This document shows, one piece after another, positions 1 through 64,000 of a stretch of DNA of 64,000 bases. Both the position numbers and the translations under genes were made by a program. The notes beneath the pieces were generated by a model that was not told the DNA's origin, made no database searches, and saw nothing but the letters and a program-made list of their open reading frames with translations. Origin of the DNA: a virus (Duplodnaviria; Caudoviricetes); IMG/VR virus record IMGVR_UViG_3300006805_000023; one strand, written 5' to 3'. The stretch's first letter is position 1. The number at the start of each line of letters is the position of its first letter.

Positions 1-161
1 TAGTCAGGGATGACCCTGAGCCAACCACGGCAGCAGGTCTGGACGTCGGGGCGTCCGTCATACATCTTGACGGTGATTTCCTCCCACATCGCCGGAGCCG
101 TGGGGCATTGTTTGCTGGTCCAGTCCAGGTAGTCTTGGAATTCGGGCTTGGTTTGAAACAT
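1..161 (-). CDS. Hypothetical protein, partial (runs off window start); paralog of 185..631
   Basis: Read manually: ATG at 161, MFQTKPEFQDYLDWTSKQCPTAPAMWEEITVKMYDGRPDVQTCCRGWLRVIPD, aligns with MFKHETEFQAYL...PAMWECIT...YCRGWFKAV. Confidence 0.7.
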   Translation of the reverse strand, partial: MFQTKPEFQDYLDWTSKQCPTAPAMWEEITVKMYDGRPDVQTCCRGWLRVIPD

Positions 162-184
162 GGCGAGTTAGGCGGCGAGTGTGG

Positions 185-631
185 TTAAGAGGCGTAAGCG
201 AGGCAACGGTCGAGGTGGGCATCTTCAATGAAGGAGAGGGCGTTTGCAGTATCGTTCTCGATCCGGTCGAGGCTGACGCTGGCAATCGTATGCTTGCGGG
301 TGATCCGGGTCAAGGGGACGATTCCACCGCCGTTGAGCTCAATGTGGGTGGCTTCCTCGCGGGTGCAGAACTGGACGCGGACCTGACGCTTTTCGAAGCG
401 CTCGGCGTAGGTTGCGATGATGCCGCGTGAAAGGGCGTTGTCCCGTCCGAAGTGCTTCTCAAACAACGGGGCGTCGGACACCGCTTTGAACCAGCCACGG
501 CAGTAGGTGGGCTCGTCGCGCTTGCTGTGCGGGTTGGCATACGTGATGCACTCCCACATCGCAGGAATCTCCGGCATGTGAGCTTTGATGCGGGCCAGAT
601 AAGCCTGGAATTCGGTTTCGTGTTTAAACAT
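185..631 (-). CDS. Hypothetical protein
   Basis: ORF 185..664 trimmed to ATG 631 (MFKHETEF), which matches the paralog start and overlaps the upstream stop. Confidence 0.75.
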   Translation of the reverse strand: MFKHETEFQAYLARIKAHMPEIPAMWECITYANPHSKRDEPTYCRGWFKAVSDAPLFEKHFGRDNALSRGIIATYAERFEKRQVRVQFCTREEATHIELNGGGIVPLTRITRKHTIASVSLDRIENDTANALSFIEDAHLDRCLAYAS

Positions 632-812
632 GAGCGGGTTGTTGGTTGAGGCGGGATGCAGCACTGCGGATCAGCACCATGGCCAGCTCGGCGATGGCGT
701 TTTCCTTGGTGCCAAACTCGGCGATCGCCGTGACGCGTTTGTCTTCCGGCATTGCGTTCCAGATGCGGATTGCGTGAGGGGTGGCGGCAGCGGCGATTTC
801 GGTGGGAGTCAT
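624..812 (-). CDS. Hypothetical protein (62 aa), leaderless
   Basis: ATG lies 6 nt after a TTGACA-N17-TAGGTT promoter. Confidence 0.75.
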   Translation of the reverse strand: MTPTEIAAAATPHAIRIWNAMPEDKRVTAIAEFGTKENAIAELAMVLIRSAASRLNQQPAHV

Positions 813-818
813 GTTGGG

Positions 819-847
819 AACCTAACACAGGTTTTAGCGCTTGTCAA
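819..847 (-). promoter_or_regulatory. Class-1 sigma70-type promoter TTGACA-N17-TAGGTT
   Basis: Reverse strand TTGACA agcgctaaaacctgtgt TAGGTT cccaac ATG. Confidence 0.85.
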
Positions 848-853
848 GTCCCC

Positions 854-1237
854 TCAGCTTTCCCAAATCAGGACTGGCTTGGGCTCGATCTTTGCCAGTT
901 GCTCGAAAGCAACCTCCAGGGCTGAGAGCTTGGTGAGTCGCTCAGGAGAGTACCACGTGCAGCCTTTGGCAAGGTCCTCACCGTCAACCTCCACACCGAC
1001 CTCCCCAACGTTCGTGATGTACCCGACCTTGCCACGCTTGCCTGGGTGGCGGCGGTCGCGGTCGCTGATTTTCACACGGTCATCGACCGCGAGGGGTTCA
1101 CGCTGCTTGGGTTGCGAGGAGGGGACAAGTTCATACTCGGTGAGGTAGATGGTTGTGATTTCGAGGTCGATGGTGGAAGCATAACCTTGTGCTCCCTTAT
1201 AAGATGCCACCAGAAGATCCTCCTTATAAGACGCCAC
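854..1237 (-). CDS. Hypothetical protein with KOW/SH3-like segment
   Basis: LAVDDRVKISDRDRRHPGKRGKVGYI resembles a KOW/SH3 barrel; start uncertain. Confidence 0.55.
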   Translation of the reverse strand: MASYKEDLLVASYKGAQGYASTIDLEITTIYLTEYELVPSSQPKQREPLAVDDRVKISDRDRRHPGKRGKVGYITNVGEVGVEVDGEDLAKGCTWYSPERLTKLSALEVAFEQLAKIEPKPVLIWES

Positions 1238-1572
1238 CCTTTGATCCAGGCACCTACGCAGCTAAGACCTTTGCTTGGTGGTCTTGGCATCCGGCCAACC
1301 TGCAGCATCTGGCGAGTGGCTGGCGCAGGACTTGTTGGGAAGCTCCCACTGAAGAGCGCGCCATGGACTTGATCCCGAACCTTCAGGGGAACGAGCACTG
1401 CAAGCTGATCGCCGAGGGCTTTGGTGATCTGGTCGAGGTTTACGACCTCCCACCGCGTAACCCAGGGCAATGGCTCGAATACCGTGACACTCTGGCAGCC
1501 ACCAAGAAGGCCGCACTCGCCAGAGCCGAACTCGGAATCAAGGAACTTGACAAACGCCAAGTCCTACCATAA
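1204..1572 (+). CDS. Hypothetical protein (start 1204 or 1363)
   Basis: ORF 1189..1572; ends inside the next promoter; start uncertain. Confidence 0.5.
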   Translation: MPPEDPPYKTPPFDPGTYAAKTFAWWSWHPANLQHLASGWRRTCWEAPTEERAMDLIPNLQGNEHCKLIAEGFGDLVEVYDLPPRNPGQWLEYRDTLAATKKAALARAELGIKELDKRQVLP

Positions 1573-1575
1573 GTT
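1547..1575 (+). promoter_or_regulatory. Class-1 promoter TTGACA-N17-TAAGTT
   Basis: TTGACA aacgccaagtcctacca TAAGTT tccag ATG(1581). Confidence 0.85.
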
Positions 1576-1580
1576 TCCAG

Positions 1581-2468
1581 ATGAACCCGCCCACTGACCC
1601 CGCTGTTGTCCAGGAACTTATCCTGGCTTGTGCCAACCTGCTTGATTACGCCGAAATGCGAGTCGCCCACGATGGTTCGATGACGGTCGATGACATCATG
1701 TGGCGTCTGAAAAACGTCATCCCGAAGACCGGCAAAATCATGAAGGCCCACCACATCGGCTGCAACCAGACGACCCGCGAGGTAGACCTCTACCGGATTC
1801 GCGCCCTGCTGGCACGCATCGCCCCACCTGAGACGACCAAGATTGAGTTCCGGGGCAAAGCCAAGGACATTGGGGCCTGGGCTGAAATCATGCGGGAGGA
1901 GCTTGGAGTGCACCATGAGACAGTCGTTGTCACCGGCCCTGATGAAGAGACTATCACCTACAACATCGCCTTCGACCAGTGGGGGAAGGTGCACGCCAAG
2001 CACTGGAATCGCCCGTATGCTACTGGGCTGTCTGGAATCCGCTGTTGGAAAGACATCTTGTCGTTTACCTTCCCGAACGGCAACGGGGTCGGCCAATACA
2101 TCAAACCTGACTACCGGACCTGGAGTGACATCATGCAGGGAGGCCCAAAGCTGGCCGACATCCCGTGCACCATTGAGATCGTGATTTGGGATAAACCACG
2201 GTCGCTCATGTGGTGGTCGGACTTCCTGCGCGCTAAGAAGCTGACCCTTGAGATCATCGCGAAGGACGGCAAGCCCAGCTCAGTCATCAAGTGCCAGCTC
2301 ACTTATCGGAAGTGGAAGGAGATCTACGACGAGATCTGGGACAAACCCTTCCCAGAGACGGAGTACACGTGGGGCCAGTGCACCAACGGCTTCTCATTCC
2401 CGGACTTCCCACGCGGCATCCACCCAGCCGGTGGAGGCTCCATCAAGGCTCCGCTACTTGACAAGTGA
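1581..2468 (+). CDS. Hypothetical protein (295 aa)
   Basis: Long ORF with normal composition, 5 nt after a class-1 promoter. Confidence 0.85.
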   Translation: MNPPTDPAVVQELILACANLLDYAEMRVAHDGSMTVDDIMWRLKNVIPKTGKIMKAHHIGCNQTTREVDLYRIRALLARIAPPETTKIEFRGKAKDIGAWAEIMREELGVHHETVVVTGPDEETITYNIAFDQWGKVHAKHWNRPYATGLSGIRCWKDILSFTFPNGNGVGQYIKPDYRTWSDIMQGGPKLADIPCTIEIVIWDKPRSLMWWSDFLRAKKLTLEIIAKDGKPSSVIKCQLTYRKWKEIYDEIWDKPFPETEYTWGQCTNGFSFPDFPRGIHPAGGGSIKAPLLDK

Positions 2469-2486
2469 CAAGAGCTGTGCTAAGTT
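2458..2486 (+). promoter_or_regulatory. Class-1 promoter TTGACA-N17-TAAGTT
   Basis: TTGACA agtgacaagagctgtgc TAAGTT cccca ATG(2492). Confidence 0.85.
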
Positions 2487-2491
2487 CCCCA

Positions 2492-3076
2492 ATGAGCAAC
2501 ATCATCCCCTTCGTCCTCCCCGTCGTCGCAACCGCCCCTAAGACCGTCGTCACCCTCGCCGGACCAAAGCGGTTCCACACGCCCCAAGAGATCCGCGACA
2601 TCCTGAAGGCCGCCGGAGCCAACGCCTCCAAGGTCTCGGTCAAGGTCAACAGCTCTGCCAACTACATCACCGTGACAGTGCGCGATCACAAGGTCCTCCC
2701 TTTGGTCGAGAAGATCGCAGCTGACCTGGACTCCTGGAAGTCTGATATGGGCGACTGCGCATCGGGTCAGGCGGTCAACGTTGAGCTCTCCCACGCAGCC
2801 AAGGAGGCAATGGCCGCCCCGTTCATGGACGTCATCAACTACGTGGCGTCCCATGCGATCCCAGTGATGGGCCAGGGCCAGGAGATCGCGCCTGATATCC
2901 TGATCTGGCACAACACTCAGGGCCTTTGGCTCGAAACCCGCTCCGGCGTGCGTCGTTCTTACATCTGGACCAGAAACGTCGTAGCACAGGAGCCGTCGGC
3001 CCTCGCCAAGCTGGCGCTCGATCTGGCCAGCCTCACCAACGTCGTCGAAACCGAAAAAGCCACTAAAGCAGCATGA
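2492..3076 (+). CDS. Hypothetical protein
   Basis: ORF 2465..3076 trimmed to the promoter-proximal ATG (MSNIIPF). Confidence 0.8.
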   Translation: MSNIIPFVLPVVATAPKTVVTLAGPKRFHTPQEIRDILKAAGANASKVSVKVNSSANYITVTVRDHKVLPLVEKIAADLDSWKSDMGDCASGQAVNVELSHAAKEAMAAPFMDVINYVASHAIPVMGQGQEIAPDILIWHNTQGLWLETRSGVRRSYIWTRNVVAQEPSALAKLALDLASLTNVVETEKATKAA

Positions 3077-3270
3077 GACAAGAAAAACAGATCACCGCAG
3101 AAACCCGGCTGATCCGCCTTAGCTGGTGGCTCAGAAGGCAACCGCTCGACCCGCAGTTCAACGTAAAGATGGAGGCAGCCGAGGCCTTCAAAAAGCGCCT
3201 TGCCGCCTGGGTTTCGAGTGAAAACGCTGGTGAGGTAGCCCCAACGTTCCACCAAGCCACAACCGTATGA
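3073..3270 (+). CDS. Hypothetical protein (65 aa)
   Basis: ATGA overlaps on both sides. Confidence 0.7.
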   Translation: MRQEKQITAETRLIRLSWWLRRQPLDPQFNVKMEAAEAFKKRLAAWVSSENAGEVAPTFHQATTV

Positions 3271-3695
3271 TGCCACGCACCCAAGTCAAACTAGGAACCG
3301 TCAAACCGGGATGCCGCGTCTTTGTCTCCGAGGACAACGAGACGGCTGCCTTTATCCGCTCCACCACGCCACTGGAGGACACTATGTGGGACGAGGATGA
3401 TGAGGTCTGGATCGAGACCGCGACCGACCCTCGCCTGCTGATCACCGTTTACTGCAAGCACGTCGATCCCTCAGTGCGCTTCAACGGGGACGCCATCAAC
3501 ATCGTCAACCCGACGTCCATGCTGTTCAAGATCTTCAAGATGACGCCGTATCCGGAGCCCAAGAAGAAGGTCGATAACCTGTTGATCTACGGGACGGTCT
3601 GGCTGCAGAACCTGGAAGAGAAACGGTTCCTGATCCTCGACGCTGGTGCAGCCCGTGACGTCTATTTGTCCGATTTGATGCCTTACACTCAGTGA
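3267..3695 (+). CDS. Hypothetical protein (142 aa)
   Basis: ATGA-coupled ORF. Confidence 0.75.
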   Translation: MMPRTQVKLGTVKPGCRVFVSEDNETAAFIRSTTPLEDTMWDEDDEVWIETATDPRLLITVYCKHVDPSVRFNGDAINIVNPTSMLFKIFKMTPYPEPKKKVDNLLIYGTVWLQNLEEKRFLILDAGAARDVYLSDLMPYTQ

Positions 3696-3701
3696 GTTCT
3701 T

Positions 3702-3989
3702 ATGGAAATGAGAGTACGATCCAGGTCCAAGATAGTTTACGACGCCATCACGTTTGACGAACTGGTCGAACACGGCAGAAAATCCGGTGCCTCGCTGACA
3801 CGTGGGATGCCGTGGTCGTTCACTTACAAGGGGGCCAGCGTGACCCACGAGACCGACACCTGCTACATCGTAGCCGGGGTGAAGTTCCATCAGGGCGACG
3901 TTCTGGTCAGCGACCTGGGTGACGTTGATATGACCCCAGCGGTGTTCAGCCGTAGTGATTTTGAAGCCAGCTACGAGCCCTGCCTATGA
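3702..3989 (+). CDS. Conserved small phage protein (FHQGDVL...FEASYE type)
   Basis: C-terminus resembles a widespread phage family of unknown function. Confidence 0.7.
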   Translation: MEMRVRSRSKIVYDAITFDELVEHGRKSGASLTRGMPWSFTYKGASVTHETDTCYIVAGVKFHQGDVLVSDLGDVDMTPAVFSRSDFEASYEPCL

Positions 3990-4261
3990 AAGACCGCCCC
4001 TTCTACTACGTTAACCGAGATGTTACCTTAGCCTCGACAGCCGAGTCGATCCTGGAGGATGCGCCCTCTGACGGGCTCGTGATCCGCAAGGACGAAAAGA
4101 TCAACATCCTCGACAGGAAGGAGCTGGAGGACGGCTTGGTCGCCAGGAAGGTCAGGGCCGAGAACCCGCCACGCCTAGGCTGGATGACCGCTGACCACAT
4201 CGACATCGGCGACCAGTGGCGTGACAGCCGCTACGACGGTCGTTACAACTCAGCCCTTTGA
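3986..4261 (+). CDS. Hypothetical protein (91 aa), possible SH3-like
   Basis: ATGA-coupled; LVIRKDEKINILD...LGWMTADHI is SH3-like. Confidence 0.65.
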   Translation: MKDRPFYYVNRDVTLASTAESILEDAPSDGLVIRKDEKINILDRKELEDGLVARKVRAENPPRLGWMTADHIDIGDQWRDSRYDGRYNSAL

Positions 4262-4501
4262 GGGGCCGAACATCGGCGGAAGCGGTTGCTCAGGCGCGAT
4301 CTTGTACCACCTTTCAAGGTCCAACTGAGCCCCTTCGCTCCAACGGACCTTGAGCTTACGAGCGTTGGCAACGACCGGCGTGGACACGATCTCAAGATCA
4401 ACGCTGGTGCTAGGATACCAGATAGCGTGTGTCTCTGGCTTGACGACTTTGGGAGCGAAGATGGCTCCGAACATGGTGGCGAGGAATCCGCGTCGTTTCA
4501 T
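4250..4501 (-). CDS. Twin-arginine-leader protein carrying a T4 gp23-type major capsid fragment (AxARKLKxxWS)
   Basis: MKRRGFLATMFGAIFAP leader; VDLEIVSTPVVANARKLKVRWSEGAQLDL resembles T4 gp23 FRIDKQVIEAKSRQLKAAYSIELAQDL. Confidence 0.75.
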   Translation of the reverse strand: MKRRGFLATMFGAIFAPKVVKPETHAIWYPSTSVDLEIVSTPVVANARKLKVRWSEGAQLDLERWYKIAPEQPLPPMFGPSKG

Positions 4502-4614
4502 TTGTCTTTGATGGTGTCCAGGATTGCGTTGATCTCGCAGATGCAGGTCGTGGCTCCACAGCGGCAGCGTGCTGGTGGGAGGAGCCAGTCGAAGAGGCGC
4601 TTTAGCAGTTTCAT
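4498..4614 (-). CDS. 38-aa Cys-rich microprotein (not in ORF track)
   Basis: Read manually: MKLLKRLFDWLLPPARCRCGATTCICEINAILDTIKDK; ATGA overlaps at both ends. Confidence 0.7.
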   Translation of the reverse strand: MKLLKRLFDWLLPPARCRCGATTCICEINAILDTIKDK

Positions 4615-4895
4615 AAAGTGATCTTCCAGCGTGATGGTGTGCTGGCTGTGCAGAAAGGGATCTCGACGCGCCTCCTAGGTGAGGACGTGCTGACGAAGTT
4701 CATGTGGAAGATCAGACCAGTCGGACCGTCCATCGGCTGGACCTTAACGAGTTCACTGGCGAGCAGGTCTGGGTGAATCCGTCGGATCAGCGCGATCGGG
4801 AACTCCAGGAGCTTTGGCTTCGGGGTGGACAGCCGGACGACTGCCGGAGCCAGGACGGCACCGAGCAGCGTAGTAAGGAAACCGCGTCTTCTCAT
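4611..4895 (-). CDS. Twin-arginine-leader protein carrying a T4 gp23-type capsid fragment (Gol-equivalent region)
   Basis: MRRRGFLTTLLGAVLAP leader (ATG 4895; TTG 4913 alternative); IALIRRIHPDLLASELVKVQPMDGPTGLIF resembles gp23 VMGMVRRAIPNLIAFDICGVQPMNSPTGQVF. Confidence 0.8.
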   Translation of the reverse strand: MRRRGFLTTLLGAVLAPAVVRLSTPKPKLLEFPIALIRRIHPDLLASELVKVQPMDGPTGLIFHMNFVSTSSPRRRVEIPFCTASTPSRWKITL

Positions 4896-4909
4896 CCCTG
4901 GAAGAAAGC

Positions 4910-5245
4910 TCAACCGAAGTTGTCTTCCAGGTAGGTTGAAAGACCAGCCCTAGCCTCGATGGCGTCCTCGTCCTGGGAGGCGATCGAGGCCGCTCCGTCG
5001 GCCCCGTAGCCCTTGCGCCGTGCGGTCCTGGAGGCAAAGCCCCACATCACGTCGCGCAGGTCCTGGGGAGTTGGGGCTAGGGCCAGCTTGCGGATGTCTC
5101 TTTGTGGCCACTGGCCCTCCTTGAAGTACTCGATAGCAGCCTTGCGCATCTTCTCGAAATCGGACTTCGTGTCCGTGGGCTGAGGAGCCGGGTCTTCTCC
5201 AGCCAGGAGGGTTTCAACGAGGGCGTCGGGTGTCTGTGGTCTCAT
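4910..5245 (-). CDS. Hypothetical protein, possible internal head protein
   Basis: N-terminal DALVETLLAGE; TAATTAT motif 9 nt upstream. Confidence 0.7.
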   Translation of the reverse strand: MRPQTPDALVETLLAGEDPAPQPTDTKSDFEKMRKAAIEYFKEGQWPQRDIRKLALAPTPQDLRDVMWGFASRTARRKGYGADGAASIASQDEDAIEARAGLSTYLEDNFG

Positions 5246-5258
5246 GAGTGTTCAATAA

Positions 5259-5531
5259 TTAACGGTAAGCTCTGCGGTGGGCTTCGGCCATCCTGCCTCC
5301 GGCGTGGATCGCGGCAAGGTGAGGCGGGAGAGGGTAGGCGGGGACGTAGCTGGGGCACTCTGACCCGGCCATAGGCTCTTGACCGGGGCGCATCGAGGTG
5401 CCGCACTGGAAGAACATAAACGACCACACCAAATCCCGACCGCACCAATCAGGAACCAGTCTGGACTCGCGCTTCACGCCAGCCTTGCAGTAAGGGCAGC
5501 GCTTCGGTGTGGCTGGCTTGCGTGGGGTCAT
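5259..5531 (-). CDS. Small Cys-rich (CxxC) protein
   Basis: CPYC...C...C...C; ATGA-coupled to the upstream gene. Confidence 0.65.
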   Translation of the reverse strand: MTPRKPATPKRCPYCKAGVKRESRLVPDWCGRDLVWSFMFFQCGTSMRPGQEPMAGSECPSYVPAYPLPPHLAAIHAGGRMAEAHRRAYR

Positions 5532-5842
5532 CCTTCGTCGTCCTCCACTTCTGGGTCGAGCCAGCTGCCAAAGCGCATGTAAAAGGCAGCCCTGCCTTGG
5601 GCGGTCAGCTTCCCGAAGGCCTCTTTGATGGCTTTGCGATAACCGGCGTTCCAGACGGACGGGCTGTGGTCCACGTCGGCCCGGTTGACCCGGACGTCGG
5701 CACCCTGCTCGTTGAGCCAGCGTAGCATGTCGGGCAGCTCGTCGGTGGCGCGAGCCCAGGAGGAGGTGTCGAGCGGGAAGCGTGCCAGGAAGGCATCAAC
5801 GAGGTCGGAGATCTGTTGTTCGGTGAGGGAGTCGGTCTTCAT
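5528..5842 (-). CDS. Hypothetical protein (104 aa)
   Basis: Operon-like spacing, normal composition. Confidence 0.7.
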   Translation of the reverse strand: MKTDSLTEQQISDLVDAFLARFPLDTSSWARATDELPDMLRWLNEQGADVRVNRADVDHSPSVWNAGYRKAIKEAFGKLTAQGRAAFYMRFGSWLDPEVEDDEG

Positions 5843-5845
5843 GGC

Positions 5846-6136
5846 TTAGAGGGAGAAGGTTTGTGGGGCGAGGGTGGTGCGGGTCTGGGTCTCAGAGTCC
5901 CAAGTCGTGAGGGTGACGACCAGCTTGACTGCGCCACGGAAGTAATCACGGCGGATCATGCCCTGCGCCTTGCGGGCGTAGCCGTCGAGGTTGGATTTGA
6001 CGGTCTGGCCGTAGCTGGCTGCTCCGCCGGTGAGGCCGAGACTTTTGCCGGAGGCGTCCTGACAATCGACCTTGCAGTCGGAGCAGCGGACCTTGGAGTT
6101 GAGAACGGCAGGGGCTAGAGTGTAGGAGGTGGTCAT
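5846..6136 (-). CDS. Hypothetical protein, leaderless
   Basis: ORF 5846..6151 trimmed to ATG 6136, 5 nt after a class-1 promoter. Confidence 0.75.
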   Translation of the reverse strand: MTTSYTLAPAVLNSKVRCSDCKVDCQDASGKSLGLTGGAASYGQTVKSNLDGYARKAQGMIRRDYFRGAVKLVVTLTTWDSETQTRTTLAPQTFSL

Positions 6137-6141
6137 ATAGG

Positions 6142-6170
6142 AACGTAACACAGATCCTGACGTTTGTCAA
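6142..6170 (-). promoter_or_regulatory. Class-1 promoter TTGACA-N17-TACGTT
   Basis: Reverse strand TTGACA aacgtcaggatctgtgt TACGTT cctat ATG. Confidence 0.85.
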
Positions 6171-6186
6171 GTCCTCCTAGCTTCAG

Positions 6187-6193
6187 TAGTTAT
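6187..6193 (+). promoter_or_regulatory. Class-2 (putative late) motif TAGTTAT
   Basis: TAGTTAT cgac GTG(6198); the same TAGnTATCGAC context occurs at 30547-30557 and 53559-53569. Confidence 0.65.
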
Positions 6194-6197
6194 CGAC

Positions 6198-6536
6198 GTG
6201 ATCTCAGTCAAAAACGCTCTCTCATCCGCTCTGTTGGAAGCTTCCGGAAAACCCACACGGGACGAGGTCAAGGACTTCATCCTTAAGCAGACCGGCGTGT
6301 CCCTGGAGGCGTGCGACCAGCTTAAGCCATCAAGGAGGTACTACAACTTCAAGCTGAAGGACAGGGCTTCAGAGAGCGGAGAGCTTGATGTGATCCTCAG
6401 GTTTCTGCCGAGGCAGACTCTGATCAAGAAGGTTGAGCCCAACGTTACGGACGACCGCCCAGTCTTTGGTAGCGCTCGTCCTCCCTGGAACCAGAGCCAT
6501 AAAGCCAATCTGCTTCTTGGTCTCGTCCTCCCATAG
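6198..6536 (+). CDS. Hypothetical protein with MxSVxxALSxxLxE N-terminus
   Basis: GTG start after a class-2 motif; N-terminus shared with 6369..6809. Confidence 0.65.
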   Translation: MISVKNALSSALLEASGKPTRDEVKDFILKQTGVSLEACDQLKPSRRYYNFKLKDRASESGELDVILRFLPRQTLIKKVEPNVTDDRPVFGSARPPWNQSHKANLLLGLVLP

Positions 6537-6809
6537 GTGAAGAGCCGTCAGGCGCTCCGGGTCGTTCACCGAGATCGAGAATCCGCCCTGGCTCCACGCG
6601 ATGTTGCGTCCGGCCTCGTCTTTTTGAGGAGCCCGTTCACCCAGGAACGACCGGAACCGAGCCATCAAGGCGTCGTATACAGGATTCCGCAAGGGGCCTT
6701 TAGCAGTGTTCGGATGAACGCTATTCGCCCGAACGGTGTTCGCCTGCGTGTCTCCCCCTCCCCCTATTTCGGTTAAGGTCCGGCTTAGTGCCTGGGTTAC
6801 GCTGGTCAT
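6369..6809 (-). CDS. Hypothetical protein with MxSVxxALSxxLxE N-terminus
   Basis: ATG 4 nt after TAGGTGT (6814-6820, minus strand); N-terminus shared with 6198..6536. Confidence 0.65.
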   Translation of the reverse strand: MTSVTQALSRTLTEIGGGGDTQANTVRANSVHPNTAKGPLRNPVYDALMARFRSFLGERAPQKDEAGRNIAWSQGGFSISVNDPERLTALHLWEDETKKQIGFMALVPGRTSATKDWAVVRNVGLNLLDQSLPRQKPEDHIKLSAL

Positions 6810-6909
6810 CTCTACACCTACTCGGTCGAATGAGAGCCCGCAAGTCCAGGGCTTTGATGAGGTGGCGCTGTCCGAGCCATGAGGGAGGAATTGACGAGCA
6901 ATAACGGCA

Positions 6910-6944
6910 GTTGACTCAGAGGGGCGGGTGTGTTGACTCAGAGG
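6910..6944 (+). repeat. 13-bp direct repeat GTTGACTCAGAGG x2, 22-bp period
   Basis: Copies at 6910-6922 and 6932-6944 in an intergenic gap. Confidence 0.85.
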
Positions 6945-6959
6945 CTTTTAGGGTGTGGA

Positions 6960-6988
6960 TTGACGGGGCGTCCTGTTGGCCCTACCGT
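6960..6988 (+). promoter_or_regulatory. Class-1 promoter TTGACG-N17-TACCGT
   Basis: 9 nt before ATG 6998. Confidence 0.6.
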
Positions 6989-6997
6989 AGAGCCCTT

Positions 6998-7558
6998 ATG
7001 GAAAACTCTGCATCTAACGCTTCGTCCTTAGCCGCTCGGCTTGATCTCTCCCCTAAGTCTGTGGCCCAGACGACTCTCGACATCCGTAACGCTGTCTTGC
7101 CTAAGAAGGAGCCACGTGTTCCCTCTGAGTCTGAAATGCGGGCGGCCTATGATGCTCTGCAGTGGTTGGAGGGGCGGGGGAAGCAGGCGTCGGCCTTGAA
7201 GTTTAACGAGGACACTGGTGAGCTGCTCTTGGTGGTGGACGGGATCGGGTGGCATTGTGGTGCTGAGGACGGTGGGGTGGCGGAGGCGGTCAGGCTGGCG
7301 TCGCAGTGGTGGGGCCAGCGTAAGGCCAAGCTGAGCCACTACTCCAAGCTCTCTTCAATCCGGCGTGCTTTGGAGGCTGCTGACCCGGTCGCTGGGCTCA
7401 AGCGTTTCGAGGAGTATGAGGCGGCTTGGCAGGCGGTCCTTGGGGCGGCGACGAATGATGAGCTGTATGGTATTCTGCAGGAGCAGATCGCCTTGGTGGA
7501 ACAGGAGGCCGCCGAGAAGCTGGGCGCGGTCCCCGTGCAGACTCTCCCCACCGCTTAA
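6998..7558 (+). CDS. Hypothetical protein; shares a domain with the C-terminus of 7582..9396
   Basis: ORF 6911..7558 trimmed to the ATG after the promoter. Confidence 0.75.
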   Translation: MENSASNASSLAARLDLSPKSVAQTTLDIRNAVLPKKEPRVPSESEMRAAYDALQWLEGRGKQASALKFNEDTGELLLVVDGIGWHCGAEDGGVAEAVRLASQWWGQRKAKLSHYSKLSSIRRALEAADPVAGLKRFEEYEAAWQAVLGAATNDELYGILQEQIALVEQEAAEKLGAVPVQTLPTA

Positions 7559-7581
7559 CCTTTTAAGTTCTCTTTCACCTT

Positions 7582-9396
7582 ATGGACTCACTCTCCCCAC
7601 TCGCCTTTCCGTCCTTTCCACCCTCTGACCCTAATGAGCCCGTCCGTCAGGTTGGGGTTCGTGTCAATGATCAGGGAGTCACCGAGGCCTTCCAGACCGT
7701 GACGCCACCAAAGCCGTTTAACTACGAGGATCTTACGCCGGATCAACGGGACGCTCTGCAGGGCGCGGTTTACGCAGCTAACTTTGGCACCCAGCAGGAC
7801 ATCGAGGCACATCGGGAGGTGGTGCTTGGGTTTGGAGCCAGTCTGCCGGATGTCTTGGATGAGCGGGATGCCGAAGCGGCTGCTCTGTTTACTCTTGGGC
7901 TCGATCTGGCAGCGCCGGGGTCGTCGGCTCAGACCAAGAAGGTCACGATGGTCAGGCAGCTGAATCAGACGGGCCTTGAGTATCAGGAGGAGTTCAAGCG
8001 GCGGTATGAGGACCACGGGTGCTCGTGTCACGTTTCGCCACCGTGTGGCTTCTGCGTTGATCCTGGGAACCCGACCAACTTGGCGGAGGACGACTCGATG
8101 TGGGAAACGGTTCCTGTGCAGGCCGTCACTGCTGAGGAGGCTGTTCAGGCGGTGGGCGAACTGAGAGCGGCGGTGGCTAAGAAGCCGGACAAGGTTGACT
8201 ACACTCCAGGAGTCTTGGCGCAACTGGACAAGATGGGTCTGGTGATCGGCGGTGACGAAGGGCTGGGTGGTGTTCCGCAGGAAACTCTGAACGAGATCAT
8301 GGAGCGCAACCCGTTGGGCTTCAAGGGCGAGAAGTATCAAATGACAGAGACCCAGCGGACCGGACCAGCTTCGAACACCATTGACTGGTCGAAATTCAAG
8401 GCCCCTTCGCACTATAACGTTGTGGACGACCTCAAGGCGGCGACTATGAAACGCTTTGGAGCTCCCGCTGAGGCCTTGCCGGATCTGAGCGGCAACGGGA
8501 ATGATGCAGTTCTCAGCAAGACGTGGTGTCCGATCGACCGGGTAGTCGGCCAGGATACCGTCATGGGGATGCACGTCGTGGAGAACTCCGCGATGCCGCA
8601 TGACACTGTTCTTCTGAACATGGAGCAGCCGACCCCAGAGCAGACCCAGGACATCGTGCAACGTCTCCAGGCTCGACTCAACAAGCGGTTTGGAAGGACT
8701 CATGTGGCGATGGTGGGCGGCCCAAGCAACCCTCAAAGCCTCTTCCCACGCGTCAGCCAGTCGGGGAAGCGCGGCGGTGAGGAGCCGATGGCGTGGACCA
8801 ACCTTTCCGGGCAGGCTCTTCTGCTGGGGCGCATCACGGAGCTGGAGGCTCAGAACGCGGAACTTATGCTGGCTCTCCAAAAGGCGCAGCGGACTTTCTT
8901 GTTGCTTGAGAAGGAGAAATGCCTGCGGTCACGGGACGCCGACGGCACGGAATCCACGAGCCCTCCGAAGTGCGTAATCAGCGCCGTGGTTGCCATCGTG
9001 AGAGCTTTGCACGACAAGGTGCCGACCCGGACCATGAAGGCTCTGCAGGCCATCGAGTGGCTGGAGCGGGAAGGCAAGCGCTACCCGAACATCACGCTGG
9101 ACTGGTCACTGGATGATGAGGCCTGGGTGATCACGATGGGAGGCCGGTCGTGGACCTGCGACGAGGAAATGGGCGGGATCATCGGGGCGGTCGAGTCGAT
9201 CAAGAACCGCAGCGTTGACCCGTCGGCAAAAAGCTGGCCGTTCGAGGAGTTCAAGCGCGAGTTCGACGAGACGATCGGCAAGATGACCGCAGAGGAGCTG
9301 GAAGCCGCTATGGACGAGATCCGATCCAAAGAGGGCGCGACCGGCGAGGCTCCGGAAATGATCGAAAAGCACTGGGAGGAAGCTGGTGAAGCTTAA
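7582..9396 (+). CDS. 604-aa mosaic hypothetical protein (CSCHxxPPCxxC motif, portal/capsid-like snippets)
   Basis: Long ORF with the GCSCHVSPPCGFC motif; see findings. Confidence 0.8.
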   Translation: MDSLSPLAFPSFPPSDPNEPVRQVGVRVNDQGVTEAFQTVTPPKPFNYEDLTPDQRDALQGAVYAANFGTQQDIEAHREVVLGFGASLPDVLDERDAEAAALFTLGLDLAAPGSSAQTKKVTMVRQLNQTGLEYQEEFKRRYEDHGCSCHVSPPCGFCVDPGNPTNLAEDDSMWETVPVQAVTAEEAVQAVGELRAAVAKKPDKVDYTPGVLAQLDKMGLVIGGDEGLGGVPQETLNEIMERNPLGFKGEKYQMTETQRTGPASNTIDWSKFKAPSHYNVVDDLKAATMKRFGAPAEALPDLSGNGNDAVLSKTWCPIDRVVGQDTVMGMHVVENSAMPHDTVLLNMEQPTPEQTQDIVQRLQARLNKRFGRTHVAMVGGPSNPQSLFPRVSQSGKRGGEEPMAWTNLSGQALLLGRITELEAQNAELMLALQKAQRTFLLLEKEKCLRSRDADGTESTSPPKCVISAVVAIVRALHDKVPTRTMKALQAIEWLEREGKRYPNITLDWSLDDEAWVITMGGRSWTCDEEMGGIIGAVESIKNRSVDPSAKSWPFEEFKREFDETIGKMTAEELEAAMDEIRSKEGATGEAPEMIEKHWEEAGEA

Positions 9397-9577
9397 CCGG
9401 AAGACCCTAGACTTCGAGGTCGATCCTCAGCAGGGCTTCGTGGCGTTCGCAACCAGCATCACCCTGCCAGGCCACCGGGTCGTCTCGGTGGACCGGCGTG
9501 GCACCAAGGCAACCGTTACTTTCGAAGAACTCCCAACCGAACAACCAAGCAATCATGATCAAAATCGTTCACTGTGA
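9386..9577 (+). CDS. Hypothetical protein (63 aa)
   Basis: Fills the gap in a plus-strand operon. Confidence 0.55.
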   Translation: MKLNRKTLDFEVDPQQGFVAFATSITLPGHRVVSVDRRGTKATVTFEELPTEQPSNHDQNRSL

Positions 9578-9908
9578 ATCGTGCGGACGCCGTCTCTTTA
9601 TGACCGCTACCAACTGTCTGGCCTGCGGCTTCCAGCACGGCTCCGACAACGTAGATGAGCACCGCCGTCTCTGGATTGAGGGCGGCATGCCATGGTGCGG
9701 GGCCGAAGCTCCAACCGGCTGGCATCCGCTCCAGATCCTCGCTGCTATGGCCCTCAGGAAGTCCCTGGAGCGCGTGCAAGGCCGCCCACCCAAGGAGTCA
9801 CCGTTATACTCGGAGGTTGAGATCCCGAGGAGCAGTTTTGTGCCGCGTGGCGACCGGGACTCCCAGCAGGATGCGGACCACCAGTCAGAGGAGGCCGCAG
9901 CGGTATGA
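9555..9908 (+). CDS. Zn-ribbon protein
   Basis: CESC...CLAC; trimmed to ATG 9555. Confidence 0.65.
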   Translation: MIKIVHCESCGRRLFMTATNCLACGFQHGSDNVDEHRRLWIEGGMPWCGAEAPTGWHPLQILAAMALRKSLERVQGRPPKESPLYSEVEIPRSSFVPRGDRDSQQDADHQSEEAAAV

Positions 9909-10099
9909 TGGCTTTTGCGTTCATGAAACTCCTGGCTGAGAAGATCAAGGAGAAGGGCGGCGACTTCGAGCTGAAGGCGCACGATGGCATGGGCGACCTA
10001 CGACCGGTGACCGGCCTGGGTGTCTCAATGGTCTCGCGTGGCTCCTTGTTCCTTGAAGAGGTTTACGTGGACACCAGAGAGTTTGGACAGGCGGGTTGA
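9905..10099 (+). CDS. Hypothetical protein (64 aa)
   Basis: ATGA-coupled. Confidence 0.65.
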   Translation: MMAFAFMKLLAEKIKEKGGDFELKAHDGMGDLRPVTGLGVSMVSRGSLFLEEVYVDTREFGQAG

Positions 10100-10124
10100 C
10101 TTTCTCGAAGTCCTGGATTAGCTT
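10096..10124 (+). promoter_or_regulatory. Class-1 promoter TTGACT-N17-TAGCTT
   Basis: 6 nt before ATG 10131. Confidence 0.75.
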
Positions 10125-10130
10125 CTCGCC

Positions 10131-11288
10131 ATGGACCAAAAACCACTACCAACGCCGGAGCCAGGCGTCTTCCCTATTCCAGGGCCTTGTTACTACCTGA
10201 CCGGCCCCGACGCCTTCGTCCAGCTCAAGGAAACCCTGAGCAAGGCTCCGACGGACGAGGAGGCCAAGAAGGCTCTGGACGAATTTGTGATCAAGTTCCC
10301 TGACGTGGCCCGGTGGATGAAATGGCAAACTGGAGATGTCGAGAAGGCCCTCAGCCAAATCGAGCCAGCCCCTGAGCAACGCACCGCGTGGAATGGTAGG
10401 ATGCAGGCCCTTAGCATCAAGCATCAGAAGAGCATCGAGCGGGCTACCAACGTTGTTATGCAGCGCAATGCTCTCAACTTCAACATCCAAGGCACGTTGA
10501 CTGGCCGTGTGAGCGGCAGCGCCTCGAACGTGACCGAGGAGCCTAGAATCCGAGGCTGCACAAGAGCTGAGCTGGCTGAGAGGTACGATGTGTTTCTGCG
10601 CGAAGTCCGGCTGGTTCAACGCGACCTCGGTTTATTCAAGAAGAAGCCTACGAAGCCCACGGTGTGCTGGCCGATCCGAATGTGGCGCAAGCTCACTGGG
10701 TGGAAGCGTCCAGCCAAGCCGGGGCGCAAGATCCTGGACAACGAGGAACTGCACCGCTGGGCTGACCGCATCTTCAAGCGGTATCTGACAGACGCTCCCT
10801 ATATCATCCGGACCTTCTGGGGCGGATCGGTCGCTTTCATCACCAAGGACGTAGGCGGCATGCAGATGTGGTATTGCTCGTCCTTCGGGACCTGTTCCAA
10901 CAAGTCGCTCCAGTATGGGCTGCGCGTCGGCACGCTCACGAACTCCCCTGAGGCTTCGTTAGCAATGTTCAGATTGAGCTATCCTGGACTGTTCGACGGA
11001 ACAGTGGTCCCCCGAACATTTGACGAGGGGCTGTGGTGGTGGAACAAACGCTGTAGCCTGACCCCTCAGGGAGACCAGAAGCTAATGTTCAACAAGAAGG
11101 GCGAATCGTGGTGGTGGCAGGTTGTTGAGGGCAATTATTGGGCGGTCTTCAAGGGCAACCGCAGGATTTGGCCGATCAGCCGCGACGTCCAGCCGCTCAC
11201 CCCGAGGGACGCCATGATCGGGCTGCGGCTCCACGACCCAAGGATGTTGCCGATCGAAACCTTCAAAGGCTTCAAAGGAAAACTCTGA
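10131..11288 (+). CDS. Hypothetical protein (385 aa) with an isolated Pol A-like TGRxS motif
   Basis: FNIQGTLTGRVSGSASNVTEEPR; Trp-rich C-terminal half. Confidence 0.85.
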   Translation: MDQKPLPTPEPGVFPIPGPCYYLTGPDAFVQLKETLSKAPTDEEAKKALDEFVIKFPDVARWMKWQTGDVEKALSQIEPAPEQRTAWNGRMQALSIKHQKSIERATNVVMQRNALNFNIQGTLTGRVSGSASNVTEEPRIRGCTRAELAERYDVFLREVRLVQRDLGLFKKKPTKPTVCWPIRMWRKLTGWKRPAKPGRKILDNEELHRWADRIFKRYLTDAPYIIRTFWGGSVAFITKDVGGMQMWYCSSFGTCSNKSLQYGLRVGTLTNSPEASLAMFRLSYPGLFDGTVVPRTFDEGLWWWNKRCSLTPQGDQKLMFNKKGESWWWQVVEGNYWAVFKGNRRIWPISRDVQPLTPRDAMIGLRLHDPRMLPIETFKGFKGKL

Positions 11289-11289
11289 C

Positions 11290-12594
11290 ATGGACCTCTT
11301 GCCGAACCTCCCGCCCAACCTCCCACCGCCGGAACTCTCAACCCCAGAGCAGAGAAAGGCAGCCTTCATGCGTGCCATGGGGGAGCTGCACAAGCACCAG
11401 AAGGCCATTGTGGGTCTGACCAACCACGTCCGGCTCCTGCAGACCCTCGCCAAGGGCACCATGAAGGAGCGCATGCTGGTGGCTCTCCAAAACGCTGGCC
11501 CTCTTTATCAAACGCTTTGCCCACGCAAGTACCGCGACATCCCGACGCACGCTTCGCCGCGCAACCTGCTCATTATGTGCGTCCTTGCAGCTCTCGTGTT
11601 CAGGGACTATGGGGCCGTCAACGGCTTTGACCTGAAGAACATGCGGCCCGAGCAATACGCGGACCTCATGAAGCGGTCGGATTCGATGTCGCATGGTTAC
11701 GCGAAGGAGAACAGCCTGAGGCTGTGGCGTGTGATGGGCGACATGATCGAGAATGACTCGCCAACCTACTACCTCGACCAGGAGGCTTCCGAGGAAATGC
11801 TGGAGACCCAGTGTGACGACCTCAAGATGACGTGGGACGACTTCGACTGGCCTCACCCGGTCTTCATGTTGATGCCTCCGATTGGCTTGTACAAGAACAG
11901 CCCGCTGCTCATTCTGGCACACCGTGACGACCAGTACGTGACCTTCACAGGTCTGACAGAGGAGATGGTGGACTACAACCAGAAGCTGTTCGCCACCGAG
12001 TTTCCGATCAAGAGCGAGATCGGAGCTTCGGTCAAGAGCTTGATGGACGCCAAATACCACAGGCTCATAGGAGGAGACAAGATCCGGGACATGGAGGACG
12101 GCCTCAGGGATTTCATCAACAAGACCATGCAGGTGTGCGTCAACGCCCTGCTGGCCATGGTGGCGGAGCCCAAGTTTGAGGAGCTGGAGAAGTCAGGCGC
12201 GCAACCACGCCCAGCCAGTCAAGAGCGCCGTGCGCGTGACCCGTCTGCCCTCTGGAATCCGACCTTCTTCAAGATGGAACGGACCAGACAGGCGTCGGAG
12301 GGGAGTAGCGATGGTAAGGGCGGTCACCGACGCCCCCACCCACGGCGAGCGCACTGGAAGAGCGTCTGGCTGGACGGCAGCGAGGACACCCAACTGGAAC
12401 CGGGGAAACGTGCCAGGCACACCCAAGACCAGCGGGTCGCCCATTGGGTCACGAGCATTGAAGGTGACGTCGTGACCCTCAAAAACGCCGCTGGTGAGGA
12501 GAAGTCCGTGCACCGCTCCGAGGTGAAGCCGTCCAAGGTCAAGTTCCGGTGGATCAAACGCCGGATCGTCGGGCTCAAGAACCACCTAGCTTGA
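11290..12594 (+). CDS. Conserved phage protein with a C-terminal PHxRRxHW motif
   Basis: GGHRRPHPRRAHWKSVW...RWIK C-terminus typical of a phage family of unknown function. Confidence 0.85.
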   Translation: MDLLPNLPPNLPPPELSTPEQRKAAFMRAMGELHKHQKAIVGLTNHVRLLQTLAKGTMKERMLVALQNAGPLYQTLCPRKYRDIPTHASPRNLLIMCVLAALVFRDYGAVNGFDLKNMRPEQYADLMKRSDSMSHGYAKENSLRLWRVMGDMIENDSPTYYLDQEASEEMLETQCDDLKMTWDDFDWPHPVFMLMPPIGLYKNSPLLILAHRDDQYVTFTGLTEEMVDYNQKLFATEFPIKSEIGASVKSLMDAKYHRLIGGDKIRDMEDGLRDFINKTMQVCVNALLAMVAEPKFEELEKSGAQPRPASQERRARDPSALWNPTFFKMERTRQASEGSSDGKGGHRRPHPRRAHWKSVWLDGSEDTQLEPGKRARHTQDQRVAHWVTSIEGDVVTLKNAAGEEKSVHRSEVKPSKVKFRWIKRRIVGLKNHLA

Positions 12595-12619
12595 CAAGCG
12601 TCGGCTTGTGTGATAGAGT
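12591..12619 (+). promoter_or_regulatory. Class-1 promoter TTGACA-N17-TAGAGT
   Basis: Followed by a short leader to ATG 12654. Confidence 0.8.
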
Positions 12620-12653
12620 TCCAGTCAAGTTACGAAACCCAGCACCTGTCAAC

Positions 12654-12989
12654 ATGGACGACTTACTCTTACTGCAGCACACCCTCGGCCAAGACCACTT
12701 CACCGTCAAAGAAGTCGTCCTCGATGGCGTTTTCATGGTCGCCATCAAGACCAACGGAAGAGCAATCCCGAAGGCCTTCGTCGCCAAGTGGGAAAAGGCT
12801 CTGGGTCAGGCCGGAGCAAAACTCGATGAGGCCTGTGGTTCGGATAATGGCGAGACCACGACCCGTCGTTACGAGGTCCCGGTGCTGCGCGACACCATCT
12901 TCCTGATCACCACGGCCAAGAAGCTCTGGAAAACCGATTACCTCTCCGCCAAAATCACAGTCAGCACCACCTACGAAGTCACCCAATGA
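12654..12989 (+). CDS. Hypothetical protein
   Basis: ORF 12549..12989 trimmed to the first ATG after the promoter. Confidence 0.7.
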   Translation: MDDLLLLQHTLGQDHFTVKEVVLDGVFMVAIKTNGRAIPKAFVAKWEKALGQAGAKLDEACGSDNGETTTRRYEVPVLRDTIFLITTAKKLWKTDYLSAKITVSTTYEVTQ

Positions 12990-13420
12990 ACCCAGCCCTC
13001 CACCAAAACGATGCCAGGAGCATCGCCACCGCCATCGTCGAAGACCTCCTCAAGGATATGGTGCCGAAGGACAAAACCTTCGACCATGTTCAGATCCACA
13101 ACCGAAGCCTTGCAGATGGCTTCATCGGCCAGGGTCCGTTCCTGTCACGACCCGCTCTTGAGAGCAAGCTGCAGTCCATCCTGAAGAAGCACCTCGGTAC
13201 TGCCCTGGAGCGCGACGGGCGCGACATCGGGACGGCTGCCCCGCAGGAGAAGGCCGACTTTTTCGCGGAGGATCTGGCTGCCCTTGAAAAGGCCTACGAC
13301 GCCAGTGTTTCTACCGGCGTCAACGTCGCTGGCGGCGGTGGCCTCTGGCTCAACCTGATGATTGGGGACAAGCACGGCAACGTGTTCCTCGGCAGCGCAA
13401 AGGATCGCGGAACCTACTAA
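12986..13420 (+). CDS. Hypothetical protein (144 aa)
   Basis: ATGA-coupled. Confidence 0.75.
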   Translation: MNPALHQNDARSIATAIVEDLLKDMVPKDKTFDHVQIHNRSLADGFIGQGPFLSRPALESKLQSILKKHLGTALERDGRDIGTAAPQEKADFFAEDLAALEKAYDASVSTGVNVAGGGGLWLNLMIGDKHGNVFLGSAKDRGTY

Positions 13421-13424
13421 AGCC

Positions 13425-13937
13425 ATGGCACATCCAAACAACGAGCAAGGGTCTCACACCAAGCTGGTCGCCACTAAAGTCCCCGAGGGATTCGTGCTCT
13501 ACGAGCGTGCTGGCGTCGGCGATAATCAGAACGTGCTCCTGTCGCGTGCCAGAATGCTTGAACACCGCAACGACTTGGTAGCCAAACACGGGGAGGACGT
13601 CGGGCTCGCCTATCAGATGGAAGGCCGGTCGGGTCTGCAGAAAGCACCGTCCCGTTACTTCTGCGTCTTGGCCCCCATCACGGAGCCCGTGCTGGTCCCG
13701 TCGGGTCATCGCTACATCGACGCCGTGGATGTGCTCTACCGGACGATCTGGCAGAAACAAGAGGAGCTGAACGACCACGTCCGGGCGGTCCTTGAGAGAT
13801 CTCCGCCCGAGAATGAGGTGCAACGCATGATCGGCTTCGTCCAAGGGGTCAACTCGATCCGTGGCTGGCCCGTTTGCCTTGGCCTCACCAGCGACATCAT
13901 CGAATATCAGCAGCGGCAGCGACGCGCTCAGCGCTGA
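13425..13937 (+). CDS. Hypothetical protein
   Basis: ORF 13362..13937 trimmed to ATG 13425. Confidence 0.75.
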   Translation: MAHPNNEQGSHTKLVATKVPEGFVLYERAGVGDNQNVLLSRARMLEHRNDLVAKHGEDVGLAYQMEGRSGLQKAPSRYFCVLAPITEPVLVPSGHRYIDAVDVLYRTIWQKQEELNDHVRAVLERSPPENEVQRMIGFVQGVNSIRGWPVCLGLTSDIIEYQQRQRRAQR

Positions 13938-13944
13938 GGAGGAC

Positions 13945-13973
13945 TTGACAGGCGCTAAGAAGCGTGTTATACT
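13945..13973 (+). promoter_or_regulatory. Class-1 promoter TTGACA-N17-TATACT
   Basis: 5 nt before ATG 13979. Confidence 0.9.
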
Positions 13974-13978
13974 TCGCA

Positions 13979-14704
13979 ATGAACCCAATGCCGTATAAGA
14001 TCAGAGCACGCAATCAAGCACTGGATGATGATGGTAAGCCGATCATGCCGGTCTGTAGGGAGTGTGGAGTTCCGGTCATCGTGTGCATTGAGTTCAAAAT
14101 ACACCCGTCGAACACTACCCTGTATAAGTCCAATGATGCTCGGTTTCGCTGCTGGAAAAGGCGCATAGCGAAGTGGGAGTCTGGCTTCAAATTCATGTCC
14201 CACTCCAAAGGCCGTAAGCTCTCTCAAGCCAACAAGGACAAGCTTAGGGCTGCGAACCTTGGTCGTAAGCTCTCTCAAGAAGCCAAAGACAAAATAGGTG
14301 CTGCAAATCGTGGACGCAAGCACTCTCAGGAGGTTAGAAATAAACAGAGCGCGATGAGGACAGGCCGCAAGCTCTCTCAGGAACACAGGGACAAACTGAG
14401 AGCCGCCAGTTCAGGCAAGACGCACACTCAGGAGACCAGAAACAAAATGAGTGCAGCACTCAGCGGTCGCGAGTTCTCCCAGGAACACAGGGACAAACTG
14501 AGAGCCGCGAGTCTTGGTCGTAAGCACTCCCAAGAAGCTAAGGACAAAGTGAGTGCCGCTGTTCTAGGACGTAGGCATTCCCAGGAGACTAGAGAGAAAC
14601 TTAGTGCTATCCACAGAGTCTCTGGCAACATCGAAAAGTTGCTTCAGCGTCGTCGTGACCGTTCCGCTCTCAAGCGCCTAGCAGCCCTAACAAAGATCTC
14701 ATGA
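13979..14704 (+). CDS. NUMOD3-repeat DNA-binding protein (8 x 17 aa), no visible nuclease domain
   Basis: Eight GRKxSQExxxKxxAA repeats; N-terminal CRECG. Confidence 0.85.
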   Translation: MNPMPYKIRARNQALDDDGKPIMPVCRECGVPVIVCIEFKIHPSNTTLYKSNDARFRCWKRRIAKWESGFKFMSHSKGRKLSQANKDKLRAANLGRKLSQEAKDKIGAANRGRKHSQEVRNKQSAMRTGRKLSQEHRDKLRAASSGKTHTQETRNKMSAALSGREFSQEHRDKLRAASLGRKHSQEAKDKVSAAVLGRRHSQETREKLSAIHRVSGNIEKLLQRRRDRSALKRLAALTKIS

Positions 14705-15381
14705 AGACCACACCCACCACACTAGAAATGTCAACCGCTGATCAAGCTCAGCTCTTCGGCATCCAGTTCGACGAGAGAGTCATCGTCGAAACCGACCTTC
14801 AAAAAGAAGCCCGGATCAAGGCGATGCTCAAGCAGATCGGGCCGCTGATCACCAGCGCCCTCCAGCAAATCCACCAAGCTGGCCTCATCATCGTCCGCCT
14901 GCTGGACGAAGATCGTGTCCCAATGACCGAGATCGTCGAGGCGTCTGCGATTCCGAGATCTATTCTCAAGAGGCTGGAGCAGGTGGGGCGTCAGAAGATG
15001 CACCCGTCCCTCTACTTGGGTGAAAAGGGCTACAGCGAGGCCGTTGCTCGACTCCCCTATTCAACCCAGGTCCACTTGCTCGACGAAGACGGGTCGGTTG
15101 ATGTGCTGGTCGGCGGTGGTGATGTCTTGCAGGTCAAGCTCGACGCGCTCCAGCCCATCCAAATCAAGCAGGTGTTCGGCGACGACAAGATCCGGACGGT
15201 AGCTGAGCAGCGTGCCTGGGTTGAGGGTCAGAAGACCCTCGCCCGGATCAACCAAACGGACGCCAGCAAGACTAACGCCCCATATGAGGTGGCCGGTAAG
15301 AAGCTGACGGTGCACACCCCGATGAGCTTCTCGCTCAAGCAGCTCGAACGAATCGTCGCCCAGATGAAGTCCTCCTCGTAG
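14701..15381 (+). CDS. Hypothetical protein (226 aa)
   Basis: ATGA-coupled long ORF. Confidence 0.8.
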   Translation: MKTTPTTLEMSTADQAQLFGIQFDERVIVETDLQKEARIKAMLKQIGPLITSALQQIHQAGLIIVRLLDEDRVPMTEIVEASAIPRSILKRLEQVGRQKMHPSLYLGEKGYSEAVARLPYSTQVHLLDEDGSVDVLVGGGDVLQVKLDALQPIQIKQVFGDDKIRTVAEQRAWVEGQKTLARINQTDASKTNAPYEVAGKKLTVHTPMSFSLKQLERIVAQMKSSS

Positions 15382-15386
15382 AGGAC

Positions 15387-15415
15387 TTGACAGGTGATAA
15401 GGGCTGTGTTATCTT
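15387..15415 (+). promoter_or_regulatory. Class-1 promoter TTGACA-N17-TATCTT
   Basis: 5 nt before ATG 15421. Confidence 0.9.
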
Positions 15416-15420
15416 TCCAC

Positions 15421-15897
15421 ATGGCCACCTCCCCTAATTCCCCCTCCCAGTTGTCCGTTGCTAAACTCCGTGCTTGGATGAAAACGAATGGCGCTGAGGT
15501 TGCCAAACTGATCAAGCTGCGCGAGTTCGCCGAATCAGAAAAGAAGCGCGTCACGGCCTACACAACCCCGGTTCTGGCCGAATACGGCTTCGTTAACTCA
15601 GACACCGGTGCCGTCATCACAACGGACGAAAGCCTGTTCATGTGCGAGGGTGACGAGGCCAGGATCAACGAGTACTACCAGCGCACCTATGAACTGCACG
15701 CTGCGAACGGATGGACTGGAAACCACGAGTCTTGCCCAGCACTGGTGGCCGATTATGCTGCCATCAACCAAGAGAACGTGCTGCTTCCCCTGCTCGCCCA
15801 GCTCATGGGGGTGACGCTGGAGCAGCTGCAATTCAAGTATCTCACTGCTAAGAAGGCTGTCGAACTCGTCGTTGACTTCTACAAATCACGCAACTAG
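15421..15897 (+). CDS. Hypothetical protein, leaderless
   Basis: ORF 15394..15897 trimmed to the promoter-proximal ATG. Confidence 0.8.
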   Translation: MATSPNSPSQLSVAKLRAWMKTNGAEVAKLIKLREFAESEKKRVTAYTTPVLAEYGFVNSDTGAVITTDESLFMCEGDEARINEYYQRTYELHAANGWTGNHESCPALVADYAAINQENVLLPLLAQLMGVTLEQLQFKYLTAKKAVELVVDFYKSRN

Positions 15898-16406
15898 GAC
15901 TGGACCGGGCGACCCGGACCCTGCAGCCTCTTGTAACGTAGAAACGTCAGAGGTCCCTCCTGCCTGATCACTTCAGGCTGCTCGAACAGATGCTCAAACG
16001 GCGGCATGACGACATCACCTTCTGGGATCTCGTCCACCATCGTGAGCAACAGCTCCTGACAACTCGGCAGGAGCTGCTCGTACATCCTGGCCCCGCCGAT
16101 CACGAAGATTTTGTCGCGATCATAGGTGACCTCTCCGAGCTTGCTCAAGCTGCTGATCAGGATGACCTCGCCTGGCAGCGGATCGAGGGTACCGGACACC
16201 ACGATGTTGACCCGGTTGGGGAGGCCGAGGGGCCGATCGAGTGACTCGTAGGTGCGGCTCCCCATCAGGACCGTGTGGCCGGTGGTCACTTCTTTGAAGT
16301 ACTTCATGTCGGCTGAGTGCTTCCAAGGGATCGTGAGACCGTTACCGATCACGCGGTTACGAGCCATGGCTGCGATGGCAACAAGGTGTAGGGGTTGGGT
16401 ATTCAT
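15894..16406 (-). CDS. folA: Dihydrofolate reductase
   Basis: AIAAMARNRVIG...IPWKHSADMKYFKEVTTGHTVLMGSRTYESL...IFVIGGARMY...EGDVVMP. Confidence 0.95.
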   Translation of the reverse strand: MNTQPLHLVAIAAMARNRVIGNGLTIPWKHSADMKYFKEVTTGHTVLMGSRTYESLDRPLGLPNRVNIVVSGTLDPLPGEVILISSLSKLGEVTYDRDKIFVIGGARMYEQLLPSCQELLLTMVDEIPEGDVVMPPFEHLFEQPEVIRQEGPLTFLRYKRLQGPGRPVQS

Positions 16407-16633
16407 GGGCGAAAGGCTTCGAGAAGAGCGATGATGTCGCTGACAAGGTGAGGCCCCTGCGGTATCCCAGCTTTTATAGCAGCGTCCAGGATGTCCTTCA
16501 GGTCCTGGTTGCGCCTGTCCTCGTGCGACTTGAGGCAACGCCCGTTCTGGTGCTGGCGTGACATGCCATAGCCGATCGGCTTCTTGCAGTGCTCACAGAT
16601 GGGGCGATCCCAGGACTCGTCTTCTACGCTCAT
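16403..16633 (-). CDS. Small CxxC protein (76 aa)
   Basis: ICEHCKKPIG; ATGA-coupled to folA. Confidence 0.65.
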   Translation of the reverse strand: MSVEDESWDRPICEHCKKPIGYGMSRQHQNGRCLKSHEDRRNQDLKDILDAAIKAGIPQGPHLVSDIIALLEAFRP

Positions 16634-16651
16634 TCTGGGAAGAAAGCCCGG

Positions 16652-17053
16652 TCAGTCGGGGAACTTGACCCCCAGTTTGTCAGCCTTGAGGGCTTCAGCC
16701 TCGATCTCGGCGACCCACTCAGTCAGGTCATCCAGCTGGGCCTGGTTCTCCTGCCGCAACCGGTCCGCCCTTTCGCCGTCCACACCAGCCAGGGCTGCCA
16801 GATTGTCTTGGCAGATGAGAATCCGCGACCGCACTGCGTTGGCGTACCCCTCCAGGCCACGAGCCGTGAACTTGTCCTTGTACTTCATGACGAAGAACTG
16901 CTCACCGGGCTCTTCGTTGCCGTAGGTCAGGACTCCGGCCTCCTTGAGGAAGTCGAGCATACCCTGCAGGCGCGGGTCCTGTTTGAGAAGATCGAGATTG
17001 ACCAGAGCGTACTTGCCGCGTCCGTCGGCGTTGGTGTTGCGATGCAGTTTCAT
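16652..17053 (-). CDS. Conserved phage hypothetical protein
   Basis: FFVMKYKDKFTARGLEGYA motif typical of a phage family. Confidence 0.75.
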   Translation of the reverse strand: MKLHRNTNADGRGKYALVNLDLLKQDPRLQGMLDFLKEAGVLTYGNEEPGEQFFVMKYKDKFTARGLEGYANAVRSRILICQDNLAALAGVDGERADRLRQENQAQLDDLTEWVAEIEAEALKADKLGVKFPD

Positions 17054-17101
17054 GTGGGGAATGTGGGTTGCCCTACATAAGAAAACTGCTTTCTCATCGG
17101 G

Positions 17102-17572
17102 ATGGAACTACACAACCCGACAGGACTCTCTGGACCCCGTACCAGCCACTACGTTTGCGAAACCTGCGTCAAGGTCATCGCCTGCGTCGAGGTCAGCCCT
17201 GGCATCATCCCAGCGAGGATCGGGTGTGTGTTCGGATGTGGCAAGCGGATGTTCTCGACCTTCTACATCCCACTCCCGGACGACGCACCGCCGGTGCCGG
17301 TGACTCACGAGTTTTACCGGCCTGAGGGTAGCGAACTGGTCCAGATCAAGGGTCACAACCACAAAATGCTGATGTACGTCTGGCGTAGCGGCGAGCTGTG
17401 GCTGCGCAAACGCACCGAGGCCGACACGATCCACCACATCACGCAGGTCACCAAGGCCAGGGTGCTGGCCGACATGCGCAAGAAGCTCGATGAGGTCGAG
17501 CTGTTCTTCACCTGCACCGGGCTTCCCAGGGCGAAGGCCCTGAGCACCAAGAAGCTGACACTGGGCGGCTAA
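17102..17572 (+). CDS. Zn-finger-like hypothetical protein
   Basis: YVCETC...GCVFGCG. Confidence 0.7.
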   Translation: MELHNPTGLSGPRTSHYVCETCVKVIACVEVSPGIIPARIGCVFGCGKRMFSTFYIPLPDDAPPVPVTHEFYRPEGSELVQIKGHNHKMLMYVWRSGELWLRKRTEADTIHHITQVTKARVLADMRKKLDEVELFFTCTGLPRAKALSTKKLTLGG

Positions 17573-17615
17573 GTAATGGGATTGACCGTGCACTCAACAG
17601 TGTTTTTATTTTCGT

Positions 17616-18278
17616 ATGAAAGTAAACGACCTCGTGGAGTCATTGTTGAACGAAAGCGCTGCCTGGACCTTCGACTACGGCGGGGAGTTTCCCCAAGCCT
17701 GGCGTGTCAATGTTGAGGGAGGTCTCGACGTCGTGTACACTGACTCAGGTGGACGTGACATCTCAGCGGTTGCTGACACCTGGCCCAAGGGAACCACCTT
17801 CGAGTCCTTGCCGGATCACGACCCTAGATCCAGAGCAGTGATCCGAGCAGATTCGGGCGAGGGTGCTGAGTACGACCTTGTCAACAGAGTCTCCGAGCTG
17901 ATAGATGGGGAAAACGCTCAGGAGGCGTGGGATCTAGTGATGAAAAACGGCAAAAGGGTGCGCGTCGGGAAGCCACCTACGCCCAGTAAAAAGGCCGCCA
18001 AAGATGCATTCCTCCAGGGAACCTGGGAGGCTATGATGGATGTGTGGGAAAACGCGCCTACCACGCCAGAAGGAAAGGCTGAGGCCATGGCCAGGGGGAA
18101 CAAAATGTACCAAAAAGCCAATAATCTCATGGTTGGTGACGAGAGGACTAGACTACAGAATGTGGCAACGTCCCTGAGAAGCGTCGGTGGTGGCTACGGG
18201 CCGAGCGATGACATGCGGAAGGCTCTGGAAGCACGAGCAAGAGGCGAGGCATCAAGACATCCGTGGGATGTGTATTAG
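17616..18278 (+). CDS. Hypothetical protein, possible internal head protein
   Basis: N-terminal MKVNDLVESLLNES. Confidence 0.8.
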   Translation: MKVNDLVESLLNESAAWTFDYGGEFPQAWRVNVEGGLDVVYTDSGGRDISAVADTWPKGTTFESLPDHDPRSRAVIRADSGEGAEYDLVNRVSELIDGENAQEAWDLVMKNGKRVRVGKPPTPSKKAAKDAFLQGTWEAMMDVWENAPTTPEGKAEAMARGNKMYQKANNLMVGDERTRLQNVATSLRSVGGGYGPSDDMRKALEARARGEASRHPWDVY

Positions 18279-18592
18279 TGCGGGACGCGCTGCAGACCAA
18301 GCGCCGTCAGGTCGATCACCCAGTCGTTCATGACTGCGCCTTCTTGGCGCTTGTGACCCTCGATCTCCAGCAAGTTGAAGCCGGAATCATAGGCCTCGTC
18401 CTCGTCGCTGGCTTCAACCAGCATCTTTGCAAACGAGATCCCGCCTGGATCAGTGTGGGGAATGACATCGGGCTGCGGCTGGCCGCTGGTCTTTTCGACC
18501 AGCCCGTTTAACAGGGAGACACTTTCTGGGTTTGCTGGAAGCACCTGGCACTGGACGTAGAGGTAGAGGCGGAGTGGGTCGTTTGGGATCAT
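18275..18592 (-). CDS. Hypothetical protein (105 aa)
   Basis: Stop overlaps the convergent gene; plausible composition. Confidence 0.65.
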   Translation of the reverse strand: MIPNDPLRLYLYVQCQVLPANPESVSLLNGLVEKTSGQPQPDVIPHTDPGGISFAKMLVEASDEDEAYDSGFNLLEIEGHKRQEGAVMNDWVIDLTALGLQRVPH

Positions 18593-18950
18593 CCGCCACC
18601 CTACCCTTGCCCTCCTTAGCTGTCAATTCCGTTTTCAAGCCTCCGAGCAACGCCCCAAGGGTCCCAAGACGTTGTTCCATGTCGGCCAGCTTCTCCTCGT
18701 TGGCGGGGGTCCCCTGGCTCCAGTATCCGTACTGGCCGTCCACGCAGCTTACCTCCCTCCAGAGCGGGGTTGCCGTGCCGTTCCCTCCTAGTATGGCGCG
18801 TGCCAGGTCCCAGCACTTCTTCGTGGTCTGGCCCTCGACCACGCTCGTCGTGCTGCCGTAGCGGAGAATGGCAACCGGGTTGACGTAGCGGACGCCGTTT
18901 ACGGTGCGTCCGCCCTTGACCCTTGATACTTCAATGCTTGCAAACTTCAT
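18450..18950 (-). CDS. Hypothetical protein (C-terminal part of ORF 18450..19187)
   Basis: ATG 18950 MKFASIEVSRVKGG; overlaps the downstream gene by 143 nt. Confidence 0.45.
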   Translation of the reverse strand: MKFASIEVSRVKGGRTVNGVRYVNPVAILRYGSTTSVVEGQTTKKCWDLARAILGGNGTATPLWREVSCVDGQYGYWSQGTPANEEKLADMEQRLGTLGALLGGLKTELTAKEGKGRVADDPKRPTPPLPLRPVPGASSKPRKCLPVKRAGRKDQRPAAARCHSPH

Positions 18951-18969
18951 GCTAGATATAAACAACACC

Positions 18970-19236
18970 ATGCTCCAGCTCATCGAGACCCTCACCGAAG
19001 CCAAACCGAAGTGCCATTGCTCAGATGAGGGCATTCGCAAGATCATCAAAAGCGTGGGTGGCAACGTGGCCGAAATGCAGGAGACGCAGGCCCAGTTCGT
19101 CGTCACGGTCGAGCTTAGCAAAAACAACTTCGAGAAGCTCGAAAAGGCCATCAACGATAAGTTTCCGGACCACCTTCGCACTATCACGAAGTGTGGTCCG
19201 GCTCATGCCTCAGTGGCGATCTGGAAGAAGGACTAG
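18970..19236 (+). CDS. Hypothetical protein with N-terminal LIETLTE
   Basis: ORF 18904..19236 trimmed; TAGATAT at 18953-18959. Confidence 0.6.
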   Translation: MLQLIETLTEAKPKCHCSDEGIRKIIKSVGGNVAEMQETQAQFVVTVELSKNNFEKLEKAINDKFPDHLRTITKCGPAHASVAIWKKD

Positions 19237-19556
19237 GCGGTGCGCGTCACGTAGTCCGTGATGAATTCGACTTCACCACCGATGTAAGCTTCGCGCTGGG
19301 TGCGGTTCGAGAAAGCGAACTCCCAGTCACCCATCGACGCTGTCAAGACGCCCTTGCCCAGTCCGATGGAGTCGTCACCAGTGACCTTAACCCAGGAGTC
19401 GGCGTGCTGCTGCACCATCTTAAGGACGCCGACGCGGCTCTTGCGGGAGGTGTAGCCTGCCAGGATCTTGGTGCCGTCAGGCCCGGTGGCGATAATCTCG
19501 TAGCGGGTCTTGAAGTTCTGGATGCGGGTCAGCTTGGCGGTAAGTTCGGGGCTCAT
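19233..19556 (-). CDS. Hypothetical protein, leaderless
   Basis: 5 nt after a class-1 promoter. Confidence 0.8.
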   Translation of the reverse strand: MSPELTAKLTRIQNFKTRYEIIATGPDGTKILAGYTSRKSRVGVLKMVQQHADSWVKVTGDDSIGLGKGVLTASMGDWEFAFSNRTQREAYIGGEVEFITDYVTRTA

Positions 19557-19561
19557 TCAGG

Positions 19562-19590
19562 AACTTAACACAGGTTCTAGCACTTGTCAA
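19562..19590 (-). promoter_or_regulatory. Class-1 promoter TTGACA-N17-TAAGTT
   Basis: Reverse strand TTGACA agtgctagaacctgtgt TAAGTT cctga ATG. Confidence 0.9.
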
Positions 19591-19594
19591 GTCC

Positions 19595-21259
19595 TCAGCG
19601 CTTGTGGTAAATGAAGCAAAGCTTCTCAGAGCCCCAGACTTTCCGGAGCAGATTCGTCTCCGCGTAGGCCGCCTCAGTGGTTGACATCTTTTGAGCCCTG
19701 CCCCAGACGGTGCGCTTGTGAACGACCCAGCCGAGCTGATCCACGTAGTAGTAGTCGGGAGCGACCGTGTGACTGAACCGGAAGTTGCTGGCCCGGTAGA
19801 GGCCGCCTGAGTGGCCCATCGTGGTGTCCGCGTAGGTCACAACGTCCTGACCGCTAAGCTTGAGACAACGCGACAAAAACCACGATCCAAGGTTCTTGAC
19901 CTGGTAGGCCGGGTCAAGCCAGAACCGCGTCAGCTCCACGGCGTCCTTGTATTTGAGGGTCTGCTCGTTGCGCTGGAACGGCCCAAACGAACACGCCCCG
20001 ATGACGGTTTCACCCGAGAACAGCCCAAGATGTTGTTTGCCACGGCTTGACCCCAGGTAATGACGCGAGTAAACGACCTGCGACTCCCGGAACGTGATCT
20101 CGCGAATCGCCAGAGCCTTGAAGTCAACTTCGTGCAACGCTGGCTTGTCAGCCAGGCCTAGCATCTCTTTGATCCGGTGCAGCACGCGCCCCTCGGTGTG
20201 GAACTCAAGCTCCCAGATCACTGCCAGCCTGACACCGGGGCAATAGCGCTCCACGTAGGTCGCCTTAGCCTTGTCACGCGGACCGGCGGCTGGCTTGCCA
20301 TGCCAGTACTCCCCGTGGCACTCGATCAAAAGGTTGTGGTCTGGAACCCAGACGTCGAAGTTCCAGGGTCCGATCGGATGCTCGGACGCCCACTTGATGC
20401 CAAGCGAATCCAGGATAGCAAACACTGCCTTGTTGAGAGATGACACCACTGGTTGGTTAGCGCGGGCCACAGCCATCTTGGCCTTGACAACCTCGCTCTG
20501 CATGGCGTCCCTGACGCTCTGCTTAAACTCTCCAGTAGCGCCAAGCTCGCGTGACTTCGCACAAAAACGCTCCACCCAGACAGGGTCGTCCCAGTAGGAC
20601 TGCAGCCGGTGCTGCAGCTCAGGATCGGCCATCGCTTCCAGGTGCCTGCGCCGAACCTCCGGGTTGTCCCAGTTGGCCTTCACAATGCCTGTCAGGCGCT
20701 CCCGGTACTCTGGGTTGGCCCAGCACTGCTGCGACATTGTGGACATAGCAGCCGCGTAGTCCGGGTCCTGCCAGCGCACCAGGGTGGCGGTGCGCAGCCG
20801 CTCGCGCAGGCTGATCGACCGCATCGCTAGCAAATGCCGGTCGCGCACCTCTGGGTTCGAGTACGACTCCTTGAGAGTCATAGCCATGTTGGCGCGGTAT
20901 ACCGGGTCTGCAGCACGCCTGCGGATCATGGTCAGCCAGCCCTCATCCTGTGACCGCTTTCTGATGGCGGCCCGCATCCGACCAGAAGTTTCTGGATCAG
21001 TCCAGGCCGCCTTGCTCTGCTGCGACAGGCGCTGGCGCTCTTCGGAAGTGGCTGGCACGCCCTTGTTATGTGGGACCACCCGTCCTTCAGCCTGTGCCTC
21101 CTTGAAACCGGCCTGCTGTTTCTCCCGATAGTCGGGTGACTTTATGACGCACTTAAAACAACGGGTCTCGCCCTTGCGCTTGCGGCGGGACACGGTCATG
21201 CGGTTCACGATCTCTATCGTTCCGCACGCCGAACATGTCACTGTGTAAACCTTAGCCAC
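19595..21259 (-). CDS. Homing-endonuclease-like fusion: Zn ribbon, WxDPExR helical repeats, Vsr/DUF559-type nuclease, Mom-like GNAT domain
   Basis: IGPWNFDVWVPDHNLLIECHGEYWHG; HYLG...ELTRFW...VVTYADTTMGHSGGLYRASNF. Confidence 0.8.
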   Translation of the reverse strand: MAKVYTVTCSACGTIEIVNRMTVSRRKRKGETRCFKCVIKSPDYREKQQAGFKEAQAEGRVVPHNKGVPATSEERQRLSQQSKAAWTDPETSGRMRAAIRKRSQDEGWLTMIRRRAADPVYRANMAMTLKESYSNPEVRDRHLLAMRSISLRERLRTATLVRWQDPDYAAAMSTMSQQCWANPEYRERLTGIVKANWDNPEVRRRHLEAMADPELQHRLQSYWDDPVWVERFCAKSRELGATGEFKQSVRDAMQSEVVKAKMAVARANQPVVSSLNKAVFAILDSLGIKWASEHPIGPWNFDVWVPDHNLLIECHGEYWHGKPAAGPRDKAKATYVERYCPGVRLAVIWELEFHTEGRVLHRIKEMLGLADKPALHEVDFKALAIREITFRESQVVYSRHYLGSSRGKQHLGLFSGETVIGACSFGPFQRNEQTLKYKDAVELTRFWLDPAYQVKNLGSWFLSRCLKLSGQDVVTYADTTMGHSGGLYRASNFRFSHTVAPDYYYVDQLGWVVHKRTVWGRAQKMSTTEAAYAETNLLRKVWGSEKLCFIYHKR

Positions 21260-21298
21260 TGTTCACCCTACACCCGAGGAGCCGCTCGGTCAACCCAG

Positions 21299-23791
21299 TT
21301 ACTTCTGTTTCTTGGCTTTCCTGATGTCGCGAGCCATCTCCTCGACTCCCTCGTCGTCATCCTGGCGCTTGCGCTTGCGTGGATTCTCTTCCTCGTCCTC
21401 TTCCTCCGGCATTGGCTCAGAACCAATTGACGAAAGGTACATGTAAGCTGGGTCGCAGCGGCAGATGATGCGGTTGTTGCCACCTTCATTACGGGAAGCG
21501 ATCGGGATGAGGTGCAGAGTGCCCTCTTTCTTGTACCTACGCAATGCGTAACAATAGTCACAAATCCCAACCCACTCGAAGCTCGCCGCCATGTGTTTCA
21601 TACCTGGACGGTTGGATGACTGCTCCTCACGGTTAGAACGGGCTGCCGTCCAGAGTGGGAACTTCCATTTCTGAGCTACTGAGCGCAGGTCGGTCGCGAT
21701 GATGACCTTCTCCAAGTAGTCCTTCTCCTTCTTCTGGTCGGACCCCACAAGGTTCAGGTAGTCGATGACTACCATGCCGAACACGATGCCGTGCTCGCGC
21801 TGCATCATTTCGAGGTAGTCATCCAGCACCTTGGGTGTGAACTTGTAGGCGTCAAAGTACTTGATGACGATGTTCTTGCCTGGCTGATAGATGTTCTTGA
21901 CGCGGATCTTCCAGTAGTCGATGAACCCCTCTGGGTTGCGCATCATGTCGTGCTTGGTCCGCATCGTGGTGCGCACTCCAAACCGCAGGAGCTGAAGATG
22001 CTCCGACAGCTCCAGGGTGATGTAAAGAGTGTTGACCCCCACGCCGCGCTTCACGGCGTTAAAGGCGAAGTTGAGCATCGTCCCACTGTTGTGTGTGACC
22101 GTAAAGTCGCCGAGGAGGTAGCGATGGTTGCCATCAGTCCTCCAGCCGCACCAGTCGCCCTCCCCAACTGGCTCCACTTTGATCGGTGTCCGGTCTGTCA
22201 CCTTCACGGAGTCGGTGCCGCGCTTGCGTGCCAGCTTGGTTGGGATCTCGCTGACCTTGCCCTGGATGAGGGTCCGGAACGCGGTGTGATAGGTCTTGGT
22301 GCCGTCTGGGTGAACACAGGACGACCTGAACTCGACAACATGTGCTCTGAACCCAAGGCTGCGGGCCAGCCAACAGGCGTCGTCGCAGAGAGTCCGGTTG
22401 GTGTTGTTGAACGTGAACCCATTCACGCGCAGGAAATGACCATCGCTGTCGATCATCCCAGCCAGCACCTGGAGCCTGACCTCGCGACTGTTAAACTTGT
22501 AGAGGTCGGGCACGTGCTTCAGGCTGCCAGCCCCACCCAAACCAACCGAGCGTAGAGCTTGTTTCAGCGGGTTAAAACCGGGGGAGTCAGTAACCAAGTT
22601 GACGTTTGAACATTTCGCTCTCACCCTAGCACCGGTCTTATCCACTCTGAACTTCTGCTGCTCACTAATTCTGAGCCCCCACTGAGAAGCCAGGCCGCTT
22701 AGATAATCCTTTACCTCGTGATCGTCATCTGCACTACAAATCCCAGTGTTCCGTATCACTCCGTCGCCAAGCCAAAGCCCAATGTAGTAGGGGCAGACCA
22801 GAGTGGCCTGAGACGGAAACTCGACGCCAGCCTTGAAGCCCTGCCAGGTCCGCTTGAACCACGGCTTCTGTTTGGCGTATTCCTCAGCAGTCATCTCCAG
22901 GGTCTGTTCAGTGTGATACCTGGCTTGCTGCGGGACCTCTGTATCAGGGCGTTTCAAGACGAGCTTGTGCTCAGCAGTGACTGTGTAGGAGTCGCCGTTG
23001 GCCTGAGTCACCTTAAACATCTGTCCTCGCCCGGTGCCAAGCTCCAACACCCGACGAGGAGTTGAGTCATCCCCCATCAGCAAGTCACCGAGCTTCACTT
23101 CTTTGGCGAGCTTGATACTCCCGTCGAACATCATAACCGGCTGATTTGGTTCCGAGCACTTGAAGCCCTTAGGCGGTGCCATGAGCATGCAAAGGTCGCC
23201 CTGTCTTGGTCCCCCGCCCAGCTCGGCGTCAAAGTGGACCAACCCGGTTGGGATCGCGGGTCGCCACTTAGGGTCGGTCTCGTTCCTCACCATGGTCTCT
23301 GTAGCGCCGATCACCAGACTTCCCGGATCGGTCTTCTTGGTGCCAGCCATCAGAGCCACCCGGAAGCGGTCAACCAGTGCTGCGTCGATCTTACCGGCCT
23401 GCAGGTCATCCAGGGTCTCGACCACCGCTGACTGAAGGGCCTTTCCTTGCAAGAACTGGGCCAGTCGTGCTGCCACGTAGGCCGGTGAAGCACTAGGGGG
23501 CTTACAGATCTCCTCGACGTGGTCCAGAAGCGTCTGGCGCTGTCTCTTTTCGCGCTCATTGCCAGCGGCGAAGGCCACCAGAATGTGGTCACGCAGGACG
23601 GACCGTGACGGGATCGCCCGATAGGTCCTGTAGTAGTCCTGGGCCATCCCCCACAACATCTGGGACGAAGCGTCCAGCAGATACTCCGGTTTGAGCGAGG
23701 ACTCGCATCCTAGGAACAGTCCCTGATCGGCCAGCACGGTGCGGACTACCTCAAGCTCAAAATCAGGATCTTCGGTCAGTAGGGTTGCCAT
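21299..23791 (-). CDS. dnaB: Replicative DNA helicase (DnaB/T4 gp41-like) containing an intein
   Basis: IPTGLVHFDAELGGG, P-loop APPKGFK|S, LYITLELSE, Walker B VVIDYLNL, WTAARSNR. Confidence 0.9.
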   Translation of the reverse strand: MATLLTEDPDFELEVVRTVLADQGLFLGCESSLKPEYLLDASSQMLWGMAQDYYRTYRAIPSRSVLRDHILVAFAAGNEREKRQRQTLLDHVEEICKPPSASPAYVAARLAQFLQGKALQSAVVETLDDLQAGKIDAALVDRFRVALMAGTKKTDPGSLVIGATETMVRNETDPKWRPAIPTGLVHFDAELGGGPRQGDLCMLMAPPKGFKCSEPNQPVMMFDGSIKLAKEVKLGDLLMGDDSTPRRVLELGTGRGQMFKVTQANGDSYTVTAEHKLVLKRPDTEVPQQARYHTEQTLEMTAEEYAKQKPWFKRTWQGFKAGVEFPSQATLVCPYYIGLWLGDGVIRNTGICSADDDHEVKDYLSGLASQWGLRISEQQKFRVDKTGARVRAKCSNVNLVTDSPGFNPLKQALRSVGLGGAGSLKHVPDLYKFNSREVRLQVLAGMIDSDGHFLRVNGFTFNNTNRTLCDDACWLARSLGFRAHVVEFRSSCVHPDGTKTYHTAFRTLIQGKVSEIPTKLARKRGTDSVKVTDRTPIKVEPVGEGDWCGWRTDGNHRYLLGDFTVTHNSGTMLNFAFNAVKRGVGVNTLYITLELSEHLQLLRFGVRTTMRTKHDMMRNPEGFIDYWKIRVKNIYQPGKNIVIKYFDAYKFTPKVLDDYLEMMQREHGIVFGMVVIDYLNLVGSDQKKEKDYLEKVIIATDLRSVAQKWKFPLWTAARSNREEQSSNRPGMKHMAASFEWVGICDYCYALRRYKKEGTLHLIPIASRNEGGNNRIICRCDPAYMYLSSIGSEPMPEEEDEEENPRKRKRQDDDEGVEEMARDIRKAKKQK
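22088..23158 (-). mobile_element. Intein (357 aa) with LAGLIDADG endonuclease in the helicase P-loop
   Basis: Starts CSEPNQPVMMFDG, ends LGDFTVTHN, +1 Ser; IGLWLGDG and LAGMIDSDG motifs. Confidence 0.93.
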
Positions 23792-23849
23792 TCGGGAGTG
23801 TTACGGGGTGTGGGGGAAGGAGACTGTTAGAAAGCCCGCCCAGAATGCG

Positions 23850-23856
23850 TAGCTAT
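23850..23856 (+). promoter_or_regulatory. Class-2 motif TAGCTAT
   Basis: 4 nt before ATG 23861, in a divergent gap. Confidence 0.6.
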
Positions 23857-23860
23857 CAGC

Positions 23861-24115
23861 ATGGCAAAGAGCACTCTTACCCCTACCGACCAGACCGCTG
23901 ATTCAACTCCAGGGCAGTCTGGTGCGCCTACACGCAAGTATCGTCTGGTAAACCGGATGGGGCAGAAGGTGGTCGTCAACATCGTGGTCAACGGTGTTCA
24001 GGAGTCAATCGAGCTTGGCATCCAGGAGAAGAGCCGCCCGTACTCGACCGCAGACTTCGGGCCTCATGCTGAGACCCTCAGAAGGTCACGCCATCTGATG
24101 ATCGAGGCTTGCTAA
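23861..24115 (+). CDS. Hypothetical protein (84 aa)
   Basis: Class-2 motif upstream; plausible composition. Confidence 0.7.
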   Translation: MAKSTLTPTDQTADSTPGQSGAPTRKYRLVNRMGQKVVVNIVVNGVQESIELGIQEKSRPYSTADFGPHAETLRRSRHLMIEAC

Positions 24116-24193
24116 GCCTTCAGTCCTTCGCCACGCCAGCGTTCCATGTTTGCCTGAATGAACTCCTTCAGGTTCTTCGGCTGGTACTTCGCT

Positions 24194-24388
24194 TTAGCCC
24201 ATTCCAGGAAGGCGAATGATTTGAGTCCAATCGACGGAACCGAGCCAACCCCCCTTCTCCTGCCAGATCTGATAACCGAGTGGGGTGAAAGAGGCGTCCC
24301 AGCGACGCGCTTCCACTTGAAGGGACGCAGTCTTGTATGGGTCGTTGGACTCGGCCAGAGCCTTGAGGCTCGAAGTAACGTTGGTCAT
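24194..24388 (-). CDS. Hypothetical protein (64 aa)
   Basis: ATGA-coupled. Confidence 0.55.
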   Translation of the reverse strand: MTNVTSSLKALAESNDPYKTASLQVEARRWDASFTPLGYQIWQEKGGWLGSVDWTQIIRLPGMG

Positions 24389-24780
24389 ACCCGCTTAGAA
24401 AGAAGCTTGCCAACAAAACGCTCAACGGATTCGTTCTGTGGGATGTTTGGGTCGTCACGCTCCTCGCGCTCGGCCTTGAGCTGCATCAGGACGCGCTTGC
24501 CGGAGGCCCTGGCAGAGAATGAGTTAAGGCGTTGCGTCAGGATGGCCTTCATTTCATCCGGGTTAGCTGCCCCCTCGATCATATTAGCAGTATGACGCCC
24601 CCAAGAGCTATCCATCAGAGCCACGACGTCCTCATCGTGCTGAATCTTGTAGGCCTCTTTGACGATCTGACAGGCAGCTGCGAAGATCTTGTCGGCCATG
24701 CTGGTGATCATCTTGCTGCTCAGAGAAGCAAAATAGAAGCCGTGGCCGGTGTTGTTGCTGATGAAGGTCGTTTCGTTCAT
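24385..24780 (-). CDS. Hypothetical protein (131 aa)
   Basis: TAACTAT 5 nt upstream. Confidence 0.7.
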   Translation of the reverse strand: MNETTFISNNTGHGFYFASLSSKMITSMADKIFAAACQIVKEAYKIQHDEDVVALMDSSWGRHTANMIEGAANPDEMKAILTQRLNSFSARASGKRVLMQLKAEREERDDPNIPQNESVERFVGKLLSKRV

Positions 24781-24789
24781 GTAGGATAG

Positions 24790-26085
24790 TTACTTGGGCT
24801 GGGAGACGATTTCATATTCTAGGGTGTGGTTGATCACCATGGCAGCGCGCAGGAGCTTGGTCTGCTGGACGCCGTCGCGCTCGCTGTGCTCCTTGACGGT
24901 GGCCTTGAAGGTAACACGGTCTCCCTCTTCGGCGCAACGGTGGGTTTCGCTGTTCCAGTTCTTGTAAGAGAATGAGCCCCCGACCAGCACATTGCCGGAG
25001 TCGTCCACCATGATCGTGAGGGTCTTAGGCCCGTAGAGTTCGCTCTCAAGGATGATGATGCGCTCGATGGTGGCCGTGAAGTTCTGGCGCTTGCCAGCTT
25101 CGCCGACATGCTTGGAGGTCTGACGGCGCAGCTCCTGAGTGGCTGCGCGGGCGACCTTGTCCTGACGCACCTTGTAGGCGACTGGCAGAGCACAGGCCAG
25201 ACCGAACGAGGTCTTGGAGGCGTAGCCAGCGCTGCAGATCACCTTGAGGTTGCGGTTGAAGTCGGATTCGGCGGACTCCTCAGCGTTCAGGGCTGCGAAG
25301 GTCTCAATGTAGAGGTCGGCGTCCTCCAGCATCTTCTCGGTGACTTCCAGCTCCATCATGGCCTGATGATTCTTGTAGGTCTCAAGGACGCGCTCGGCGG
25401 TCGGGATGGCTGTGCCGCCCTGCTCGCGTGCTCTGGTCTTGGAGAGCCAGCCGTGCTTGGCCTGGACGGCGAGGCTGCGTGCCACGATTTCGCGCAGCTC
25501 GTAGGCGGCGGCGGTTCCCTCGAATCCGAAGGATTGGGCCTGATCGAAGTCAACCAGAGCCTGGGTGATCTCGCCGAAGAATTCGAACTGGCGAGCCAGA
25601 GCCTCGGCGGAAGCGCCACCCACGAAGTCCTGCAGGCAGGTGCTGCCGACCTGCTTCCACTCGTCTGTCTCGACGTTACGGACCAGAAACAGGCCCTTGC
25701 GGAAGCGGCTGAGGTTGCAATGTTCGCACGAACAGTTGGCATCGGAAAACCGAGCCGGGATCTGCAGGCCTGGGACCGGGAAGACCAAGTTGCCCTTCGG
25801 GGTGTGCTCAACCGAGGCGGCGAACGACCAGCCGTCCAGAGTAACTGGGTGGGTGCCGTTGATCTCGATGGTGGAAACCATGAGCTTGACCGTGTCGATC
25901 TTGGTGGGGTTGCCCATCTCGTTGATCTGGAAGATGTCGCAATCCTCCATGGCCTCGCCGGTTTTCACGTAGGTCGGTTCGACCAGATGCAGGCGGCGTG
26001 CCTTGCGGCACAGGCGCTTGAACATGGCATCAAAAGCTTCGATGCGACGAACCCGGATCACGAGAGGAGTGTTTGTGTCTTCCAT
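24790..26085 (-). CDS. Conserved phage protein with Cys cluster and C-terminal OB-fold
   Basis: CSCEHC...VGSTCLQDF; C-terminal RQNFTATIERII...EGDRVTFKATVKEHSERDGVQQTKLLR. Confidence 0.85.
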   Translation of the reverse strand: MEDTNTPLVIRVRRIEAFDAMFKRLCRKARRLHLVEPTYVKTGEAMEDCDIFQINEMGNPTKIDTVKLMVSTIEINGTHPVTLDGWSFAASVEHTPKGNLVFPVPGLQIPARFSDANCSCEHCNLSRFRKGLFLVRNVETDEWKQVGSTCLQDFVGGASAEALARQFEFFGEITQALVDFDQAQSFGFEGTAAAYELREIVARSLAVQAKHGWLSKTRAREQGGTAIPTAERVLETYKNHQAMMELEVTEKMLEDADLYIETFAALNAEESAESDFNRNLKVICSAGYASKTSFGLACALPVAYKVRQDKVARAATQELRRQTSKHVGEAGKRQNFTATIERIIILESELYGPKTLTIMVDDSGNVLVGGSFSYKNWNSETHRCAEEGDRVTFKATVKEHSERDGVQQTKLLRAAMVINHTLEYEIVSQPK

Positions 26086-26090
26086 CCCAG

Positions 26091-26119
26091 AAGATAACAC
26101 AAACTTTAGTGCTTGTCAA
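26091..26119 (-). promoter_or_regulatory. Class-1 promoter TTGACA-N17-TATCTT
   Basis: 5 nt before ATG 26085. Confidence 0.9.
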
Positions 26120-26123
26120 GTTC

Positions 26124-27641
26124 CTACGACAGCACCCGGCTCCAGGAGCGCCTGAAGGTGAAGGTCAACGAGAACCCAGAGTCCTTGCGCTGAGGCTCGT
26201 TGAAGTCAACCAGAAGACCCGTGTATGAGTTACCTGCCGAAATGGAACCGGTGGCGTTGAAGAACAGACTCCTAATCGTGCTGATGTTCAGGGAGCCGCT
26301 GGCGAACACCATCACGTAGTCGCGATAAAAGGTCCCGTTGGTGTAAGAAGACGCGGTTCCAGTAGCGCCAGTGCCCGTTGTCGGACTGTAGAACGAAGCA
26401 AAGGAAGCGGGAGGGGTGACGCGTGCGTTGCTGACGAACGCCCCGATAACTGTCGGCGACAGGTCAACGTTAGCACTCGCACTGTTGCACCAGGCCCCAT
26501 CCCAGATTCCGGCAGTTCCGCCGGTGTTCCCATACCACGTGGGAGCGCCACCGGTGGTCGGGTATGTTCCCCCGGTGATGTTAGTACTGTTGACCACTCC
26601 CTGGAACCCACCGCCGCAGGTGTAGAGGTCCGCCTTAGTGTTGTTGTAGCAGGTCCCCTGTGCAGAGGCCGTTCCTGGGTTGAGGGCCGATGTGACCGTG
26701 AAGGTGGTGGAGGTGACGGAGGCGATGGTCCACTCGGCGTTGTAAGCAGAGATGCTGGCACCAGCAATGTTCACCTTGCCGCCGGTCAGGAAGTGGTGGC
26801 TGGCTGAGGTGGTGACCGTGAAGTTGCTGCCGGTTGAGGTGATCCCGCTGATGTTGTAAGTGTAGGGCCAGCCAGTGATGGAGATCGTTGTGTTGGTCGG
26901 CCTGTTGGCTGTGATCGAGTATGGGACCGTAACGTACAGGTTGTACTGGACACGCAGTTTTTCGGTGTTGTTGACAGTGACCGGCGTGTCAAGCACGATG
27001 CGTGAGAACAGGTTGCCAGGAGTGGAGCTGGTGTTCGAAATCCCGACTTCGGTGTACACGACCGTGCCAGTCTCTGCCGTGTGGTCCCAGGTGCGACGGA
27101 GCATCATCTTACCAGTGGCGGAGTCAAAGAACATGCCCTGACTCCAGTTGCCGTCGGTGTCGGTGTAGGCGGGCCAGATAGACGTCGAGGTGCTGAGACC
27201 TCCGGTCCTTTTTAGCTCGGTGTCAAGAGCGGTCTGGCCGCACCTGAACAGGGCGAGGATGCCTCCGCTCGCAACGGTCTGCGAGGGTGATACTGTGACG
27301 GTGGTAGAATTCGTAAAAGCAGTGATCTTTGCCTCCTCCCCAGAGTTCCATTTCAGCCAGGACCCAACGTCACCAGAGACGAACGAGTATGAACTGCCGG
27401 ACAGGGTCACCGTGGTGCCCGATTGCGAGGCGGTACCGCTCACAGCAACTCTGGTAGGGGTGGTGCCAGTTCCTGCAGCGCAGTACAGGATCGAACCTAG
27501 CCACGACTTAGTAGCCAGGTAGTCCAGACCCCGATCCAGGATCAGATTGTTCTGTGCTGGGTAAGAGCGCACCACTTCACCCTGTGAATTGATGACGCTT
27601 ACGGTTATCTTGCCGTTAACGGATGTGTGGAAGTCAATCAT
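26124..27641 (-). CDS. Virion tail/baseplate-associated beta-rich protein
   Basis: NLILDRGLDYL...GTGTTPT...RRTWDHTAETG; Thr/Gly/Ser-rich with FCCH-like inserts; trimmed to ATG 27641. Confidence 0.75.
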   Translation of the reverse strand: MIDFHTSVNGKITVSVINSQGEVVRSYPAQNNLILDRGLDYLATKSWLGSILYCAAGTGTTPTRVAVSGTASQSGTTVTLSGSSYSFVSGDVGSWLKWNSGEEAKITAFTNSTTVTVSPSQTVASGGILALFRCGQTALDTELKRTGGLSTSTSIWPAYTDTDGNWSQGMFFDSATGKMMLRRTWDHTAETGTVVYTEVGISNTSSTPGNLFSRIVLDTPVTVNNTEKLRVQYNLYVTVPYSITANRPTNTTISITGWPYTYNISGITSTGSNFTVTTSASHHFLTGGKVNIAGASISAYNAEWTIASVTSTTFTVTSALNPGTASAQGTCYNNTKADLYTCGGGFQGVVNSTNITGGTYPTTGGAPTWYGNTGGTAGIWDGAWCNSASANVDLSPTVIGAFVSNARVTPPASFASFYSPTTGTGATGTASSYTNGTFYRDYVMVFASGSLNISTIRSLFFNATGSISAGNSYTGLLVDFNEPQRKDSGFSLTFTFRRSWSRVLS

Positions 27642-27645
27642 TGGG

Positions 27646-30546
27646 TTAGGCGTAGGTTCCGGTAACACTGGCTGCTAGGGCGGCGTTGTCAACAACAGAG
27701 GTAGATTTGATGTCTGCAATGTAGGTCCCTGAAACAGCGGCGGACATTGTCGTGTTCTCTCTCAGAGTGTTAGGTGGAAGGACAGAACTGCTAGAGGAGC
27801 TGGAGTTGGACGAGGCAGACGACGGGCTGGAGGATGAGCTACTGGAGGAGTCGATGCTCGATGAGCTTGAATTGGAGGAGGATGAACTGGAGTTGGAGCT
27901 TGAGCTTGAGGAGCTTGAGTTAGAGGAAGGTGAACTGGAGCTGGAAGAACTGAAGTCAGGAGCTGTCATCCCCCACTTTGCAGACAGGTAAGTCTCAATC
28001 TGCTCGACCTCAACGTCAGTGAGAACTCGTGTGAAGATCAGAACCTCGCACAGTTCGCCTTTAAGACCGCGATCTGCTGCTGGGCGTTGCCCAATCAGAA
28101 TGGACGTGTTAGCATCAGACGTTACAGTAGCAGAGCCGGTCGTTGCCCCGTTGTCCGGGTTACCCTGCAGCCTGAGCGTCAGATTGGCTCCCGTGGAACC
28201 ACCGTCCCACTTAGCAGTGGTAAGGTAAGTCGTGTTGAGGGCAATGGTGTTGGAGCTGCTGCGCGCTATGTTGTTGGCGTTCAACGCCGCTCGCATCTGC
28301 TGCAATGCCCCATACTCAGCGTAGTGGTTGCGGACGTTATTGCGGCTCCAGAACTGGTGGAAGGTGCTGGTGGTGGTGCCAGTCAGCTTAACGACCACGA
28401 AACTGGTGAAAACAGTGGTCGCTGACGCTATTGAAGCAGTGGACATCTTCATAGTGCCGTCAAACGCCGCCCCACCGCCAGAAAGGCGAGTAGGAGGAAC
28501 GGTGGCTTCAGTAACGTGATTGCCGGACCCGGACTTGTCCTGCCACCTAAGGATGGGACTACCGACAGACGGCGTGGAGCCTCCTGACGTAGCGTTAAAC
28601 ATCGTAGCCGTGTCCTTACCATCGAGCCACAGCATCAGGTTAGGAACCGTGGCAGCATCAAAGCCAGATGAGCTAGAGGAGGAGTTAGAGGAGGCGGAGC
28701 TGGCGGAGGATGGCGTGCTCGAAGAACTACTGGAATTCGAGGAGGCGGAGCTGGCTGAGGATGGGGAGGAATCCGAGAGAGGGCTGGAACTGCTTGAACT
28801 GGAGTTCGAGGAGGCGGAGGATGGCGTGCTCGAAGAACTGCTGGAGTTCGAGGAAGCGGAGCTGGCGGAGGAGGCAGACGAGAGAGTGCTCGAAGAGCTG
28901 CTGGAGTTAGAGCTATCTGACGAGATGGAGGACGGCGTCGAGCTGGACGAGCTAGATGAGCCAGCCGAGGACAGGCTCGACGCAGAAGACGGAGATGAGC
29001 TGGATGAGCTACTAGACGAGCCAAGCGAGGAGCTGCTCGAACTGGACCCGCTGGAAAGCGAACTCGGCGTAGAAGACGAGCTGGAGTTAGAGGACGGACT
29101 GCTCGAACTGGAGGACTGAGACGAGTTGCTGGACGGCGTGCTCGAAGAGCTGGAGCTGCTGGAGCTGAACCCACATGACGACCTAGACGAGTCAGACGAC
29201 TGAGACGACTGGCTGCTGCTTGAAGATCCGAACGATGACTCACTAGAGGGAGAAGAAAGAGTCGAGCTGGAGCTGTTGCTGCTAGAGGTTGAGCCAAGAG
29301 AGCTGCTACTGGAGTTAGAGGACGCGGAAGACGGCGTCGAGCTAGAGGACGAGCTGGAGCTGGAGAAGCCGACCGATGATTTGCTGGACGGAGAGGACGA
29401 GCTGGAGCTGGAGAAGCCGACCGATGATTTGCTGGACGGAGAGGACGAGCTGGAGCTGGAGCTGTTGCTCGACGATGTGGAGCCAAATGAGCTGCTACTG
29501 GAGTTAGAAGACGCGGAGGACGGCGTCGAGCTGGAAGAGCTGGAAAAGCCGACTGAGGATCTGCTGGAACTGGAAGAATCAGATGACTGACTCGACTTAG
29601 AACTAGCGGAAGACGGCGAACTGGAGCTCTCGGAGCTGTGGCTAGATGGCGTCGAGCTGGAGGAACTGGAGTTCGAGGAGGCGGAGCTGGCGGAGGATGT
29701 GGAGGATGGCGTCGAGCTGGAGGAACTGGAGTTCGAGGACGCGGAGGATGTGGAGGATGGCGTCGAGCTGGAGGAACTGGAGTTCGAGGACGCGGAGCTG
29801 GCGGAGGATGGCGTCGAGCTGGAGGAGCTGGAGTTCGAGGACGCGGAGCTGGCGGAGGACGGCGTCGAGCTGGAGGAACTGGAGTTCGAGGAGGCGGAGC
29901 TGGCGGAGGATGTGGAGCTGGACGACGAGGTGTTGGCGTCAGACAGAACCTCAAGCGCTTTGTCAACCTGGGTTGAGCATCCAAACGAGTCGGTAACCAG
30001 GACTGTGAAGGAATAACCCCCGACCGGGGACATCGACATCGGGTCTGCCGTGGGAGTGCCGGACAAAATGCCAGCAGTGCTCAGGGACAAGCCGTGTGGG
30101 AGAGAACCAGACGACACTGAGAACGTGTAGGGTGACACACCGTTCGAGGCTGACAGAGTCACAAAGTAGGGGGAGCTCTCTATGGCGCTCGACAGCAACT
30201 CGGGGCTAATCGTCAAAACCCCGCAGTCGGCCACCACCCCGGTGAAAACCCGAATGTTGAAGCAGCCGGTTTCCTGATCGACTACTCTGACGGAAAAGGC
30301 AAACGACCCTTGTGTGGTCGGAGTTCCCGACAGCATCCCGGTGGTGCTCATTTCTACACCAGTTGGGAGTTGCCCAGCCAAGAGATCGAAGTAGTAAGAC
30401 CCAGACCCCCCGGTAATGGTCAGCTGCGCGGAGAACGGCTTCCCGGTACGCAGCGGAAAGGCCGCCTGCGGAGAGGTAACGGCCAGTTCGGGGCAAGGGT
30501 TGATGCTAAGGGGGCCGTGAATCAGGCCCCTCGCCATGGGAAGCAT
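27646..30546 (-). CDS. Virion surface protein: putative Ig domains, poly-Ser tract, LamG/ConA-like domain, poly-Ser tail
   Basis: GQLPTGVEMSTTGMLSGTPT and GSLPHGLSLSTAGILSGTPT (Ig); NLMLWLDG...WQDKSGSGNH...GELCEVLIFTRVL (LamG-like). Confidence 0.9.
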   Translation of the reverse strand: MLPMARGLIHGPLSINPCPELAVTSPQAAFPLRTGKPFSAQLTITGGSGSYYFDLLAGQLPTGVEMSTTGMLSGTPTTQGSFAFSVRVVDQETGCFNIRVFTGVVADCGVLTISPELLSSAIESSPYFVTLSASNGVSPYTFSVSSGSLPHGLSLSTAGILSGTPTADPMSMSPVGGYSFTVLVTDSFGCSTQVDKALEVLSDANTSSSSSTSSASSASSNSSSSSSTPSSASSASSNSSSSSSTPSSASSASSNSSSSSSTPSSTSSASSNSSSSSSTPSSTSSASSASSNSSSSSSTPSSHSSESSSSPSSASSKSSQSSDSSSSSRSSVGFSSSSSSTPSSASSNSSSSSFGSTSSSNSSSSSSSSPSSKSSVGFSSSSSSSPSSKSSVGFSSSSSSSSSTPSSASSNSSSSSLGSTSSSNSSSSTLSSPSSESSFGSSSSSQSSQSSDSSRSSCGFSSSSSSSSSTPSSNSSQSSSSSSPSSNSSSSSTPSSLSSGSSSSSSSLGSSSSSSSSSPSSASSLSSAGSSSSSSSTPSSISSDSSNSSSSSSTLSSASSASSASSNSSSSSSTPSSASSNSSSSSSSPLSDSSPSSASSASSNSSSSSSTPSSASSASSNSSSSSSGFDAATVPNLMLWLDGKDTATMFNATSGGSTPSVGSPILRWQDKSGSGNHVTEATVPPTRLSGGGAAFDGTMKMSTASIASATTVFTSFVVVKLTGTTTSTFHQFWSRNNVRNHYAEYGALQQMRAALNANNIARSSSNTIALNTTYLTTAKWDGGSTGANLTLRLQGNPDNGATTGSATVTSDANTSILIGQRPAADRGLKGELCEVLIFTRVLTDVEVEQIETYLSAKWGMTAPDFSSSSSSSPSSNSSSSSSSSNSSSSSSNSSSSSIDSSSSSSSSPSSASSNSSSSSSSVLPPNTLRENTTMSAAVSGTYIADIKSTSVVDNAALAASVTGTYA
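27784..27952 (-). repeat. Poly-Ser tract near the C-terminus of 27646..30546
   Basis: Directly visible in the translation. Confidence 0.9.
28666..29929 (-). repeat. Poly-Ser low-complexity tract (about 420 aa) with SSTPSSASSASSNSSS units
   Basis: Directly visible; near-tandem 51-nt units at about 29650-29900. Confidence 0.95.
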
Positions 30547-30550
30547 GTCG

Positions 30551-30562
30551 ATACCTAGTTAT
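30551..30562. promoter_or_regulatory. Back-to-back class-2 motifs (TAGGTAT minus, TAGTTAT plus)
   Basis: The two motifs overlap at CTAG; 4 nt to ATG 30546 and 6 nt to ATG 30569. Confidence 0.7.
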
Positions 30563-30568
30563 CCGGGA

Positions 30569-31312
30569 ATGAACATCAACTACACCAGGGCTGAGCTAGC
30601 CAAGTACATCAAGTCGAAGCTTGGTGGTGCGGTGTGGAGGATCGAAGGCTTCGAAAACACCGACGCTGTAGAGATCTGCATCGACGAGGCCGTCATGAAG
30701 TACAGCGCGCAGGTCCCAATGCTCGGATGGGAGACTATCAAGCCATTTTCCAAGTCGTACACGCTCACCAGTCCCGACGTCATCGGAGTCCTGCAGGTGT
30801 CGTTTTTGGAGGCGGTCAACCGCTTCAGCTCTGCCAACCTGATGATTGGCCTGACTCAGAATCTCACCGGTGTCGTCCCGATCAACGTGGCTGGCACGAC
30901 CCCCAACATTTCCGGCGACATCATGGGGTTCCTCCAGTGGCGTAAGTCGTTCCAGCGCGTCACCTCGACGATGGCTCAGTGGTTCTACGACGATTCCACG
31001 AAGACCATCATGCTGTACAACCCAGCCGGTTATCTTGCCTGCGCCCTGCTGAGTCGCGCCCGTCGCTTCGATGACAAGATCGACACGATCAAGGTCAACC
31101 ACAAGGACTGGCTCCGTGGCTACGCGCTAGCTCTTGCCAAGGATCAGCTCGGCACTCACCGGCGCAAGTTCCAGAGCTCAATTCAGGGTCCAGGCGGCAC
31201 CAAGCTGGACCTGGATGCTGGCAACCTCAAGGATGAGGCGGCCAAGGAGATCGAGTCCCACCTCTCAAAACTGATGGCTATAAGGCCTCTGGCTTGGCCC
31301 ATGTTTGATTGA
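30569..31312 (+). CDS. Neck/head-completion protein (T4 gp13-like)
   Basis: TRAELAKYIKSKLGG...ICIDEA; WLRGYALALAKDQLG..RRKF...GPGGTKLD. Confidence 0.8.
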   Translation: MNINYTRAELAKYIKSKLGGAVWRIEGFENTDAVEICIDEAVMKYSAQVPMLGWETIKPFSKSYTLTSPDVIGVLQVSFLEAVNRFSSANLMIGLTQNLTGVVPINVAGTTPNISGDIMGFLQWRKSFQRVTSTMAQWFYDDSTKTIMLYNPAGYLACALLSRARRFDDKIDTIKVNHKDWLRGYALALAKDQLGTHRRKFQSSIQGPGGTKLDLDAGNLKDEAAKEIESHLSKLMAIRPLAWPMFD

Positions 31313-31343
31313 TAGTGTTCGTTCGAACATTACCTCTAGGGCA

Positions 31344-31847
31344 TTAGTAAAGGTCCTCGCTGTAAAGCTCGCCCACACCTTTGGAGCCAGTTACCCGGCG
31401 GATCTGCCCAGCGGCCTCTGCTACTTTCCAGGCCTCCTCGCGGGTCAGGAACACGCCCTTCTGGTCCACGAAGCCCTGGTCTGCGACCTTGAGGTGATAT
31501 CCCTCTGCCCCGTAAGCCAGTCGCATGATGGCGCGCATTTCAGGTGAGAAGTGCCGGATGCCGGTCACGATGCTGCCGTCCTTCATCAGCATGGCGGCGC
31601 ACACGATCAGACGCGGCAGCTCGATGCGCTTCTTCGCTGCTCTTGAGGCACGGTCCGTGTTACCGCGATACTGGACGCCACTGCAGAAGCGCGTCCCGTA
31701 GTGGGCAGGAATGATCGGAGACCAGTAAGGGACGGCCGTGCTGGTCCCGCTGTCAGGCGGGGGATAAGTCAGGCACTCATCACCGGCCTGTTTGGTCCAG
31801 TTCATTTTTTCGGCCTCCTCGCCGGAGAAGTAAACGGGATCGTTCAT
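31344..31847 (-). CDS. Conserved phage protein (QGFVDQ...TREEA...LYSEDLY family)
   Basis: C-terminal motif typical of this phage family. Confidence 0.8.
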   Translation of the reverse strand: MNDPVYFSGEEAEKMNWTKQAGDECLTYPPPDSGTSTAVPYWSPIIPAHYGTRFCSGVQYRGNTDRASRAAKKRIELPRLIVCAAMLMKDGSIVTGIRHFSPEMRAIMRLAYGAEGYHLKVADQGFVDQKGVFLTREEAWKVAEAAGQIRRVTGSKGVGELYSEDLY

Positions 31848-32029
31848 GTCAAAGAAGCGAGGAGGTTACCCGAACCGACCAGACGGCCATAGCGATCATA
31901 AGTGCGGTTGGTGGAGGGATCGTAGCGACCGACCCGGACGCCCCAGCGATCAGTCGCCGTGACGATACCGGAGCCGGAGGTTTGCTGACGCTGGGTGACG
32001 ATGCGGTGGATGTCTTTGAGGAGGTTCAT
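31844..32029 (-). CDS. Hypothetical protein (61 aa), leaderless
   Basis: 5 nt after a class-1 promoter; ATGA-coupled downstream. Confidence 0.75.
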   Translation of the reverse strand: MNLLKDIHRIVTQRQQTSGSGIVTATDRWGVRVGRYDPSTNRTYDRYGRLVGSGNLLASLT

Positions 32030-32034
32030 GACGA

Positions 32035-32063
32035 AACCTAATATAGGAACTAGCGTTTGTCAA
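32035..32063 (-). promoter_or_regulatory. Class-1 promoter TTGACA-N17-TAGGTT
   Basis: Reverse strand TTGACA aacgctagttcctatat TAGGTT tcgtc ATG. Confidence 0.85.
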
Positions 32064-32338
32064 GTTCTCAGCTTGAGCAGCTCAGCCAGCATCTTAAGAG
32101 ACGGGGCAATTTCCATGAGCTGCGCGATGTTATAGCTGATGCAACGCCAGATCATCAGAGAGAACTGCAACCACATGCCGACGAACATCGTGGCGAGACC
32201 GGCGAACGGGTGTCCGAAGTAAATCAGAAGACCCCCAGTGACCATGAAGATCGCACCGATTGCCAGCTCGGCAAGGACGAAGACGCGTACTCTGGTGGTG
32301 AAACGGGATGGACCCTTTGGCTTGGTTTCTTGACTCAT
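32060..32338 (-). CDS. Small two-TM membrane protein (holin-like topology possible)
   Basis: Two hydrophobic stretches; trimmed to ATG 32338. Confidence 0.65.
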   Translation of the reverse strand: MSQETKPKGPSRFTTRVRVFVLAELAIGAIFMVTGGLLIYFGHPFAGLATMFVGMWLQFSLMIWRCISYNIAQLMEIAPSLKMLAELLKLRT

Positions 32339-32359
32339 GCCACGATAGAAAGCACGAAC

Positions 32360-32809
32360 ATGATCCCGCCTCCCCCACACGCTCTACTTCCTGAACTGAA
32401 AATCGGCGACTACACGTTACCAGTAGCGTCGTTGCTGAAGCTCGATCCCGAAGCCCTGGACGAAGCCTATCAGGCTCAGGCGTCGTGGTTCGCCACTCTG
32501 TCCTACCAGGAGTCCCAGCTTGAGAGCAAGATCAGGCGCAAGGAACGCCACATCAAGGAACTGGAGGCGAGCCATTACGGGCAGATCGCAGAGAGGGGCG
32601 GCAAGAAGCCAGCCGAGGCTGCCATCAAAGCTCTGATCTCGATCAGCACGCCGGTCAGGCACGCCTACAAGGAGCTGTTTGATCTGGAGGAGGAACGCGA
32701 TGCTTGGGCGGCGGTCCGGCAGGGGCTGGCTCAAAAGAAGGACATGATGGTGAACCTCGGAGCTAGCAAGCGCCTCGATCAGAAGTCCAACCTCGGTGCG
32801 AGGGATTAA
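32360..32809 (+). CDS. UvsY-like recombination mediator
   Basis: LDEAYQAQASWFA...EAAIKALI...QKKDMMVNLGA helical pattern. Confidence 0.6.
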   Translation: MIPPPPHALLPELKIGDYTLPVASLLKLDPEALDEAYQAQASWFATLSYQESQLESKIRRKERHIKELEASHYGQIAERGGKKPAEAAIKALISISTPVRHAYKELFDLEEERDAWAAVRQGLAQKKDMMVNLGASKRLDQKSNLGARD

Positions 32810-32848
32810 CTTGCGCCAGCCTAAGGCGAACCTTTTACTACTCCCCAC

Positions 32849-34495
32849 ATGACCGACGAATCCAGCACCCTCCCCGACCTTGAAGAAGCCGACAACTCCC
32901 CGCCGTGGGAAGATAACTTCAGTCCCGCAGCTGGGCGTGCAGCAGCTGAAGAGGAACAAGAGGATTGGGACGCCCCTAGAAAATCAACCTTCCTGACTGC
33001 TGCTCCAGTCGAGGTGGTTTTGACGAAGCGCGATCCGGTCCCGATGAAGTGGGACTTTGCAAAGCCGCCACGCCAGCCCCAGACCACGGCGCTCGACTGG
33101 CTGGTCACTCAGGAGCATGAGCAGGAGTCCTGTTCAATCTGCGCCCCAACCGGGTCCGGCAAGAGTGCCATCGCCCGTGCCGTCTCGGCAACGCACCGTG
33201 GTATCACGCTGGTCCCGCAAAAGATCCTGCAGGATCAGTACATGAACACCTGGCCCGACTCACGCCTCTTGAAGGGCTCCGGCAACTACTCATGCAAGGG
33301 CGCAGTAAACTGCAAGGTTGGAGCCAAACACTCCAAGGTCAAGGACTGCCGCAAATGCGCCTGCCCCTTCGCAGAGGCGAAGAGCGCGTTCCTGAGCGGT
33401 CAGTGCTCGATCACCAACTACGCGGCCTTCTTCAGCTTCCGGCAGCACGACCCAGGATTCGATCCAACTCACCACGCGCTCATCATGGACGAGTCCCACA
33501 ACTTGGAGGGGGCCTTGATCAACTCGGCGACTCTGGTGATGACTGAGGAGAAGTACGTGAAGGTCACCAAGGCTGACTTCCGGATGCCGCGCACCCTGAA
33601 CGCTGCCATGACGATGATGGAGACCTTCGTGAAGGCCTTCCAGAAGGAGACTATCTCACCGAGCCCGTTCTGGACTGAGATCGAAGAAATGGTGGACCTA
33701 ATCACGTTCGTGTTCGAACGGGTTGAGGAGGAGGGCGACGACTCTTGGATTCTGTGCAACGACAAAGATGGCTTCCGGGTCTGCCCGGTCACTTCCGACA
33801 GCCTCTACCAGCGTTACGTCGGCAGCCGCTGGAGCATCCTAATGTCTGCCACCCCTCCCCCGCAAGACCAGCTCGATAACTGGCTGGGCGAAGGCCACCG
33901 GTCGCTGGAACTGCCCAGCACCTTCCCAGTCGCCAACAGGCCGGTGCGCTTCGTGCCGGTGGGTCGTCTCAACAAGGACAGCCTCGCCACCCCTGACATC
34001 CAGAACAAGCTGCTCAAACGGATCGCCGCTATCCTGAACCACCACACCGGCGAGAAGGGCATCATCCACACGGCGACCTATGCGCTGGCTGAAATGATCG
34101 GCAGCAGGCTCAAAAGCCCACGCCTGTTGATTCAACAGCCAGGCAACCGCGAGGAGATCTTGGAGAAGCACCTGATGTCGAAGCAACCGACCGTTCTGGT
34201 GTCGCCGTCGATGACTGAGGGCGTCGATCTCTACGACAACCTTGGCCGGTTCAACATCATCGTGAAGGTGCCGTTCGCCAATCTGGGTGACAACTGGGTC
34301 AAGGCCCGTAAGGAGCGCTCCCCCAACTGGTACAACTGGTGTGCCATGAAGGATCTGGTCCAGGCGATCGGTCGCACGACCCGACACGAGAACGACTACA
34401 GCGAGTCCTACATCCTGGACGGGTCGTTCGAAATGCTGTTCAATCGCAGCTCGTTCCTGTTCCCGAAATGGTTCGCCGACTCAATCCAGAGCTAG
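32849..34495 (+). CDS. DinG/XPD-family SF2 helicase
   Basis: APTGSGKS, Cys cluster, IMDESHN, GIIHTATY, SMTEGVD, KVPF, QAIGRTTRHEND. Confidence 0.9.
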   Translation: MTDESSTLPDLEEADNSPPWEDNFSPAAGRAAAEEEQEDWDAPRKSTFLTAAPVEVVLTKRDPVPMKWDFAKPPRQPQTTALDWLVTQEHEQESCSICAPTGSGKSAIARAVSATHRGITLVPQKILQDQYMNTWPDSRLLKGSGNYSCKGAVNCKVGAKHSKVKDCRKCACPFAEAKSAFLSGQCSITNYAAFFSFRQHDPGFDPTHHALIMDESHNLEGALINSATLVMTEEKYVKVTKADFRMPRTLNAAMTMMETFVKAFQKETISPSPFWTEIEEMVDLITFVFERVEEEGDDSWILCNDKDGFRVCPVTSDSLYQRYVGSRWSILMSATPPPQDQLDNWLGEGHRSLELPSTFPVANRPVRFVPVGRLNKDSLATPDIQNKLLKRIAAILNHHTGEKGIIHTATYALAEMIGSRLKSPRLLIQQPGNREEILEKHLMSKQPTVLVSPSMTEGVDLYDNLGRFNIIVKVPFANLGDNWVKARKERSPNWYNWCAMKDLVQAIGRTTRHENDYSESYILDGSFEMLFNRSSFLFPKWFADSIQS

Positions 34496-35283
34496 GCATC
34501 GCCCGGAGGAGCTTGGGTCGGGTCCACCCTGATGTTGGCACCGGTATCGAAGATCTCGTTTCCGATGTCGTCATTTTCGTGGTTCACACCGAGGATGCGA
34601 GGGGCGAACAGAATGTCGTCCCACATCCAGGCCTCGACCTTGACGGTCAAAACCGCGTGCATGATCAGCTCCTCGTTTTCCGAGCGAGACACTTGGCTTT
34701 GGTCTTCCATGGCTTCGCGCCAGATCGCCGTGATGAACTTAGTGGGTCCAGGAGAATGAGCAATCGTGGCGTGGGCGAGGCGGTCGCGGAACGACATCTC
34801 CATGCGGTGTTTCATCCAGGCCAGATGGTTTTTCTTGCGCGCCCACAGGTCGATGGAGTACATGAACCACATCGGCTTCGGGTAACGAGTGAACTGCTCG
34901 TTGGTCTGGCCGTACACTCCCAGATTGCGTAGCGGGAAGCGGGTCTGACCCTCGCGCAAGTCCTCTCCGGTGTTATGGACGCTCGCCATCGGAAGCGGGA
35001 GGTTGGAATAGTCACGCGGGTTGTTGGAGCAGTTCTCCAGCACGCCCAGCTCGATCAACATCGTGCGCATGTTCGCAAAAGCGTTCTGAGGTGGGGAAGG
35101 GATGACCGGCAACGCCTTGCCGTCAACCATCAGACGCGACCTCACCCAGTCAGCCATCGCCTCGTTGTAGATGCGGTATGAGGTCCCAAGGCTGTCCATG
35201 TTGGGGGCGACCTGCAGAGACACCTTGTTGTAGTCCGTGGGAACTAAACTGGCTGAATGTAGTGGCAGGACAGTCTTGATCAT
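34492..35283 (-). CDS. Tail terminator/completion protein (T4 gp15-like)
   Basis: LPLPMAS...YPKPMWFMYSIDLWAR pattern; structural-gene context. Confidence 0.55.
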   Translation of the reverse strand: MIKTVLPLHSASLVPTDYNKVSLQVAPNMDSLGTSYRIYNEAMADWVRSRLMVDGKALPVIPSPPQNAFANMRTMLIELGVLENCSNNPRDYSNLPLPMASVHNTGEDLREGQTRFPLRNLGVYGQTNEQFTRYPKPMWFMYSIDLWARKKNHLAWMKHRMEMSFRDRLAHATIAHSPGPTKFITAIWREAMEDQSQVSRSENEELIMHAVLTVKVEAWMWDDILFAPRILGVNHENDDIGNEIFDTGANIRVDPTQAPPGDA

Positions 35284-36065
35284 ACGGCGAGTCCGGTCCC
35301 CTTGACAACCGCCTTGAGAGCGCGGCTGCGCGGTGTCTGCAGTCGGTCATAGGCGGAACCGATGTAGCTTGGGTCGTAGCCGGAGCTATTAGGGATGAGG
35401 AGCCGGACCGTGCGCGTCCCTGGAATCAACCACATGTCCTCGACCGCGAAGCCGTTGGCACCACGGTCGAGCTGGCGGTAAACGTACTCAGGAGGTGGGT
35501 CTGGGACAGCGTTGGTAGGGACGGCAATGTCGAGGCGCTCAAGCACCGTGATCGACAAGACGCTGCTCGGATCGAGTACTTTGCCACTGAGAGCGGCCAG
35601 AGCAAGATCGGTCACGGTCCGTGCTCCGGCCTGCCACGTGAAGTTGACCCAGGCGGATGCGAAGTCGAGCGGAACGCCGTCCTTGTAGTTTTGAAAGCTA
35701 GAGGACAGAGTCTCCGCCTCACTCGCAACGTTAAGCACTGCGGCGTCCACATAACGCTTCGTGGTGAGGTGGGAGGCTGCGGTCGGGTCGATCCCGGACT
35801 GTGGCTTCGTGAACCGAACCGAGCCGTTGGACAGGATGTTACGGGAGACGTCGCCAGTGCCAACTTGCTGACTGAGGGCTCCGACTACCTCGTTGACCTT
35901 GGCAGCGATCAGGTTGGTCCGGTGGGCCACGTCTCCGAAAACCCGGTTGAACAACGCTATGGTCAGTGCGTCTGATACCTCGATGTAACGAATTCTACCA
36001 CCGTTGGTCGGAGACCTGAATGGGTCCGTGTTTGGTAGCATCGGGTCTATGGTAAGCGTCTGCAT
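35280..36065 (-). CDS. Tail-fibre-associated protein
   Basis: PQSGIDPTAASHLTTKRYVD fibre motif; TACTTAT 6 nt upstream. Confidence 0.7.
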   Translation of the reverse strand: MQTLTIDPMLPNTDPFRSPTNGGRIRYIEVSDALTIALFNRVFGDVAHRTNLIAAKVNEVVGALSQQVGTGDVSRNILSNGSVRFTKPQSGIDPTAASHLTTKRYVDAAVLNVASEAETLSSSFQNYKDGVPLDFASAWVNFTWQAGARTVTDLALAALSGKVLDPSSVLSITVLERLDIAVPTNAVPDPPPEYVYRQLDRGANGFAVEDMWLIPGTRTVRLLIPNSSGYDPSYIGSAYDRLQTPRSRALKAVVKGTGLAV

Positions 36066-36080
36066 GTGTAAATAAGTAAA

Positions 36081-36620
36081 ATGGCACAGACACGACTCCT
36101 AGGGCAGCTTGGATTTGCAGACAGGCTCAACGGAGTGACTGTGCCTGGAATCCCGATTTATGGGATGGACCCTATCATCCTCAGCCGGGAGGCCAGATTC
36201 GACATGGAGTCAGGTTCTCAGGCTATCATGCCAGTGACTTGGCAGGGCAGCACCGTGCTTGAGTACCAGTTCAGGTTCGAGCTGGTAGCTGGGATCGAGG
36301 TGGCGAACCGTGATGAGCTGTTCAAGCACATGAAAACGGCGCAGGCTCTGGTGGCGCACACCATTTCACCGGGAGGTGGAGTGGCTGGCCCTGCCGCAGC
36401 GCGGCTGTTCCTTGGCAAGTTCTTGAACACTCGTGGTGTAGTCAAGTCCTGCACCGTCGAGGGGAAAGGGCCGTATGACATCAACCTGCAGCCTACGTCT
36501 TGCGTGTTCACTGGAGTGTTCGCCGTCGTTCCTGGCTATAACGCTATCCTAGCTCAGGTGGAGCAGAACCGCAACACGCTGTCCGCTAGCGCGGTCCTGG
36601 AGCGTTTCTATTCTGTCTAA
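36081..36620 (+). CDS. Putative baseplate/tube-associated protein
   Basis: WQGSTVLEYQFRFEL...LFLGKFLNTRGVVKSCTV pattern; coupled to the wedge gene. Confidence 0.6.
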   Translation: MAQTRLLGQLGFADRLNGVTVPGIPIYGMDPIILSREARFDMESGSQAIMPVTWQGSTVLEYQFRFELVAGIEVANRDELFKHMKTAQALVAHTISPGGGVAGPAAARLFLGKFLNTRGVVKSCTVEGKGPYDINLQPTSCVFTGVFAVVPGYNAILAQVEQNRNTLSASAVLERFYSV

Positions 36621-39600
36621 TGCGCACTCTCGACTATCAGATCGCCACCCTTGAAGATGGTGCGTTGTTCAACCTGCTGCCACGCACGGTGCGATCCCGC
36701 GATGGCGGAGCGGTCCGGGCCTTGGTGAGGCTGCTTGAATCTCGTCACAACGAGATGGCTGAGGTGTACCGGCAGCTGCCTCGACTGCAAGACCCGACCA
36801 AGGCCGGAGCTTTCGCCCCAGAGGATTTCCGAGAAGACCCAGTTCTGTACGCTCAGTGGAAGGAGCTGCGCGAACGGCTTAGCCCACTGAGCGCTCCGGA
36901 GCAGCTGCTGCTCGACCATCTGGCAGAACTGGTGCCGGTGTCAGTGCGAGCCCGCTCTTGGGAACAGCAGTCACTGCGAGCCCTGGCTGGTGCCTGCGGC
37001 GACACGCTTCCGCAAGGCCCGTTCTCCAATTACTGGCGTGACTTTGTGGCGTCGGCCACCCTGCGCCATCGACTGCGCGGCACCCACTCAGGCCTGTACC
37101 TGCTCGGCGCTGTGCTGGGTATTGTGGACATTAAGATCACGGAGCTGTGGACGTCGTATGACATCAAACAGCCAGAGACCCCGCAGCAGACTGGCACCTC
37201 CAGACTGGTGCTGGTCCCCGATGAGTACCCTCTGTGGGGCGAGGCGTCCTCCCTGCTTGAACGTGGCAACGAGCTTGGATCAGAGACCTCATTCCAGAGC
37301 CCGCAGGTCCCATACGGCACGCCTGGTTATAGCCCGCTGATCCAAGACGACGGCGGCTCGACGGTGACTGCTACCTTTCCGCGCCTCTCACCCTCGCCAT
37401 CGAGCCCGTACAGTTTCCGTAAGATCGTTAACCAGAACAACCCGTTCGGCAACTTCATCGGCGAGGTTCGTGGGGCGTTGGAGCCTGGAACCTACCTCTC
37501 AGACGTTGACGCGGTCGGTCGTGGAGTGATCCGCTTCCCATACCTGGCTCTGACCGGCTTTGCCACCTTCCAGCTGTCTGAGCATCTGACCAAGACAATC
37601 ACAGTGGCGATCAGTGGTACCTCGACCCAGTCGATGGCTCTGACCGGACCAACCAGCAAAGTCAGGTTCAAGTCATCCCGTTACAACGCCAGTTATGTGG
37701 TTGATCCTCTGGAAATGTCCAGGTTCTATCTGCCAGAGCTGGTGGTGCTGATTCCTGACGCCACGCCGGACGATGGCACACTGAGCCGGACCGTGCCAGC
37801 TAGGCCGGTTACTGGATCACTTGACGGTACACGCATCATCGCCCCGGCTGATCTCAAAGTCATGAGCCTTGGTGGCATGAACGAGACCGCCGGAGTGGCG
37901 CGTGCTCTGGCTCAAGGCCAGCTCCCTATGACCAGAGAGGTCAACCAGGAGTTGTTTGGGGTGTCATCCAAGGACTTGGTGCGTTACGCCCCCTACAAAC
38001 CACTGACGTCAGTGGTGCTGGCCGATGCCAACGGCCTGTGCTGGGAACTGACCGTCGATCAGTCTGGGGTCGTGCTGCTGAGCGAGTCCAACAAGGCAGC
38101 TACGACAGCCCCGGTTCAGAACGATAACGGCACGATGGTCGAGTGGGCGGTGTCGGTGGTTGGAAAGTTTGTACCACGCGCCACCCAGCTCTCACGTAAC
38201 GACGTGGTGTTCCTGAGTTCGGATTCGTTTTCGGGTTATGTTTACCTGAGTCAGGGAGGCTTGTTCTCCAGCCGTGTCCAAGGTGAGTTCATCACCGAGG
38301 TGCTGCATGGTGATGGAACCCCGAACGAACAGAACCTGCGTGCACTCTATCACAACGTGGTCGAAAACCCGCCGGAGCACCTGCGTGGTGTTATGTCAGA
38401 GGACGCCTTTGCTGTGTCGCAGGACACTGGAGTGCTGTTCCAGACCCGGCCAGAAGACTCCGTACAGGCCTCCCCGTTGCTACGCGACCGAGTCCCGTCT
38501 GGAATAGCTGCCAACCTGATTCCAGGAGACGAGGGCTTCTCAGCCGAGCGCTCGATGGGGTCGCTGACCGGTAGGACTGCCTGTAACGACATTCGCAACC
38601 GTTACGTCGGGATCGAGGCTACGCTGGTTCAGCCAGTCCCAACCGGTGACGCGACCCGGAATGACGGCCTCACTTACGATTACCCGATCGAGTTCCTGAC
38701 CTACTACGGGTTCTGGCACTGGCGTGATCGTCTGACCAACGCCCCCTACAAAAGCCACTACCTCTACGGGTCGGCGTCTCCGACTTGCGGCGGCACCCTA
38801 GTCACTGAAAGCCTTGGTGGTGATGGCCCCAACGAGGGCTCGCACATTCCGCCTCAAGGAGATTTCCCCGAAGTGTCATCCACCGGCTTCCGTGTCAGCC
38901 CCAACTCGCAGGTCACCTTGCGCGATCTGACAACTGAGTGGAGGCGCGAGTTTCATCAGTCAGCTGAAGCTCTCGCGACTGCGGCCAGCGTCGTTGATAG
39001 TGGAGGGCAGGCGAAGATATCCGCACTCGCGGAGCAGCCGGTCGGGTCGTTGTTCACAATCACCAGCCCATCCGGCAATTATACCACGTCCGGAGCGTTT
39101 CACCTCGGCGGTGGAGTCCTTGACCTCACCTTCATTGCGACAGAGGACGTCGAGCTGTACCGGAGGCGTGGCGAATTGGAGTTGTCAAGCGAACGTCAGG
39201 TGGTGCTGAACATCCGCTCAACCGACGTTATCAAGACGTCGTGGCGGATCGGGTACACCAACAGCTCCGGGCGTCACCTGCTGCGCTTCGGCCAAGTGGT
39301 TCCAGGCAACCAGTACGAGGCCACCTTCACCGTCCCTGACGGCAGCTATTCAGCATGGGCCGACAGCAGCGGCGGGCAGCACCAACTTAGCCTACGCATC
39401 GACGTGCCGACTGGCACCCTACCGACCTGGCCCGAACTGGCTGGGCAACAACTGATGGGTGGAGGCGAGCGTGATGCTATCGAGGTCACAATCGTTGATC
39501 CAGGCGAGCACTACTACGACTACGGCGACGGACGCAGCTCGTTGGACCCTTTGCTATCTGGCAAGAAGTGGTTCAGAGGTGGCGACTGGGCTGGCGGAGC

Positions 39601-40618
39601 CCCGAACCAGTTCTCCAGCAGCTCCAGCTCCTCGCGGTCGTCGGCCAGCTCTGCCTCTTCGAACTCCTCGTCCAGCTCAACGCCATCGTCTGCCTCTTCG
39701 AATTCTTCGTCCAGTTCTTCTCGTAACAGCTCCTCGTCCAGCTCCAGCCAGGAACTGTTCTTGCTGCTCGGTGGCTCGCTTCTCACTCTGGGAGACGGGG
39801 TGACGCCGCTTAGGTTGTACGCTCCCCCTGAGTCATCGTCGGCCAGTTCTGCCAGCTCGGCTAGTTCTGCCTCCTCCAACTCAAGCTCTAGCTCTAGCCC
39901 CTCGTCGAACTCCTCATCGAGCTCAAGCTCAACACCGTCGTCGGCGTCTTCAAACTCCAGCTCTAGCAGTTCCACACCATCGTCTGTCTCCTCCCAGAGC
40001 AGTGCATCCTCGAACTCCTCCAGCTCATCCTCCAGTCCGTCGTCGGCCTCCTCGAACTCCTCCAGCTCATCCTCCAGTCCGTCGTCGGCCTCCTCGAACA
40101 GCTCCTCCAGTTCTTCGAGTTCCTCGCACCATGCTACCAGCTACGGTAACACACTTGGAACAGGCAACCGCACTAGCTTTATCACCACTCAAACCAACAC
40201 AATCAATGGTGGTGATGCCAGCAGTTTGGTTGATGGCAACACAGCCTCTGGCGGGGGCTTGCTTCTGACACTCGGTTCCCCGGCCTACATTCGGTTTGAC
40301 CTTGGTAGCGCCCGTTGGATTGACCAGGTGCGCTGGATACAGTCGAGTGCTGCCTCAAGTGGTACCTGGCGCTGGGAAGGGTCAAGCGACACTATCAACT
40401 GGACCGTCCTCTCGGCCAACTTCACCCTGGGTGGCTCCACAACACAGACTCATGACCTTAACATCTGGCAGGACGCATTCAGGTACTACCGGATCATTCA
40501 GGTGAGCGGCTCGATCACGAGCACGACAATCCGTGAAGTTGAGTTCCAGATCGACGCCTCTTCCGGGATCGACTACTCCAGCTCATCCAGCTCCTCCAGC
40601 AGCTCATCTTCACCCTAA
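36620..40618 (+). CDS. Large baseplate wedge/tail protein with poly-Ser tracts and C-terminal discoidin (F5/8C)-like domain
   Basis: LFNLLP...RGTHSGLYLLG N-terminus; SLVDGN...YIRFDLG...WRWEGSSD...FRYYRI. Confidence 0.8.
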   Translation: MRTLDYQIATLEDGALFNLLPRTVRSRDGGAVRALVRLLESRHNEMAEVYRQLPRLQDPTKAGAFAPEDFREDPVLYAQWKELRERLSPLSAPEQLLLDHLAELVPVSVRARSWEQQSLRALAGACGDTLPQGPFSNYWRDFVASATLRHRLRGTHSGLYLLGAVLGIVDIKITELWTSYDIKQPETPQQTGTSRLVLVPDEYPLWGEASSLLERGNELGSETSFQSPQVPYGTPGYSPLIQDDGGSTVTATFPRLSPSPSSPYSFRKIVNQNNPFGNFIGEVRGALEPGTYLSDVDAVGRGVIRFPYLALTGFATFQLSEHLTKTITVAISGTSTQSMALTGPTSKVRFKSSRYNASYVVDPLEMSRFYLPELVVLIPDATPDDGTLSRTVPARPVTGSLDGTRIIAPADLKVMSLGGMNETAGVARALAQGQLPMTREVNQELFGVSSKDLVRYAPYKPLTSVVLADANGLCWELTVDQSGVVLLSESNKAATTAPVQNDNGTMVEWAVSVVGKFVPRATQLSRNDVVFLSSDSFSGYVYLSQGGLFSSRVQGEFITEVLHGDGTPNEQNLRALYHNVVENPPEHLRGVMSEDAFAVSQDTGVLFQTRPEDSVQASPLLRDRVPSGIAANLIPGDEGFSAERSMGSLTGRTACNDIRNRYVGIEATLVQPVPTGDATRNDGLTYDYPIEFLTYYGFWHWRDRLTNAPYKSHYLYGSASPTCGGTLVTESLGGDGPNEGSHIPPQGDFPEVSSTGFRVSPNSQVTLRDLTTEWRREFHQSAEALATAASVVDSGGQAKISALAEQPVGSLFTITSPSGNYTTSGAFHLGGGVLDLTFIATEDVELYRRRGELELSSERQVVLNIRSTDVIKTSWRIGYTNSSGRHLLRFGQVVPGNQYEATFTVPDGSYSAWADSSGGQHQLSLRIDVPTGTLPTWPELAGQQLMGGGERDAIEVTIVDPGEHYYDYGDGRSSLDPLLSGKKWFRGGDWAGGAPNQFSSSSSSSRSSASSASSNSSSSSTPSSASSNSSSSSSRNSSSSSSSQELFLLLGGSLLTLGDGVTPLRLYAPPESSSASSASSASSASSNSSSSSSPSSNSSSSSSSTPSSASSNSSSSSSTPSSVSSQSSASSNSSSSSSSPSSASSNSSSSSSSPSSASSNSSSSSSSSSHHATSYGNTLGTGNRTSFITTQTNTINGGDASSLVDGNTASGGGLLLTLGSPAYIRFDLGSARWIDQVRWIQSSAASSGTWRWEGSSDTINWTVLSANFTLGGSTTQTHDLNIWQDAFRYYRIIQVSGSITSTTIREVEFQIDASSGIDYSSSSSSSSSSSSP
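39614..40612 (+). repeat. Three poly-Ser tracts (about 39614-39748, 39833-40126, 40577-40612)
   Basis: Directly visible in the translation. Confidence 0.9.
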
Positions 40619-40627
40619 GTATTTCAC

Positions 40628-41587
40628 ATGGACTGGCCAGACATCCCCGTAGCTTCAATCGCAGACATCCTAAGCACCTCCACGTTTCTGGTGTGCGACC
40701 AGCCCAACCTAGCTGGGCAAGGGCCAGCTGCTTTCAAGGTCGTCGATCGCGAGCTGCTACGCCGCATCTGCGGAGTTGCCGATATCCAGGTCTTTTCGAC
40801 GGCGGGCTCAACCTCCACATGGACCAAGCCCGCCCTGGCTTCCATGGTGGACGTTTTAGTCGTTGGCGGAGGTGGTGGTGGCGGCGGTGGTCGCAGAGGC
40901 GCGGCGACCACAGTACGCGGCGGTGGCGGTGGTGGTGCCCCTGCAGCGATCAAAAGGCTGCGCATTGAAGCCTCCCAGCTCGACCCTACTGTGTCGGTGT
41001 ATGTGGGAAACGGTGGTGGTGGCGGGGCAAAGGCTACAACGAACGACGCCAACGGCTCAAACGGCGGAGCTGGTGAAAGTTCTTCGTTTGGAAGCATCAT
41101 CGCGGTCGGCGGCTCGGTCGGCGGGGGAGGAAGCGCCAGCCCAGGCGCAGCTGGTTCTCTCAAAAACAACTCAATCTCGATCTACAACGGCATCGCAGGA
41201 GCCACGGGGGCTGGAGGTCTCGGTGGCGTCACTGCTGGTACGAAACCGAGTGCTCTCGCTTATCACGCACCAACCGGAGGCGGAGGTGGTGGGGGTATCA
41301 ACGGTTCTGGCACGGTAGGCACAGGAGCAGACAGCGGTGACATGGGGTCGTCTGGTGACGTTCTATTGGCCGGAGCAACGCCAGCGGGTAGCAACGGCGG
41401 CAACAGCATCTACCGCTTCGGGGTCGGCGGGGCTGGCGGTAGTGCCAGTGCTACAGCTGACGCTCAGGACGGCGGCACCGGCGGTAGAGGTGCTGGCGGT
41501 GGCGGTGGCGGTGGTTCTCTAAACGGCTTCAACAGTGGCGCTGGTGGTGCCGGTGGTGCCGGTCTCGTGATCGTCATCACTACATAA
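40628..41587 (+). CDS. Glycine-rich tail-fibre-like protein
   Basis: FSTAGSTSTWTKP...VLVVGGGGGGGGG...VYVGNGG...GLVIVIT; TAAGTAT 5 nt upstream. Confidence 0.85.
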   Translation: MDWPDIPVASIADILSTSTFLVCDQPNLAGQGPAAFKVVDRELLRRICGVADIQVFSTAGSTSTWTKPALASMVDVLVVGGGGGGGGGRRGAATTVRGGGGGGAPAAIKRLRIEASQLDPTVSVYVGNGGGGGAKATTNDANGSNGGAGESSSFGSIIAVGGSVGGGGSASPGAAGSLKNNSISIYNGIAGATGAGGLGGVTAGTKPSALAYHAPTGGGGGGGINGSGTVGTGADSGDMGSSGDVLLAGATPAGSNGGNSIYRFGVGGAGGSASATADAQDGGTGGRGAGGGGGGGSLNGFNSGAGGAGGAGLVIVITT

Positions 41588-41637
41588 GGGCGAACCCCGG
41601 TCTTGACATCAGGCCCGTTCTGGTGTTTTTTGGATCA

Positions 41638-42741
41638 ATGCTGCTTGGCCCTCGCTTGCTGGACTCCCTCCAGCGACAATTCGAATGCGTCTGGACGGAC
41701 TCAAACGGACAAGTTAACGTAACTTGTCCTTTCTGTCAACTGAGAGGGATGGCCACACCCGATCTAAGCGGTCATTTAGGTCTCAACTTTGAGCTGGATG
41801 CGGCACATTGTGTCAGGTGTGACTGGGGCAGGAGAGGGCTGCGCGCCTGGCTCGGCAAGGGGTTTGGGATCTCAGGAATCGCGGCCACCATGCAAGAAAC
41901 CAGGTCCACACTGGACGGCTTGCGCAAACGCCTCAACCCACGCAAAGCCGTCTATCAGCTGGCACCGGCCAAACTCCCATCTGACTGCTTCTTCTTCGAG
42001 GATTGGCACTTCGATGAAAACTTTCCTCACATCCGGTCGCTGTTCGACAAAGGGATCACGAAAGAGGAGATTCTGAGGCACCGCCTAGGGTTTCAGGCCG
42101 AGGGGCGTTACGCGGATTACGTGATCTTCCCGTTTTTCGAGGACGACGAGGTAGTGTACTGGCAGGGACGCAGCCATCGCGACAACGCTGAGCTTAAGAA
42201 GGTCAACCCACCACCGTCTGAAGCCCCGCTCGGCAAGTCTCACTGGCTCTACGGGTTCGAGCAGGCCCAAAAGGGCTGCTGCGTCGCTATCGTGGAAGGG
42301 ACTCTGGACTCCATCACAACCACCAGCTGGCTGATCGGCCTGAAGGGGGAGGGCAATGCAGCTCTGGGCTTGAACGGTACCGCGATGAGCTTCCCGGATG
42401 GTGAGACTCACCCGCTCAACACTCACTTCGGCAGGCTGTGCAGTTTGGAGCCATCCGAGGTCTTAATCTTGCTGGACCGCGACGCCATCAAGAAGGGCGA
42501 GGAACTGGCCTTGCTGCTCGCCAGTGCTGGGCTCCCAGCCAGAGCCGTCCCCCTACACTCAGCCAAGGACCCCAACGACGCTGGCTCCGACAAACTCACA
42601 GCAGCCTATTCGGGAGACGCACTCGACCGGCTGCGCCAACGGGTCGATCAGGACACCGCGATAGTGGTACAGGCCCCCAAACCAACCAAGAACAGTAGCC
42701 TTGACCAACTGCGCGAGCGCGCACTTAGTTTACCCGTATGA
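41638..42741 (+). CDS. DNA primase (DnaG-like, Zn finger plus Toprim)
   Basis: CPFC...HCVRC; IFPF...YWQGR; IVEGTLD; LLDRD. Confidence 0.88.
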   Translation: MLLGPRLLDSLQRQFECVWTDSNGQVNVTCPFCQLRGMATPDLSGHLGLNFELDAAHCVRCDWGRRGLRAWLGKGFGISGIAATMQETRSTLDGLRKRLNPRKAVYQLAPAKLPSDCFFFEDWHFDENFPHIRSLFDKGITKEEILRHRLGFQAEGRYADYVIFPFFEDDEVVYWQGRSHRDNAELKKVNPPPSEAPLGKSHWLYGFEQAQKGCCVAIVEGTLDSITTTSWLIGLKGEGNAALGLNGTAMSFPDGETHPLNTHFGRLCSLEPSEVLILLDRDAIKKGEELALLLASAGLPARAVPLHSAKDPNDAGSDKLTAAYSGDALDRLRQRVDQDTAIVVQAPKPTKNSSLDQLRERALSLPV

Positions 42742-43322
42742 TCACCTACGAAGAAGCACTATCAAACGGCATGGAAGTGGTAAACATCTGCGCCACCAAA
42801 TTCTGGACCTCAAACCGCGAGTCCTACCTCAAGTTCGGGTTTGACCAGGAGGACATGGTCGGGTATCTGAACGTGCACATCTTGGTGCGTCGTTACCTGC
42901 AGTATGCGGAAGACCGCCCCGACTTCTACGCAACGATCGAAAACTACCGGGCTTCCCTTTATGTCGCTTGCTGGAAGGCCTGCCTGGCACACTTCCGCCA
43001 GCTCAACGCCAAGAAGCGTGAAGCCGCATTCCGTCCGGGTGCTATGGTGTACTTGGACCAGCCCATCGGGGACGACAGCTCCGACACCCCGACGGTCGAG
43101 AACAACTTGCTGTTCTCCGTAAACGAAAGCATGGACGACTACGTCAAGCGCACAGCTGACACCCTGTTCGATCAACATGGGTGCCTTACCAGCCGCGTGT
43201 TCATCTTGATGACGTCCAAGGGGACAACGCTGCGTTACCTGCAGCACCTCGTGCCGGAGCCCCGTGATCGCCTCCAAGCGATCATGAGCACCATAAAAGA
43301 ACATCTCAGGAACTCCCGCTAA
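42738..43322 (+). CDS. Sigma70-family-like factor
   Basis: GFDQEDM (region 2), HFRQLNAKKR, VYLDQPIGDD (region 3-like). Confidence 0.6.
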   Translation: MITYEEALSNGMEVVNICATKFWTSNRESYLKFGFDQEDMVGYLNVHILVRRYLQYAEDRPDFYATIENYRASLYVACWKACLAHFRQLNAKKREAAFRPGAMVYLDQPIGDDSSDTPTVENNLLFSVNESMDDYVKRTADTLFDQHGCLTSRVFILMTSKGTTLRYLQHLVPEPRDRLQAIMSTIKEHLRNSR

Positions 43323-43348
43323 CCAACGCCAACAAAGACCACGCCCTT

Positions 43349-43954
43349 ATGGACCCAGACCGAATCCGCAGTATCGTCGCACGCGCAAAAGCCAGAGGGC
43401 TCATTAGTCAAGCACCGGAAAGAGTGCCGACGCCGTTACCGGAATCGAGGATGTCGTTTGAAGAGCCTGTCGAGGAGTTGCCTGAACCGGGAGACAAAGA
43501 GCGCAACCGCAGACTCAAGAAGCACGTCAAGACTGGGCTCGATATGGACTTCGAGGTGCTGGCGGCCTTCATGAGCCTTGAGATCAATGCGGAGGTGTCC
43601 CCGCTACGGCTGAACACCATCCTCACAAAGCGGATCTCAGAAATGAAGTCGGATGGGTCCTTCCGGAAGGTGCCAAAGGTGGTTCTTGAAATGCTGGAGT
43701 CACTGCGCGTCCCGAACTTCGCTCCGGTGCGTGAACCTGAGTACACTGTCTCATCTCGCGGCGGCCTGTTGGTGGTGTCTGGAGACGGAGTCGAGTCAAC
43801 CCTGCGCAGCAAGTCAATCCAGGGTCTGTTGCGTCATTGCGAGTGGCAGATCAACGGCAACGACCTGATCCTGTCGGGAGGATTCGTTGACGCGTTCGGT
43901 CAGGAAGCCGTCAAACGCATCTGGCAGAATTGCCAGGCAGCCTCCCTATGCTGA
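43349..43954 (+). CDS. Hypothetical protein (201 aa)
   Basis: Long ORF in the operon. Confidence 0.75.
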   Translation: MDPDRIRSIVARAKARGLISQAPERVPTPLPESRMSFEEPVEELPEPGDKERNRRLKKHVKTGLDMDFEVLAAFMSLEINAEVSPLRLNTILTKRISEMKSDGSFRKVPKVVLEMLESLRVPNFAPVREPEYTVSSRGGLLVVSGDGVESTLRSKSIQGLLRHCEWQINGNDLILSGGFVDAFGQEAVKRIWQNCQAASLC

Positions 43955-44322
43955 AGGCTCTCAAAGCCGTTATCAATGAGGTACGCAAGAACGACCAGCG
44001 GTCACTGGCGCTGGAGCTTGCCATGGAAAGCTGCGGCCAGCTTGGTCAGCTGGTTCGCACCATCGGCGTAGGGCCAACGCTATTGTTGGTCAAAGCGTTC
44101 GCCGGTAAGTCCCTGAAGATCCCAGACCTTGAGCAGTTCAGCTCTACTCTGGAGGCCGCAGCAGCTGCGGTGGAGGGGGACGGAGTTCCCCCGGTGATGA
44201 TGCGCAAGCGTTACTCGAAGGAGGTGGTCGCACGGGCCTCGCAGTTACGCACCCAGCTCAAAGAGGTGGAGCTTGCCAGAATAGCGCTGGTGCAAAAGAT
44301 GGATGCGCGAGATACAGACTGA
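43948..44322 (+). CDS. Mor/C-like transcription activator
   Basis: IGVGPTLLLVKAFAGKSLKIP resembles the Mor family IGxxxxxxLxxxFGGxxIYIP. Confidence 0.55.
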   Translation: MLKALKAVINEVRKNDQRSLALELAMESCGQLGQLVRTIGVGPTLLLVKAFAGKSLKIPDLEQFSSTLEAAAAAVEGDGVPPVMMRKRYSKEVVARASQLRTQLKEVELARIALVQKMDARDTD

Positions 44323-44385
44323 CACGCTCTCGTTAGACGTCCCCCGTATCAAGTTCGGTCTATTCTCTAGGTGTAGGGGAACACG

Positions 44386-44733
44386 ATGCAGGCCTTCGCT
44401 AACAGCTCCAATCCGTTTGCCGACTTCATGCTGAGTCTTTTCAGCCGGGACGTTCTTCTGATGGACGCGGTGTCACAAATCGCCTGGGTGGACGGGAAAG
44501 ACGACTCAAAGGGTTACCTGCTGGTGCGGGTGCTCCCACGGTCCGAAGAATCGTTCGAAGACATCAGGGAACTGCTAGTGCAGGGCCTTGAAGACGCCCA
44601 GGAAGACGCCCCGTTTCCCTTCAGATGTAGCGGCCAGGCAGTCCAAGACTCGACCGGAAGGCGTAACATGCTGGTCAAGCTCTGGCAGAAAGTCAGCTCG
44701 CCAAAACGCCCACAACCCACCTCTAATCGCTAA
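44386..44733 (+). CDS. Hypothetical protein (115 aa)
   Basis: ORF; TAGGTGT 11 nt upstream. Confidence 0.7.
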   Translation: MQAFANSSNPFADFMLSLFSRDVLLMDAVSQIAWVDGKDDSKGYLLVRVLPRSEESFEDIRELLVQGLEDAQEDAPFPFRCSGQAVQDSTGRRNMLVKLWQKVSSPKRPQPTSNR

Positions 44734-44739
44734 CTCACC

Positions 44740-45216
44740 ATGCAGATCCTCCAACACACCCTCCAGGTCCCAACCGGCAACACTTTCAAGACTGCCGCTG
44801 CCTTCAAAAACAGCTCCGGCAAAGTCGGCAAGGTCACCTTCTTCTTCATGAATCAGACCAACGCTGGTCTGGACAACAAGGCTACGAAGGCCGAACCGAT
44901 CCTCGTCAACATCTATGAGTCCGATGACGGACGCACGCTGGGCAGCCCCCTCAACAATAGCCCCCTCGCGGTGGCCGGTGGTGCTGAGCAGCCCGTGACC
45001 GTCAAGATCTCCAAGGCCTTCATCACCCTCAAGCTCAAAGGCTCCAACGGCAAGGGCGGCAGCATGCGCGTCAACGCCTCCTACGAAGGCCGCCAGGAAA
45101 TGGGCCAGCTCGATGTGCTCTCCCTCGGCAAGGCCGGTTACGGCTTCGACGGCGGCACCGAGAACGGTCAGAGCGACGGCAGCTTCCCTTCTTACCCAGA
45201 AGGCGCTCCGGCCTAA
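44740..45216 (+). CDS. Putative virion decoration protein, paralog A
   Basis: MQILQHT...YESDDG...GYGFDGGT. Confidence 0.8.
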   Translation: MQILQHTLQVPTGNTFKTAAAFKNSSGKVGKVTFFFMNQTNAGLDNKATKAEPILVNIYESDDGRTLGSPLNNSPLAVAGGAEQPVTVKISKAFITLKLKGSNGKGGSMRVNASYEGRQEMGQLDVLSLGKAGYGFDGGTENGQSDGSFPSYPEGAPA

Positions 45217-45243
45217 GCGGAGCCGGTATCCGGCTATTAACCA

Positions 45244-45285
45244 GGGGAGGCGGACTTCAGAAACGCCTCCCCTTCAGTTTGTTTT
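45244..45285 (+). terminator. Intrinsic terminator candidate
   Basis: GGGGAGGCG / CGCCTCCCC stem, 11-nt loop, then ttcagtttgtttt. Confidence 0.6.
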
Positions 45286-45304
45286 CTGACTACCTCTATT
45301 CCTC

Positions 45305-45982
45305 ATGCAGATCCTACAGCACACGTTCCCCGTCGCAACCGGGCTTACCGCCAAAATCGCGGTGCGCCTTCATCAAGATGGCAAGGTCAATCAGGCCTCG
45401 TTCACCTTCATCAACAAGCCGAACCAGAACCTGGATGGCAAGACGGTCCACACCGACCCTCTGACCATTTCTCTCCAGGCCTCCGCTGACGGCATCAACA
45501 ACTGGGTCGAAATCCTCGCCCCATTCGCGGTGCCAGGCAACGGCCAGATCACCAAAACCGTCACCCTTACTGCCAACTACATCAACATCTTGGGCAAGAC
45601 GGCGAACGGCAAAGGCGGCTACTGCCGTCTCCACTGCTCGTACGAAGGCGTGCAGGATGGTGGTCAGATCGAGGTCATCACCTTCGGCAAGCAGGGCTAC
45701 GGCTTTGACGGCGGCACCGGTCAGGGTCAGACCCTCGCCCAGCCTCCAGGCTACCCAGAGGGTACCTTCATCGAAGCCGAAGAGTCATCCAGCTCCAGCA
45801 GCTCGGAGAACTCCTCATCCAGCTCGTCCGACTCATCCGCATCTTCGAACAGCTCCAGCAGCTCGGTCAACAGTTCATCCAGCTCCAGCAGCTCGGTCAA
45901 CAGTTCATCCAGCTCCAGCAGCTCGTCCAAGTCCTCGCAGTCCTCGTCCAGCTCCAGCAGCTCGTCCAGCACCTCCGCCTAA
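45305..45982 (+). CDS. Putative virion decoration protein, paralog B with poly-Ser tail
   Basis: MQILQHT...ASADG...GYGFDGGT, then a poly-Ser tract (about 45785-45979). Confidence 0.85.
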   Translation: MQILQHTFPVATGLTAKIAVRLHQDGKVNQASFTFINKPNQNLDGKTVHTDPLTISLQASADGINNWVEILAPFAVPGNGQITKTVTLTANYINILGKTANGKGGYCRLHCSYEGVQDGGQIEVITFGKQGYGFDGGTGQGQTLAQPPGYPEGTFIEAEESSSSSSSENSSSSSSDSSASSNSSSSSVNSSSSSSSSVNSSSSSSSSSKSSQSSSSSSSSSSTSA

Positions 45983-46002
45983 GAGGCTCAAGTCGTTTAG
46001 TG

Positions 46003-46035
46003 GAAACGGCCCGGTTTGCTCCGGGCCGTTTCTTT
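46003..46035 (+). terminator. Intrinsic terminator (possibly bidirectional)
   Basis: GAAACGGCCCGG-tttgct-CCGGGCCGTTTC followed by ttt. Confidence 0.8.
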
Positions 46036-46044
46036 GTACACTAC

Positions 46045-46073
46045 TTGACAGATTGACAAGCCTGTGTTACGTT
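46045..46073 (+). promoter_or_regulatory. Class-1 promoter TTGACA-N17-TACGTT
   Basis: 5 nt before ATG 46079. Confidence 0.9.
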
Positions 46074-46078
46074 ATTAC

Positions 46079-46582
46079 ATGGCTAAAACTACCACACCCT
46101 ACGAACCCCAAATTAACGACATCGCTGCTTATCGCGGCTCAACTGGACTCGTACTCAGCCTCGGCGGAGTCGGCTCCATGCAAGACGTCCCACTCGGCTC
46201 CATGCAAGACGTCCCACTCGGCTCAACCGAGTATCTCAGCCACGAGCCCACGGTTCTGATGGTTGATCTCAGCATCATCAGCTCCGGCATGGACCGCCAA
46301 CTCCACAGCTTCCGAGTCCCGACCCGTTTGGTCACTTATGTCGGCAAATACAACCCAGAACTGGATGCGGTGGCTGCTGCACCCGTAGCAGTGCCAATCA
46401 AGGAACTGATCGTCGCCGACCTTCTCGGAGCCCCCGACGTCGGGATGACGATCTCACAGCTAGCAGCCTCTCTGCAGCGTCCGTCGGCTGCTATTCACAG
46501 CTCTCTGCAGAGCCTAAAGACTGCTGGACGGGTGGCTCAGCGGGAGACGCTGGAGTGGCATCTGCTGCCTCAGGCTGCGTAG
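46079..46582 (+). CDS. Protein with C-terminal winged HTH
   Basis: MTISQLAASLQRPSAAIHSSLQSLKTAGRV. Confidence 0.75.
   Translation: MAKTTTPYEPQINDIAAYRGSTGLVLSLGGVGSMQDVPLGSMQDVPLGSTEYLSHEPTVLMVDLSIISSGMDRQLHSFRVPTRLVTYVGKYNPELDAVAAAPVAVPIKELIVADLLGAPDVGMTISQLAASLQRPSAAIHSSLQSLKTAGRVAQRETLEWHLLPQAA
46172..46219 (+). repeat. Exact 24-bp tandem duplication (GSMQDVPL x2)
   Basis: ggctccatgcaagacgtcccactc x2. Confidence 0.95.
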
Positions 46583-46943
46583 GCTCGAACACCTCCCAGA
46601 ACCGCGACGGCGGGACCAGCTCAAGGAGTGTGGTCCTGCCGTCTCTCACGTTAGTGTTCATTCGCTCGGCAAACCGAACTTCGAGGTTGCAGCCACGGGA
46701 CTGCACCCAGTCGCCGAACACCCAGACCTCATCGCACTTGGCGAGCAACCAGAGGCAGGATGCCATGGCGCGGTTGTAGTTCTCGGCGTCGTGCGGAATC
46801 ACCTTCCCGAAGGCTAGAATGGGTGAGACCGGGATGAAGCCAGCCTCGAAGATCAGCTGGCCGATCTTAGCCTGAGCGTCGAAGTTGGCAGCCGGGTCGC
46901 CATGAGTCGTGAACGGGTGGCAGATGTAGATGGACTTTCTCAT
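46491..46943 (-). CDS. DUF4406/nucleoside 2-deoxyribosyltransferase-like protein
   Basis: IYICHPF...PVSP...LLAKCDEVWVFGDWVQSRGCNLE. Confidence 0.8.
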   Translation of the reverse strand: MRKSIYICHPFTTHGDPAANFDAQAKIGQLIFEAGFIPVSPILAFGKVIPHDAENYNRAMASCLWLLAKCDEVWVFGDWVQSRGCNLEVRFAERMNTNVRDGRTTLLELVPPSRFWEVFEPTQPEAADATPASPAEPPVQQSLGSAESCE

Positions 46944-46946
46944 GGC

Positions 46947-47294
46947 TTAGCGGGTTTCGACGACGAAGATGGCCCAGCTTGAGCTGGTAGCGATAGCCTT
47001 AGGGAGAAGTTCCCAGGACGCCGACTGGTTGAAGTCACGGTCGAAGTAGTGCTGCTTGTCGCGTGGGATGTAGCCGATGTCGCGACCACCGTGACACACC
47101 TTGATGGCCTTGGCGTCGTAGGGGTTGGTCGGCTCGCGCTCCAGCGTGACGCCTTTGGTGAGCTGGTACGGATCGACGTCCATGTGCTTGGAGCCGACGA
47201 TCGGAATCTTGACGATCCGGGCTGGCTCACCCTTGATCACGATGTTCGAGGCCTGCAGTTCTGGAGCGTGCAGCAGCTGTAAAGTGTCCCACAT
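46947..47294 (-). CDS. HIRAN domain protein
   Basis: IVGSKH...LEREPTNPYDAKAIKV...IGYIPRD. Confidence 0.9.
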   Translation of the reverse strand: MWDTLQLLHAPELQASNIVIKGEPARIVKIPIVGSKHMDVDPYQLTKGVTLEREPTNPYDAKAIKVCHGGRDIGYIPRDKQHYFDRDFNQSASWELLPKAIATSSSWAIFVVETR

Positions 47295-47296
47295 AG

Positions 47297-47450
47297 TTTT
47301 ACAAGTTTAGTGCAGAGTGACCTGCGTTTGGTTTGTGTTTAACGAGTTGCCTCGTTCTCGAAACTCGTGGGGACGATACGCTCCCACGTGCCCGGATAAG
47401 GATGTTCCGCGCACCAACAGTGTCCGCGTTGGCGGTGTGGCCGCAAGAGC
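47297..47450 (-). ncRNA. Putative omega/reRNA overlapping the tnpB 3' end (5' boundary approximate)
   Basis: Hairpins at 47376-47398 and 47341-47356 (AACGAG-GCAA-CUCGUU); GGTCAC right-end-like motif ending at 47317. Confidence 0.55.
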
Positions 47451-48426
47451 CACACTGGAACTTCTCATTCGTCCGGTTGTCATTTGCTCGGTGACTGCAT
47501 TCAGGGCACGTCTGCGAGGTGTAGGCAGGGTTTACTCGGACAAACAGAACACAGTTCTCTCTGGCCTTTTGTTCAACCCTACCCAGCACAGAGGCATAGC
47601 GCCAAGGAGCAAGGAGTTTACGAAATTGTTTGCCGCGCTTGGGCTGCTTGCCTATCTTCAGGCCAGTCAGATCCTCGACCGCAACGGTTTTGAGAATACC
47701 CCAGGGAAGTTGGTTAACGCAGCGGTTCAGGTAACGATCCCGCGTGGTGCGAGCCCTACGCATCCCCTGGCCCCCTGGCTTCGCCATCCTGACGGCCTTG
47801 CCGATGGTCTTGAAGTCACGACCGATCAAGTTGCCGTCACTAGTTGCAAGAACAGTGCTGACCCCGCAATCCACGCCCAGCTCCGCACCCTCGGACCGCA
47901 GTGCGAGGTCCGGAATGTCAATCCAGAGGATGGCATACGCCCCTCTGTTTGTGAGACTAAGTTCGCAGCCTTTGGCAAGCACTGCCCCAGGCTTGCTCAA
48001 CCATTTATTAAGAACCTTCGTGGACTTCGCTGGGACGTTTATGCGGCAACCACTGCGCAGCGTGGAAACGCGCAGCCAGGTGTCGAACGCCTTGCTTGAC
48101 TTCCCGAAGGTGATGGAGACACACTTCTGGTTGACTTTGACACCGCGCTTGACCACAGGGCGGGTGGCCTTATTGACCGTGGCTCGTTGGGATTCCCGCG
48201 TCGCCTTGACTATTCCGAGCGCCTGTCGCAAAGCTGCAGCTCTGTAGTTGAACGGTAAGTGCCCGAGCGGCACAACGTCAGCAGTGGCCTTATCGAGACC
48301 GCCTTTGTTACCCCACAGAAACTTGATGTAACGGTTGCAGGCGCTCAAAAAACGCGACTCCACCGCCCGCAGCTTGCGCAGTTTGGACTCGGTGGCGTAA
48401 AGTTTGATTTTGACAGAGCGCGTCAT
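47299..48426 (-). CDS. tnpB: TnpB RNA-guided endonuclease (IS200/IS605 family), no TnpA nearby
   Basis: RuvC-I GVDCG, RuvC-II VEDL, NPAYTSQTCPEC, CGSC...NADTVGARNI. Confidence 0.93.
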   Translation of the reverse strand: MTRSVKIKLYATESKLRKLRAVESRFLSACNRYIKFLWGNKGGLDKATADVVPLGHLPFNYRAAALRQALGIVKATRESQRATVNKATRPVVKRGVKVNQKCVSITFGKSSKAFDTWLRVSTLRSGCRINVPAKSTKVLNKWLSKPGAVLAKGCELSLTNRGAYAILWIDIPDLALRSEGAELGVDCGVSTVLATSDGNLIGRDFKTIGKAVRMAKPGGQGMRRARTTRDRYLNRCVNQLPWGILKTVAVEDLTGLKIGKQPKRGKQFRKLLAPWRYASVLGRVEQKARENCVLFVRVNPAYTSQTCPECSHRANDNRTNEKFQCGSCGHTANADTVGARNILIRARGSVSSPRVSRTRQLVKHKPNAGHSALNL

Positions 48427-48469
48427 CGTTTGGTGTTCGCCTTAGAAAACAAACTCTACCTATTGGAGA

Positions 48470-48742
48470 ATGAAACAAGCAGCAGTCCAGGGTTCAGGGT
48501 GTCAAGGTAACACCGGGCCGTTGTACCTGATCGACTACGTGCCACAAGACCGGGTGCTGCTCAGCGGAGTCCCTCTGGCCACCAAGGCATCGCGAATCGG
48601 CTCCAGCGAGGTCCGTGAGGGCGATGAGCGCGTCCTAGTCGCCAACCGTTTCCCGGTCGCCGGTGAGGGTGACGCCATCGAGGGTCCGGTAGTGAGTGGC
48701 ACTATCAACCAGGATACCAGCGACCGTGTGCTGATCGGATGA
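48470..48742 (+). CDS. PAAR-like spike tip protein (gp5.4-like)
   Basis: VLLSGVPLA...EGDERVLVANRFPVAGEGD...GTI...RVLIG; TACCTAT 6 nt upstream. Confidence 0.7.
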   Translation: MKQAAVQGSGCQGNTGPLYLIDYVPQDRVLLSGVPLATKASRIGSSEVREGDERVLVANRFPVAGEGDAIEGPVVSGTINQDTSDRVLIG

Positions 48743-48760
48743 TTTCTTGCTGTCAACCCT

Positions 48761-49651
48761 ATGATTCGATCCAACGTTGATTCCCTGCCGCCAGAGTTCA
48801 CCGAGTTCACCCTCCCATCAGGTGGACTGCCTTACCGAAACAACTTCCCGGACTTCCCGTCTGTAGCCAGGGTAGGGTCATTCACGTTCAAAACCGAGTG
48901 TATCTTGACCACTAACATGGACCTGATGGAGAAGATGGCCAGGATCACCAGAGACGTATTCCAGAACCTTCCGCCGAACTTCCCGATCGACGACCTCCTC
49001 GAAGAGGATCAGATGGTAGTCATGGCGCTGGCACGCGGCCAGACCTACGGCGAGTCTTACATCTTTGCCACTGTTTGCCCCAGCTGCAAACACCGCGAGT
49101 CTCACGAAATGAAGATCCCGGAGCAGCTCCCAGTCGTGAACTGGAAGTTCGACAGCCTGGAAAAACTGGAGGAACATCTGACCGTGGCGCTTCCCTACTC
49201 CAAGGACGTTGTGCGTCTGCGCCCCATTACGGTCGGCATGGGTAAGAAGAGCGTCAAGGGTAACGAGCCCGCCAATGCCCCGGCAGAGGGCGAAGCCGCC
49301 CCAGCAGAGGCGAAGCCGCGCTCGTCCAAGTCGGCCATTGTGAAAGCCACAGCGGTCGCAGCTGCGCCAGACAAAGTCAGCCTGAGCGACCTCCCCAAAG
49401 AAGCGTCGGACTTCTTGTTCGGTGTCGCTCGTAGGATCGAGTCGGTCAATGGCACCACGCCGGACTCCTTGCAGGAGGCAGCCGACTGGCTGTTGCGTTT
49501 GTCGGGTCGTGACCGGGTGGCTATCGAGGAACATCGAGTCAAAACCGCGTGTGGGATCAACTATGACATCCCAGTGAAATGCGATAACTGCGCTAACCAG
49601 TTCACGGCGTTCCTGCCGATTGCGTCGTCATTTTTTCGTCGAGGCCAGTGA
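48761..49651 (+). CDS. Baseplate hub/assembly chaperone (T4 gp26/gp51-like)
   Basis: FTLPSGG; CPSC; LPYSKDVVRLRP; CDNC...SSFF end. Confidence 0.75.
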   Translation: MIRSNVDSLPPEFTEFTLPSGGLPYRNNFPDFPSVARVGSFTFKTECILTTNMDLMEKMARITRDVFQNLPPNFPIDDLLEEDQMVVMALARGQTYGESYIFATVCPSCKHRESHEMKIPEQLPVVNWKFDSLEKLEEHLTVALPYSKDVVRLRPITVGMGKKSVKGNEPANAPAEGEAAPAEAKPRSSKSAIVKATAVAAAPDKVSLSDLPKEASDFLFGVARRIESVNGTTPDSLQEAADWLLRLSGRDRVAIEEHRVKTACGINYDIPVKCDNCANQFTAFLPIASSFFRRGQ

Positions 49652-49835
49652 AAATGGCCGAGTCCCGCACGCTTCCTTGTTGACACGAAACCGGGCTGCG
49701 TACATCTCAATCATGAGACTGTCAAGGTTTACAGGGACTCCGATGCCCTACTTCGAAACGATCCCGCTGTCACGCCTTCCAGTGTTGGAGGTGGAGCTAG
49801 AGGAACTCATCACTCAAACCAAGGGGCTGAGGTAG
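49620..49835 (+). CDS. Small ORF in the +1 frame, candidate frameshift extension of the hub chaperone
   Basis: Frame open across TTTTTTC at 49631-49637; MRLSRFTGTPMPYFETIPLSRL. Confidence 0.55.
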   Translation: MRRHFFVEASENGRVPHASLLTRNRAAYISIMRLSRFTGTPMPYFETIPLSRLPVLEVELEELITQTKGLR

Positions 49836-49836
49836 C

Positions 49837-50133
49837 ATGCAAGACCTAGACGCTAAATGCCGCGAGATCCTCAAAGAGGAGCTAAAAAGACTGCTCGATG
49901 AGCACCGTGAGGTCCTTGATTCACTGCCTGATCGGTATCTCGAAGAACTAACCCTGTTGCGCACACTGAGCACAGTGTCGCTCACTGAAGCTCTCAAGTT
50001 TGACTTTGGGGATGCTGCTGGGCTGGCGTTCGTGTTGCAGCACGGAGGGCACGATTTTCCGGCGCTCCAGTTCATCACCAGACTAGACAAAGCGGTTGGT
50101 AGGCGGTTGACGGAGCTGATAGAGAAGCTCTAG
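49837..50133 (+). CDS. Hypothetical protein (98 aa)
   Basis: Operon spacing. Confidence 0.7.
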   Translation: MQDLDAKCREILKEELKRLLDEHREVLDSLPDRYLEELTLLRTLSTVSLTEALKFDFGDAAGLAFVLQHGGHDFPALQFITRLDKAVGRRLTELIEKL

Positions 50134-50142
50134 GTATAAGCA

Positions 50143-53028
50143 ATGACAGTCCTGGTCAACAAGTCAACCGCACCGGTCACGGTGTTCTACTATGATGCCT
50201 CCAATCGTGAGCAGCAGACGGTCATAGATCCTGGCAAACAATTCGTCCTGAACGGAGCGGTTCACCCGTCCACTCAGGCTCTGATCAAACGTAAGGTGCT
50301 CGTGGTGAGTTCCAGCACCGTCACCGATCCACGCGCCAACACCCTCGCTTGGGGGACTCCACTCGTCTGGGCTGGAGGTTGGCGTCCCAACGCTTTGTAC
50401 AAGGCCGGATTCGTTGTCCTGCACAACGGCAAGACCTTTGTGGCGATTCTGGATCACACGTCCGTCAACCCTCCGTCGGAGTCCGATCAGCGCTGGGATC
50501 TGTTTTCCCTTAAGAGCTTCGCGGCGGCATTCGACTTCCTAGTCACGGTCGCCAACGATGGCTCCGTGGTGTCGTATGACGCAACTGCTGATGAATGGAA
50601 GCTCGCCAAGATTGGCGACGCCAATGTTCAGGGGATCTCGGCCAGCAAGATCACAGACATGGCCCAAGTCTTGGCTACGCTGATCGCCTCAGCAGGTGGC
50701 ACGATGACTGGCCCTCTGGTCCTCGTAGGAAACCCGACCGAGAACCTACACGCGGCACCAAAGCAGTATGTTGATGGCTTCCTGTCGAAGGACGGTGGCA
50801 CGATGACCGGAGCCTTGGTCCTGAACGGCAACCCAACTGCGGCCCTGCACGCCACTCCGAAGCAATACGTCGATACGTTCGTCTCTGGTGGTGGCGGCAC
50901 GATGACTGGACTATTGACGCTATCCGGCAACCCGATCGAGAGCCTGCATGCTGCTCCCAAGCAGTATGTTGATGGCTTCCTGTCGAAGGCTGGTGGCACG
51001 ATGACTGGTGACCTGACTCTGAGCGGCAACCCGTCCGCAGCCCTGCACGCAGCACCGAAGCAATACGTTGATGGCTTCCTGCCAAAGGCTGGTGGCACGA
51101 TGACGGGAGATCTGGTCTTGTCCGGTAACCCGTCCGCAGCCCTGCACGCCACTCCGAAGCAATACGTTGATGGCTTCCTGCCAAAGGCTGGTGGCACGAT
51201 GACGGGCGATCTGGTTCTGACTGGTAACCCGTCTGCGGCGTTGCACGCCACTCCGAAGCAGTATGTTGATGGCTTCCTGTCGAAGGCCGGTGGCGCAATG
51301 ACTGGTGCGATCACTGGCGCTCATGGCCTGCTGCCGCTCGCCGGTGGCGCGATGACCGGTGATTTGATCCTGTCGGGCAGCCCCTCAGCGGCATTGCACG
51401 CTGCCCCGAAACAGTACGTTGACCTGCGCCTTCTCAAGTCCGGTGACACCATGACAGGGCAGCTCAATCTGCTGTCAACCACCCTGAACGCTGGGACTGG
51501 ACTCTACGAGACGTCTGATTATGGCGCTCCTGCCTGGAAATCTGGGCTCCTGCAGGTCAGTTATCCACCGACTTACATAACCGGCAGTCACACCGCCACA
51601 GCGACCGAAAGCATCTTCGTCTTCCGTGGCTATCAGGAGTCAACCCTCAACTTGAGCACCAACGCCCCATTCTCGTTCAAGGAAATGACTGTGACCAACG
51701 ATGGCCAGGCCAACCTCTACGTGGTGGGCAGCTCCGAGACGGTCGTGATGGCTCCCGGCGAAACCCTGACCCTCCTACCATCCGGAACGGACTTCATTGT
51801 GTTGTCTCGCGGCTTGGTCCAAGACGTCGGAGCTGTCCTGGTGCTCTCTTCCATCGGCTCCGAGTCGGGAGGTACCAAGAACGTGACCTTCAGCATCTAC
51901 GACACCTCTAAAGAGACCACGGCGATCACCGTGGTGGCAAATCCCTCAGTCGGCGTCCTGCGCTTCACTGTGGGGAGCGCCCTGAACATCATGCTCGGCT
52001 CAAAGATCTTCGTGACCGGCACCGGCACGTATGATGGCGAGTATTTGGTACACGACGTCTCAGGCTCCAACATCGACGTGCAGACCAGCACCCCGTTTAC
52101 GATCTCCAAAACCGGCACTATGGGGGTGACCAGGGTTGCAGCACGCAGCAGCACGCTGCCTCTCCTAGCCTTGGTCTCCGACACCGCGCAGGCAGCCTGG
52201 GGTGGCGCATCTGGAGCCGTCCTCTCAATGGTGAGTGGCGGGGCTTTCCAGGCACGTTCACCGACCGGCAACGGCTATCGTCTTGACAGCACCGGCAGCA
52301 GCTTGGTCCTGAACCTCGACGAGCAGTTCGTCGATTATCGCCTGCTGTACGTTCACCTGCTCACCATGGGCAGGTCGTCTCCGGTCCGCTCAACCTTGAT
52401 CAGCGATGTGGCACAGCTGGCTGTCGCCCTCACCAGCTCCTCTGACAACGGCGGGTTCCTGCAGATCGAGCTGGCGAGCGTTGACGGGTTCGAAGCCGGA
52501 GACTTGGTGACCCTGGCTGGCACATCAGGCGATGGCGACTACACAATCACAGCGGTCCTCACCGGACCTCCTCGAATTCGCCTGAGCACCGCGTACTTCG
52601 CGATCACCACTGGCACGCTCACGAACAACATGGCGCTGGTCTTGACAGCGACCGAGACCGCCGGTCTGGTGGTAGGCTCGTTTGTGAACCTCAAGAACCT
52701 GCCCTGCCTTGGCGCACAGCGTGTGACCAGAGAAGTTAAGGGCCTGACTGGTACCACGATCATCGTCAAAGACCCGTTCGAGGCGTTCAACAACGCGCTG
52801 GGCAAGGTCGGAGTCTCGGAGCAGGCCTGCATCGCCAAGGTCGAATTCCTGGAAAACTCATCGAGCAGCTCCTCCAGCAGCTCCATCAAGTCGTCGCAGT
52901 CGAGCGCCAGCTCCGTCAACTCCTCGTCCAGCTCCAGCTCCAGCTCCGTCAACTCCTCATCATCGTCCAGCTCGGTCAACTCATCGTCCAGCTCGGTCAA
53001 TTCGTCCTCGTCCTCGTCGTCACCATAA
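50143..53028 (+). CDS. Tail fibre protein: CBM5/12-like module, 33-aa repeats, FCCH-like barrels, poly-Ser tail
   Basis: WRPNALYKAG..VLHNGKTF; GGTMTGxLxLxGNPxxxLHAxPKQYVD repeats; TAGGTAT 5 nt upstream. Confidence 0.9.
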   Translation: MTVLVNKSTAPVTVFYYDASNREQQTVIDPGKQFVLNGAVHPSTQALIKRKVLVVSSSTVTDPRANTLAWGTPLVWAGGWRPNALYKAGFVVLHNGKTFVAILDHTSVNPPSESDQRWDLFSLKSFAAAFDFLVTVANDGSVVSYDATADEWKLAKIGDANVQGISASKITDMAQVLATLIASAGGTMTGPLVLVGNPTENLHAAPKQYVDGFLSKDGGTMTGALVLNGNPTAALHATPKQYVDTFVSGGGGTMTGLLTLSGNPIESLHAAPKQYVDGFLSKAGGTMTGDLTLSGNPSAALHAAPKQYVDGFLPKAGGTMTGDLVLSGNPSAALHATPKQYVDGFLPKAGGTMTGDLVLTGNPSAALHATPKQYVDGFLSKAGGAMTGAITGAHGLLPLAGGAMTGDLILSGSPSAALHAAPKQYVDLRLLKSGDTMTGQLNLLSTTLNAGTGLYETSDYGAPAWKSGLLQVSYPPTYITGSHTATATESIFVFRGYQESTLNLSTNAPFSFKEMTVTNDGQANLYVVGSSETVVMAPGETLTLLPSGTDFIVLSRGLVQDVGAVLVLSSIGSESGGTKNVTFSIYDTSKETTAITVVANPSVGVLRFTVGSALNIMLGSKIFVTGTGTYDGEYLVHDVSGSNIDVQTSTPFTISKTGTMGVTRVAARSSTLPLLALVSDTAQAAWGGASGAVLSMVSGGAFQARSPTGNGYRLDSTGSSLVLNLDEQFVDYRLLYVHLLTMGRSSPVRSTLISDVAQLAVALTSSSDNGGFLQIELASVDGFEAGDLVTLAGTSGDGDYTITAVLTGPPRIRLSTAYFAITTGTLTNNMALVLTATETAGLVVGSFVNLKNLPCLGAQRVTREVKGLTGTTIIVKDPFEAFNNALGKVGVSEQACIAKVEFLENSSSSSSSSSIKSSQSSASSVNSSSSSSSSSVNSSSSSSSVNSSSSSVNSSSSSSSP
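50695..51450 (+). repeat. Seven full 99-nt (33-aa) tail-fibre repeats plus one short unit
   Basis: Visible in both DNA and protein. Confidence 0.9.
52858..53022 (+). repeat. Poly-Ser C-terminal tail
   Basis: Directly visible. Confidence 0.9.
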
Positions 53029-53561
53029 TGCTGATCCTTGGCCCCTCAGACACGCTGCTGCAACAAGTCGAGCCCATCAGGTCCCACTGGTGGAGTTTGT
53101 CCCTTACCGGGCCGTCGGCGGTAGGCACTCTGCCCGGAATCGAGGGGTTGTCCCTGCGCGATCTACCGTCCATTGGCAACGAGCAGGAAGCGATCGAGCA
53201 CACCCCGATCAACAACACGATCAAGTATCCCGGAAAGCAACTGGCTCAGTCCTGTCAGCTGCGCCTGATCATGCTGGACACCGACCCGGTGTACGACTTC
53301 TTCGTGCGCTGGCGTAGGATGTGCTACGATCCGGAGACCAACTTGGTTGGGCTGCTCAACGAGGTGGCTGGGGTTGGCTACGTCAGGATCTTCGCCCCTA
53401 CAAGCTCATCGTTCGCCCCGCAGAACATCCGGACGATCAGGCTTGACGTGGTCTGGCCGAGCAGTCTGATCGTGACGGGCTTGTCACGTGATGGGGAGGG
53501 AGACCCAGCGGAGTATCAGGTAATGCTGGAGATCGGCAGCTCATACGACGTCAGCCTGTAG
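53028..53561 (+). CDS. Tail tube-family protein (T4 gp19/gp54-like)
   Basis: IKYPGK...VYDFFVRWRRMCYDPET...IRLDVVWPSSL. Confidence 0.75.
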   Translation: MLILGPSDTLLQQVEPIRSHWWSLSLTGPSAVGTLPGIEGLSLRDLPSIGNEQEAIEHTPINNTIKYPGKQLAQSCQLRLIMLDTDPVYDFFVRWRRMCYDPETNLVGLLNEVAGVGYVRIFAPTSSSFAPQNIRTIRLDVVWPSSLIVTGLSRDGEGDPAEYQVMLEIGSSYDVSL

Positions 53562-53569
53562 ATATCGAC

Positions 53570-53926
53570 GTGATCACAAACCGCTCTCTAGTCGCCGCCG
53601 TCGGACCAACGCAGGCACCCATCTTCAAGTTCACAGGAACAGTCCGTGGTGCATTGCTGCTGATCCTCGAAAACCTCGATGATGTCAACCAGCTCACCTA
53701 CAAGGTGCAGGAGAGCAATGACGGCGTCACCTGGACCGACAAAATCTTCGTAGTTGGCGACTCAAACGTCAGCACGTTTGTGATCGACCACGGCGGAGCA
53801 CACACTTTCCGGGTTCAACCAGCCACCCTCCACACCCGCTTGGTCGGAAGTGGTAGCCTCACAGTCAATGTCGGCCTCTCCTATTCAACCGCAGGATCAG
53901 ACAGCGCCCCTGAGCTTTACGCGTGA
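53570..53926 (+). CDS. Putative virion decoration protein (third ESxDG-type paralog)
   Basis: YKVQESNDGVTW; TAGATAT cgac GTG start. Confidence 0.7.
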   Translation: MITNRSLVAAVGPTQAPIFKFTGTVRGALLLILENLDDVNQLTYKVQESNDGVTWTDKIFVVGDSNVSTFVIDHGGAHTFRVQPATLHTRLVGSGSLTVNVGLSYSTAGSDSAPELYA

Positions 53927-54548
53927 GGTCTGGGACAAGGTCTCACCTGAGACGCTCGCCTTCCTAGACTGTCACGAAACCATGGGACTACTGGAGCACG
54001 GCCAAGAGGCCGCTCTTGAGTTATGCGCCATGGACGCCCTGATCGAGGAGTTCGAGAGCCACATCAAGCGCAGCCCACGCCACGGGCGGGTCAGAGATAC
54101 ATGGCAGACTCTGAAAGAAGCAGTTCGTATTGGTAACGTTGGACCGCAGATCCTACTCAGGTTCTCACGCCGCACCAAAATCATGCTAGAACAAACCAGA
54201 AAAAACCGCTTCGAGGCTTCCCTGATGGAGTCGCTCCTCAACATGGGAGACCTCAGCGCCCTCGCCCCTGAAAGACTTCAGGACTTGGAGCCACACCAGG
54301 CTTTCCTACGCGAGATGGGCCGCACCTTCAAGTGTCGCAGCGGCGATCTGGCCGAATCGGTGTCGAGTGGCCTCCACGTTTACCTCGATGAAGCCGACAC
54401 CAAGAAGCTGCTGGAGCAACGCGCCATGATGCTTGAGCAGTTTGCTCTGAAGCACGGCTATCACTGCGTGCGCCGTGGCAGCATGTCGGACATCAGTCAC
54501 GGACACTCCAGCCAGCGGGTATCACGCTGGACCTTCATCAAGATATGA
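53850..54548 (+). CDS. Hypothetical protein (start uncertain: 53868 or 53982)
   Basis: ORF ATGA-coupled to the next gene. Confidence 0.7.
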   Translation: MVASQSMSASPIQPQDQTAPLSFTREVWDKVSPETLAFLDCHETMGLLEHGQEAALELCAMDALIEEFESHIKRSPRHGRVRDTWQTLKEAVRIGNVGPQILLRFSRRTKIMLEQTRKNRFEASLMESLLNMGDLSALAPERLQDLEPHQAFLREMGRTFKCRSGDLAESVSSGLHVYLDEADTKKLLEQRAMMLEQFALKHGYHCVRRGSMSDISHGHSSQRVSRWTFIKI

Positions 54549-57355
54549 GCGCGGCCTTGCTGCTACAGAAACACCGCCGGAGGCGCAAAGCGTCTTCCGT
54601 ACCCAAGCCTTGCCCAGAAGAAGGCCAAGAGCCAGACAACCTGACCGAGTCCTCGGCATGGGTGGCAAACGTCCTAATCCCGGACGCTGGCAAGCTGATC
54701 CTGCTGCCGGTCCTCGACACTTATCAATCAAATGGGGTCGCGTTTCACGCCAACTCCCCAGGAGGCAGGATGCTGCCGATCTATTCAGTCCTTGCCAATC
54801 GCGCAGTCCTCCAGAAACACTTCCCCTGGCTCGGTCGCGAGATCAACCGGCTGAAACAAGAGGACCTCGTGGACGAGTCTGAAATGTCGATGGTGCAGAA
54901 ACGGGTGTTCGAGCGCAGCGGGTTCGGATTCTGGATCGTTAAGGGCCAGCGCGGCTACTTCTATGGCAACCCGTTGGTGCATAAGCTGTTCATGCGCGAC
55001 GTCACAACCGAAGAACTGCGCAAGCTGTCTCACATCTTCAAAGCAACGGCTGCCGGACTTCCGCAGGAGGTAGTGTCCATTGAGGACTTCACAGGCCAGG
55101 ACGACCTGTCCTTGAAGGGACTGGTCAACTCAGGCAGGCACGCCACCCCGAATGAGGTGGCGTTTTTGATCTACGACCAAGGAGACTTGGAAGGAGTCAA
55201 CCCAAAACAGCTGGCTGACCTGCTGGATTACCCAGCGGTCACTGATAGCCTTAGGCACCTCCAGGGGCCGTCACAACTCAAGTTTGCTCACAACGTCGTG
55301 CTGGCGCTCAAGTACTCTATGAGCAAAGGGGTGGAGGTGGAGATCGACAAATACCCGCCTTACATCGCAATGGCACTCCGCAAGGTCGGCGAGAGCCTGG
55401 AAGAGGCCTCCTTCAGCAAGCTGCTTGGCCTGACCCAGTCCAATGGTGGCTACCGTTACGGCGGTATGCGCAAGGTAAACGACCGGTGGGTGATCGACCC
55501 CGCCATCAACGGACGTCTTGACAACAGCCGTTTCATCGTGACCTCGATGCCATCCTGGAGGCTCGGTCAAGACGGGTTTCCTGTGATGCCCTACGTCTGC
55601 AAATCGGCTCCAGAGCGCAGCACCACTGGCATGAAGCAGGTTGGGTTCGTGCGCGTCACTAACCAAGGCGGGTTTTTGCGCAAGCTCGCTGGTAAACTCA
55701 TTCCGCAGATCCGGGCGGCAGAGCCCGACGTTCAGGTGTTCTGCAGCTGTCTGTCGGCGGAGTCAGTTGTATTGATGAGCGACGGCACCTATCGCCCAAT
55801 CGCTGAGGTCAGGGTGGGGGACAACGTGATCACCCACAAGGGACGCTCACGCAGAGTCACCAAGGTGGCAGCCCGTCAGGTCAGGCCAGACGAGAACGTG
55901 TATCGCGTAAAGGTACAAGGCTTCCCATTTGAAATGACTGTGACCGGCAACCACCCGTTCTACACGCTCCGAGGTAACGACAAGTGCCTGTGCGGCTGCG
56001 GGCAGCTCCTACAGCGTCCAAAGCGCAGTGCCTGGTCGCCGGAACTGCTCCTAGGGCGTCGTTTCATTCAGGGCCATGGTGCACGCCCAGCAGTTGAGCA
56101 GGACCACTCAACTGGCAGGTTCTCGTGGATTGACGTGGATAACCTTGAGCCAAACGAATGGTTCCTCTCCCCATGGCAGCAGTCCGGGTGCGCCAGCATG
56201 AGCAGGAGTCTGGCAAGGCTGTTGGGATATTACGCGGCGGAAGGCTCCGTTGCAACCAGAGGGACGACGGTTAGCTTCACTCTCAACATGAACGAGTGGG
56301 ATACCATCGGCAACGATGTGTTGAGGCTCTGCCACAATCTCGGCCTTAAGGCGCGCAGGAAGCAGTCAGGCGACCACAACTGGTTCAACGTTTACGTCTC
56401 AGACAAGAAATTCCGCGACCAGTGCGTGTCCCTGGCGGGCACCGGGTCCCGCACCAAGAAATTGGCTAGCAGCTTGATGGACCTCCACCATGAATCACTC
56501 GTAGAACTGCTCCTAGGCATGTTACTAGGAGATGGCACAGTCGGTGGTGTGAGTGGTGGAAAACGTCAGGGACGAGTCAGGTACCACTCAACCAGCAGAG
56601 ATCTTGCCAGCCAGGCCCAGACCATCATGAGCAGGCTCGGACTGCGAAGCTCCCTGTCCTTCTCCAGGAAGGCCACGAAGCCAAGGCAGGCACGCAGCAA
56701 GCGCGAGGGCAAAGTGGTTACCCTTAACCAGTCGGCTTGTTGGCAGGTCACTCCTGACCCAACGGCCTGTTCATCCCTGCGTCGCCTGATGCGCTCAGTA
56801 ACGGGCGGTAAGGACTCCATGCCGGACAACCCCGCAGCACAGCGCAGCGTTAAATTCGTCCCGAAGGAGGGACAACTGCGTGCTATGCTCAAACGCGAGA
56901 AGGTTGACTTTGACGGACTCGTTTACGACTTGACTGTCGAGGAGGACGAGTCGTTTGTGGCGCATGGGGTCGCGGTTCATAACTGTCCCGACTTCAAGTA
57001 TCGGTACCACTGGGTGCTGTCCCAAATGGGCGCAGCCGCGAAGCCGTCCGGAGCCGGTGGAGAGGCCACCAATGCCCCTCCCAACAAGACCAACCCGTCA
57101 TTCAGGCCATCGCTGTGCAAGCATCTGGCAGCCTGTGACCAGTTTATCGACTTTGGCAACGCCGACTTCAGGAAGATGCTGCGCAAGGTCGGTAACTCGC
57201 CGGTCCAGACTACACAGCCAAAGCGCGATCCGGTGATTCGCCGGAACGCGCCAGTCAGAGCAGCCCCGACACCACCAAAAAACGGCGATCCGAAGCCTGC
57301 TGATCAAGGTGTTACTCCTCCAGAAGCTGCTTCGGTGTCACCCCGCCTTGCCTGA
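54545..57355 (+). CDS. SWIM zinc-finger protein interrupted by an intein
   Basis: Spliced product reads VFCS-CPDFKYR...SLCKH (CxC...CxH). Confidence 0.85.
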   Translation: MSAALLLQKHRRRRKASSVPKPCPEEGQEPDNLTESSAWVANVLIPDAGKLILLPVLDTYQSNGVAFHANSPGGRMLPIYSVLANRAVLQKHFPWLGREINRLKQEDLVDESEMSMVQKRVFERSGFGFWIVKGQRGYFYGNPLVHKLFMRDVTTEELRKLSHIFKATAAGLPQEVVSIEDFTGQDDLSLKGLVNSGRHATPNEVAFLIYDQGDLEGVNPKQLADLLDYPAVTDSLRHLQGPSQLKFAHNVVLALKYSMSKGVEVEIDKYPPYIAMALRKVGESLEEASFSKLLGLTQSNGGYRYGGMRKVNDRWVIDPAINGRLDNSRFIVTSMPSWRLGQDGFPVMPYVCKSAPERSTTGMKQVGFVRVTNQGGFLRKLAGKLIPQIRAAEPDVQVFCSCLSAESVVLMSDGTYRPIAEVRVGDNVITHKGRSRRVTKVAARQVRPDENVYRVKVQGFPFEMTVTGNHPFYTLRGNDKCLCGCGQLLQRPKRSAWSPELLLGRRFIQGHGARPAVEQDHSTGRFSWIDVDNLEPNEWFLSPWQQSGCASMSRSLARLLGYYAAEGSVATRGTTVSFTLNMNEWDTIGNDVLRLCHNLGLKARRKQSGDHNWFNVYVSDKKFRDQCVSLAGTGSRTKKLASSLMDLHHESLVELLLGMLLGDGTVGGVSGGKRQGRVRYHSTSRDLASQAQTIMSRLGLRSSLSFSRKATKPRQARSKREGKVVTLNQSACWQVTPDPTACSSLRRLMRSVTGGKDSMPDNPAAQRSVKFVPKEGQLRAMLKREKVDFDGLVYDLTVEEDESFVAHGVAVHNCPDFKYRYHWVLSQMGAAAKPSGAGGEATNAPPNKTNPSFRPSLCKHLAACDQFIDFGNADFRKMLRKVGNSPVQTTQPKRDPVIRRNAPVRAAPTPPKNGDPKPADQGVTPPEAASVSPRLA
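55748..56983 (+). mobile_element. Intein (412 aa) with LAGLIDADG endonuclease
   Basis: Starts CLSAESVVLMSDG, ends VYDLTVEEDESFVAHGVAVHN, +1 Cys; LLGYYAAEG and LLGMLLGDG. Confidence 0.93.
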
Positions 57356-57485
57356 CCGATTCGGTCAGAGTAGGAGCAGCCTGCGCGGCTTCGGAGGCCG
57401 AACCAAAGGTTCCCTTGACTGGAGCAACGCGCTTGCCCTTGGAGTCAACCAGAATCCACTTTTCCTGAGATGTGCTGTTTTGCAT
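57312..57485 (-). CDS. 57-aa protein missed by the ORF track
   Basis: Read manually: MQNSTSQEKWILVDSKGKRVAPVKGTFGSASEAAQAAPTLTESVRQGGVTPKQLLEE; fills the 163-nt gap. Confidence 0.55.
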   Translation of the reverse strand: MQNSTSQEKWILVDSKGKRVAPVKGTFGSASEAAQAAPTLTESVRQGGVTPKQLLEE

Positions 57486-57517
57486 AGTGAGTGAGCTAGA
57501 AAGCAGGTCAGCTTTCT

Positions 57518-58315
57518 ATGAACAAAAACGGACCATCCATGCCCAGTAACAATCAGCTACCAGATCTCCCTTCTTTCGACCTCGGCGGAGCCAGACTCAT
57601 CCTTGCAGATGAAGAGTCACCCGACTTCGAAAAAGAGGCCAAGAAGCCAACCGCCCCGCCTCCCCCACCGGTGAGCTTGTTCGACGCCCTCAAAGCGACA
57701 TGCGCAGGCACCCCAGCCGTACCGCCAACGGGCTTCCAGTCGGCCAAGGCTTTGGGCAACTTGAACGACAAAAGGTTCATCCCATCGGAAGAAGGCCCGT
57801 TGATGGGGGACGTCGGAGCCTCTGAGCCCAGCCTAGGGCAACGGATGCTGCAGGAACTCAACAACGCTGTCCTCAGCAACTCCATGGACGCCACGACAGC
57901 CCGCGAAATGGCGGTCATGGTGGAAAACTGGCAGACCCGGCTCGATCTCATCGGAATCGGCATGACTGCCTATGGGATGTCACGAGTGCAGAGCGTCACC
58001 CAGATGGCGGAGGACGTCGAAAGGCACATCTGGGAGAGACTCGCCGACCTCCCAGTCACAGAGGCTATCGGCCTGCTCAAAGTTCTCCACAAAGACCGGC
58101 TGGCCTTCATCAACTTGGTTGGCAACAGGGCCTCGAACCCTACCATATCCAGCCCGGACGCACTGTCTGGAGGCCTTAACGGACGCGCTGAGGAGTCCTC
58201 AAAGCCAAAGGTCTCCATGATCAAGCCGGACGGTCGCAAGAGGCTCCACCTGATGATCGGAAAGCTACGCAAGGTGATCGACGCTGATGCAACTGTGGTT
58301 GAGAGTCCCACTTGA
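57518..58315 (+). CDS. Hypothetical protein (265 aa), helical; small-terminase-like architecture possible
   Basis: Long ORF; function guess is weak. Confidence 0.7.
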   Translation: MNKNGPSMPSNNQLPDLPSFDLGGARLILADEESPDFEKEAKKPTAPPPPPVSLFDALKATCAGTPAVPPTGFQSAKALGNLNDKRFIPSEEGPLMGDVGASEPSLGQRMLQELNNAVLSNSMDATTAREMAVMVENWQTRLDLIGIGMTAYGMSRVQSVTQMAEDVERHIWERLADLPVTEAIGLLKVLHKDRLAFINLVGNRASNPTISSPDALSGGLNGRAEESSKPKVSMIKPDGRKRLHLMIGKLRKVIDADATVVESPT

Positions 58316-58340
58316 CGTAGCGGTAGGGAGCACTTACTGT
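58312..58340 (+). promoter_or_regulatory. Class-1 promoter TTGACG-N17-TACTGT
   Basis: 7 nt before ATG 58348. Confidence 0.7.
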
Positions 58341-58347
58341 GCTGTCC

Positions 58348-59088
58348 ATGAGCAATTACCTTGAAAACGAAACAACGACCATCCAATGGCTTGATGAAGC
58401 ACTGGAGTCCCTCACAGAGGCCTTGAAGGCACTCGACGTTACGATCGTCAAAATCGAGCGGTTCCCACACCTCACCAGCGCAGCCGAGTGCAACCTGGGC
58501 AATTTCTGGAACCGACAGCGCGGCGGAGCCGTTGAGGTGAGCAGGATGGTCCTATGGATCGTTACTGGAGAGCACGTCCAGATGGTGGGCAGCACCACGG
58601 TCAGCGAGTATCTCCCATCAGTCACAGTCGGCACCATCAACTACAACGCTCCGATGCGCGAGGGCTGGGCTCGGTTCCAGGAGTACAAGTATTCAGCCAG
58701 TGCTGGCAAGAGGGGCATCAAGATCGCCACAGTGGCGGAGCGCTTCAAGGGCTACCATGAGGTAGTGATCGACCCATCCAAGGCGACTTCCAAGAAAAAG
58801 CCAAAGGACTCGGAGGAGCCCGTGGAGTTTCAAAACGAAGCCGCTGTTGACTCCTCCACGGCGTCCCCAACGGAAGCTCCACCTAGGCCAACACCGGAGC
58901 CCAACAAGAAGCAGGCGGCAGCCCCCGAGATCCCGTTGCTCGAAATGGCAGCGGGTCCGGGAGGTATGGTTTACGTACATATCCCGATGACGCTCGTCCC
59001 CCAGACTTTCGCACTGGCGCTGGAGGCCCTCATGAGAGGGGCAAATGGTGATGTCAACATGGCAGCAACAACGCTTCCCCACTCATGA
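58348..59088 (+). CDS. Hypothetical protein
   Basis: ORF 58339..59088 trimmed to the promoter-proximal ATG. Confidence 0.8.
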   Translation: MSNYLENETTTIQWLDEALESLTEALKALDVTIVKIERFPHLTSAAECNLGNFWNRQRGGAVEVSRMVLWIVTGEHVQMVGSTTVSEYLPSVTVGTINYNAPMREGWARFQEYKYSASAGKRGIKIATVAERFKGYHEVVIDPSKATSKKKPKDSEEPVEFQNEAAVDSSTASPTEAPPRPTPEPNKKQAAAPEIPLLEMAAGPGGMVYVHIPMTLVPQTFALALEALMRGANGDVNMAATTLPHS

Positions 59089-59465
59089 TCAGACCTAAGG
59101 CCCTGACACTGTTCATCAAACGCAGGCTGATCATCGCGGACGGCCTGCTGCTCAACCCAGAGTCGATCGCTGAGGACGTCTTCTACCTTCTGAAGGCAAA
59201 ACTCGAAGATAAGACACTGAAGCCTAGCAGGCTCTTTTTCACGGAGCACGTGGAGTCGCTCTTGAAGTCCTACGGGGAGAGGCTATCAAACATTGAAGCC
59301 GAAACCATGTTGTTCCATGAGGTCAACACCCTGTTTTCGCAGTCATGCGAGGGCGAGTTCATGGACACTGGGAAGTCCTCGTTTGCAGCAAAAGCTGATG
59401 GGGTCGATCAGGACACCGACAACGAGACTGATTTCATGTTGGTGATGGGCAGTACCGAAGAGTAA
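59085..59465 (+). CDS. Hypothetical protein (126 aa)
   Basis: ATGA-coupled. Confidence 0.7.
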   Translation: MIRPKALTLFIKRRLIIADGLLLNPESIAEDVFYLLKAKLEDKTLKPSRLFFTEHVESLLKSYGERLSNIEAETMLFHEVNTLFSQSCEGEFMDTGKSSFAAKADGVDQDTDNETDFMLVMGSTEE

Positions 59466-59517
59466 GGCGTGAACGGGTCGTTTTGTATCCCTGTGGGGGC
59501 TAGGTTTCTAGCCCTTC

Positions 59518-60009
59518 ATGGACCAGAAACAGCCCAACGATACTGCAATCCCTCTCTCCCTCCAGAAGCACAACCTCCCCCCAGGTCATGCTGGTTATTA
59601 CAACCACAAGAGGTCTCCGCTCACCTTCACCTCCAACTTCTCCAACCGTGGACCTGCCGACATCGACGCCGGTAAGGCAGTCCGCGACCTCCAGGGCGCG
59701 CTCGTCCTCTGGGACCCGGATTTGGAGCGTATGGTTGCCGACGGCGACCTCAAGCGCATCATGCCGAGCGATCCGCGCTACAAACAGTTCGTCAAGGAGA
59801 GCGGCGACCTCAAGAAGCGCCAGAGCACGGTCGTTACTCCGAATGCTCAGGTGCCGGTCGGCTCCCAGCAGGATCAGTCCGACGCTGGCAAACTCCAATA
59901 TGAGACCGACGTCGTGGACGACACCACTTACTACCTCTACGAGGGCCAGCGGTTCTCCTCGATCAGCGCCATGAACGCTTACGCGAGGTCGATCGGCAAC
60001 GTCACCTAG
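59518..60009 (+). CDS. Hypothetical protein, C-terminus RAMA/DUF2924-like
   Basis: YLYEGQRFSSISAMNAYARSI. Confidence 0.7.
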   Translation: MDQKQPNDTAIPLSLQKHNLPPGHAGYYNHKRSPLTFTSNFSNRGPADIDAGKAVRDLQGALVLWDPDLERMVADGDLKRIMPSDPRYKQFVKESGDLKKRQSTVVTPNAQVPVGSQQDQSDAGKLQYETDVVDDTTYYLYEGQRFSSISAMNAYARSIGNVT

Positions 60010-60353
60010 TACCTGGACCACGCGGGACGCCGCTTTCGCTGCCACGACTTGTGAACACGCAGCGTAAAGCGGGTCCCTTCTCCATGAAAGCACTTCTTAT
60101 TGGAGACACCAGACAGGTTCATCGGGTATTCCCTGGCCTTCACCTTGTGAGGTTGGAGCACTGCAAACCCGAGGTCGAGAGGCTTTCCGTTAAACACCTT
60201 CTCTTGAAGGTAATCGACCATCACAGCCGCCAGCTTCCTGGCTTCAGTCGCGCTCATGTCGTACTGAAACTGCAAATCCGAAACCAAGAACTTCATGTAG
60301 GTGCGTCGGTACTCGGAGGCAGGAACGACGTCTTTGACAGGCTTGCGTGGCAT
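60006..60353 (-). CDS. HU/IHF-like DNA-binding protein
   Basis: Helix-helix, then GKPLDLGFAVLQPHKVKAREYPMNL arm; trimmed to ATG 60353. Confidence 0.65.
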   Translation of the reverse strand: MPRKPVKDVVPASEYRRTYMKFLVSDLQFQYDMSATEARKLAAVMVDYLQEKVFNGKPLDLGFAVLQPHKVKAREYPMNLSGVSNKKCFHGEGTRFTLRVHKSWQRKRRPAWSRY

Positions 60354-60400
60354 AGGCCAACCAAGAAAGCCACAAATTCTCTCCCAGTAGGTATCACAAT

Positions 60401-61048
60401 ATGCCCGAAGCTGCACTGATAACCACAACCGAGTACGATCGGAACAACAAGTCCCTCAGGAACTGGATCACCGCAGTCGAGGGCAAGGTAGACACCCTTA
60501 GGGCGGAGTTTGACCAGTTTAAGGTTGACATCCGGGCCGAACTGGCTACCGCAGTCAGTGGACTCAATCAGCAGCTCATCGGCAACAGGGCCTACACCTA
60601 TCCGCACTCCTTGCCGTTCATCTTCACAGAGCAGGAGATCGCGGTGTCCTTGTGGAACAAATGGACCACGGTTGACCTGAGTTCGTGGTGGACCGCCACC
60701 ACGGTCGCGTTCCCAGCGAAGGCCGTTCGCCTGCAAGTCAGCGCTCGCATCTGGTGGACCGGGCCTCTGCAGTCTGGAGATGATATCCGGTATCTGGATG
60801 TTGATTTTTCCGGTGTGGAAACCAGCACGGCGGTGACGCAAGACAACTATGCGAGGCCTGCCCCGTCACGACGCGTCCGCGTCAGTGGTGTTAAGGACGA
60901 CAGCACCTACGCAGATTCAGTCAGCCAGGAGCTGTTGGTACCGGTCTATTACAAGGACAACAAACCATACATCAGGTACTGGTTCGGGTCTAACGGAGGC
61001 TCCGTCAGCAGACAGGCCTCCATCGCTATCACTGGCTGGAAGTATTAA
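60401..61048 (+). CDS. Putative virion (fibre-associated) protein
   Basis: Coiled coil, then a WTTVDLS beta domain; TAGGTAT 6 nt upstream. Confidence 0.75.
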   Translation: MPEAALITTTEYDRNNKSLRNWITAVEGKVDTLRAEFDQFKVDIRAELATAVSGLNQQLIGNRAYTYPHSLPFIFTEQEIAVSLWNKWTTVDLSSWWTATTVAFPAKAVRLQVSARIWWTGPLQSGDDIRYLDVDFSGVETSTAVTQDNYARPAPSRRVRVSGVKDDSTYADSVSQELLVPVYYKDNKPYIRYWFGSNGGSVSRQASIAITGWKY

Positions 61049-61350
61049 ACAGCGGCCTTGACGCCGTTGGGCCACAGCACCGTGTAGAACCCCTTCGGGT
61101 TCAGCTTCTTCTCTGGAAGCTGCTTGCCATCGTACAACAGGCCTTCAGCAGAGGCCTTGAACCTGGAGGTGCGCAGGTGACTCACGAACTTGCGCGACTT
61201 GAGCTGCGTGAACCACGGGTGAAACGGGGTCGTAAACACAGCTGGGTCATGGTGATGGAGCACCGACTGACCCTTAGTCAGAGACATGATGGCTTGAATG
61301 TGGCGAGGCGCGGTGTGAGTGTGAAACTCGATGACGGTGACGTTTTTCAT
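61045..61350 (-). CDS. Hypothetical protein (101 aa)
   Basis: ATGA-coupled to sbcD. Confidence 0.65.
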   Translation of the reverse strand: MKNVTVIEFHTHTAPRHIQAIMSLTKGQSVLHHHDPAVFTTPFHPWFTQLKSRKFVSHLRTSRFKASAEGLLYDGKQLPEKKLNPKGFYTVLWPNGVKAAV

Positions 61351-62384
61351 GATTGAGGGATGGAGGCGTTGCTTAGGCGTTCGAGTGCCTCGTCAACTAG
61401 GTCGGGGCGTCCTTTGGAAGAAAGCCAGCCGCGCACGGCGTCGTCCCAGTTCATCGCGGCTGCTGTGGCGCGCTGCGTCGGCATGGACTCAGGACGCTCA
61501 AGCAGGGGATGAGCCTTGACACCAAGAGTACGAGCAATCGTAGAGACCCGATCAACTTCGTGGGCGGTCGAGCACCTCACCTTGTAATAGCCAGGCTCCA
61601 GCGCGATGGCTTGGTCGAACTGATCAAAAACCAGATAATGAAACTGGTGGCCGGTGGTACGGATCGAGGTAATCACGCCGTTACGGTCCACCTTGATGAA
61701 GCGCTTGACGTCTCCAGACTCGTCGGACGTCACCTGATATGGAGAGCCCAGATAGGTCACTTTGTCGGTGAGCGACTGTGGCTTGTGGAAGTGGCCCAGG
61801 AACACGTGGTCGAACTTGTCTGGGTGGAGGTCCTCGATTCCGAGCGCCCCCTCGAACAAAGACGAGGCCAGCATGGCTCCGGAGACACCCTGGTGGAGGC
61901 ACAGGAAACGCTTTCCGACGTGCTTAGGTCCGAGAGCGGCTACTACGTGCTGCAAGCGCTCCTTGAGCGCGTCCGTGTCGTCCGTGTAGGCAAAGAAGAT
62001 GTACTGGTTGCCGTCGATCTCCAGGATGGCATGGTCGGACACCACGGTAACACTGCCGAGCAGCTCAAAAGGCTTGAGGGCGTGGATGGTGCCGGACCTG
62101 CTGTAGTGGTCATGATTGCCAGCCACCAAAATGAGCTTGACCCCCTTGTCGCGGACCCTGCCGATCCACTCAGAGACAGCGAACATCACTGAGGTGTCCA
62201 CGGCACGTTGGGTCTCAAACAAGTCGCCCAGAACCACGATGGTGTCGCCCTTCTTGGCCGGAGCCAGCACCTGATCGAGGGCGTGAATTCCGTCCTGCAG
62301 CCGGTTGGAAAACCCGGTCGGCAGGAGCGTCCCGAAAGAACTGTGGTTGTGCAGCTGCAGATCTGCTGTTAGGAACACGCTCAT
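61347..62384 (-). CDS. sbcD: SbcD/Mre11 (T4 gp47-like) recombination nuclease
   Basis: TADLQ, LGDLF, AGNHD, LHQG, LGHFH...YLGSPYQ. Confidence 0.88.
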   Translation of the reverse strand: MSVFLTADLQLHNHSSFGTLLPTGFSNRLQDGIHALDQVLAPAKKGDTIVVLGDLFETQRAVDTSVMFAVSEWIGRVRDKGVKLILVAGNHDHYSRSGTIHALKPFELLGSVTVVSDHAILEIDGNQYIFFAYTDDTDALKERLQHVVAALGPKHVGKRFLCLHQGVSGAMLASSLFEGALGIEDLHPDKFDHVFLGHFHKPQSLTDKVTYLGSPYQVTSDESGDVKRFIKVDRNGVITSIRTTGHQFHYLVFDQFDQAIALEPGYYKVRCSTAHEVDRVSTIARTLGVKAHPLLERPESMPTQRATAAAMNWDDAVRGWLSSKGRPDLVDEALERLSNASIPQS

Positions 62385-62698
62385 TCTCTGATGGGCTCTC
62401 CTGGGCTTGATGGAGCAACGCCAGCTGGGAGGATGTTGATGAACTCCGGAAGGGTGAACTTAAGAAGTTCCTCGTTAACCTGCTCGACCTTCATAGGGAG
62501 CTGGGTAGGTACAAAGTCAGAGACCTTGACGACCAAGCTGGGTGAGTCGAGCTTCAGCATGGCACAACGAAGGGCCGACGAGAGGTACTGGACTTCATGA
62601 TCACGACCTTCGGCTTCACCGAGTCGGCGCAGCAGGGCGACCTTGAGGGAGTCACTGAGGTTGCTATTGACGATCTCTTGCACGTCTTTATTCATCAT
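62381..62698 (-). CDS. Hypothetical protein (105 aa)
   Basis: ATGA-coupled. Confidence 0.7.
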   Translation of the reverse strand: MMNKDVQEIVNSNLSDSLKVALLRRLGEAEGRDHEVQYLSSALRCAMLKLDSPSLVVKVSDFVPTQLPMKVEQVNEELLKFTLPEFINILPAGVAPSSPGEPIRE

Positions 62699-62721
62699 AG
62701 ACCGGGCAAGAAAGCAGATTC

Positions 62722-62910
62722 TCAGCCTGTCGAGCGAATAAACTCGACGACGCTGTCCGGTATGTCGTCCACGTCCGGATAGGACTTGGAACGAGCCCGG
62801 TGCGTCTGGATGTACCAGCCCTTGTCGTCGCGTTTGAGCCCGACCCCGTCGAGGCGCTCCGGCTTGAGCGCTTCAAACAGAGCTGATAGGGTGCGCAGGA
62901 CTGAGGTCAT
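62722..62910 (-). CDS. Small phage protein (GWYIQTHRARSKSY type)
   Basis: Operon position. Confidence 0.65.
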   Translation of the reverse strand: MTSVLRTLSALFEALKPERLDGVGLKRDDKGWYIQTHRARSKSYPDVDDIPDSVVEFIRSTG

Positions 62911-62919
62911 CCCCGATAG

Positions 62920-63207
62920 TTAGGGCTTCACCAGCCACTCAAACCGCAGGTGGTTGTCGCCACACAGCACGGGCTCCCAGCCAGCGTCCTTGATCATGCT
63001 GCGGACGCGGCTGAACAGGCACCCCTGGTGACTACCGTCTGGGCTCTTCGGCCAAGTCTTCAAGGCCCTGCCGTCGTAGTGGACGGAGGCATGAATCACT
63101 TTTCCGGGGAGCTCAACTAGGGTTGTGCCTAGGATGAAATCAAGGGCCTCCAGCTTCTCAATAAGCTTGAGGAGCCCCACGTTTCGGTTTCTCAGTGTAC
63201 ATTCCAC
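62920..63207 (-). CDS. Hypothetical protein (95 aa)
   Basis: Operon position; overlaps the upstream gene by 50 nt. Confidence 0.55.
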   Translation of the reverse strand: MECTLRNRNVGLLKLIEKLEALDFILGTTLVELPGKVIHASVHYDGRALKTWPKSPDGSHQGCLFSRVRSMIKDAGWEPVLCGDNHLRFEWLVKP

Positions 63208-63961
63208 GGGCTGAAGTAGTTGTGTCGATGGTGACGCTCTCGATGGCCTGATCGAAGTCGGCCATTGGGAAGGCCTTGAGGGCCGAGTCTGGGTTGCAGT
63301 TGAAGACCTCGAATCCGACCTTCAAGAAATACTCCTGCAACTGGGTGAAGCGGTTGATCAGAAGCCCGTAGGAACTGTTGTTGCCCTTGATGGCACCCGT
63401 GGTGCGCTCTTCGTCAAAGAAGTACTTGGCGGTCTCAGACATGTTGAAGTCGCAGCCAAGAAGGTAGAGCTTCTTGAAGCCGAGCAGATGGATGATCCGG
63501 ACAGCTGACAGCATGCAGGAACGACCGCCACCAAGGTCGGAGTGATTGCCCCAGTTGATGGTCTGCTCACTCAGGTACTGGGCAGCGAGGAAGCGCTCGT
63601 TGCGGCGGAAGCCGATCACGTTCGGGTGCTGCCACACCTGTGGCCCTTCTTGGTTGGTCTGAGGATTCCAGGTCGGCTTGGAGAAATGCGAGTATGGAAT
63701 GAACTTCATGATGTTCGGGTTACGCCAGATCTCCGGCATAAACCGGGTCGGGTCGTCCACACAAGTCCACATGTTGGGAGTAAGGCTGTGACCACCGTTG
63801 TTGACGCCGAATAACACGACGCCGGTCTGCTTGAGCTTGAGCTTGTCGATTTTGTTGAGGCTTGGCCCGTTGAGTGCCAGGAAGCAGGTCTGACCACGGT
63901 ACAACCCGAGGAGGTCGATCGGAGCCCCGTCGTGCCGGAAGAACATCGGAGTGCCACGCAT
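63158..63961 (-). CDS. Maf/MptE-like (GT42 sialyltransferase-like fold) glycosyltransferase; may extend past the window end
   Basis: FLALNGPSL...FGVNN...CVD...SCMLSAVRI..LLGFKKLYLLGCDF...VFNCN; frame stays open to 64000. Confidence 0.75.
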   Translation of the reverse strand: MRGTPMFFRHDGAPIDLLGLYRGQTCFLALNGPSLNKIDKLKLKQTGVVLFGVNNGGHSLTPNMWTCVDDPTRFMPEIWRNPNIMKFIPYSHFSKPTWNPQTNQEGPQVWQHPNVIGFRRNERFLAAQYLSEQTINWGNHSDLGGGRSCMLSAVRIIHLLGFKKLYLLGCDFNMSETAKYFFDEERTTGAIKGNNSSYGLLINRFTQLQEYFLKVGFEVFNCNPDSALKAFPMADFDQAIESVTIDTTTSARGMYTEKPKRGAPQAY

Positions 63962-64000
63962 GGCGTCCGGCTCAGGCAGCTTGCCAATACCACGTTGACC

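Follow-up and report, generated by a model that had tools for sequence, protein, structure and literature searches.

The window, by which we mean the whole 64,000-nucleotide stretch of viral DNA analysed here, comes from an uncultured, T4-like jumbo phage of 218 kb; it contains a match to T4_baseplate, a T4-type marker, no tRNA genes, and about 15 genes of early type whose start codons are abutted by a promoter motif (Table 1). Scanning both strands of the whole window gives 18 matches to TTGAC-N18-TANNNT against 0.78 ± 0.91 expected by chance (100 dinucleotide shuffles, maximum 3), an enrichment of more than 20-fold, and an ORF lies on the same strand ahead of 16 of these. An ATG follows at a distance of 5–7 nt in 13 of the 18, compared with an expectation of 0.038 per site (binomial P = 2e-15). 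A preliminary description of this DNA had listed thirteen such sites, together with a similar one at 6960, and had suggested a scan against a background model; we recover every one of them in place, and the scan bears out the enrichment at gene starts. Two minus-strand sites, at 18598–18626 and 21265–21293, had been overlooked, and the stated count of eleven sites with an ATG at 5–7 nt is too low, as this holds for 12 of the 13.

The 16 sites that can be assigned to a gene have the form of sigma70-type promoters. The −35 hexamer is exactly TTGACA at 12 of the 16 and carries one mismatch at the other four, the spacer is exactly 17 nt throughout (17 ± 1 bp being typical of sigma70-type promoters), and the TANNNT −10 box keeps its T, A and final T at every site. 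An extended −10 element (TG at −15/−14) is present at 9/16 sites, and AC immediately 5′ of the −35 box at 11/16. The gap from the −10 box to the start codon is 5 nt at eleven sites, 6 nt at two, and 7 and 9 nt at one each, and the 15 ORFs abutted in this way open with AUG in all cases except one, a GTG. This start, at 21259, is less certain because of the codon itself, and a codon-usage model favoured GTG 21208 for the same ORF. As previously described, the site at 12591 is exceptional, the only leadered one among those assigned, and the site at 6960 has a gap of 9 nt, from which a very short leader would be expected.

Table 1. Promoter-motif matches in the window and the ORFs behind them. Str., strand; gap, distance from the −10 box to the start codon.
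Motif	−35 to −10	Element	Str.	Gap (nt)	Start	ORF	aa	Remarks
TTGACA-17-TAGGTT	819-847	810..847	-	6	ATG 812	624..812	62	
TTGACA-17-TAAGTT		1547..1583	+	5	ATG 1581	1581..2468	295	no family
TTGACA-17-TAAGTT		2458..2494	+	5	ATG 2492	2492..3076	194	stop codon of preceding gene (2466-2468) inside spacer
TTGACA-17-TACGTT	6142-6170	6134..6170	-	5	ATG 6136	5846..6136	96	
TTGACG-17-TACCGT		6960..7000	+	9	ATG 6998	6998..7558	186	weaker site
TTGACT-17-TAGCTT		10096..10133	+	6	ATG 10131	10131..11288	385	TGA in −35 box is stop codon of ORF 9905..10099
TTGACA-17-TAGAGT		12591..12656	+	34 (leader)	ATG 12654	12654..12989	111	leader without Shine-Dalgarno; TGA in −35 box is stop codon of ORF 11290..12594
TTGACA-17-TATACT		13945..13981	+	5	ATG 13979	13979..14704	241	NUMOD3, homing-endonuclease-like
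TTGACA-17-TATCTT		15387..15423	+	5	ATG 15421	15421..15897	158	
TTGACA-17-TAGGGT	18598-18626	18590..18626	-	5	ATG 18592	18275..18592	105	
TTGACA-17-TAAGTT	19562-19590	19554..19590	-	5	ATG 19556	19233..19556	107	
TTGACC-17-TAGGGT	21265-21293	21257..21293	-	5	GTG 21259	19595..21259	554	Mom-like domain
TTGACA-17-TATCTT	26091-26119	26083..26119	-	5	ATG 26085	24790..26085	431	phrog_2319 family
TTGACA-17-TAGGTT	32035-32063	32027..32063	-	5	ATG 32029	31844..32029	61	
TTGACA-17-TACGTT		46045..46081	+	5	ATG 46079	46079..46582	167	
TTGACG-17-TACTGT		58312..58350	+	7	ATG 58348	58348..59088	246	TGA in −35 box is stop codon of ORF 57518..58315
	285..313		-					no start codon or ORF behind
TTGACA-17-TAACTT	41711..41739		-					no ORF of at least 40 aa behind; directed away from neighbouring plus-strand genes

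Read from the side of the genes, the association is equally strict: all 14 start codons preceded at 4–8 nt by a TANNNT box, and further upstream by a −35 box that departs from TTGACA at no more than one position, open ORFs of 50 aa or more, and there is no non-ORF ATG among them. A weaker subclass lacking the −35 box (TANNNT 4–8 nt upstream, −35 with at least two mismatches) coincides with real ORF starts at background frequency only and was rejected, and a PWM covering the spacer as well was kept out of the counts, as it is overfitted to the closest copies and fails to detect four weaker sites that are genuine. The two matches without an ORF agree with the chance expectation of about one; that at 285–313 is probably fortuitous, and that at 41711–41739 may be either a chance match or an antisense or small-RNA promoter.

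The promoters are packed tightly against the genes that precede them. The bases ahead of the −35 boxes comprise GGAC or GAAC plus the stop codon of the preceding gene, which lies 4–7 nt ahead of the −35 box or even inside it, and only 35–45 nt lie between that stop codon and the next ATG. When the 90 nt upstream of each −35 box are folded, a terminator-like hairpin followed by a T-run is found at site 46045 only, the other 15 of 16 sites abutting coding sequence. The genes behind the promoters are ORFans, the NUMOD3 endonuclease-like gene and the Mom-domain gene, with no virion gene among them, which agrees with their earlier assignment to an early or accessory type. The copies are near-identical inside the genome, and the spacer is alike across the window and in one relative, L121 (AGCGCTAAG), from which it follows that part of the resemblance between sites reflects shared ancestry and not independent selection.

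Relatives were reached by searching for homologous proteins and retrieving the contigs that encode them, plus a scan of the DNA for the pattern, and they carry the T4-type markers gp13, rIIB and Y16D. The 431-aa gene keeps its promoter-ATG layout in seven of them (L121, L123, L124, L125, L075, L004 and L083), which span protein identities from 91 to 25% and a GC content of 36–59%. In the resulting alignment of eight sequences, invariance is confined to C+TTGACA+A, the TG, three positions of the −10 box (T, A and the final T) and the ATG; the −35 hexamer is thus unchanged and the TG present in 8/8, and outside the promoter boxes and ATG the orthologous sites have diverged throughout. Promoter and gap are also retained in L121 for gene 13979, in L121 and L125 for genes 15421 and 18592, and in L121 for gene 32029, there with a gap of 6 nt, and the leader of gene 12654 recurs in L121 at about 37 nt. 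If the four closer orthologues of the 431-aa gene are added to these, the layout is kept in 11 of 11 cases, ten across five genes (promoter present in the relative, gap 5–6 nt) plus the conserved leader. Other IMG/VR phage records hold 3–17 copies each of the promoter-ATG pattern, versus 0–1 for a reversed control pattern.

Outside this group the layout is different. For the 431-aa gene, Aeromonas phage Aeh1 has a homologue whose promoter reads TTGACA-16-TATAAT and precedes a leader of 24 nt containing GAGGA, which marks the leaderless layout as derived and specific to the clade. A megablast search with a 4-kb gene returned no close relative among GenBank phages, where matches are distant, at the protein level only, and to jumbo and T4-like phages; a single-protein locus search of viral contigs and genome contigs gave no confirmed locus. 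Among sequencing runs, none recorded as RNA contained the stretch, and a search of one raw-read run returned 0 reads; two wastewater runs labelled RNA-Seq, kept as contigs and probably DNA, cover only short pieces of the relatives.

The preliminary description was right that the gaps are too short to accommodate a Shine-Dalgarno (SD) sequence, and we find that SD-like tetramers are depleted ahead of the other genes of the window as well (4/65 versus a background of 15%). In the relatives such motifs occur at 9–19%, close to their backgrounds of 11–16%, and phages used as SD controls show them at 9/10 (Aeh1), 7/9 (DSS3_MAL1) and 4/6 (Tunturi_5) of starts. A second motif, TANNTAT without a −35 box, has 15 copies, 13 of which likewise sit directly against the start codon of a virion gene. 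With SD motifs depleted window-wide and TANNTAT at virion starts, there is no canonical SD-led class from which the early genes could differ. This argues against the earlier suggestion that leaderlessness is a speciality of early genes, guarding them against stress on canonical initiation, and in favour of leaderless expression as the general mode of this phage.

Three determinants of leaderless translation are known: accessibility, zero leader length and an AUG (PMC8459731). The AUG is nearly universal here, as described above, and the 5′ ends are accessible: the first 36 nt of the promoter-abutted genes are rich in C and A, poor in G and almost unstructured, with a mean MFE of −1.3 kcal/mol versus −3.9 kcal/mol at other gene starts and −6.7 kcal/mol at +91..+126 of the same genes (P = 4e-4 in each comparison).

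These observations on enrichment, geometry, orientation, conservation, SD absence and 5′ structure lead us to propose, with a probability of about 0.8, that the sites are promoters for the housekeeping sigma factor of the host (sigma70/sigmaA type) that give leaderless mRNAs of early, non-virion genes. Host RNA polymerase with its housekeeping sigma would read the full −35 element (C-TTGACA-A), the exact 17-nt spacer, the frequent TG and a GC-tolerant TANNNT, and would in this way transcribe the phage's early, non-virion genes. As the −10 box ends 5–7 nt ahead of the start codon, polymerase should begin within 0–2 bases of the A of the AUG, so that the mRNAs would have neither a 5′ UTR nor an SD sequence; the 5′-terminal AUG would then be bound by 70S ribosomes or initiator-tRNA complexes, with loading aided by the unstructured, C/A-rich and G-poor first 36 nt, and the intergenic space would have shrunk to the promoter alone. 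The preliminary reading of the sites as sigma70-type promoters with a predicted start at or next to the start codon is in this respect well supported by the motif statistics, the footprint, the orthologue geometry and the 5′ ends. The proposal predicts that transcription starts on the A of the AUG and that insertion of a leader abolishes expression.

The alternative to be taken most seriously, though we regard it as improbable, is that the promoters are real while transcription starts a few bases off, either upstream or at the G of the ATG, giving very short leaders or AUG-less mRNAs; translation would then come mainly from read-through polycistrons, on which ribosomes re-initiate or scan as 70S particles, or else begin at a start codon further downstream. 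In E. coli, transcription starts at the 7th–8th base after the −10 box. Measured against this canonical distance, and against the 6–7 bp of Deinococcus, the modal 5-nt gap falls short by 1–2 nt, and if starts were chosen as in E. coli, some transcripts could begin at the U or G of the start codon and lose it. The near-absence of terminators between genes points the same way, since with an upstream terminator at one site only every gene is also an internal cistron on read-through transcripts in which its AUG is not 5′-terminal; the preceding stop codons lie close enough for re-initiation to be considered, and the 9-nt gap at 6960 would give a short leader anyway. Against this, the distance from the ATG to the −10 box is fixed in relatives down to 25% identity, whereas what lies between the boxes otherwise varies, which would be difficult to account for if start codon and transcription start were independent of each other. 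Moreover, the ORFs open exactly at the promoter-abutted codons, it is selectively these 5′ ends that are unstructured, and downstream of the ATGs there is neither an SD sequence nor an alternative start signal.

A bolder extension, which we hold to be improbable, is that the clade may have abandoned SD-dependent initiation altogether, which would allow the phage to disable or outcompete SD-led host translation while keeping a private leaderless channel for itself. About a third of the window's genes (15 + 13 of ~81) would then yield 5′-AUG mRNAs, made from either host-sigma or TANNTAT promoters, and the remaining genes would depend on coupling; targets would include, for example, the anti-SD end of 16S rRNA or initiation factors.

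It is quite unlikely that a phage-encoded or phage-modified factor reads the motif instead, be it a phage sigma or an activator or repressor acting on the spacer (AGCGCT) or the upstream GGAC, and that the class is middle rather than immediate-early. Conservation of the spacer and of the bases ahead of the −35 box in the window and L121 does exceed what sigma70 needs, and each related lineage has its own spacer consensus; yet the window's consensus is lost in L123, L124 and L125, the columns that stay invariant in distant relatives coincide with the canonical contacts of a housekeeping sigma and include no others, and a separate motif, TANNTAT, already suits a phage-specific class. A sigma-like candidate gene at 42738–43322 was rejected, as it matches no Pfam or PHROG family. 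That the sites are dispersed recombination or mobile cassettes, or chance matches, most of them without promoter function, is very improbable: the copies are near-identical and recombination through PeSL cassettes does occur in T4-type phages (PMC2839356), but the enrichment over chance, the strict orientation and distance to start codons, the variation of orthologous sites outside the promoter boxes and ATG, and the missing stem-loop part at 15/16 sites all speak against it.

Host-sigma promoters yielding leaderless early mRNAs, the reading we favour, have precedents, as both leaderless mRNAs and a phage with leaderless transcript classes are already known; the closest published cases are Deinococcus and the phage phiYS40. 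The leaderless architecture of Deinococcus-Thermus, also found in Actinobacteria, places a TANNNT −10 element directly ahead of the ORF (PMC12340547, PMC4007540, PMC3160421), and in Deinococcus the TANNNT found 6–7 bp ahead of ORFs is an experimentally proven −10 element that gives efficiently translated leaderless mRNA (PMC12340547; PMC4007540). Deinococcus thus shares with the phage, as far as the phage is known from its sequence, a TANNNT a few nucleotides from the AUG or GUG and the absence of a 5′ UTR and SD. There, however, the box is mostly 6–7 bp upstream, often without a recognisable −35, and the remaining genes use GGAG ribosome-binding sites, whereas this viral, not cellular, genome has a gap of mostly 5 nt, a near-perfect −35 box at exactly 17 nt everywhere, and no SD-using gene class.

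The Thermus thermophilus phage phiYS40, a large myovirus studied by Sevostyanova et al. in 2007, reportedly expresses its middle and late classes as leaderless transcripts from −35-less, extended −10 promoters of the host RNA polymerase near the start codon, in a host phylum that is itself rich in leaderless genes. The two phages would share whole leaderless transcript classes, predicted in the present one, with promoters close to the start codon; the sites described here nevertheless fall outside the phiYS40 class, as they have a full −35 box, precede early-type non-virion genes and belong to a T4-like phage. For the lambda cI mRNA transcribed from PRM, Shean and Gottesman in 1992 are said to have found a start at the A of the AUG and translation without an SD; cI stands alone as one regulatory gene of a phage that otherwise uses SD sequences, unlike the genome-wide design predicted here. 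In phage T4, host sigma70 consensus promoters drive the early genes, and the transcripts have leaders with SD sequences. T4 and Aeh1 accordingly resemble the present phage in placing sigma70-consensus promoters on T4-like early genes, and differ from it in their SD-bearing leaders.

The PeSLs of the T4-type phages RB49 and phi1 are repeated strong sigma70 early promoters between small non-essential ORFs, and carry a stable stem-loop terminator, an AT-rich upstream region and an SD ahead of the start codon (Arbiol et al. 2010; PMC2839356). The present sites likewise combine strong sigma70-like early promoters with a position right after the preceding stop codon, between small ORFs, but have GGAC or GAAC upstream and no SD or leader. 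With a single terminator-like hairpin among 16 sites and no SD, we rejected membership in the PeSLs. The comparison suggests that early promoter cassettes of the T4 type can lose both SD and leader in the course of evolution, until the promoter takes up the whole intergenic space.

Taken with the TANNTAT class at virion genes, a large uncultured phage clade appears to express both early and late genes leaderlessly, which also offers a clue to the host, whose ribosomes should be SD-independent. In such phages, start prediction based on ribosome-binding sites will put gene starts in the wrong place, as in L121, where one called gene start sits upstream of the promoter.

We find that the sigma70-type promoter pattern TTGAC-N18-TANNNT occurs 18 times on the two strands of the 64-kb window, compared to 0.78 ± 0.91 times (maximum, three) in dinucleotide-preserving shuffles. 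All 18 matches were extracted with their flanks; 16 are oriented toward an ORF on the same strand, and in 15 of these the box ends 5-9 nt before the ORF-opening start codon, with a gap of 5 nt in eleven cases, 6 nt in two, and 7 and 9 nt in one each. An ATG lies 5-7 nt past the box in 13 of the 18 matches, relative to an expectation of 3.8% per site (P = 2e-15). Each ATG or GTG with a TANNNT 4-8 nt upstream was also grouped by the number of mismatches in the -35 box: with at most one mismatch, all 14 start codons open ORFs of 50 aa or more, and at two or more mismatches the ORF-opening proportion falls to background, which argues that the promoter class is discrete. The abundance and placement of these promoters are thus confirmed, as is the enrichment at gene starts expected in a preliminary description; each site listed there is recovered, and two gene-facing sites, 18598-18626(-) and 21265-21293(-), are missing from that list. 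The two matches with no gene behind them agree in number with the chance expectation. One of these, 41711-41739(-), sits in a ~300-nt stretch between a tail-fibre-like gene (end, 41587) and the primase, and could be an antisense promoter, a small-RNA promoter, or a chance match.

The site consensus is (G)GAC-TTGACA-A(G/A)(C/T)GCTAAG..C-TGTGT-TAnGTT-yCCnn-ATG, with an exact 17-nt spacer in 16/16 sites, TG at -15/-14 in nine, and AC ahead of the -35 box in eleven. At 819, 13945, 19562, 26091 and 32035, the six bases that open the spacer are palindromic or nearly so (AGCGCT, AGTGCT, AGCACT); these recur in the related metagenomic contig L121 (9967, 18918, 20472), are absent from more distant relatives, and may represent a lineage-specific operator or mere shared cassette ancestry.

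Homologues of the 431-aa phrog_2319 protein encoded behind 26091-26119(-) were collected from four fetched metagenomic contigs and three more from an IMG/VR pattern scan. All seven, which range in protein identity from 91% (L121) through 44% (L125), 43% (L124) and 39% (L123) to ~25% (L075, L004, L083) and in GC content from 36 to 59%, carry TTGACA-17-TANNNT upstream of the gene, with a gap to the ATG of 5 or 6 nt. Across the eight aligned upstream regions only the -35 box and its flanks (C+TTGACA+A), the extended -10 TG, the TA and final T of the -10 box, and the ATG are invariant, while spacer, discriminator and first codons vary; judged from the alignment, a sigma70-type promoter coupled to its start codon has left a classical phylogenetic footprint. 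Promoter and gap are likewise kept in the L121 and L125 orthologues of 13979, 15421, 18592 and 32029, and the L121 counterpart of the 12591 promoter retains a leader of ~35 nt, for a total of 11/11 conserved cases in L121-L125. The homologue in Aeromonas phage Aeh1 (2962-3021) carries TTGACA-16-TATAAT and, after it, a 24-nt leader that contains GAGGA, an ordinary promoter and Shine-Dalgarno (SD) leader that point to the leaderless form as a clade-specific derivative of a T4-type early promoter; Aeh1 is a cultured contrast case useful for experiments. Other IMG/VR records hold 3-17 promoter-ATG patterns each, compared to 0-1 for a reversed control pattern. In L121, the automatic gene call at 5162-5395 begins within the promoter, 48 nt upstream of the promoter-adjoining ATG (5210), and looks like a miscall owing to the missing ribosome-binding site.

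SD motifs (GGAG/GAGG/AGGA at -18..-4) precede 4/65 other predicted window genes, compared to a 15% background, and G is depleted immediately upstream of gene starts. The corresponding rates in L121, L123, L124 and L125 (9-19%) equal their own backgrounds; control values are 9/10 in Aeh1, 7/9 in roseophage DSS3_MAL1 and 4/6 in Tunturi_5. The first 36 nt of the predicted leaderless mRNAs are C/A-rich, G-poor and nearly unstructured, with a mean MFE of -1.3 kcal/mol relative to -3.9 at other gene starts (P = 4e-4) and -6.7 at +91..+126 of the same genes (P = 4e-4), and AUG is the start codon in 14 of the 15 predicted leaderless genes. Experiments have defined three determinants of leaderless initiation: an accessible start codon, a leader of zero length, and AUG as the start codon (PMC8459731). 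Most likely, near-consensus promoters on the injected DNA would be bound by the host housekeeping holoenzyme, transcription would begin on, or adjoining, the A of the AUG, and the 5'-terminal AUG would be loaded by 70S ribosomes, helped by the unstructured 5' coding region. Each of these elements is documented in other systems. In Deinococcus, TANNNT 6-7 bp before ORFs is a -10 element that gives efficiently translated leaderless mRNAs (PMC12340547; PMC4007540); the modal gap of 5 nt in the phage is 1-2 nt shorter than in such systems.

A second motif, TANNTAT, has only 15 copies in the window, 13 of which sit 4-9 nt before the start codon of an ORF no shorter than 50 aa (control motifs, 0-3 of 5-14 copies). 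These genes include virion genes, i.e., the gp13-like adaptor and tail-fibre-type giants, making TANNTAT a candidate for a late promoter specific to the phage, whose mRNAs would likewise be leaderless. At 30556(+) and 30557(-), two overlapping copies face away from each other between a pair of divergent genes. Together the two classes adjoin ~28 of ~81 predicted gene starts, and because the TANNTAT class also adjoins start codons, we infer that leaderlessness is the general mode of this phage and no early-gene-specific device. The leaderless early programme of the preliminary description is therefore partly supported: promoters do adjoin ATGs and SD motifs are absent, but that absence is window-wide and TANNTAT adjoins virion-gene starts, so that the predicted leaderlessness would neither be confined to early genes nor set them apart from canonical ones.

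Promoters, overlapping stop codons and start-proximal motifs in the window.
Feature	Position	Strand	Detail
Promoter with leader	12591		34-nt leader before start codon
Promoter	18598-18626	-	ATG 18592
Promoter	21265-21293	-	GTG 21259, 554-aa Mom-domain ORF
Orphan match	285	-	nothing behind
Orphan match	41711-41739	-	TTGACA-17-TAACTT, leftward, no ORF behind
Upstream gene's stop	10097-10099		TGA within -35 TTGAC, site 10096
Upstream gene's stop	12592-12594		TGA within -35 TTGAC, site 12591
Upstream gene's stop	58313-58315		TGA within -35 TTGAC, site 58312
Upstream gene's stop	2466-2468		in promoter spacer, site 2458
TANNTAT	6187, 23850, 30556, 40616, 48457, 50131, 53559, 60388	+	
TANNTAT	5261, 24792, 30557, 36078, 62922	-	
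GCTTTCT(T/A)	62714, 60369, 57503, 32352, 24402, 16646, 4908	-	
GCTTTCT(T/A)	17089	+	

A terminator-like hairpin is found upstream of site 46045 only; at other sites the upstream gene's stop codon lies 4-7 nt ahead of the -35 box, and at 10096, 12591, 58312 and 2458 coding sequence overlaps the next gene's promoter. The intergenic region therefore consists of the promoter alone, and each gene should also be an internal cistron on read-through RNA; such transcripts may contribute to expression.

A repeated strong early promoter behind an upstream stop codon is common to these sites and the PeSLs of RB49 and phi1. The defining element of PeSLs is a stem-loop, and they close with an SD (PMC2839356); both features are missing here. 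A literature search turned up no T4-like phage whose early genes are described as systematically leaderless. None of the mapped transcripts of jumbo phages phiKZ and AR9 is leaderless, and the middle and late classes of phiYS40 reportedly are. The layout in this phage is thus a well-supported variant, leaderless expression as such being already known.

No close relative of the window was found among GenBank phages. Its genes include a DnaB-type helicase with an intein, a Rad3-type helicase, a primase, DHFR, a T4 baseplate protein, the gp13-like adaptor and tail-fibre-like giants. Behind the TTGACA-type sites we find, as first described, accessory-type genes (ORFans, a NUMOD3 endonuclease-like protein, the Mom-domain protein and the phrog_2319 protein, whose counterpart in phage Tunturi_5 is annotated 'RecT-like') and no virion gene. 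The 830-aa DnaB-type helicase (21299-23791(-)) carries a Hint/homing-endonuclease intein; the protein is intein-free in L121 (12215-13642, 475 aa) and an 832-aa form in L125. A second intein (LAGLIDADG) lies in a 936-aa ORF at 54545-57355(+). A transposase-like gene (47299-48426(-); phrog_506/12300, E 4e-27) is situated within the virion-gene region, close to 46045, its sole TTGACA-type promoter. Finally, the motif GCTTTCT(T/A) is over-represented 7-12 nt upstream of ATGs, with 5/13 copies of GCTTTCT at most 35 nt upstream of predicted starts; it might represent a third class of promoter-like site, or else a translation element rich in pyrimidines.

Follow-up and report, generated by a model that had tools for sequence, protein, structure and literature searches.

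What would a large phage do with two small genes, each of which appears to join a leader of twin-arginine (Tat) type to a different short segment of the T4-type major capsid protein? The question is raised by a cassette in the window, the 64-kb stretch of DNA analysed here, which comes from an uncultured phage whose contig reaches ~218 kb.

The cassette and its two capsid pieces

The cassette consists of three minus-strand ORFs, P0001, P0002, and P0003 (Table 1), and the ATGA overlaps through which the first-pass annotation had coupled them are both present in the sequence. The same three ORFs were listed by independent gene calling on metagenome contigs. For P0001, a TTG at 4913 was also considered as the start and was rejected, the ATG at 4895 being the start that is consistent with the rest of the family. 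The cassette forms the end of a minus-strand run and is convergent with a plus-strand gene at 3986..4261. Between positions 3900 and 6900, a promoter scan found none, and terminator-like matches did not exceed chance level. Among the RNA runs on record, none was listed as containing the cassette stretch.

Table 1. Features of the cassette and its surroundings (positions are those of the window)
Feature	Position	Strand	Description
P0001 gene	4611..4895	(-)	94 aa: Tat-like leader, linker, gp23 motif 1, basic tail
P0001 leader, residues 1-20	4836..4895	(-)	RRRGFL start, then 16-residue uncharged stretch
gp23 motif 1 of P0001, residues 34-72	4680..4796	(-)	Pfam Gp23 positions 9-47, T4 gp23 96-133
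P0002 ORF	4498..4614	(-)	38 aa, Cys-rich, between P0001 and P0003
P0003 gene	4250..4501	(-)	83 aa: paralogous Tat-like leader and gp23 motif 2
P0003 leader, residues 1-20	4442..4501	(-)	KRRGFL start
gp23 motif 2 of P0003, residues 34-66	4304..4402	(-)	positions 2-33 of the focused capsid profile
Four small genes upstream of the cassette	4910..6151	(-)	111, 90, 104, and 101 aa; tight spacing; without family matches

The middle ORF, P0002, had no homologues and no likeness to capsid proteins when compared with family and capsid profiles. In a natural variant contig, 116 bases of P0002 are skipped while P0001 and P0003 remain intact and still coupled, and because it is absent from this variant, P0002 is either dispensable or not a gene. 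A relative that is ~88% identical provided a second comparison: of the five P0003 changes listed for it, three are synonymous and two give V43I and A47V (16 further changes across the compared stretch lie outside those listed), the P0001 indels total +3 bases, and the listing places ~20 changes at the 3' end of the adjacent gene. We concluded that P0001 and P0003 are very probably two real, translationally coupled accessory genes of this architecture.

The capsid resemblance, proposed in the first-pass annotation from the letters alone, was confirmed for both outer proteins. Residues 34-72 of P0001 matched positions 9-47 of the Pfam Gp23 family (PF07068) with an E-value of 5.1e-9 and 36.5 bits against a cut-off of 24.4; the motif also matched the major head protein group PHROG 138 (E 9.5e-9), and residues 34-71 aligned with residues 96-133 of T4 gp23 from solved structures. 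For P0003, the Pfam match was weak (residues 32-65 on positions 132-165, E 0.05), and a focused profile of 62 columns, built from six full-length gp23-type capsid proteins, scored its payload at 20.9 bits, a value reached by none of 2000 shuffles, the best of which scored 4.6. On a 427-position capsid profile the two pieces stood in the order in which they occur in gp23, with P0001 at 71-121 and P0003 at 189-229. The P0001 motif is homologous to the most conserved stretch of T4 gp23, which lies within the first quarter of the protein, and that of P0003 to the next conserved block, which in the HK97 fold presumably comprises the E-loop return strand and the beginning of the spine helix.

Neither protein approaches the length of a gp23-type capsid protein. 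The gp23 family spans ~376 profile positions in proteins of 420-520 aa, whereas each mini-protein holds only 33-39 of these residues, and coverage of PF07068 was confined to the two stretches named above, well short of its full length. Unlike gp23, the mini-proteins have neither the HK97 fold nor a propeptide; in place of the gp23 N-terminus they carry a leader of export type, and their genes are located away from the head module. The AlphaFold model contained no globular fold (pTM 0.25), and a predicted complex of the P0001 payload (residues 24-94) with the P0003 payload (residues 21-83) scored 0.00, with both chains poorly folded, an outcome that speaks neither for nor against an interaction.

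Paired leaders of twin-arginine type

The two outer ORFs begin with paralogous RRGFL leaders, as first noted, in which 14 of 24 residues are identical. The P0003 leader was the only other significant tblastn match of P0001 in the window (E 2e-5). The first 60 bases of the two genes agree at 44 positions, and many of the differences are at synonymous sites; at the protein level, the identity of 12 of 20 residues exceeds the 95th percentile (10/20) of leader pairs taken between genomes.

Both leaders, M-R-R-R-G-F-L in P0001 and M-K-R-R-G-F-L in P0003, fit the Tat consensus (S/T)-R-R-x-F-L-K, as does the R-R-x-F-(L/F)-K of the wider family described below. On average, the family leaders have an n-region of +3.2, an h-region of 16 residues with a Kyte-Doolittle value of 1.8, and a value of +1.4 for the 15 residues that follow; they thus show the short, mildly hydrophobic h-region, rich in Gly, Ala, and Thr, and the basic c-region that are expected of Tat signals. 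The uncharged stretch of ~16 residues is too short for a stable membrane span, and in the AlphaFold model the P0001 leader is a confident helix (pLDDT 86-89). Curated models gave a more divided picture: the Tat model TIGR01409 matched 8 of 36 family members (best 8.4e-5), PF10518 matched 7 of the 36, all under the Pfam cut-off, and P0001 itself matched neither model. P0105 and P0005 also gave weak matches to PF10518. The original reading of the leaders as Tat signals is supported by the consensus, the composition, and, in a minority of members, the curated models, but does not extend to a model match for P0001.

The likeness to typical Tat substrates also has its limits. Most family members are without a clear A-x-A cleavage site, the motif occurring in 11 of 34 leaders where the h-region ends or close by (as A-P-A in P0001, but not in the P0003 leader), and the genes are phage-encoded. 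Tat passengers are folded, cofactor-bearing enzymes, whereas here the passenger would be an unstructured peptide of 50-70 residues. We consider that the leader probably targets its peptide either to the Tat translocase or to the cytoplasmic membrane. An origin of the leader in a capsid propeptide was also considered, as BLAST aligned the P0001 leader with a G-F-L-T-E upstream of motif 1 in a cyanophage capsid protein; this alignment and a similar one in another contig (L014) involved only a few residues each, and they were rejected as chance.

A family of leader-plus-motif mini-proteins

The architecture of P0001 is not confined to the window. A phmmer search of 1.84 billion representative proteins returned 98 matches for P0001, and the plan of leader plus motif 1 recurred in ~44 clusters of proteins of 60-125 aa that aligned with it from residue 1. 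Members begin with an M-x-R-R-x-F-(L/F)-K leader, which a linker connects to gp23 motif 1, and a short tail follows. In an alignment of 36 members the first Arg was invariant and the second was present in at least 90%, giving a consensus of M-x-R-R-x-F-F-K-T-L-x-G-A, and all 36 matched the Pfam Gp23 family. Within motif 1, the small proteins were 47% identical to one another and 47% identical to capsid proteins, which themselves shared 52% identity, so that, judged by sequence identity, motif 1 is as conserved in the mini-proteins as in real capsid proteins. The P0001-type proteins thus form a widespread family; we found leader-plus-capsid-piece mini-proteins of this kind described in no paper, and they are apparently undescribed.

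The family genes are complete ORFs inside phage operons. One T4-like carrier contig has its copy after gp59 and gp32, another carrier is a 259-kb contig, and a third, of 104 kb, encodes a T4-type portal together with a complete gp23-type capsid protein of its own. The small protein P0063 was 58% identical to the resident capsid protein and 67% identical to a foreign one; not being closer to the resident capsid, it fits neither simple co-evolution with the capsid of its phage nor recent copying. The capsid gene of the window phage itself was not found by tblastn in the 64 kb; P0064, the best full-length capsid match, was rejected for this role as it belongs to another phage.

Among cultured phages the family was not seen. 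Searches with P0001 and P0028 by tblastn returned full capsid genes alone, at 2517 places in 2514 records, of which three records with two places each were left uninspected. The window's first 20 kb had no megablast match among cultured phages, and neither the exact DNA pattern nor the neighbouring 604-aa protein had relatives among viral contigs; the aligned family is too divergent to be captured by a sequence pattern.

Second capsid pieces were found in only three or four of eight contexts, and they differ from one another. P0105, which follows P0028, joins a leader to the spine helix (21.6 bits; 0/2000 shuffles), and a 115-aa ORF with a leader in contig L009 carries a motif from the capsid C-terminus (16.9 bits; 0/500 shuffles). 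P0003 had no detectable homologues of its own, and conservation of the pair therefore rests on analogous rather than homologous second ORFs. Word-based searches with P0001, P0003, and P0105 recovered nothing beyond the query proteins, and for P0003 a protein atlas gave sub-threshold leads alone, to viral hypothetical proteins and proteins with Tat signals.

These comparisons bear directly on whether the cassette could be the non-functional remains of a gp23-type gene that was cut by frameshifts or mobile elements and acquired its leaders by chance. The two pieces do stand in gp23 order at ~98 codons apart, compared with ~80-120 in real capsid proteins, and mobile elements abound in the cassette-bearing genome, which encodes HNH and NUMOD3 endonucleases, an intein, and a TnpB-like protein. 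Decay should also have left other traces of the capsid gene, yet when three full-length capsid proteins were aligned by tblastn to positions 3900-5400, they matched only the two motifs, each in the frame of its own ORF, with nothing between or beyond them in any frame. Nor does decay account for an architecture that is kept in ~44 clusters with near-invariant RR, for the many synonymous differences between the paired leaders, or for a natural variant that keeps both outer frames and their coupling. We regard this explanation as extremely improbable and already largely refuted, and the view of a built module, advanced in the first-pass annotation, is upheld by the recurrence of the architecture, the second leader ORFs elsewhere, the lack of residual capsid similarity, and the variant.

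Candidate partners of the capsid motif

Each mini-protein can be viewed as two modules, a signal of twin-arginine type and one signature segment of gp23. The capsid piece, for which the model gave no globular fold, would not be a folding unit; it would instead bind in trans whatever partner binds the same motif in real capsid proteins, and as a mimic it would titrate, sequester, or relocate that partner. That a stand-alone peptide keeps the motif residues as well as whole capsids do suggests constraint by such a trans-binding partner. We therefore favour, tentatively and at somewhat less than even confidence, the reading that the mini-proteins act as mimics of a capsid contact motif. The sparse A-x-A motifs (11/34) and the lack of a Tat-model match for P0001 stand against it, as do the lack of detectable P0003 homologues and the finding that P0063 is no closer to its resident than to a foreign capsid protein. 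For a mimic that served as a decoy, export would separate it from EF-Tu and the known capsid sensors, which work in the cytoplasm. The first candidate for the partner of the mimic would be a host factor able to detect the conserved capsid motif, for instance a capsid-sensing defence resembling Lit, although we consider this identification unlikely; capsid subunits, either of the phage itself or of co-infecting T4-like phages, would be the second candidates. As possible functions, the first-pass annotation had suggested a decoy that occupies capsid sensors, an anchor for capsid assembly, or an inhibitor of dominant-negative type.

The Gol region of T4 gp23 is the trigger of the Lit protease encoded by e14. 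Gol has been described as the most conserved region of gp23, situated in the first quarter of the protein, which binds domains II and III of EF-Tu and inhibits its GTPase (PMC3014915). Going by this published description alone, the P0001 motif would correspond to the Gol region, and the link to Lit and Gol is made only through motif 1 being the most conserved, first-quarter part of gp23. The mention of CapRel as a comparable sensor in the first-pass annotation gained no specific support.

The same correspondence raises the alternative that the proteins modulate EF-Tu or translation, with the Gol-like segment of P0001 binding EF-Tu and the leader holding the complex at the membrane. It has been proposed that the most conserved region of gp23 binds EF-Tu in all T4-related phages (PMC3014915), the T4 residues aligned with P0001 lie in the first quarter of gp23, and the retention of motif residues by a stand-alone peptide argues for a partner in trans. 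This alternative leaves unexplained the other capsid pieces in P0003, P0105, and the ORFs with the C-terminal motif. EF-Tu is moreover far too abundant for simple titration, and we judge an EF-Tu modulator very unlikely.

A further possibility joins the mimic to its leader more closely. Folded complexes can be transported by the Tat system through 'hitchhiking', and the leader might serve as a deportation tag, with a folded target bound to the motif (an immune sensor, EF-Tu, or a capsid subunit of a competitor) being dragged to the membrane or across it. Several sensors would then be covered by a cassette that holds several motifs. We consider deportation a long shot; if true, it would constitute a new anti-defence principle in which the sensor is relocated rather than blocked.

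If the partner were a capsid subunit, two other roles could be envisaged. In the first, the proteins would be morphogenetic helpers, the membrane-tethered contact segments nucleating, anchoring, or timing assembly of the phage's own proheads at the inner membrane, a role that can be likened to the membrane-associated initiation of head assembly in T4. The pieces are segments that make contacts between subunits, as we take them to be from HK97-fold capsids, and the motif is conserved to the degree seen in real capsid proteins. Those carriers that possess T4-like genes also encode a gp23-type capsid protein of their own, and in one carrier the gene lies 0.8 kb upstream of the T4-type portal in the orientation of the head module. 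Against such a role, the genes in the window and in most other contexts are found among early or accessory genes rather than head genes, a positive N-terminus or Tat export would place the payload in the periplasm, away from proheads, and P0063 is no closer to the resident than to the foreign capsid protein. As the family was not found in the 2514 cultured records with gp23-type genes (with the three uninspected ones noted above), it is not needed for assembly of the T4 type, and we regard a helper function as quite unlikely.

In the second, the proteins would act against co-infecting T4-like phages, either by capping the capsid lattice of the competitor in a dominant-negative manner or by excluding superinfection from a position in the envelope. 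The fit of the motif to the general gp23 consensus rather than to the resident capsid protein would suit such a weapon, as would the location of the genes in accessory regions rich in mobile elements, and in T4 the small envelope proteins Imm and Sp exclude related phages. T4-like carriers would poison their own assembly unless some specificity exists, and none is visible; in addition, capsids assemble in the cytoplasm, whereas the leader is directed outward. A role in phage competition is decidedly doubtful.

Should the mini-proteins prove to be working proteins, phages have repeatedly excised the most conserved contact segments of the capsid, added an export-type leader, and kept the product under selection. 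The mini-proteins are ready-made natural peptides with which capsid assembly and capsid-sensing defences could be probed, and they may point to an undescribed use of the Tat pathway by phages.

Among known systems, the T4 antiholin RI, Imm, and Sp are likewise small accessory proteins of a large lytic phage that start with a signal or an anchor; they are unrelated in sequence to the mini-proteins and carry no capsid-derived payload. The capsid-directed proteins of satellites (CpmB of SaPIs, Sid of P4, and Ccm of PICIs) provide a closer parallel in their target, being proteins of mobile elements that act on capsid subunits via capsid-like or capsid-binding surfaces. They are cytoplasmic, have no export leader, and are carried by satellites, whereas the mini-proteins are borne by large phages. 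Ccm consists of a whole capsid fold and CpmB and Sid are unrelated scaffolds, unlike the short capsid pieces found here.

Two coupled genes, each with a leader and a capsid piece

The genes of P0001 and P0003, the outer two of the cassette, are real and coupled, and each combines a twin-arginine (Tat)-type leader with a piece of capsid protein. The P0001/P0002 and P0002/P0003 junctions are both ATGA stop/start overlaps, and the same three ORFs were called independently on public metagenome contigs holding the identical protein, the longest of 218,247 bases. Residues 34-72 of P0001 corresponded to positions 9-47 of the Pfam Gp23 family (PF07068; E 5.1e-9, over the curated cut-off), and also matched PHROG 138, major head protein, and residues 96-133 of T4 gp23 in solved capsid structures. 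Because the Pfam match of P0003 (positions 132-165) was weak and reached only E 0.05, a focused profile of 62 columns was built from six full-length gp23-type capsid proteins; on it the P0003 payload, the part after the leader, scored 20.9 bits over positions 2-33, the best of 2000 shuffles reaching 4.6. The two pieces keep capsid order, falling at 71-121 (P0001, motif 1) and 189-229 (P0003, motif 2) of a full-length capsid profile of 427 positions, on which P0002 and the product of the upstream 111-aa gene gave no match. The two capsid-fragment fusions proposed in the first-pass annotation were thus borne out by the Pfam and focused-profile scores, the weaker half (P0003) included.

Variant contigs from wastewater and freshwater runs, covering parts of 4100-5300 at low depth, served as supporting evidence only. 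On a 143-base contig (run X1), 4501 was joined to 4618, with 116 bases of P0002 replaced by nine others; on the minus strand the P0001 stop falls two codons later and the P0003 ATG two bases past that stop, so that in this supporting case loss of P0002 leaves the outer genes intact and still coupled. In a relative of about 88% identity, the changes listed for the covered part of P0003 number at least five (V43I, A47V and three synonymous ones); 16 changes lie across the covered stretch beyond those listed, and at least 20 or so listed changes fall in the adjoining 3' end of the converging gene. P0001 has gained three single bases in this relative, together one codon. Just past 4263, at the P0003 3' end, other contigs diverge from the window, a pattern suggestive of mosaic joints.

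A family of leader-bearing mini-proteins

Since the spacing of the two pieces is roughly that in capsid genes, a collinear pseudogene was tested for by searching 3900-5400 (tblastn) with three capsid proteins of full length. Only the two motifs were recovered, each in its own ORF frame, and there was no capsid similarity in any frame between and beyond them. We regard as decisive against a decayed gene the result of a sensitive search with P0001 among 1.84 billion representative proteins. Of its 98 matches, three were capsid proteins of full length, about 44 were small (60-125 aa) and aligned from residue 1, and about 50 were small and leaderless, many resembling N-terminal capsid fragments. 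The search for homologues joining a leader to a gp23 fragment found some 44 small proteins, and these, with the lack of residual similarity around the motifs, support the earlier view of a built module; that the cassette represents non-functional remains is very improbable.

The plan shared by the 36 aligned leader-bearing members was a leader, a linker of 10-25 residues, motif 1 and a short variable tail, and all 36 matched Pfam Gp23. Their consensus start is M-x-R-R-x-F-(F/L)-K-T-L-x-G-A; no member lacks the first R, and at least 90% have the second. Across 33 residues of motif 1, small proteins were 47% identical to one another and 47% identical to capsid proteins, and capsid proteins 52% identical among themselves; the mini-proteins conserve the motif as strictly as real capsids do. 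The tails of P0010, P0033, P0014, P0016, P0006, P0004 and P0021 abound in Trp, Lys and Phe and resemble a cationic, amphipathic helix of the kind that binds membranes; P0001, too, has a strongly basic mature part (net +6 by our count). Among the leaderless matches, P0027, P0045, P0069, P0072 and P0095 form a motif-1 subfamily with a shared C-terminus (W-x-K/R/Q-E-G-F), and many others resemble N-terminal halves of capsid genes, with the usual L-L-E-N-Q propeptide motif. A divergent full-length capsid protein on contig L014 ends motif 1 with F-H-M-N, a signature common to it, P0001 and many mini-proteins.

The family of P0001 is widespread, and the same design recurs with other capsid pieces. 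Family members are complete ORFs within phage operons, and a second capsid piece occurred in about three to four of eight contexts. On the T4-like contig L007 (gp59, gp32, gp51, gp53, gp2), P0028 follows gp32 and overlaps with P0105; this neighbour opens with another twin-arginine leader (PF10518, E 0.005), and its payload corresponds to the capsid spine helix (21.6 bits, 0/2000 shuffles) at profile positions 27-61, just past the part covered by P0003. On L009, P0010 has a 115-aa leader ORF 77 bases upstream whose payload matches the capsid C-terminal motif (16.9 bits, 0/500 shuffles), and a 206-aa leader ORF with a weak capsid match farther upstream. On L008, the leaderless P0107 just upstream of P0009 weakly matched the capsid C-terminal region (6.2 bits, 0/500 shuffles). 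The second ORF beside P0005 (L002) has a paralogous leader and no capsid likeness, and no second capsid piece accompanied P0004 (L003) or P0018 (L011). On the 104-kb contig L019, the mini-gene lies 0.8 kb upstream of a T4-type portal gene and the phage's own gp23-type capsid gene 11.5 kb downstream; over motif 1 the mini-protein was 58% identical to the resident capsid protein and 67% to a foreign one, which argues for an old paralogue and not a recent copy. Among cultured phages, searches with P0001 or P0028 returned capsid genes only.

Leaders and possible function

P0001 starts M-R-R-R-G-F-L and P0003 M-K-R-R-G-F-L, and in both an uncharged stretch comes next. Their leaders share 14 of the first 24 residues, and the P0003 leader was the sole other significant match of P0001 in the window (six-frame search, E 2e-5). 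Leader identity (12/20) exceeded the 95th percentile of between-genome leader pairs; at the DNA level 44 of 60 bases were identical, and since many differences sit at third codon positions, the copies are old and kept at the protein level. Across the family, the n-region carries a charge of +3.2 and the 15 residues after the h-region +1.4; the h-region is uncharged, averages 16 residues (Kyte-Doolittle 1.8) with Gly, Ala and Thr abundant, and lacks the length to span a membrane stably. An A-x-A motif was present in only 11/34 members. Curated Tat models matched 8/36 (TIGR01409, best 8.4e-5) and 7/36 (PF10518), all weakly, and P0001 matched neither. Judged by sequence features, the leader would qualify as a Tat signal, with putative export and cleavage. 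Very similar leaders on L015 and L012, one beginning M-N-R-R-D-L-F-K-G-A as does P0004, precede payloads without capsid likeness; the leader is a portable module in these phages.

An AlphaFold model of P0001 from the family alignment (pLDDT 71.7, pTM 0.25) gave a confident helix at 3-21, two short motif helices and coil elsewhere. We infer that the payload does not fold as a unit of its own; as it yet keeps the motif residues, the motif would act by binding in trans to a partner, which the mini-protein would compete for, sequester or relocate at the membrane. Such mimicry as a mechanism is plausible, if somewhat short of probable; within it, a host factor recognising the capsid motif, an anti-defence role, is the partner ranked first, though unlikely taken by itself. 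P0001 appears to carry the stretch described as the Gol region, 29 residues within the first quarter of gp23 and its most conserved part, which binds EF-Tu domains II and III so that the Lit protease can cut EF-Tu, binding proposed as general among T4-related phages (PMC3014915). Action in the phage's own head assembly and interference with co-infecting T4-like phages are each somewhat less likely than the anti-defence reading, and modulation of EF-Tu by the mini-proteins is improbable. All cytoplasmic targets meet one main objection, the outward direction of the leader; a speculative 'hitchhiker' reading takes this orientation as the mechanism itself. Full-text literature on Gol/Lit, twin-arginine signals with capsid proteins, capsid decoys and Tat in T4-like phages held no description of such genes, and as far as searched this kind of gene is undescribed.

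Genome setting

The cassette ends a run of small genes, and a plus-strand gene converges on it. Genes of the phage (G+C about 58%) include those for a DnaB-like helicase, another helicase and a tail-fibre-like protein, along with several homing-type elements; no near relative turned up among cultured phages when the first 20 kb was compared.

Features of the window and of other phage contigs
Source	Feature	Coordinates	Strand	Length (aa)	Remarks
Window	P0001 gene	4611..4895	minus	94	
Window	P0002 ORF	4498..4614	minus	38	
Window	P0003 gene	4250..4501	minus	83	
Window	Converging gene	ends at 4261	plus		
Window	Gene run	4910..6151	minus		small, closely spaced
Window	Big gene	7582-9396	plus		no clear family
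Window	Big gene	10131-11288	plus		no clear family
Window	Big gene	11290-12594	plus		no clear family
Window	Homing-type endonuclease	13964-14704	plus	246	NUMOD3 motifs, E 4e-18
Window	Homing-type endonuclease	19595-21259	minus	554	HNH, homing-endonuclease and Mom-like PHROGs
Window	TnpB-like gene	47299-48426	minus	375	Cas12f1-like TNB domain, E 1.7e-18
Window	Intein protein	54545-57355	plus	936	Hint and intein-splicing domains, residues ~401-813; LAGLIDADG endonuclease domain, 653-711
L007	Permuted tmRNA gene	186-537	plus		Alphaproteobacteria-type, RF01849, E 9e-23
L007	gp32 to mini-protein gene	5550-6265			~700 bases without called gene
L012	Leader ORF	1908-2261	plus		
L014	gp23-type capsid gene	2794-4059	plus	421	
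L015	Leader ORF	2998-3534	plus		

Among the three big neighbouring genes, the 434-aa product was listed as AcrVA2-like (PF26125) in a precomputed table and absent from our Pfam scan, and the 385-aa product had a weak DNA_pol_A palm match (E 4.6e-4, below cut-off). The interval on L007 between gp32 and the mini-protein gene contains several G+C-rich hairpins followed by T runs, with no Rfam family found; the tmRNA type of this contig, which carries a mini-protein pair, hints at an alphaproteobacterial host. The TnpB-like gene of the window lies in a large lytic-type phage genome.

Follow-up and report, generated by a model that had tools for sequence, protein, structure and literature searches.

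A twin-arginine-leader mini-protein with a capsid-derived segment in a large uncultured T4-like phage, a candidate envelope-directed mimic of the capsid edge

The window analysed here is a 64-kb stretch of DNA from a large uncultured T4-like phage, in which a DnaB-like helicase, a tail-fibre-like protein and a second helicase are encoded; genes for sheath, baseplate and ribonucleotide reductase lie close by, past its end. Three small open reading frames (ORFs) on the minus strand, linked by two ATGA overlaps, form the cassette considered in this study: P0004 (4611-4895; 94 aa), the Cys-rich P0003 (4498-4614; 38 aa), which overlaps both of its neighbours, and P0001 (4250-4501; 83 aa). P0001 is composed of a leader (residues 1-24, 4430-4501), a linker, a capsid-derived segment (residues 33-75, 4277-4405, as delimited by the match of a hidden Markov model, HMM) and a short Pro-rich tail. 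P0004 is built alike, with a Tat-type leader and a first capsid segment. Codon usage is coding-like in frame in all three ORFs, with negative scores out of frame, and in P0001 it is so over the entire ORF length (+0.34 in frame vs -0.23 and -0.58 out of frame; GC3 0.67). The P0001 gene was also called on public contigs that are 49 kb and 218 kb long, and at its 3' end a convergent gene meets or overlaps the ORF. Small accessory genes surround the cassette, and at a distance of 7 kb lies a gene for an AcrVA2-like protein of 434 aa (PF26125, precomputed Pfam; 11290-12594, plus strand), which is kept in a related phage (L103:1-669). The cassette region gave no match to cultured phages in blastn, and the exact start of the P0001 gene was not found in viral and JGI contig collections.

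Upstream of the cassette a gene of 111 aa is located on the same strand (4910-5261), with the word TAATTAT 9 nt before its ATG. Over both strands of the window the general form of this word, TANNTAT, occurs at 15 sites vs about 48 expected from base composition, and 14 of these stand 4-10 nt upstream of an ORF start (e.g., 5255-5261, minus, the site of the 111-aa gene; 50131-50137, plus; 30551-30557, minus; 40616-40622, plus), including ORFs of 961 and 966 aa, both large genes of unknown function. Such strong avoidance together with placement at ORF starts suggests a promoter with near-leaderless transcripts or a start-site signal. With both strands scanned, no TANNTAT was found before P0001, P0003 or P0004. 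Because the word precedes the 111-aa gene and none precedes the three small genes, the cassette probably shares a transcript with this upstream gene, whose TAATTAT would be the likely start of that transcript.

According to the original prediction the 83-aa paralogue holds a second capsid fragment at 4304-4402, and these coordinates are exact: residues 34-66 of P0001 are encoded from 4402 down to 4304. The only Pfam family matched by P0001 is Gp23 (PF07068; E 0.05, profile positions 132-165), and at 13.4 bits the match remains under the cut-off of 24.4 bits. A custom HMM was built from 40 full-length gp23-type capsid proteins, none of which had been chosen via P0001. Against it P0001 reached 20.5 bits at HMM positions 285-327 of 534, and when all six frames of the window were searched (2075 pieces), just the ORFs of P0001 (E 7.5e-5) and P0004 (E 1.3e-11) were detected. 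The profile search proposed with the prediction is therefore significant, and none of 5000 shuffles of P0001 exceeded 4.1 bits. These profile matches, with no shuffle near the real score, rule out a chance match and establish from sequence that the segment is capsid-derived. Single-sequence searches missed the capsid: phmmer of P0001 against the PDB returned no gp23 or other capsid match, and tblastn against phages gave non-significant matches only, 5 of 19 in capsid genes. The similarity is thus visible only with profiles. No further capsid pieces occur in any frame of the window, and the HK97-type fold is incomplete in P0001.

Word-index searches near the length of P0001 and P0004 returned the queries alone, and a search for longer proteins returned nothing, so that an exhaustive search was needed. 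Among 1.84 billion representatives this search uncovered seven small proteins homologous to P0001 (85-133 aa, E 2e-6 to 7e-4). All eight members of the resulting family share one plan, consisting of an M-x-R-R-x-F-[LI] leader, a hydrophobic stretch, an Ala-rich site, a variable linker, the capsid core and the start of a helix. The core reads [LI]-x-S-x-P-[IV]-V-A-x-x-R-K-L-K-A-x-W-[ST]-x-E-x-x-Q-D-L, and in all eight M1, R3, R4 and F6 of the leader as well as S40, P42, R48, L50, W54 and L62 of the segment (numbering of P0001) are invariant. P0001 fits this plan of 83-133 aa with its leader, S-x-P-[IV]-[VI], R-[KR]-L-[KR]-x-x-W and [DE]-L, and is the most divergent member; it is devoid of the Cys in W-T-C-E, and its spine helix is interrupted at the start by Pro residues. 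Pfam Gp23 matches seven of the eight at E <= 1 (best 1.2e-25). Since every homologue pairs the leader with the segment, which is better conserved than any other part, a leader kept without the segment does not occur among them. On this evidence, and with its coding-like codon usage and its orthologues retained in two related phages of different gene order, P0001 is an intact, selected gene of an undescribed family of mini-proteins, and full-text literature searches retrieved no papers on Tat-leader capsid-fragment proteins.

The family is rare. Scanning IMG/VR with the family alignment yielded, as the best 80 loci, full-length capsid genes throughout (456-624 aa where complete), whose capsid segment shows 42-57% identity to the family across about 50 residues; in bacterial or archaeal metagenome-assembled genomes the same scan found three loci, again all full-length capsid genes. 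With P0001 as query no close relative was found in IMG/VR. A degenerate DNA pattern of leader plus core recovered true members in one of two matches in IMG/VR and in two of 38 in metagenomes. Among 50,697 cultured phage records no small homologue was seen, and the family pattern met none in those bacterial and archaeal genomes that it reached.

The leader of P0001, M-K-R-R-G-F-L, agrees with the motif R-R-x-F-[LI], which in the family is often followed by K or R and of which R3, R4 and F6 belong to the invariant residues; R-R-x-F is also present in three first-fragment proteins. The bacterial Tat consensus is S/T-R-R-x-F-L-K. After the motif 13 uncharged residues follow, then K-V-V-K-P-E-T-H-A, in which T-H-A (24-26) is a possible signal-peptidase site; most members possess the hydrophobic stretch and Ala-rich x-A sites, and homologues show clearer A-x-A sites. 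P0001 thus resembles Tat signal peptides in R-R-G-F-L at residues 3-7 and possibly also in its uncharged stretch, its basic stretch and the candidate small-x-Ala site at 24-26, and differs from Tat proteins in its passenger, a virus-derived peptide of about 55 residues vs a cofactor enzyme. A length of 13 uncharged residues is the lower limit for a Tat h-region. Curated Tat profiles (PF10518, TIGR01409) did not match P0001; PF10518, the Pfam TAT_signal, matched one of the eight members (E 0.16), and NCBIfam matched none of them. Short signal profiles are often lost to speed filters. Within the window this leader was seen, as judged by eye, only in the two capsid-fragment ORFs. Tat targeting of P0001 is a well-motivated prediction, on the assumption that the host has a Tat system, and the destination indicated by the invariant twin arginines is the membrane or periplasm, not the cytoplasm. 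Small accessory proteins directed to the cell envelope are known from T4-type phages, and Spackle and Imm, small periplasmic superinfection-exclusion proteins of T4, are comparable to P0001 in this respect; unlike P0001 they are not known to be capsid-derived and carry other targeting signals, and a sequence relation to P0001 is not expected.

Compared with the PDB, the family profile matched T4 gp23 (6uzc) at residues 244-296 (E 4.9e-6), with a weaker match to gp24. This stretch includes the conserved T4-type segment that had been quoted in the original prediction. Within it lie a beta-strand and the short acidic helix of the P domain, which is located where capsomers meet at the quasi-threefold; one of the clusters of head-length mutations also falls in this stretch. 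By profile alignment residue n of P0001 equals gp23 residue n+216 (R48 = R264, L50 = L266, W54 = Y270), and residues 33-75 are homologous to about 249-291 of gp23, which with its vertex paralogue gp24 belongs to PF07068 and has the HK97 fold (PDB 6uzc, 5vf3, 1yue). The match takes in the strand or strands that follow the linker of the insertion domain, the short acidic helix of the P domain and also the spine helix in its first turn. In contrast to gp23, P0001 holds only about 45 of about 500 residues and is without A domain, P loop, full spine helix and N-terminal propeptide; its twin-arginine leader replaces everything upstream, and shell formation is impossible. Residue V52 (4346-4348, minus) corresponds to gp23 Ala268, and most family members have Ala at this position; A268V is a classic T4 head-length mutation, and the correspondence may be coincidence.

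P0004 matches Pfam Gp23 at positions 9-47 (E 5.9e-9) and 6uzc at residues 96-133, so that P0001 and P0004 carry different, non-overlapping capsid segments, which stand in gp23 order. Published structural work on gp23 assigned residues 66-105 to the N-terminal region, 132-160 to linker 1 of the insertion domain, His282 and Met284 to the P domain, and 292, 306 and 307 to the spine helix (PMC9546572). The short P-domain helix is negatively charged and lies near the quasi-threefold axes, where it makes charge contacts to neighbouring capsomers; A268, A275, D285 and D287 form one head-length cluster, whereas a second length cluster (A66D, A94V, G97S) is situated in the N-terminal region, probably touching the scaffolding core (PMC9546572). 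By the alignment, the P0001 segment spans the first of these clusters and the P0004 segment begins in the second. As Met98, in the first segment, clusters spatially with His282 and Met284 at the end of the second (PMC9546572), the two types of segment are neighbours in the folded capsid protein. Mapping of both fragments on gp23, which had been suggested as a check, accordingly places them side by side on the basis of the published structure and the profile alignment, and the earlier notion of two subunit interfaces is a fair structural description, since the first segment falls where the N-terminal arm ends and on the part of the chain that comes next, and the second at the short P-domain helix near the quasi-threefold inter-capsomer contact (PMC9546572).

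Structure prediction was of low confidence. An AlphaFold2 model of P0001, computed from a shallow family alignment (mean pLDDT 63), shows a leader helix, a hairpin (36-44/47-54) and a helix (56-66). The model of P0005, a homologue of 133 aa (L005:606-1007), contains P0001-like elements and a long helix (70-96), with pLDDT of 63-66 across both models. The predicted secondary structure tentatively agrees with the mapping on gp23. With Foldseek the P0005 model found no match in the PDB, and in the ESM Atlas only a weak structural match, to a 74-aa Gp23 cluster, was obtained. When mature P0004 and mature P0001 were modelled as a complex the score was 0.01, which was taken as evidence neither for nor against binding.

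The paralogy of the 83-aa and 94-aa proteins, already part of the original prediction, is borne out by their leaders, which are identical in 58% of 24 aa and in 48 of 72 bases. Besides the type of leader, both have size class, operon and capsid origin in common, and they differ in the segment carried and in conservation between related phages. Compared with L103, a contig of 138 kb, identities amount to 68% for P0004, 89% for P0003 and 35% for P0001, with neighbouring genes at 27-76%. In L103 the P0004 orthologue is parted from the orthologues of P0003 and P0001 by a 2-kb block on the opposite strand, and in L009 a 95-aa gene lies between the latter two. L093, a 75-kb IMG/VR record of an unrelated large phage, encodes a first-fragment protein with a leader of this type directly before the second-fragment protein P0011, and also a full capsid gene. 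The best BLAST match of this first-fragment protein is the capsid protein of the same phage, with the unusual word F-P-V-I-x-N-M-S in common; the word L-x-A-M-Y-N-I is found both in P0011 and in that capsid protein. A tree computed from the 58-column segment placed P0011 with the L093 capsid protein (SH-like support 0.85), and P0001 and P0006 joined them (0.88). Because the alignment is short, this link of fragments to the capsid protein of their own lineage is suggestive only. In P0005 both fragments are present in one chain in permuted order: the leader is followed by the second fragment with a longer piece of the spine helix, and then by the first fragment. The pair in L093, the presence of both in L103 and the fusion in P0005 suggest that the two fragments work as one module. 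Second-fragment genes without an adjacent first-fragment gene were found in L007/L008, L010, L104, L114 and L131; the pair is therefore common, not obligatory.

We tentatively favour, with slightly less than even confidence, the reading that P0001 is a protein of a Tat-leader family which is directed by its leader to the periplasm and acts there as a mimic of the capsid edge. The leader would bring P0001 to the inner membrane and, via Tat, to the periplasm, where the capsid-derived module could form a free-standing mimic of the P-domain edge at the quasi-threefold contact. By strand or helix complementation this mimic might bind the usual recogniser of that capsid surface, and P0004 would supply the neighbouring capsid surface. 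We know of no process that needs a capsid piece in the periplasm, which counts against this reading. P0001 and P0004 together may reproduce the surfaces of the N-arm and the short P helix, where two of the three clusters of T4 head-length mutations are located, and it is conceivable, if improbable, that both are trans-acting regulators via Tat. In that case they would either tether or cap the edges of the capsomer lattice at the membrane and control head assembly or size, or a capsid-binding host factor would be 'hitch-hiked' out of the cytoplasm.

If the proteins are exported or membrane-targeted, phages would repeatedly have reused the most conserved edge of the head shell as a small envelope-directed tool, a use of capsid protein for which no published description was found. 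As the segment sets capsomer contacts and head length in T4, the natural peptides of the family could serve as probes for capsid assembly, for capsid sensing by defence systems and for viral use of the Tat pathway. For annotation, the family explains some of the short phage ORFs with 'Gp23' Pfam matches, which are not truncated capsid genes.

Alternatively, P0001 could modulate the assembly or size of the phage's own head, with the leader serving only as an anchor on the cytoplasmic side of the inner membrane and the capsid piece docking on capsid protein or scaffold, at those quasi-threefold and N-arm surfaces that set the angles between capsomers. T4-type proheads start on the inner membrane (PMC9546572). 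The fragments agree in position with two of the three clusters of T4 head-length mutations (A268/A275/D285/D287 and A94/G97) and group with the capsid protein of their own lineage, and the cassette follows a TANNTAT-bearing gene, the same word also preceding the 961- and 966-aa genes. However, a family so rare and absent from all 50,697 cultured phage records is therefore not a core assembly part, the pair is facultative, and the positive-inside rule would put the C-terminal part of the protein outside the cell. We hold a role of this kind to be unlikely.

The idea of the original prediction that the pair may cover two different sensors would make the two mini-proteins a cytoplasmic decoy, in which the two most conserved gp23 segments are presented to sensors of host defence such as Lit-like proteases and blunt or divert them; as a variant, the Tat leader might carry a bound sensor out of the cytoplasm. 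Capsid protein is a known defence trigger (for example, PMC9712102). The genes stand among small accessory genes near the AcrVA2-like gene, and orthologues of the second fragment diverge fast (35%, vs the 68% and 89% of the two neighbouring genes). The first fragment, in P0004, overlaps the Gol region of T4 gp23 (around residues 93-122), the activator of the Lit protease. P0001 itself has no Gol-type segment, as it aligns to gp23 244-296 only and the Gol-equivalent segment is in P0004, and we know of no sensor for the second gp23 segment, which counts against a decoy. Known capsid sensors act in the cytoplasm. The idea is weakened by the Tat-type leader, whose invariant RR would have no role in a purely cytoplasmic decoy, and by the expectation that a free activating segment triggers a sensor instead of blocking it; moreover, no defence-related family match was found in the searches, PADLOC lying outside them. 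A decoy thus appears quite improbable. That the fragments are the functionless, frameshift-split remnant of a duplicated capsid gene, which was tested because their gp23 order and their spacing of about 129 codons vs 123 Pfam profile positions resemble the gp23 profile, is very improbable and largely refuted by codon usage, which is coding-like in the three ORFs, by an own Met and conserved leader in each ORF, by lone fragments and by intact rearranged orthologues, the architecture being kept in orthologues and homologues even where genes are 2 kb apart or solitary, and it is at odds also with the two ATGA overlaps, the convergent gene at the 3' end of P0001 and the lack of capsid similarity between or after the fragments in any frame.

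Some further features of these genomes were recorded. The 22 residues that follow the capsid segment of P0004 (4614-4679, minus) are kept in the L103 orthologue, ending in R-W-K-I-T, and P0004 therefore has a second functional part unlike capsid protein. P0003 obtained no family match in family searches and no match in a pattern search; across three related phages its orthologues (L103:9885-10031, L009:3884-4003) are 89% identical and contain the motif C-R-C-G-x-x-T-C-I-C. Its gene always precedes the second-fragment gene, immediately so in the window and in L103 and with the 95-aa gene between them in L009, and in the latter two phages its orthologue is preceded by a Cys/His-rich protein of 74 aa that has a hydrophobic stretch at its C-terminus. 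According to precomputed Pfam matches, the gene for the large subunit of ribonucleotide reductase (L101:2762-6055, about 14-17 kb past the window end) contains an intein that includes a LAGLIDADG endonuclease domain. The P0005 gene adjoins a metallophosphatase gene, and the capsid-fragment genes of L093 (L093:314-11681) and L131 (L131:3119-9678) lie inside arrays of 13 and 21 tRNA genes, respectively, each with a radical-SAM-like gene alongside.
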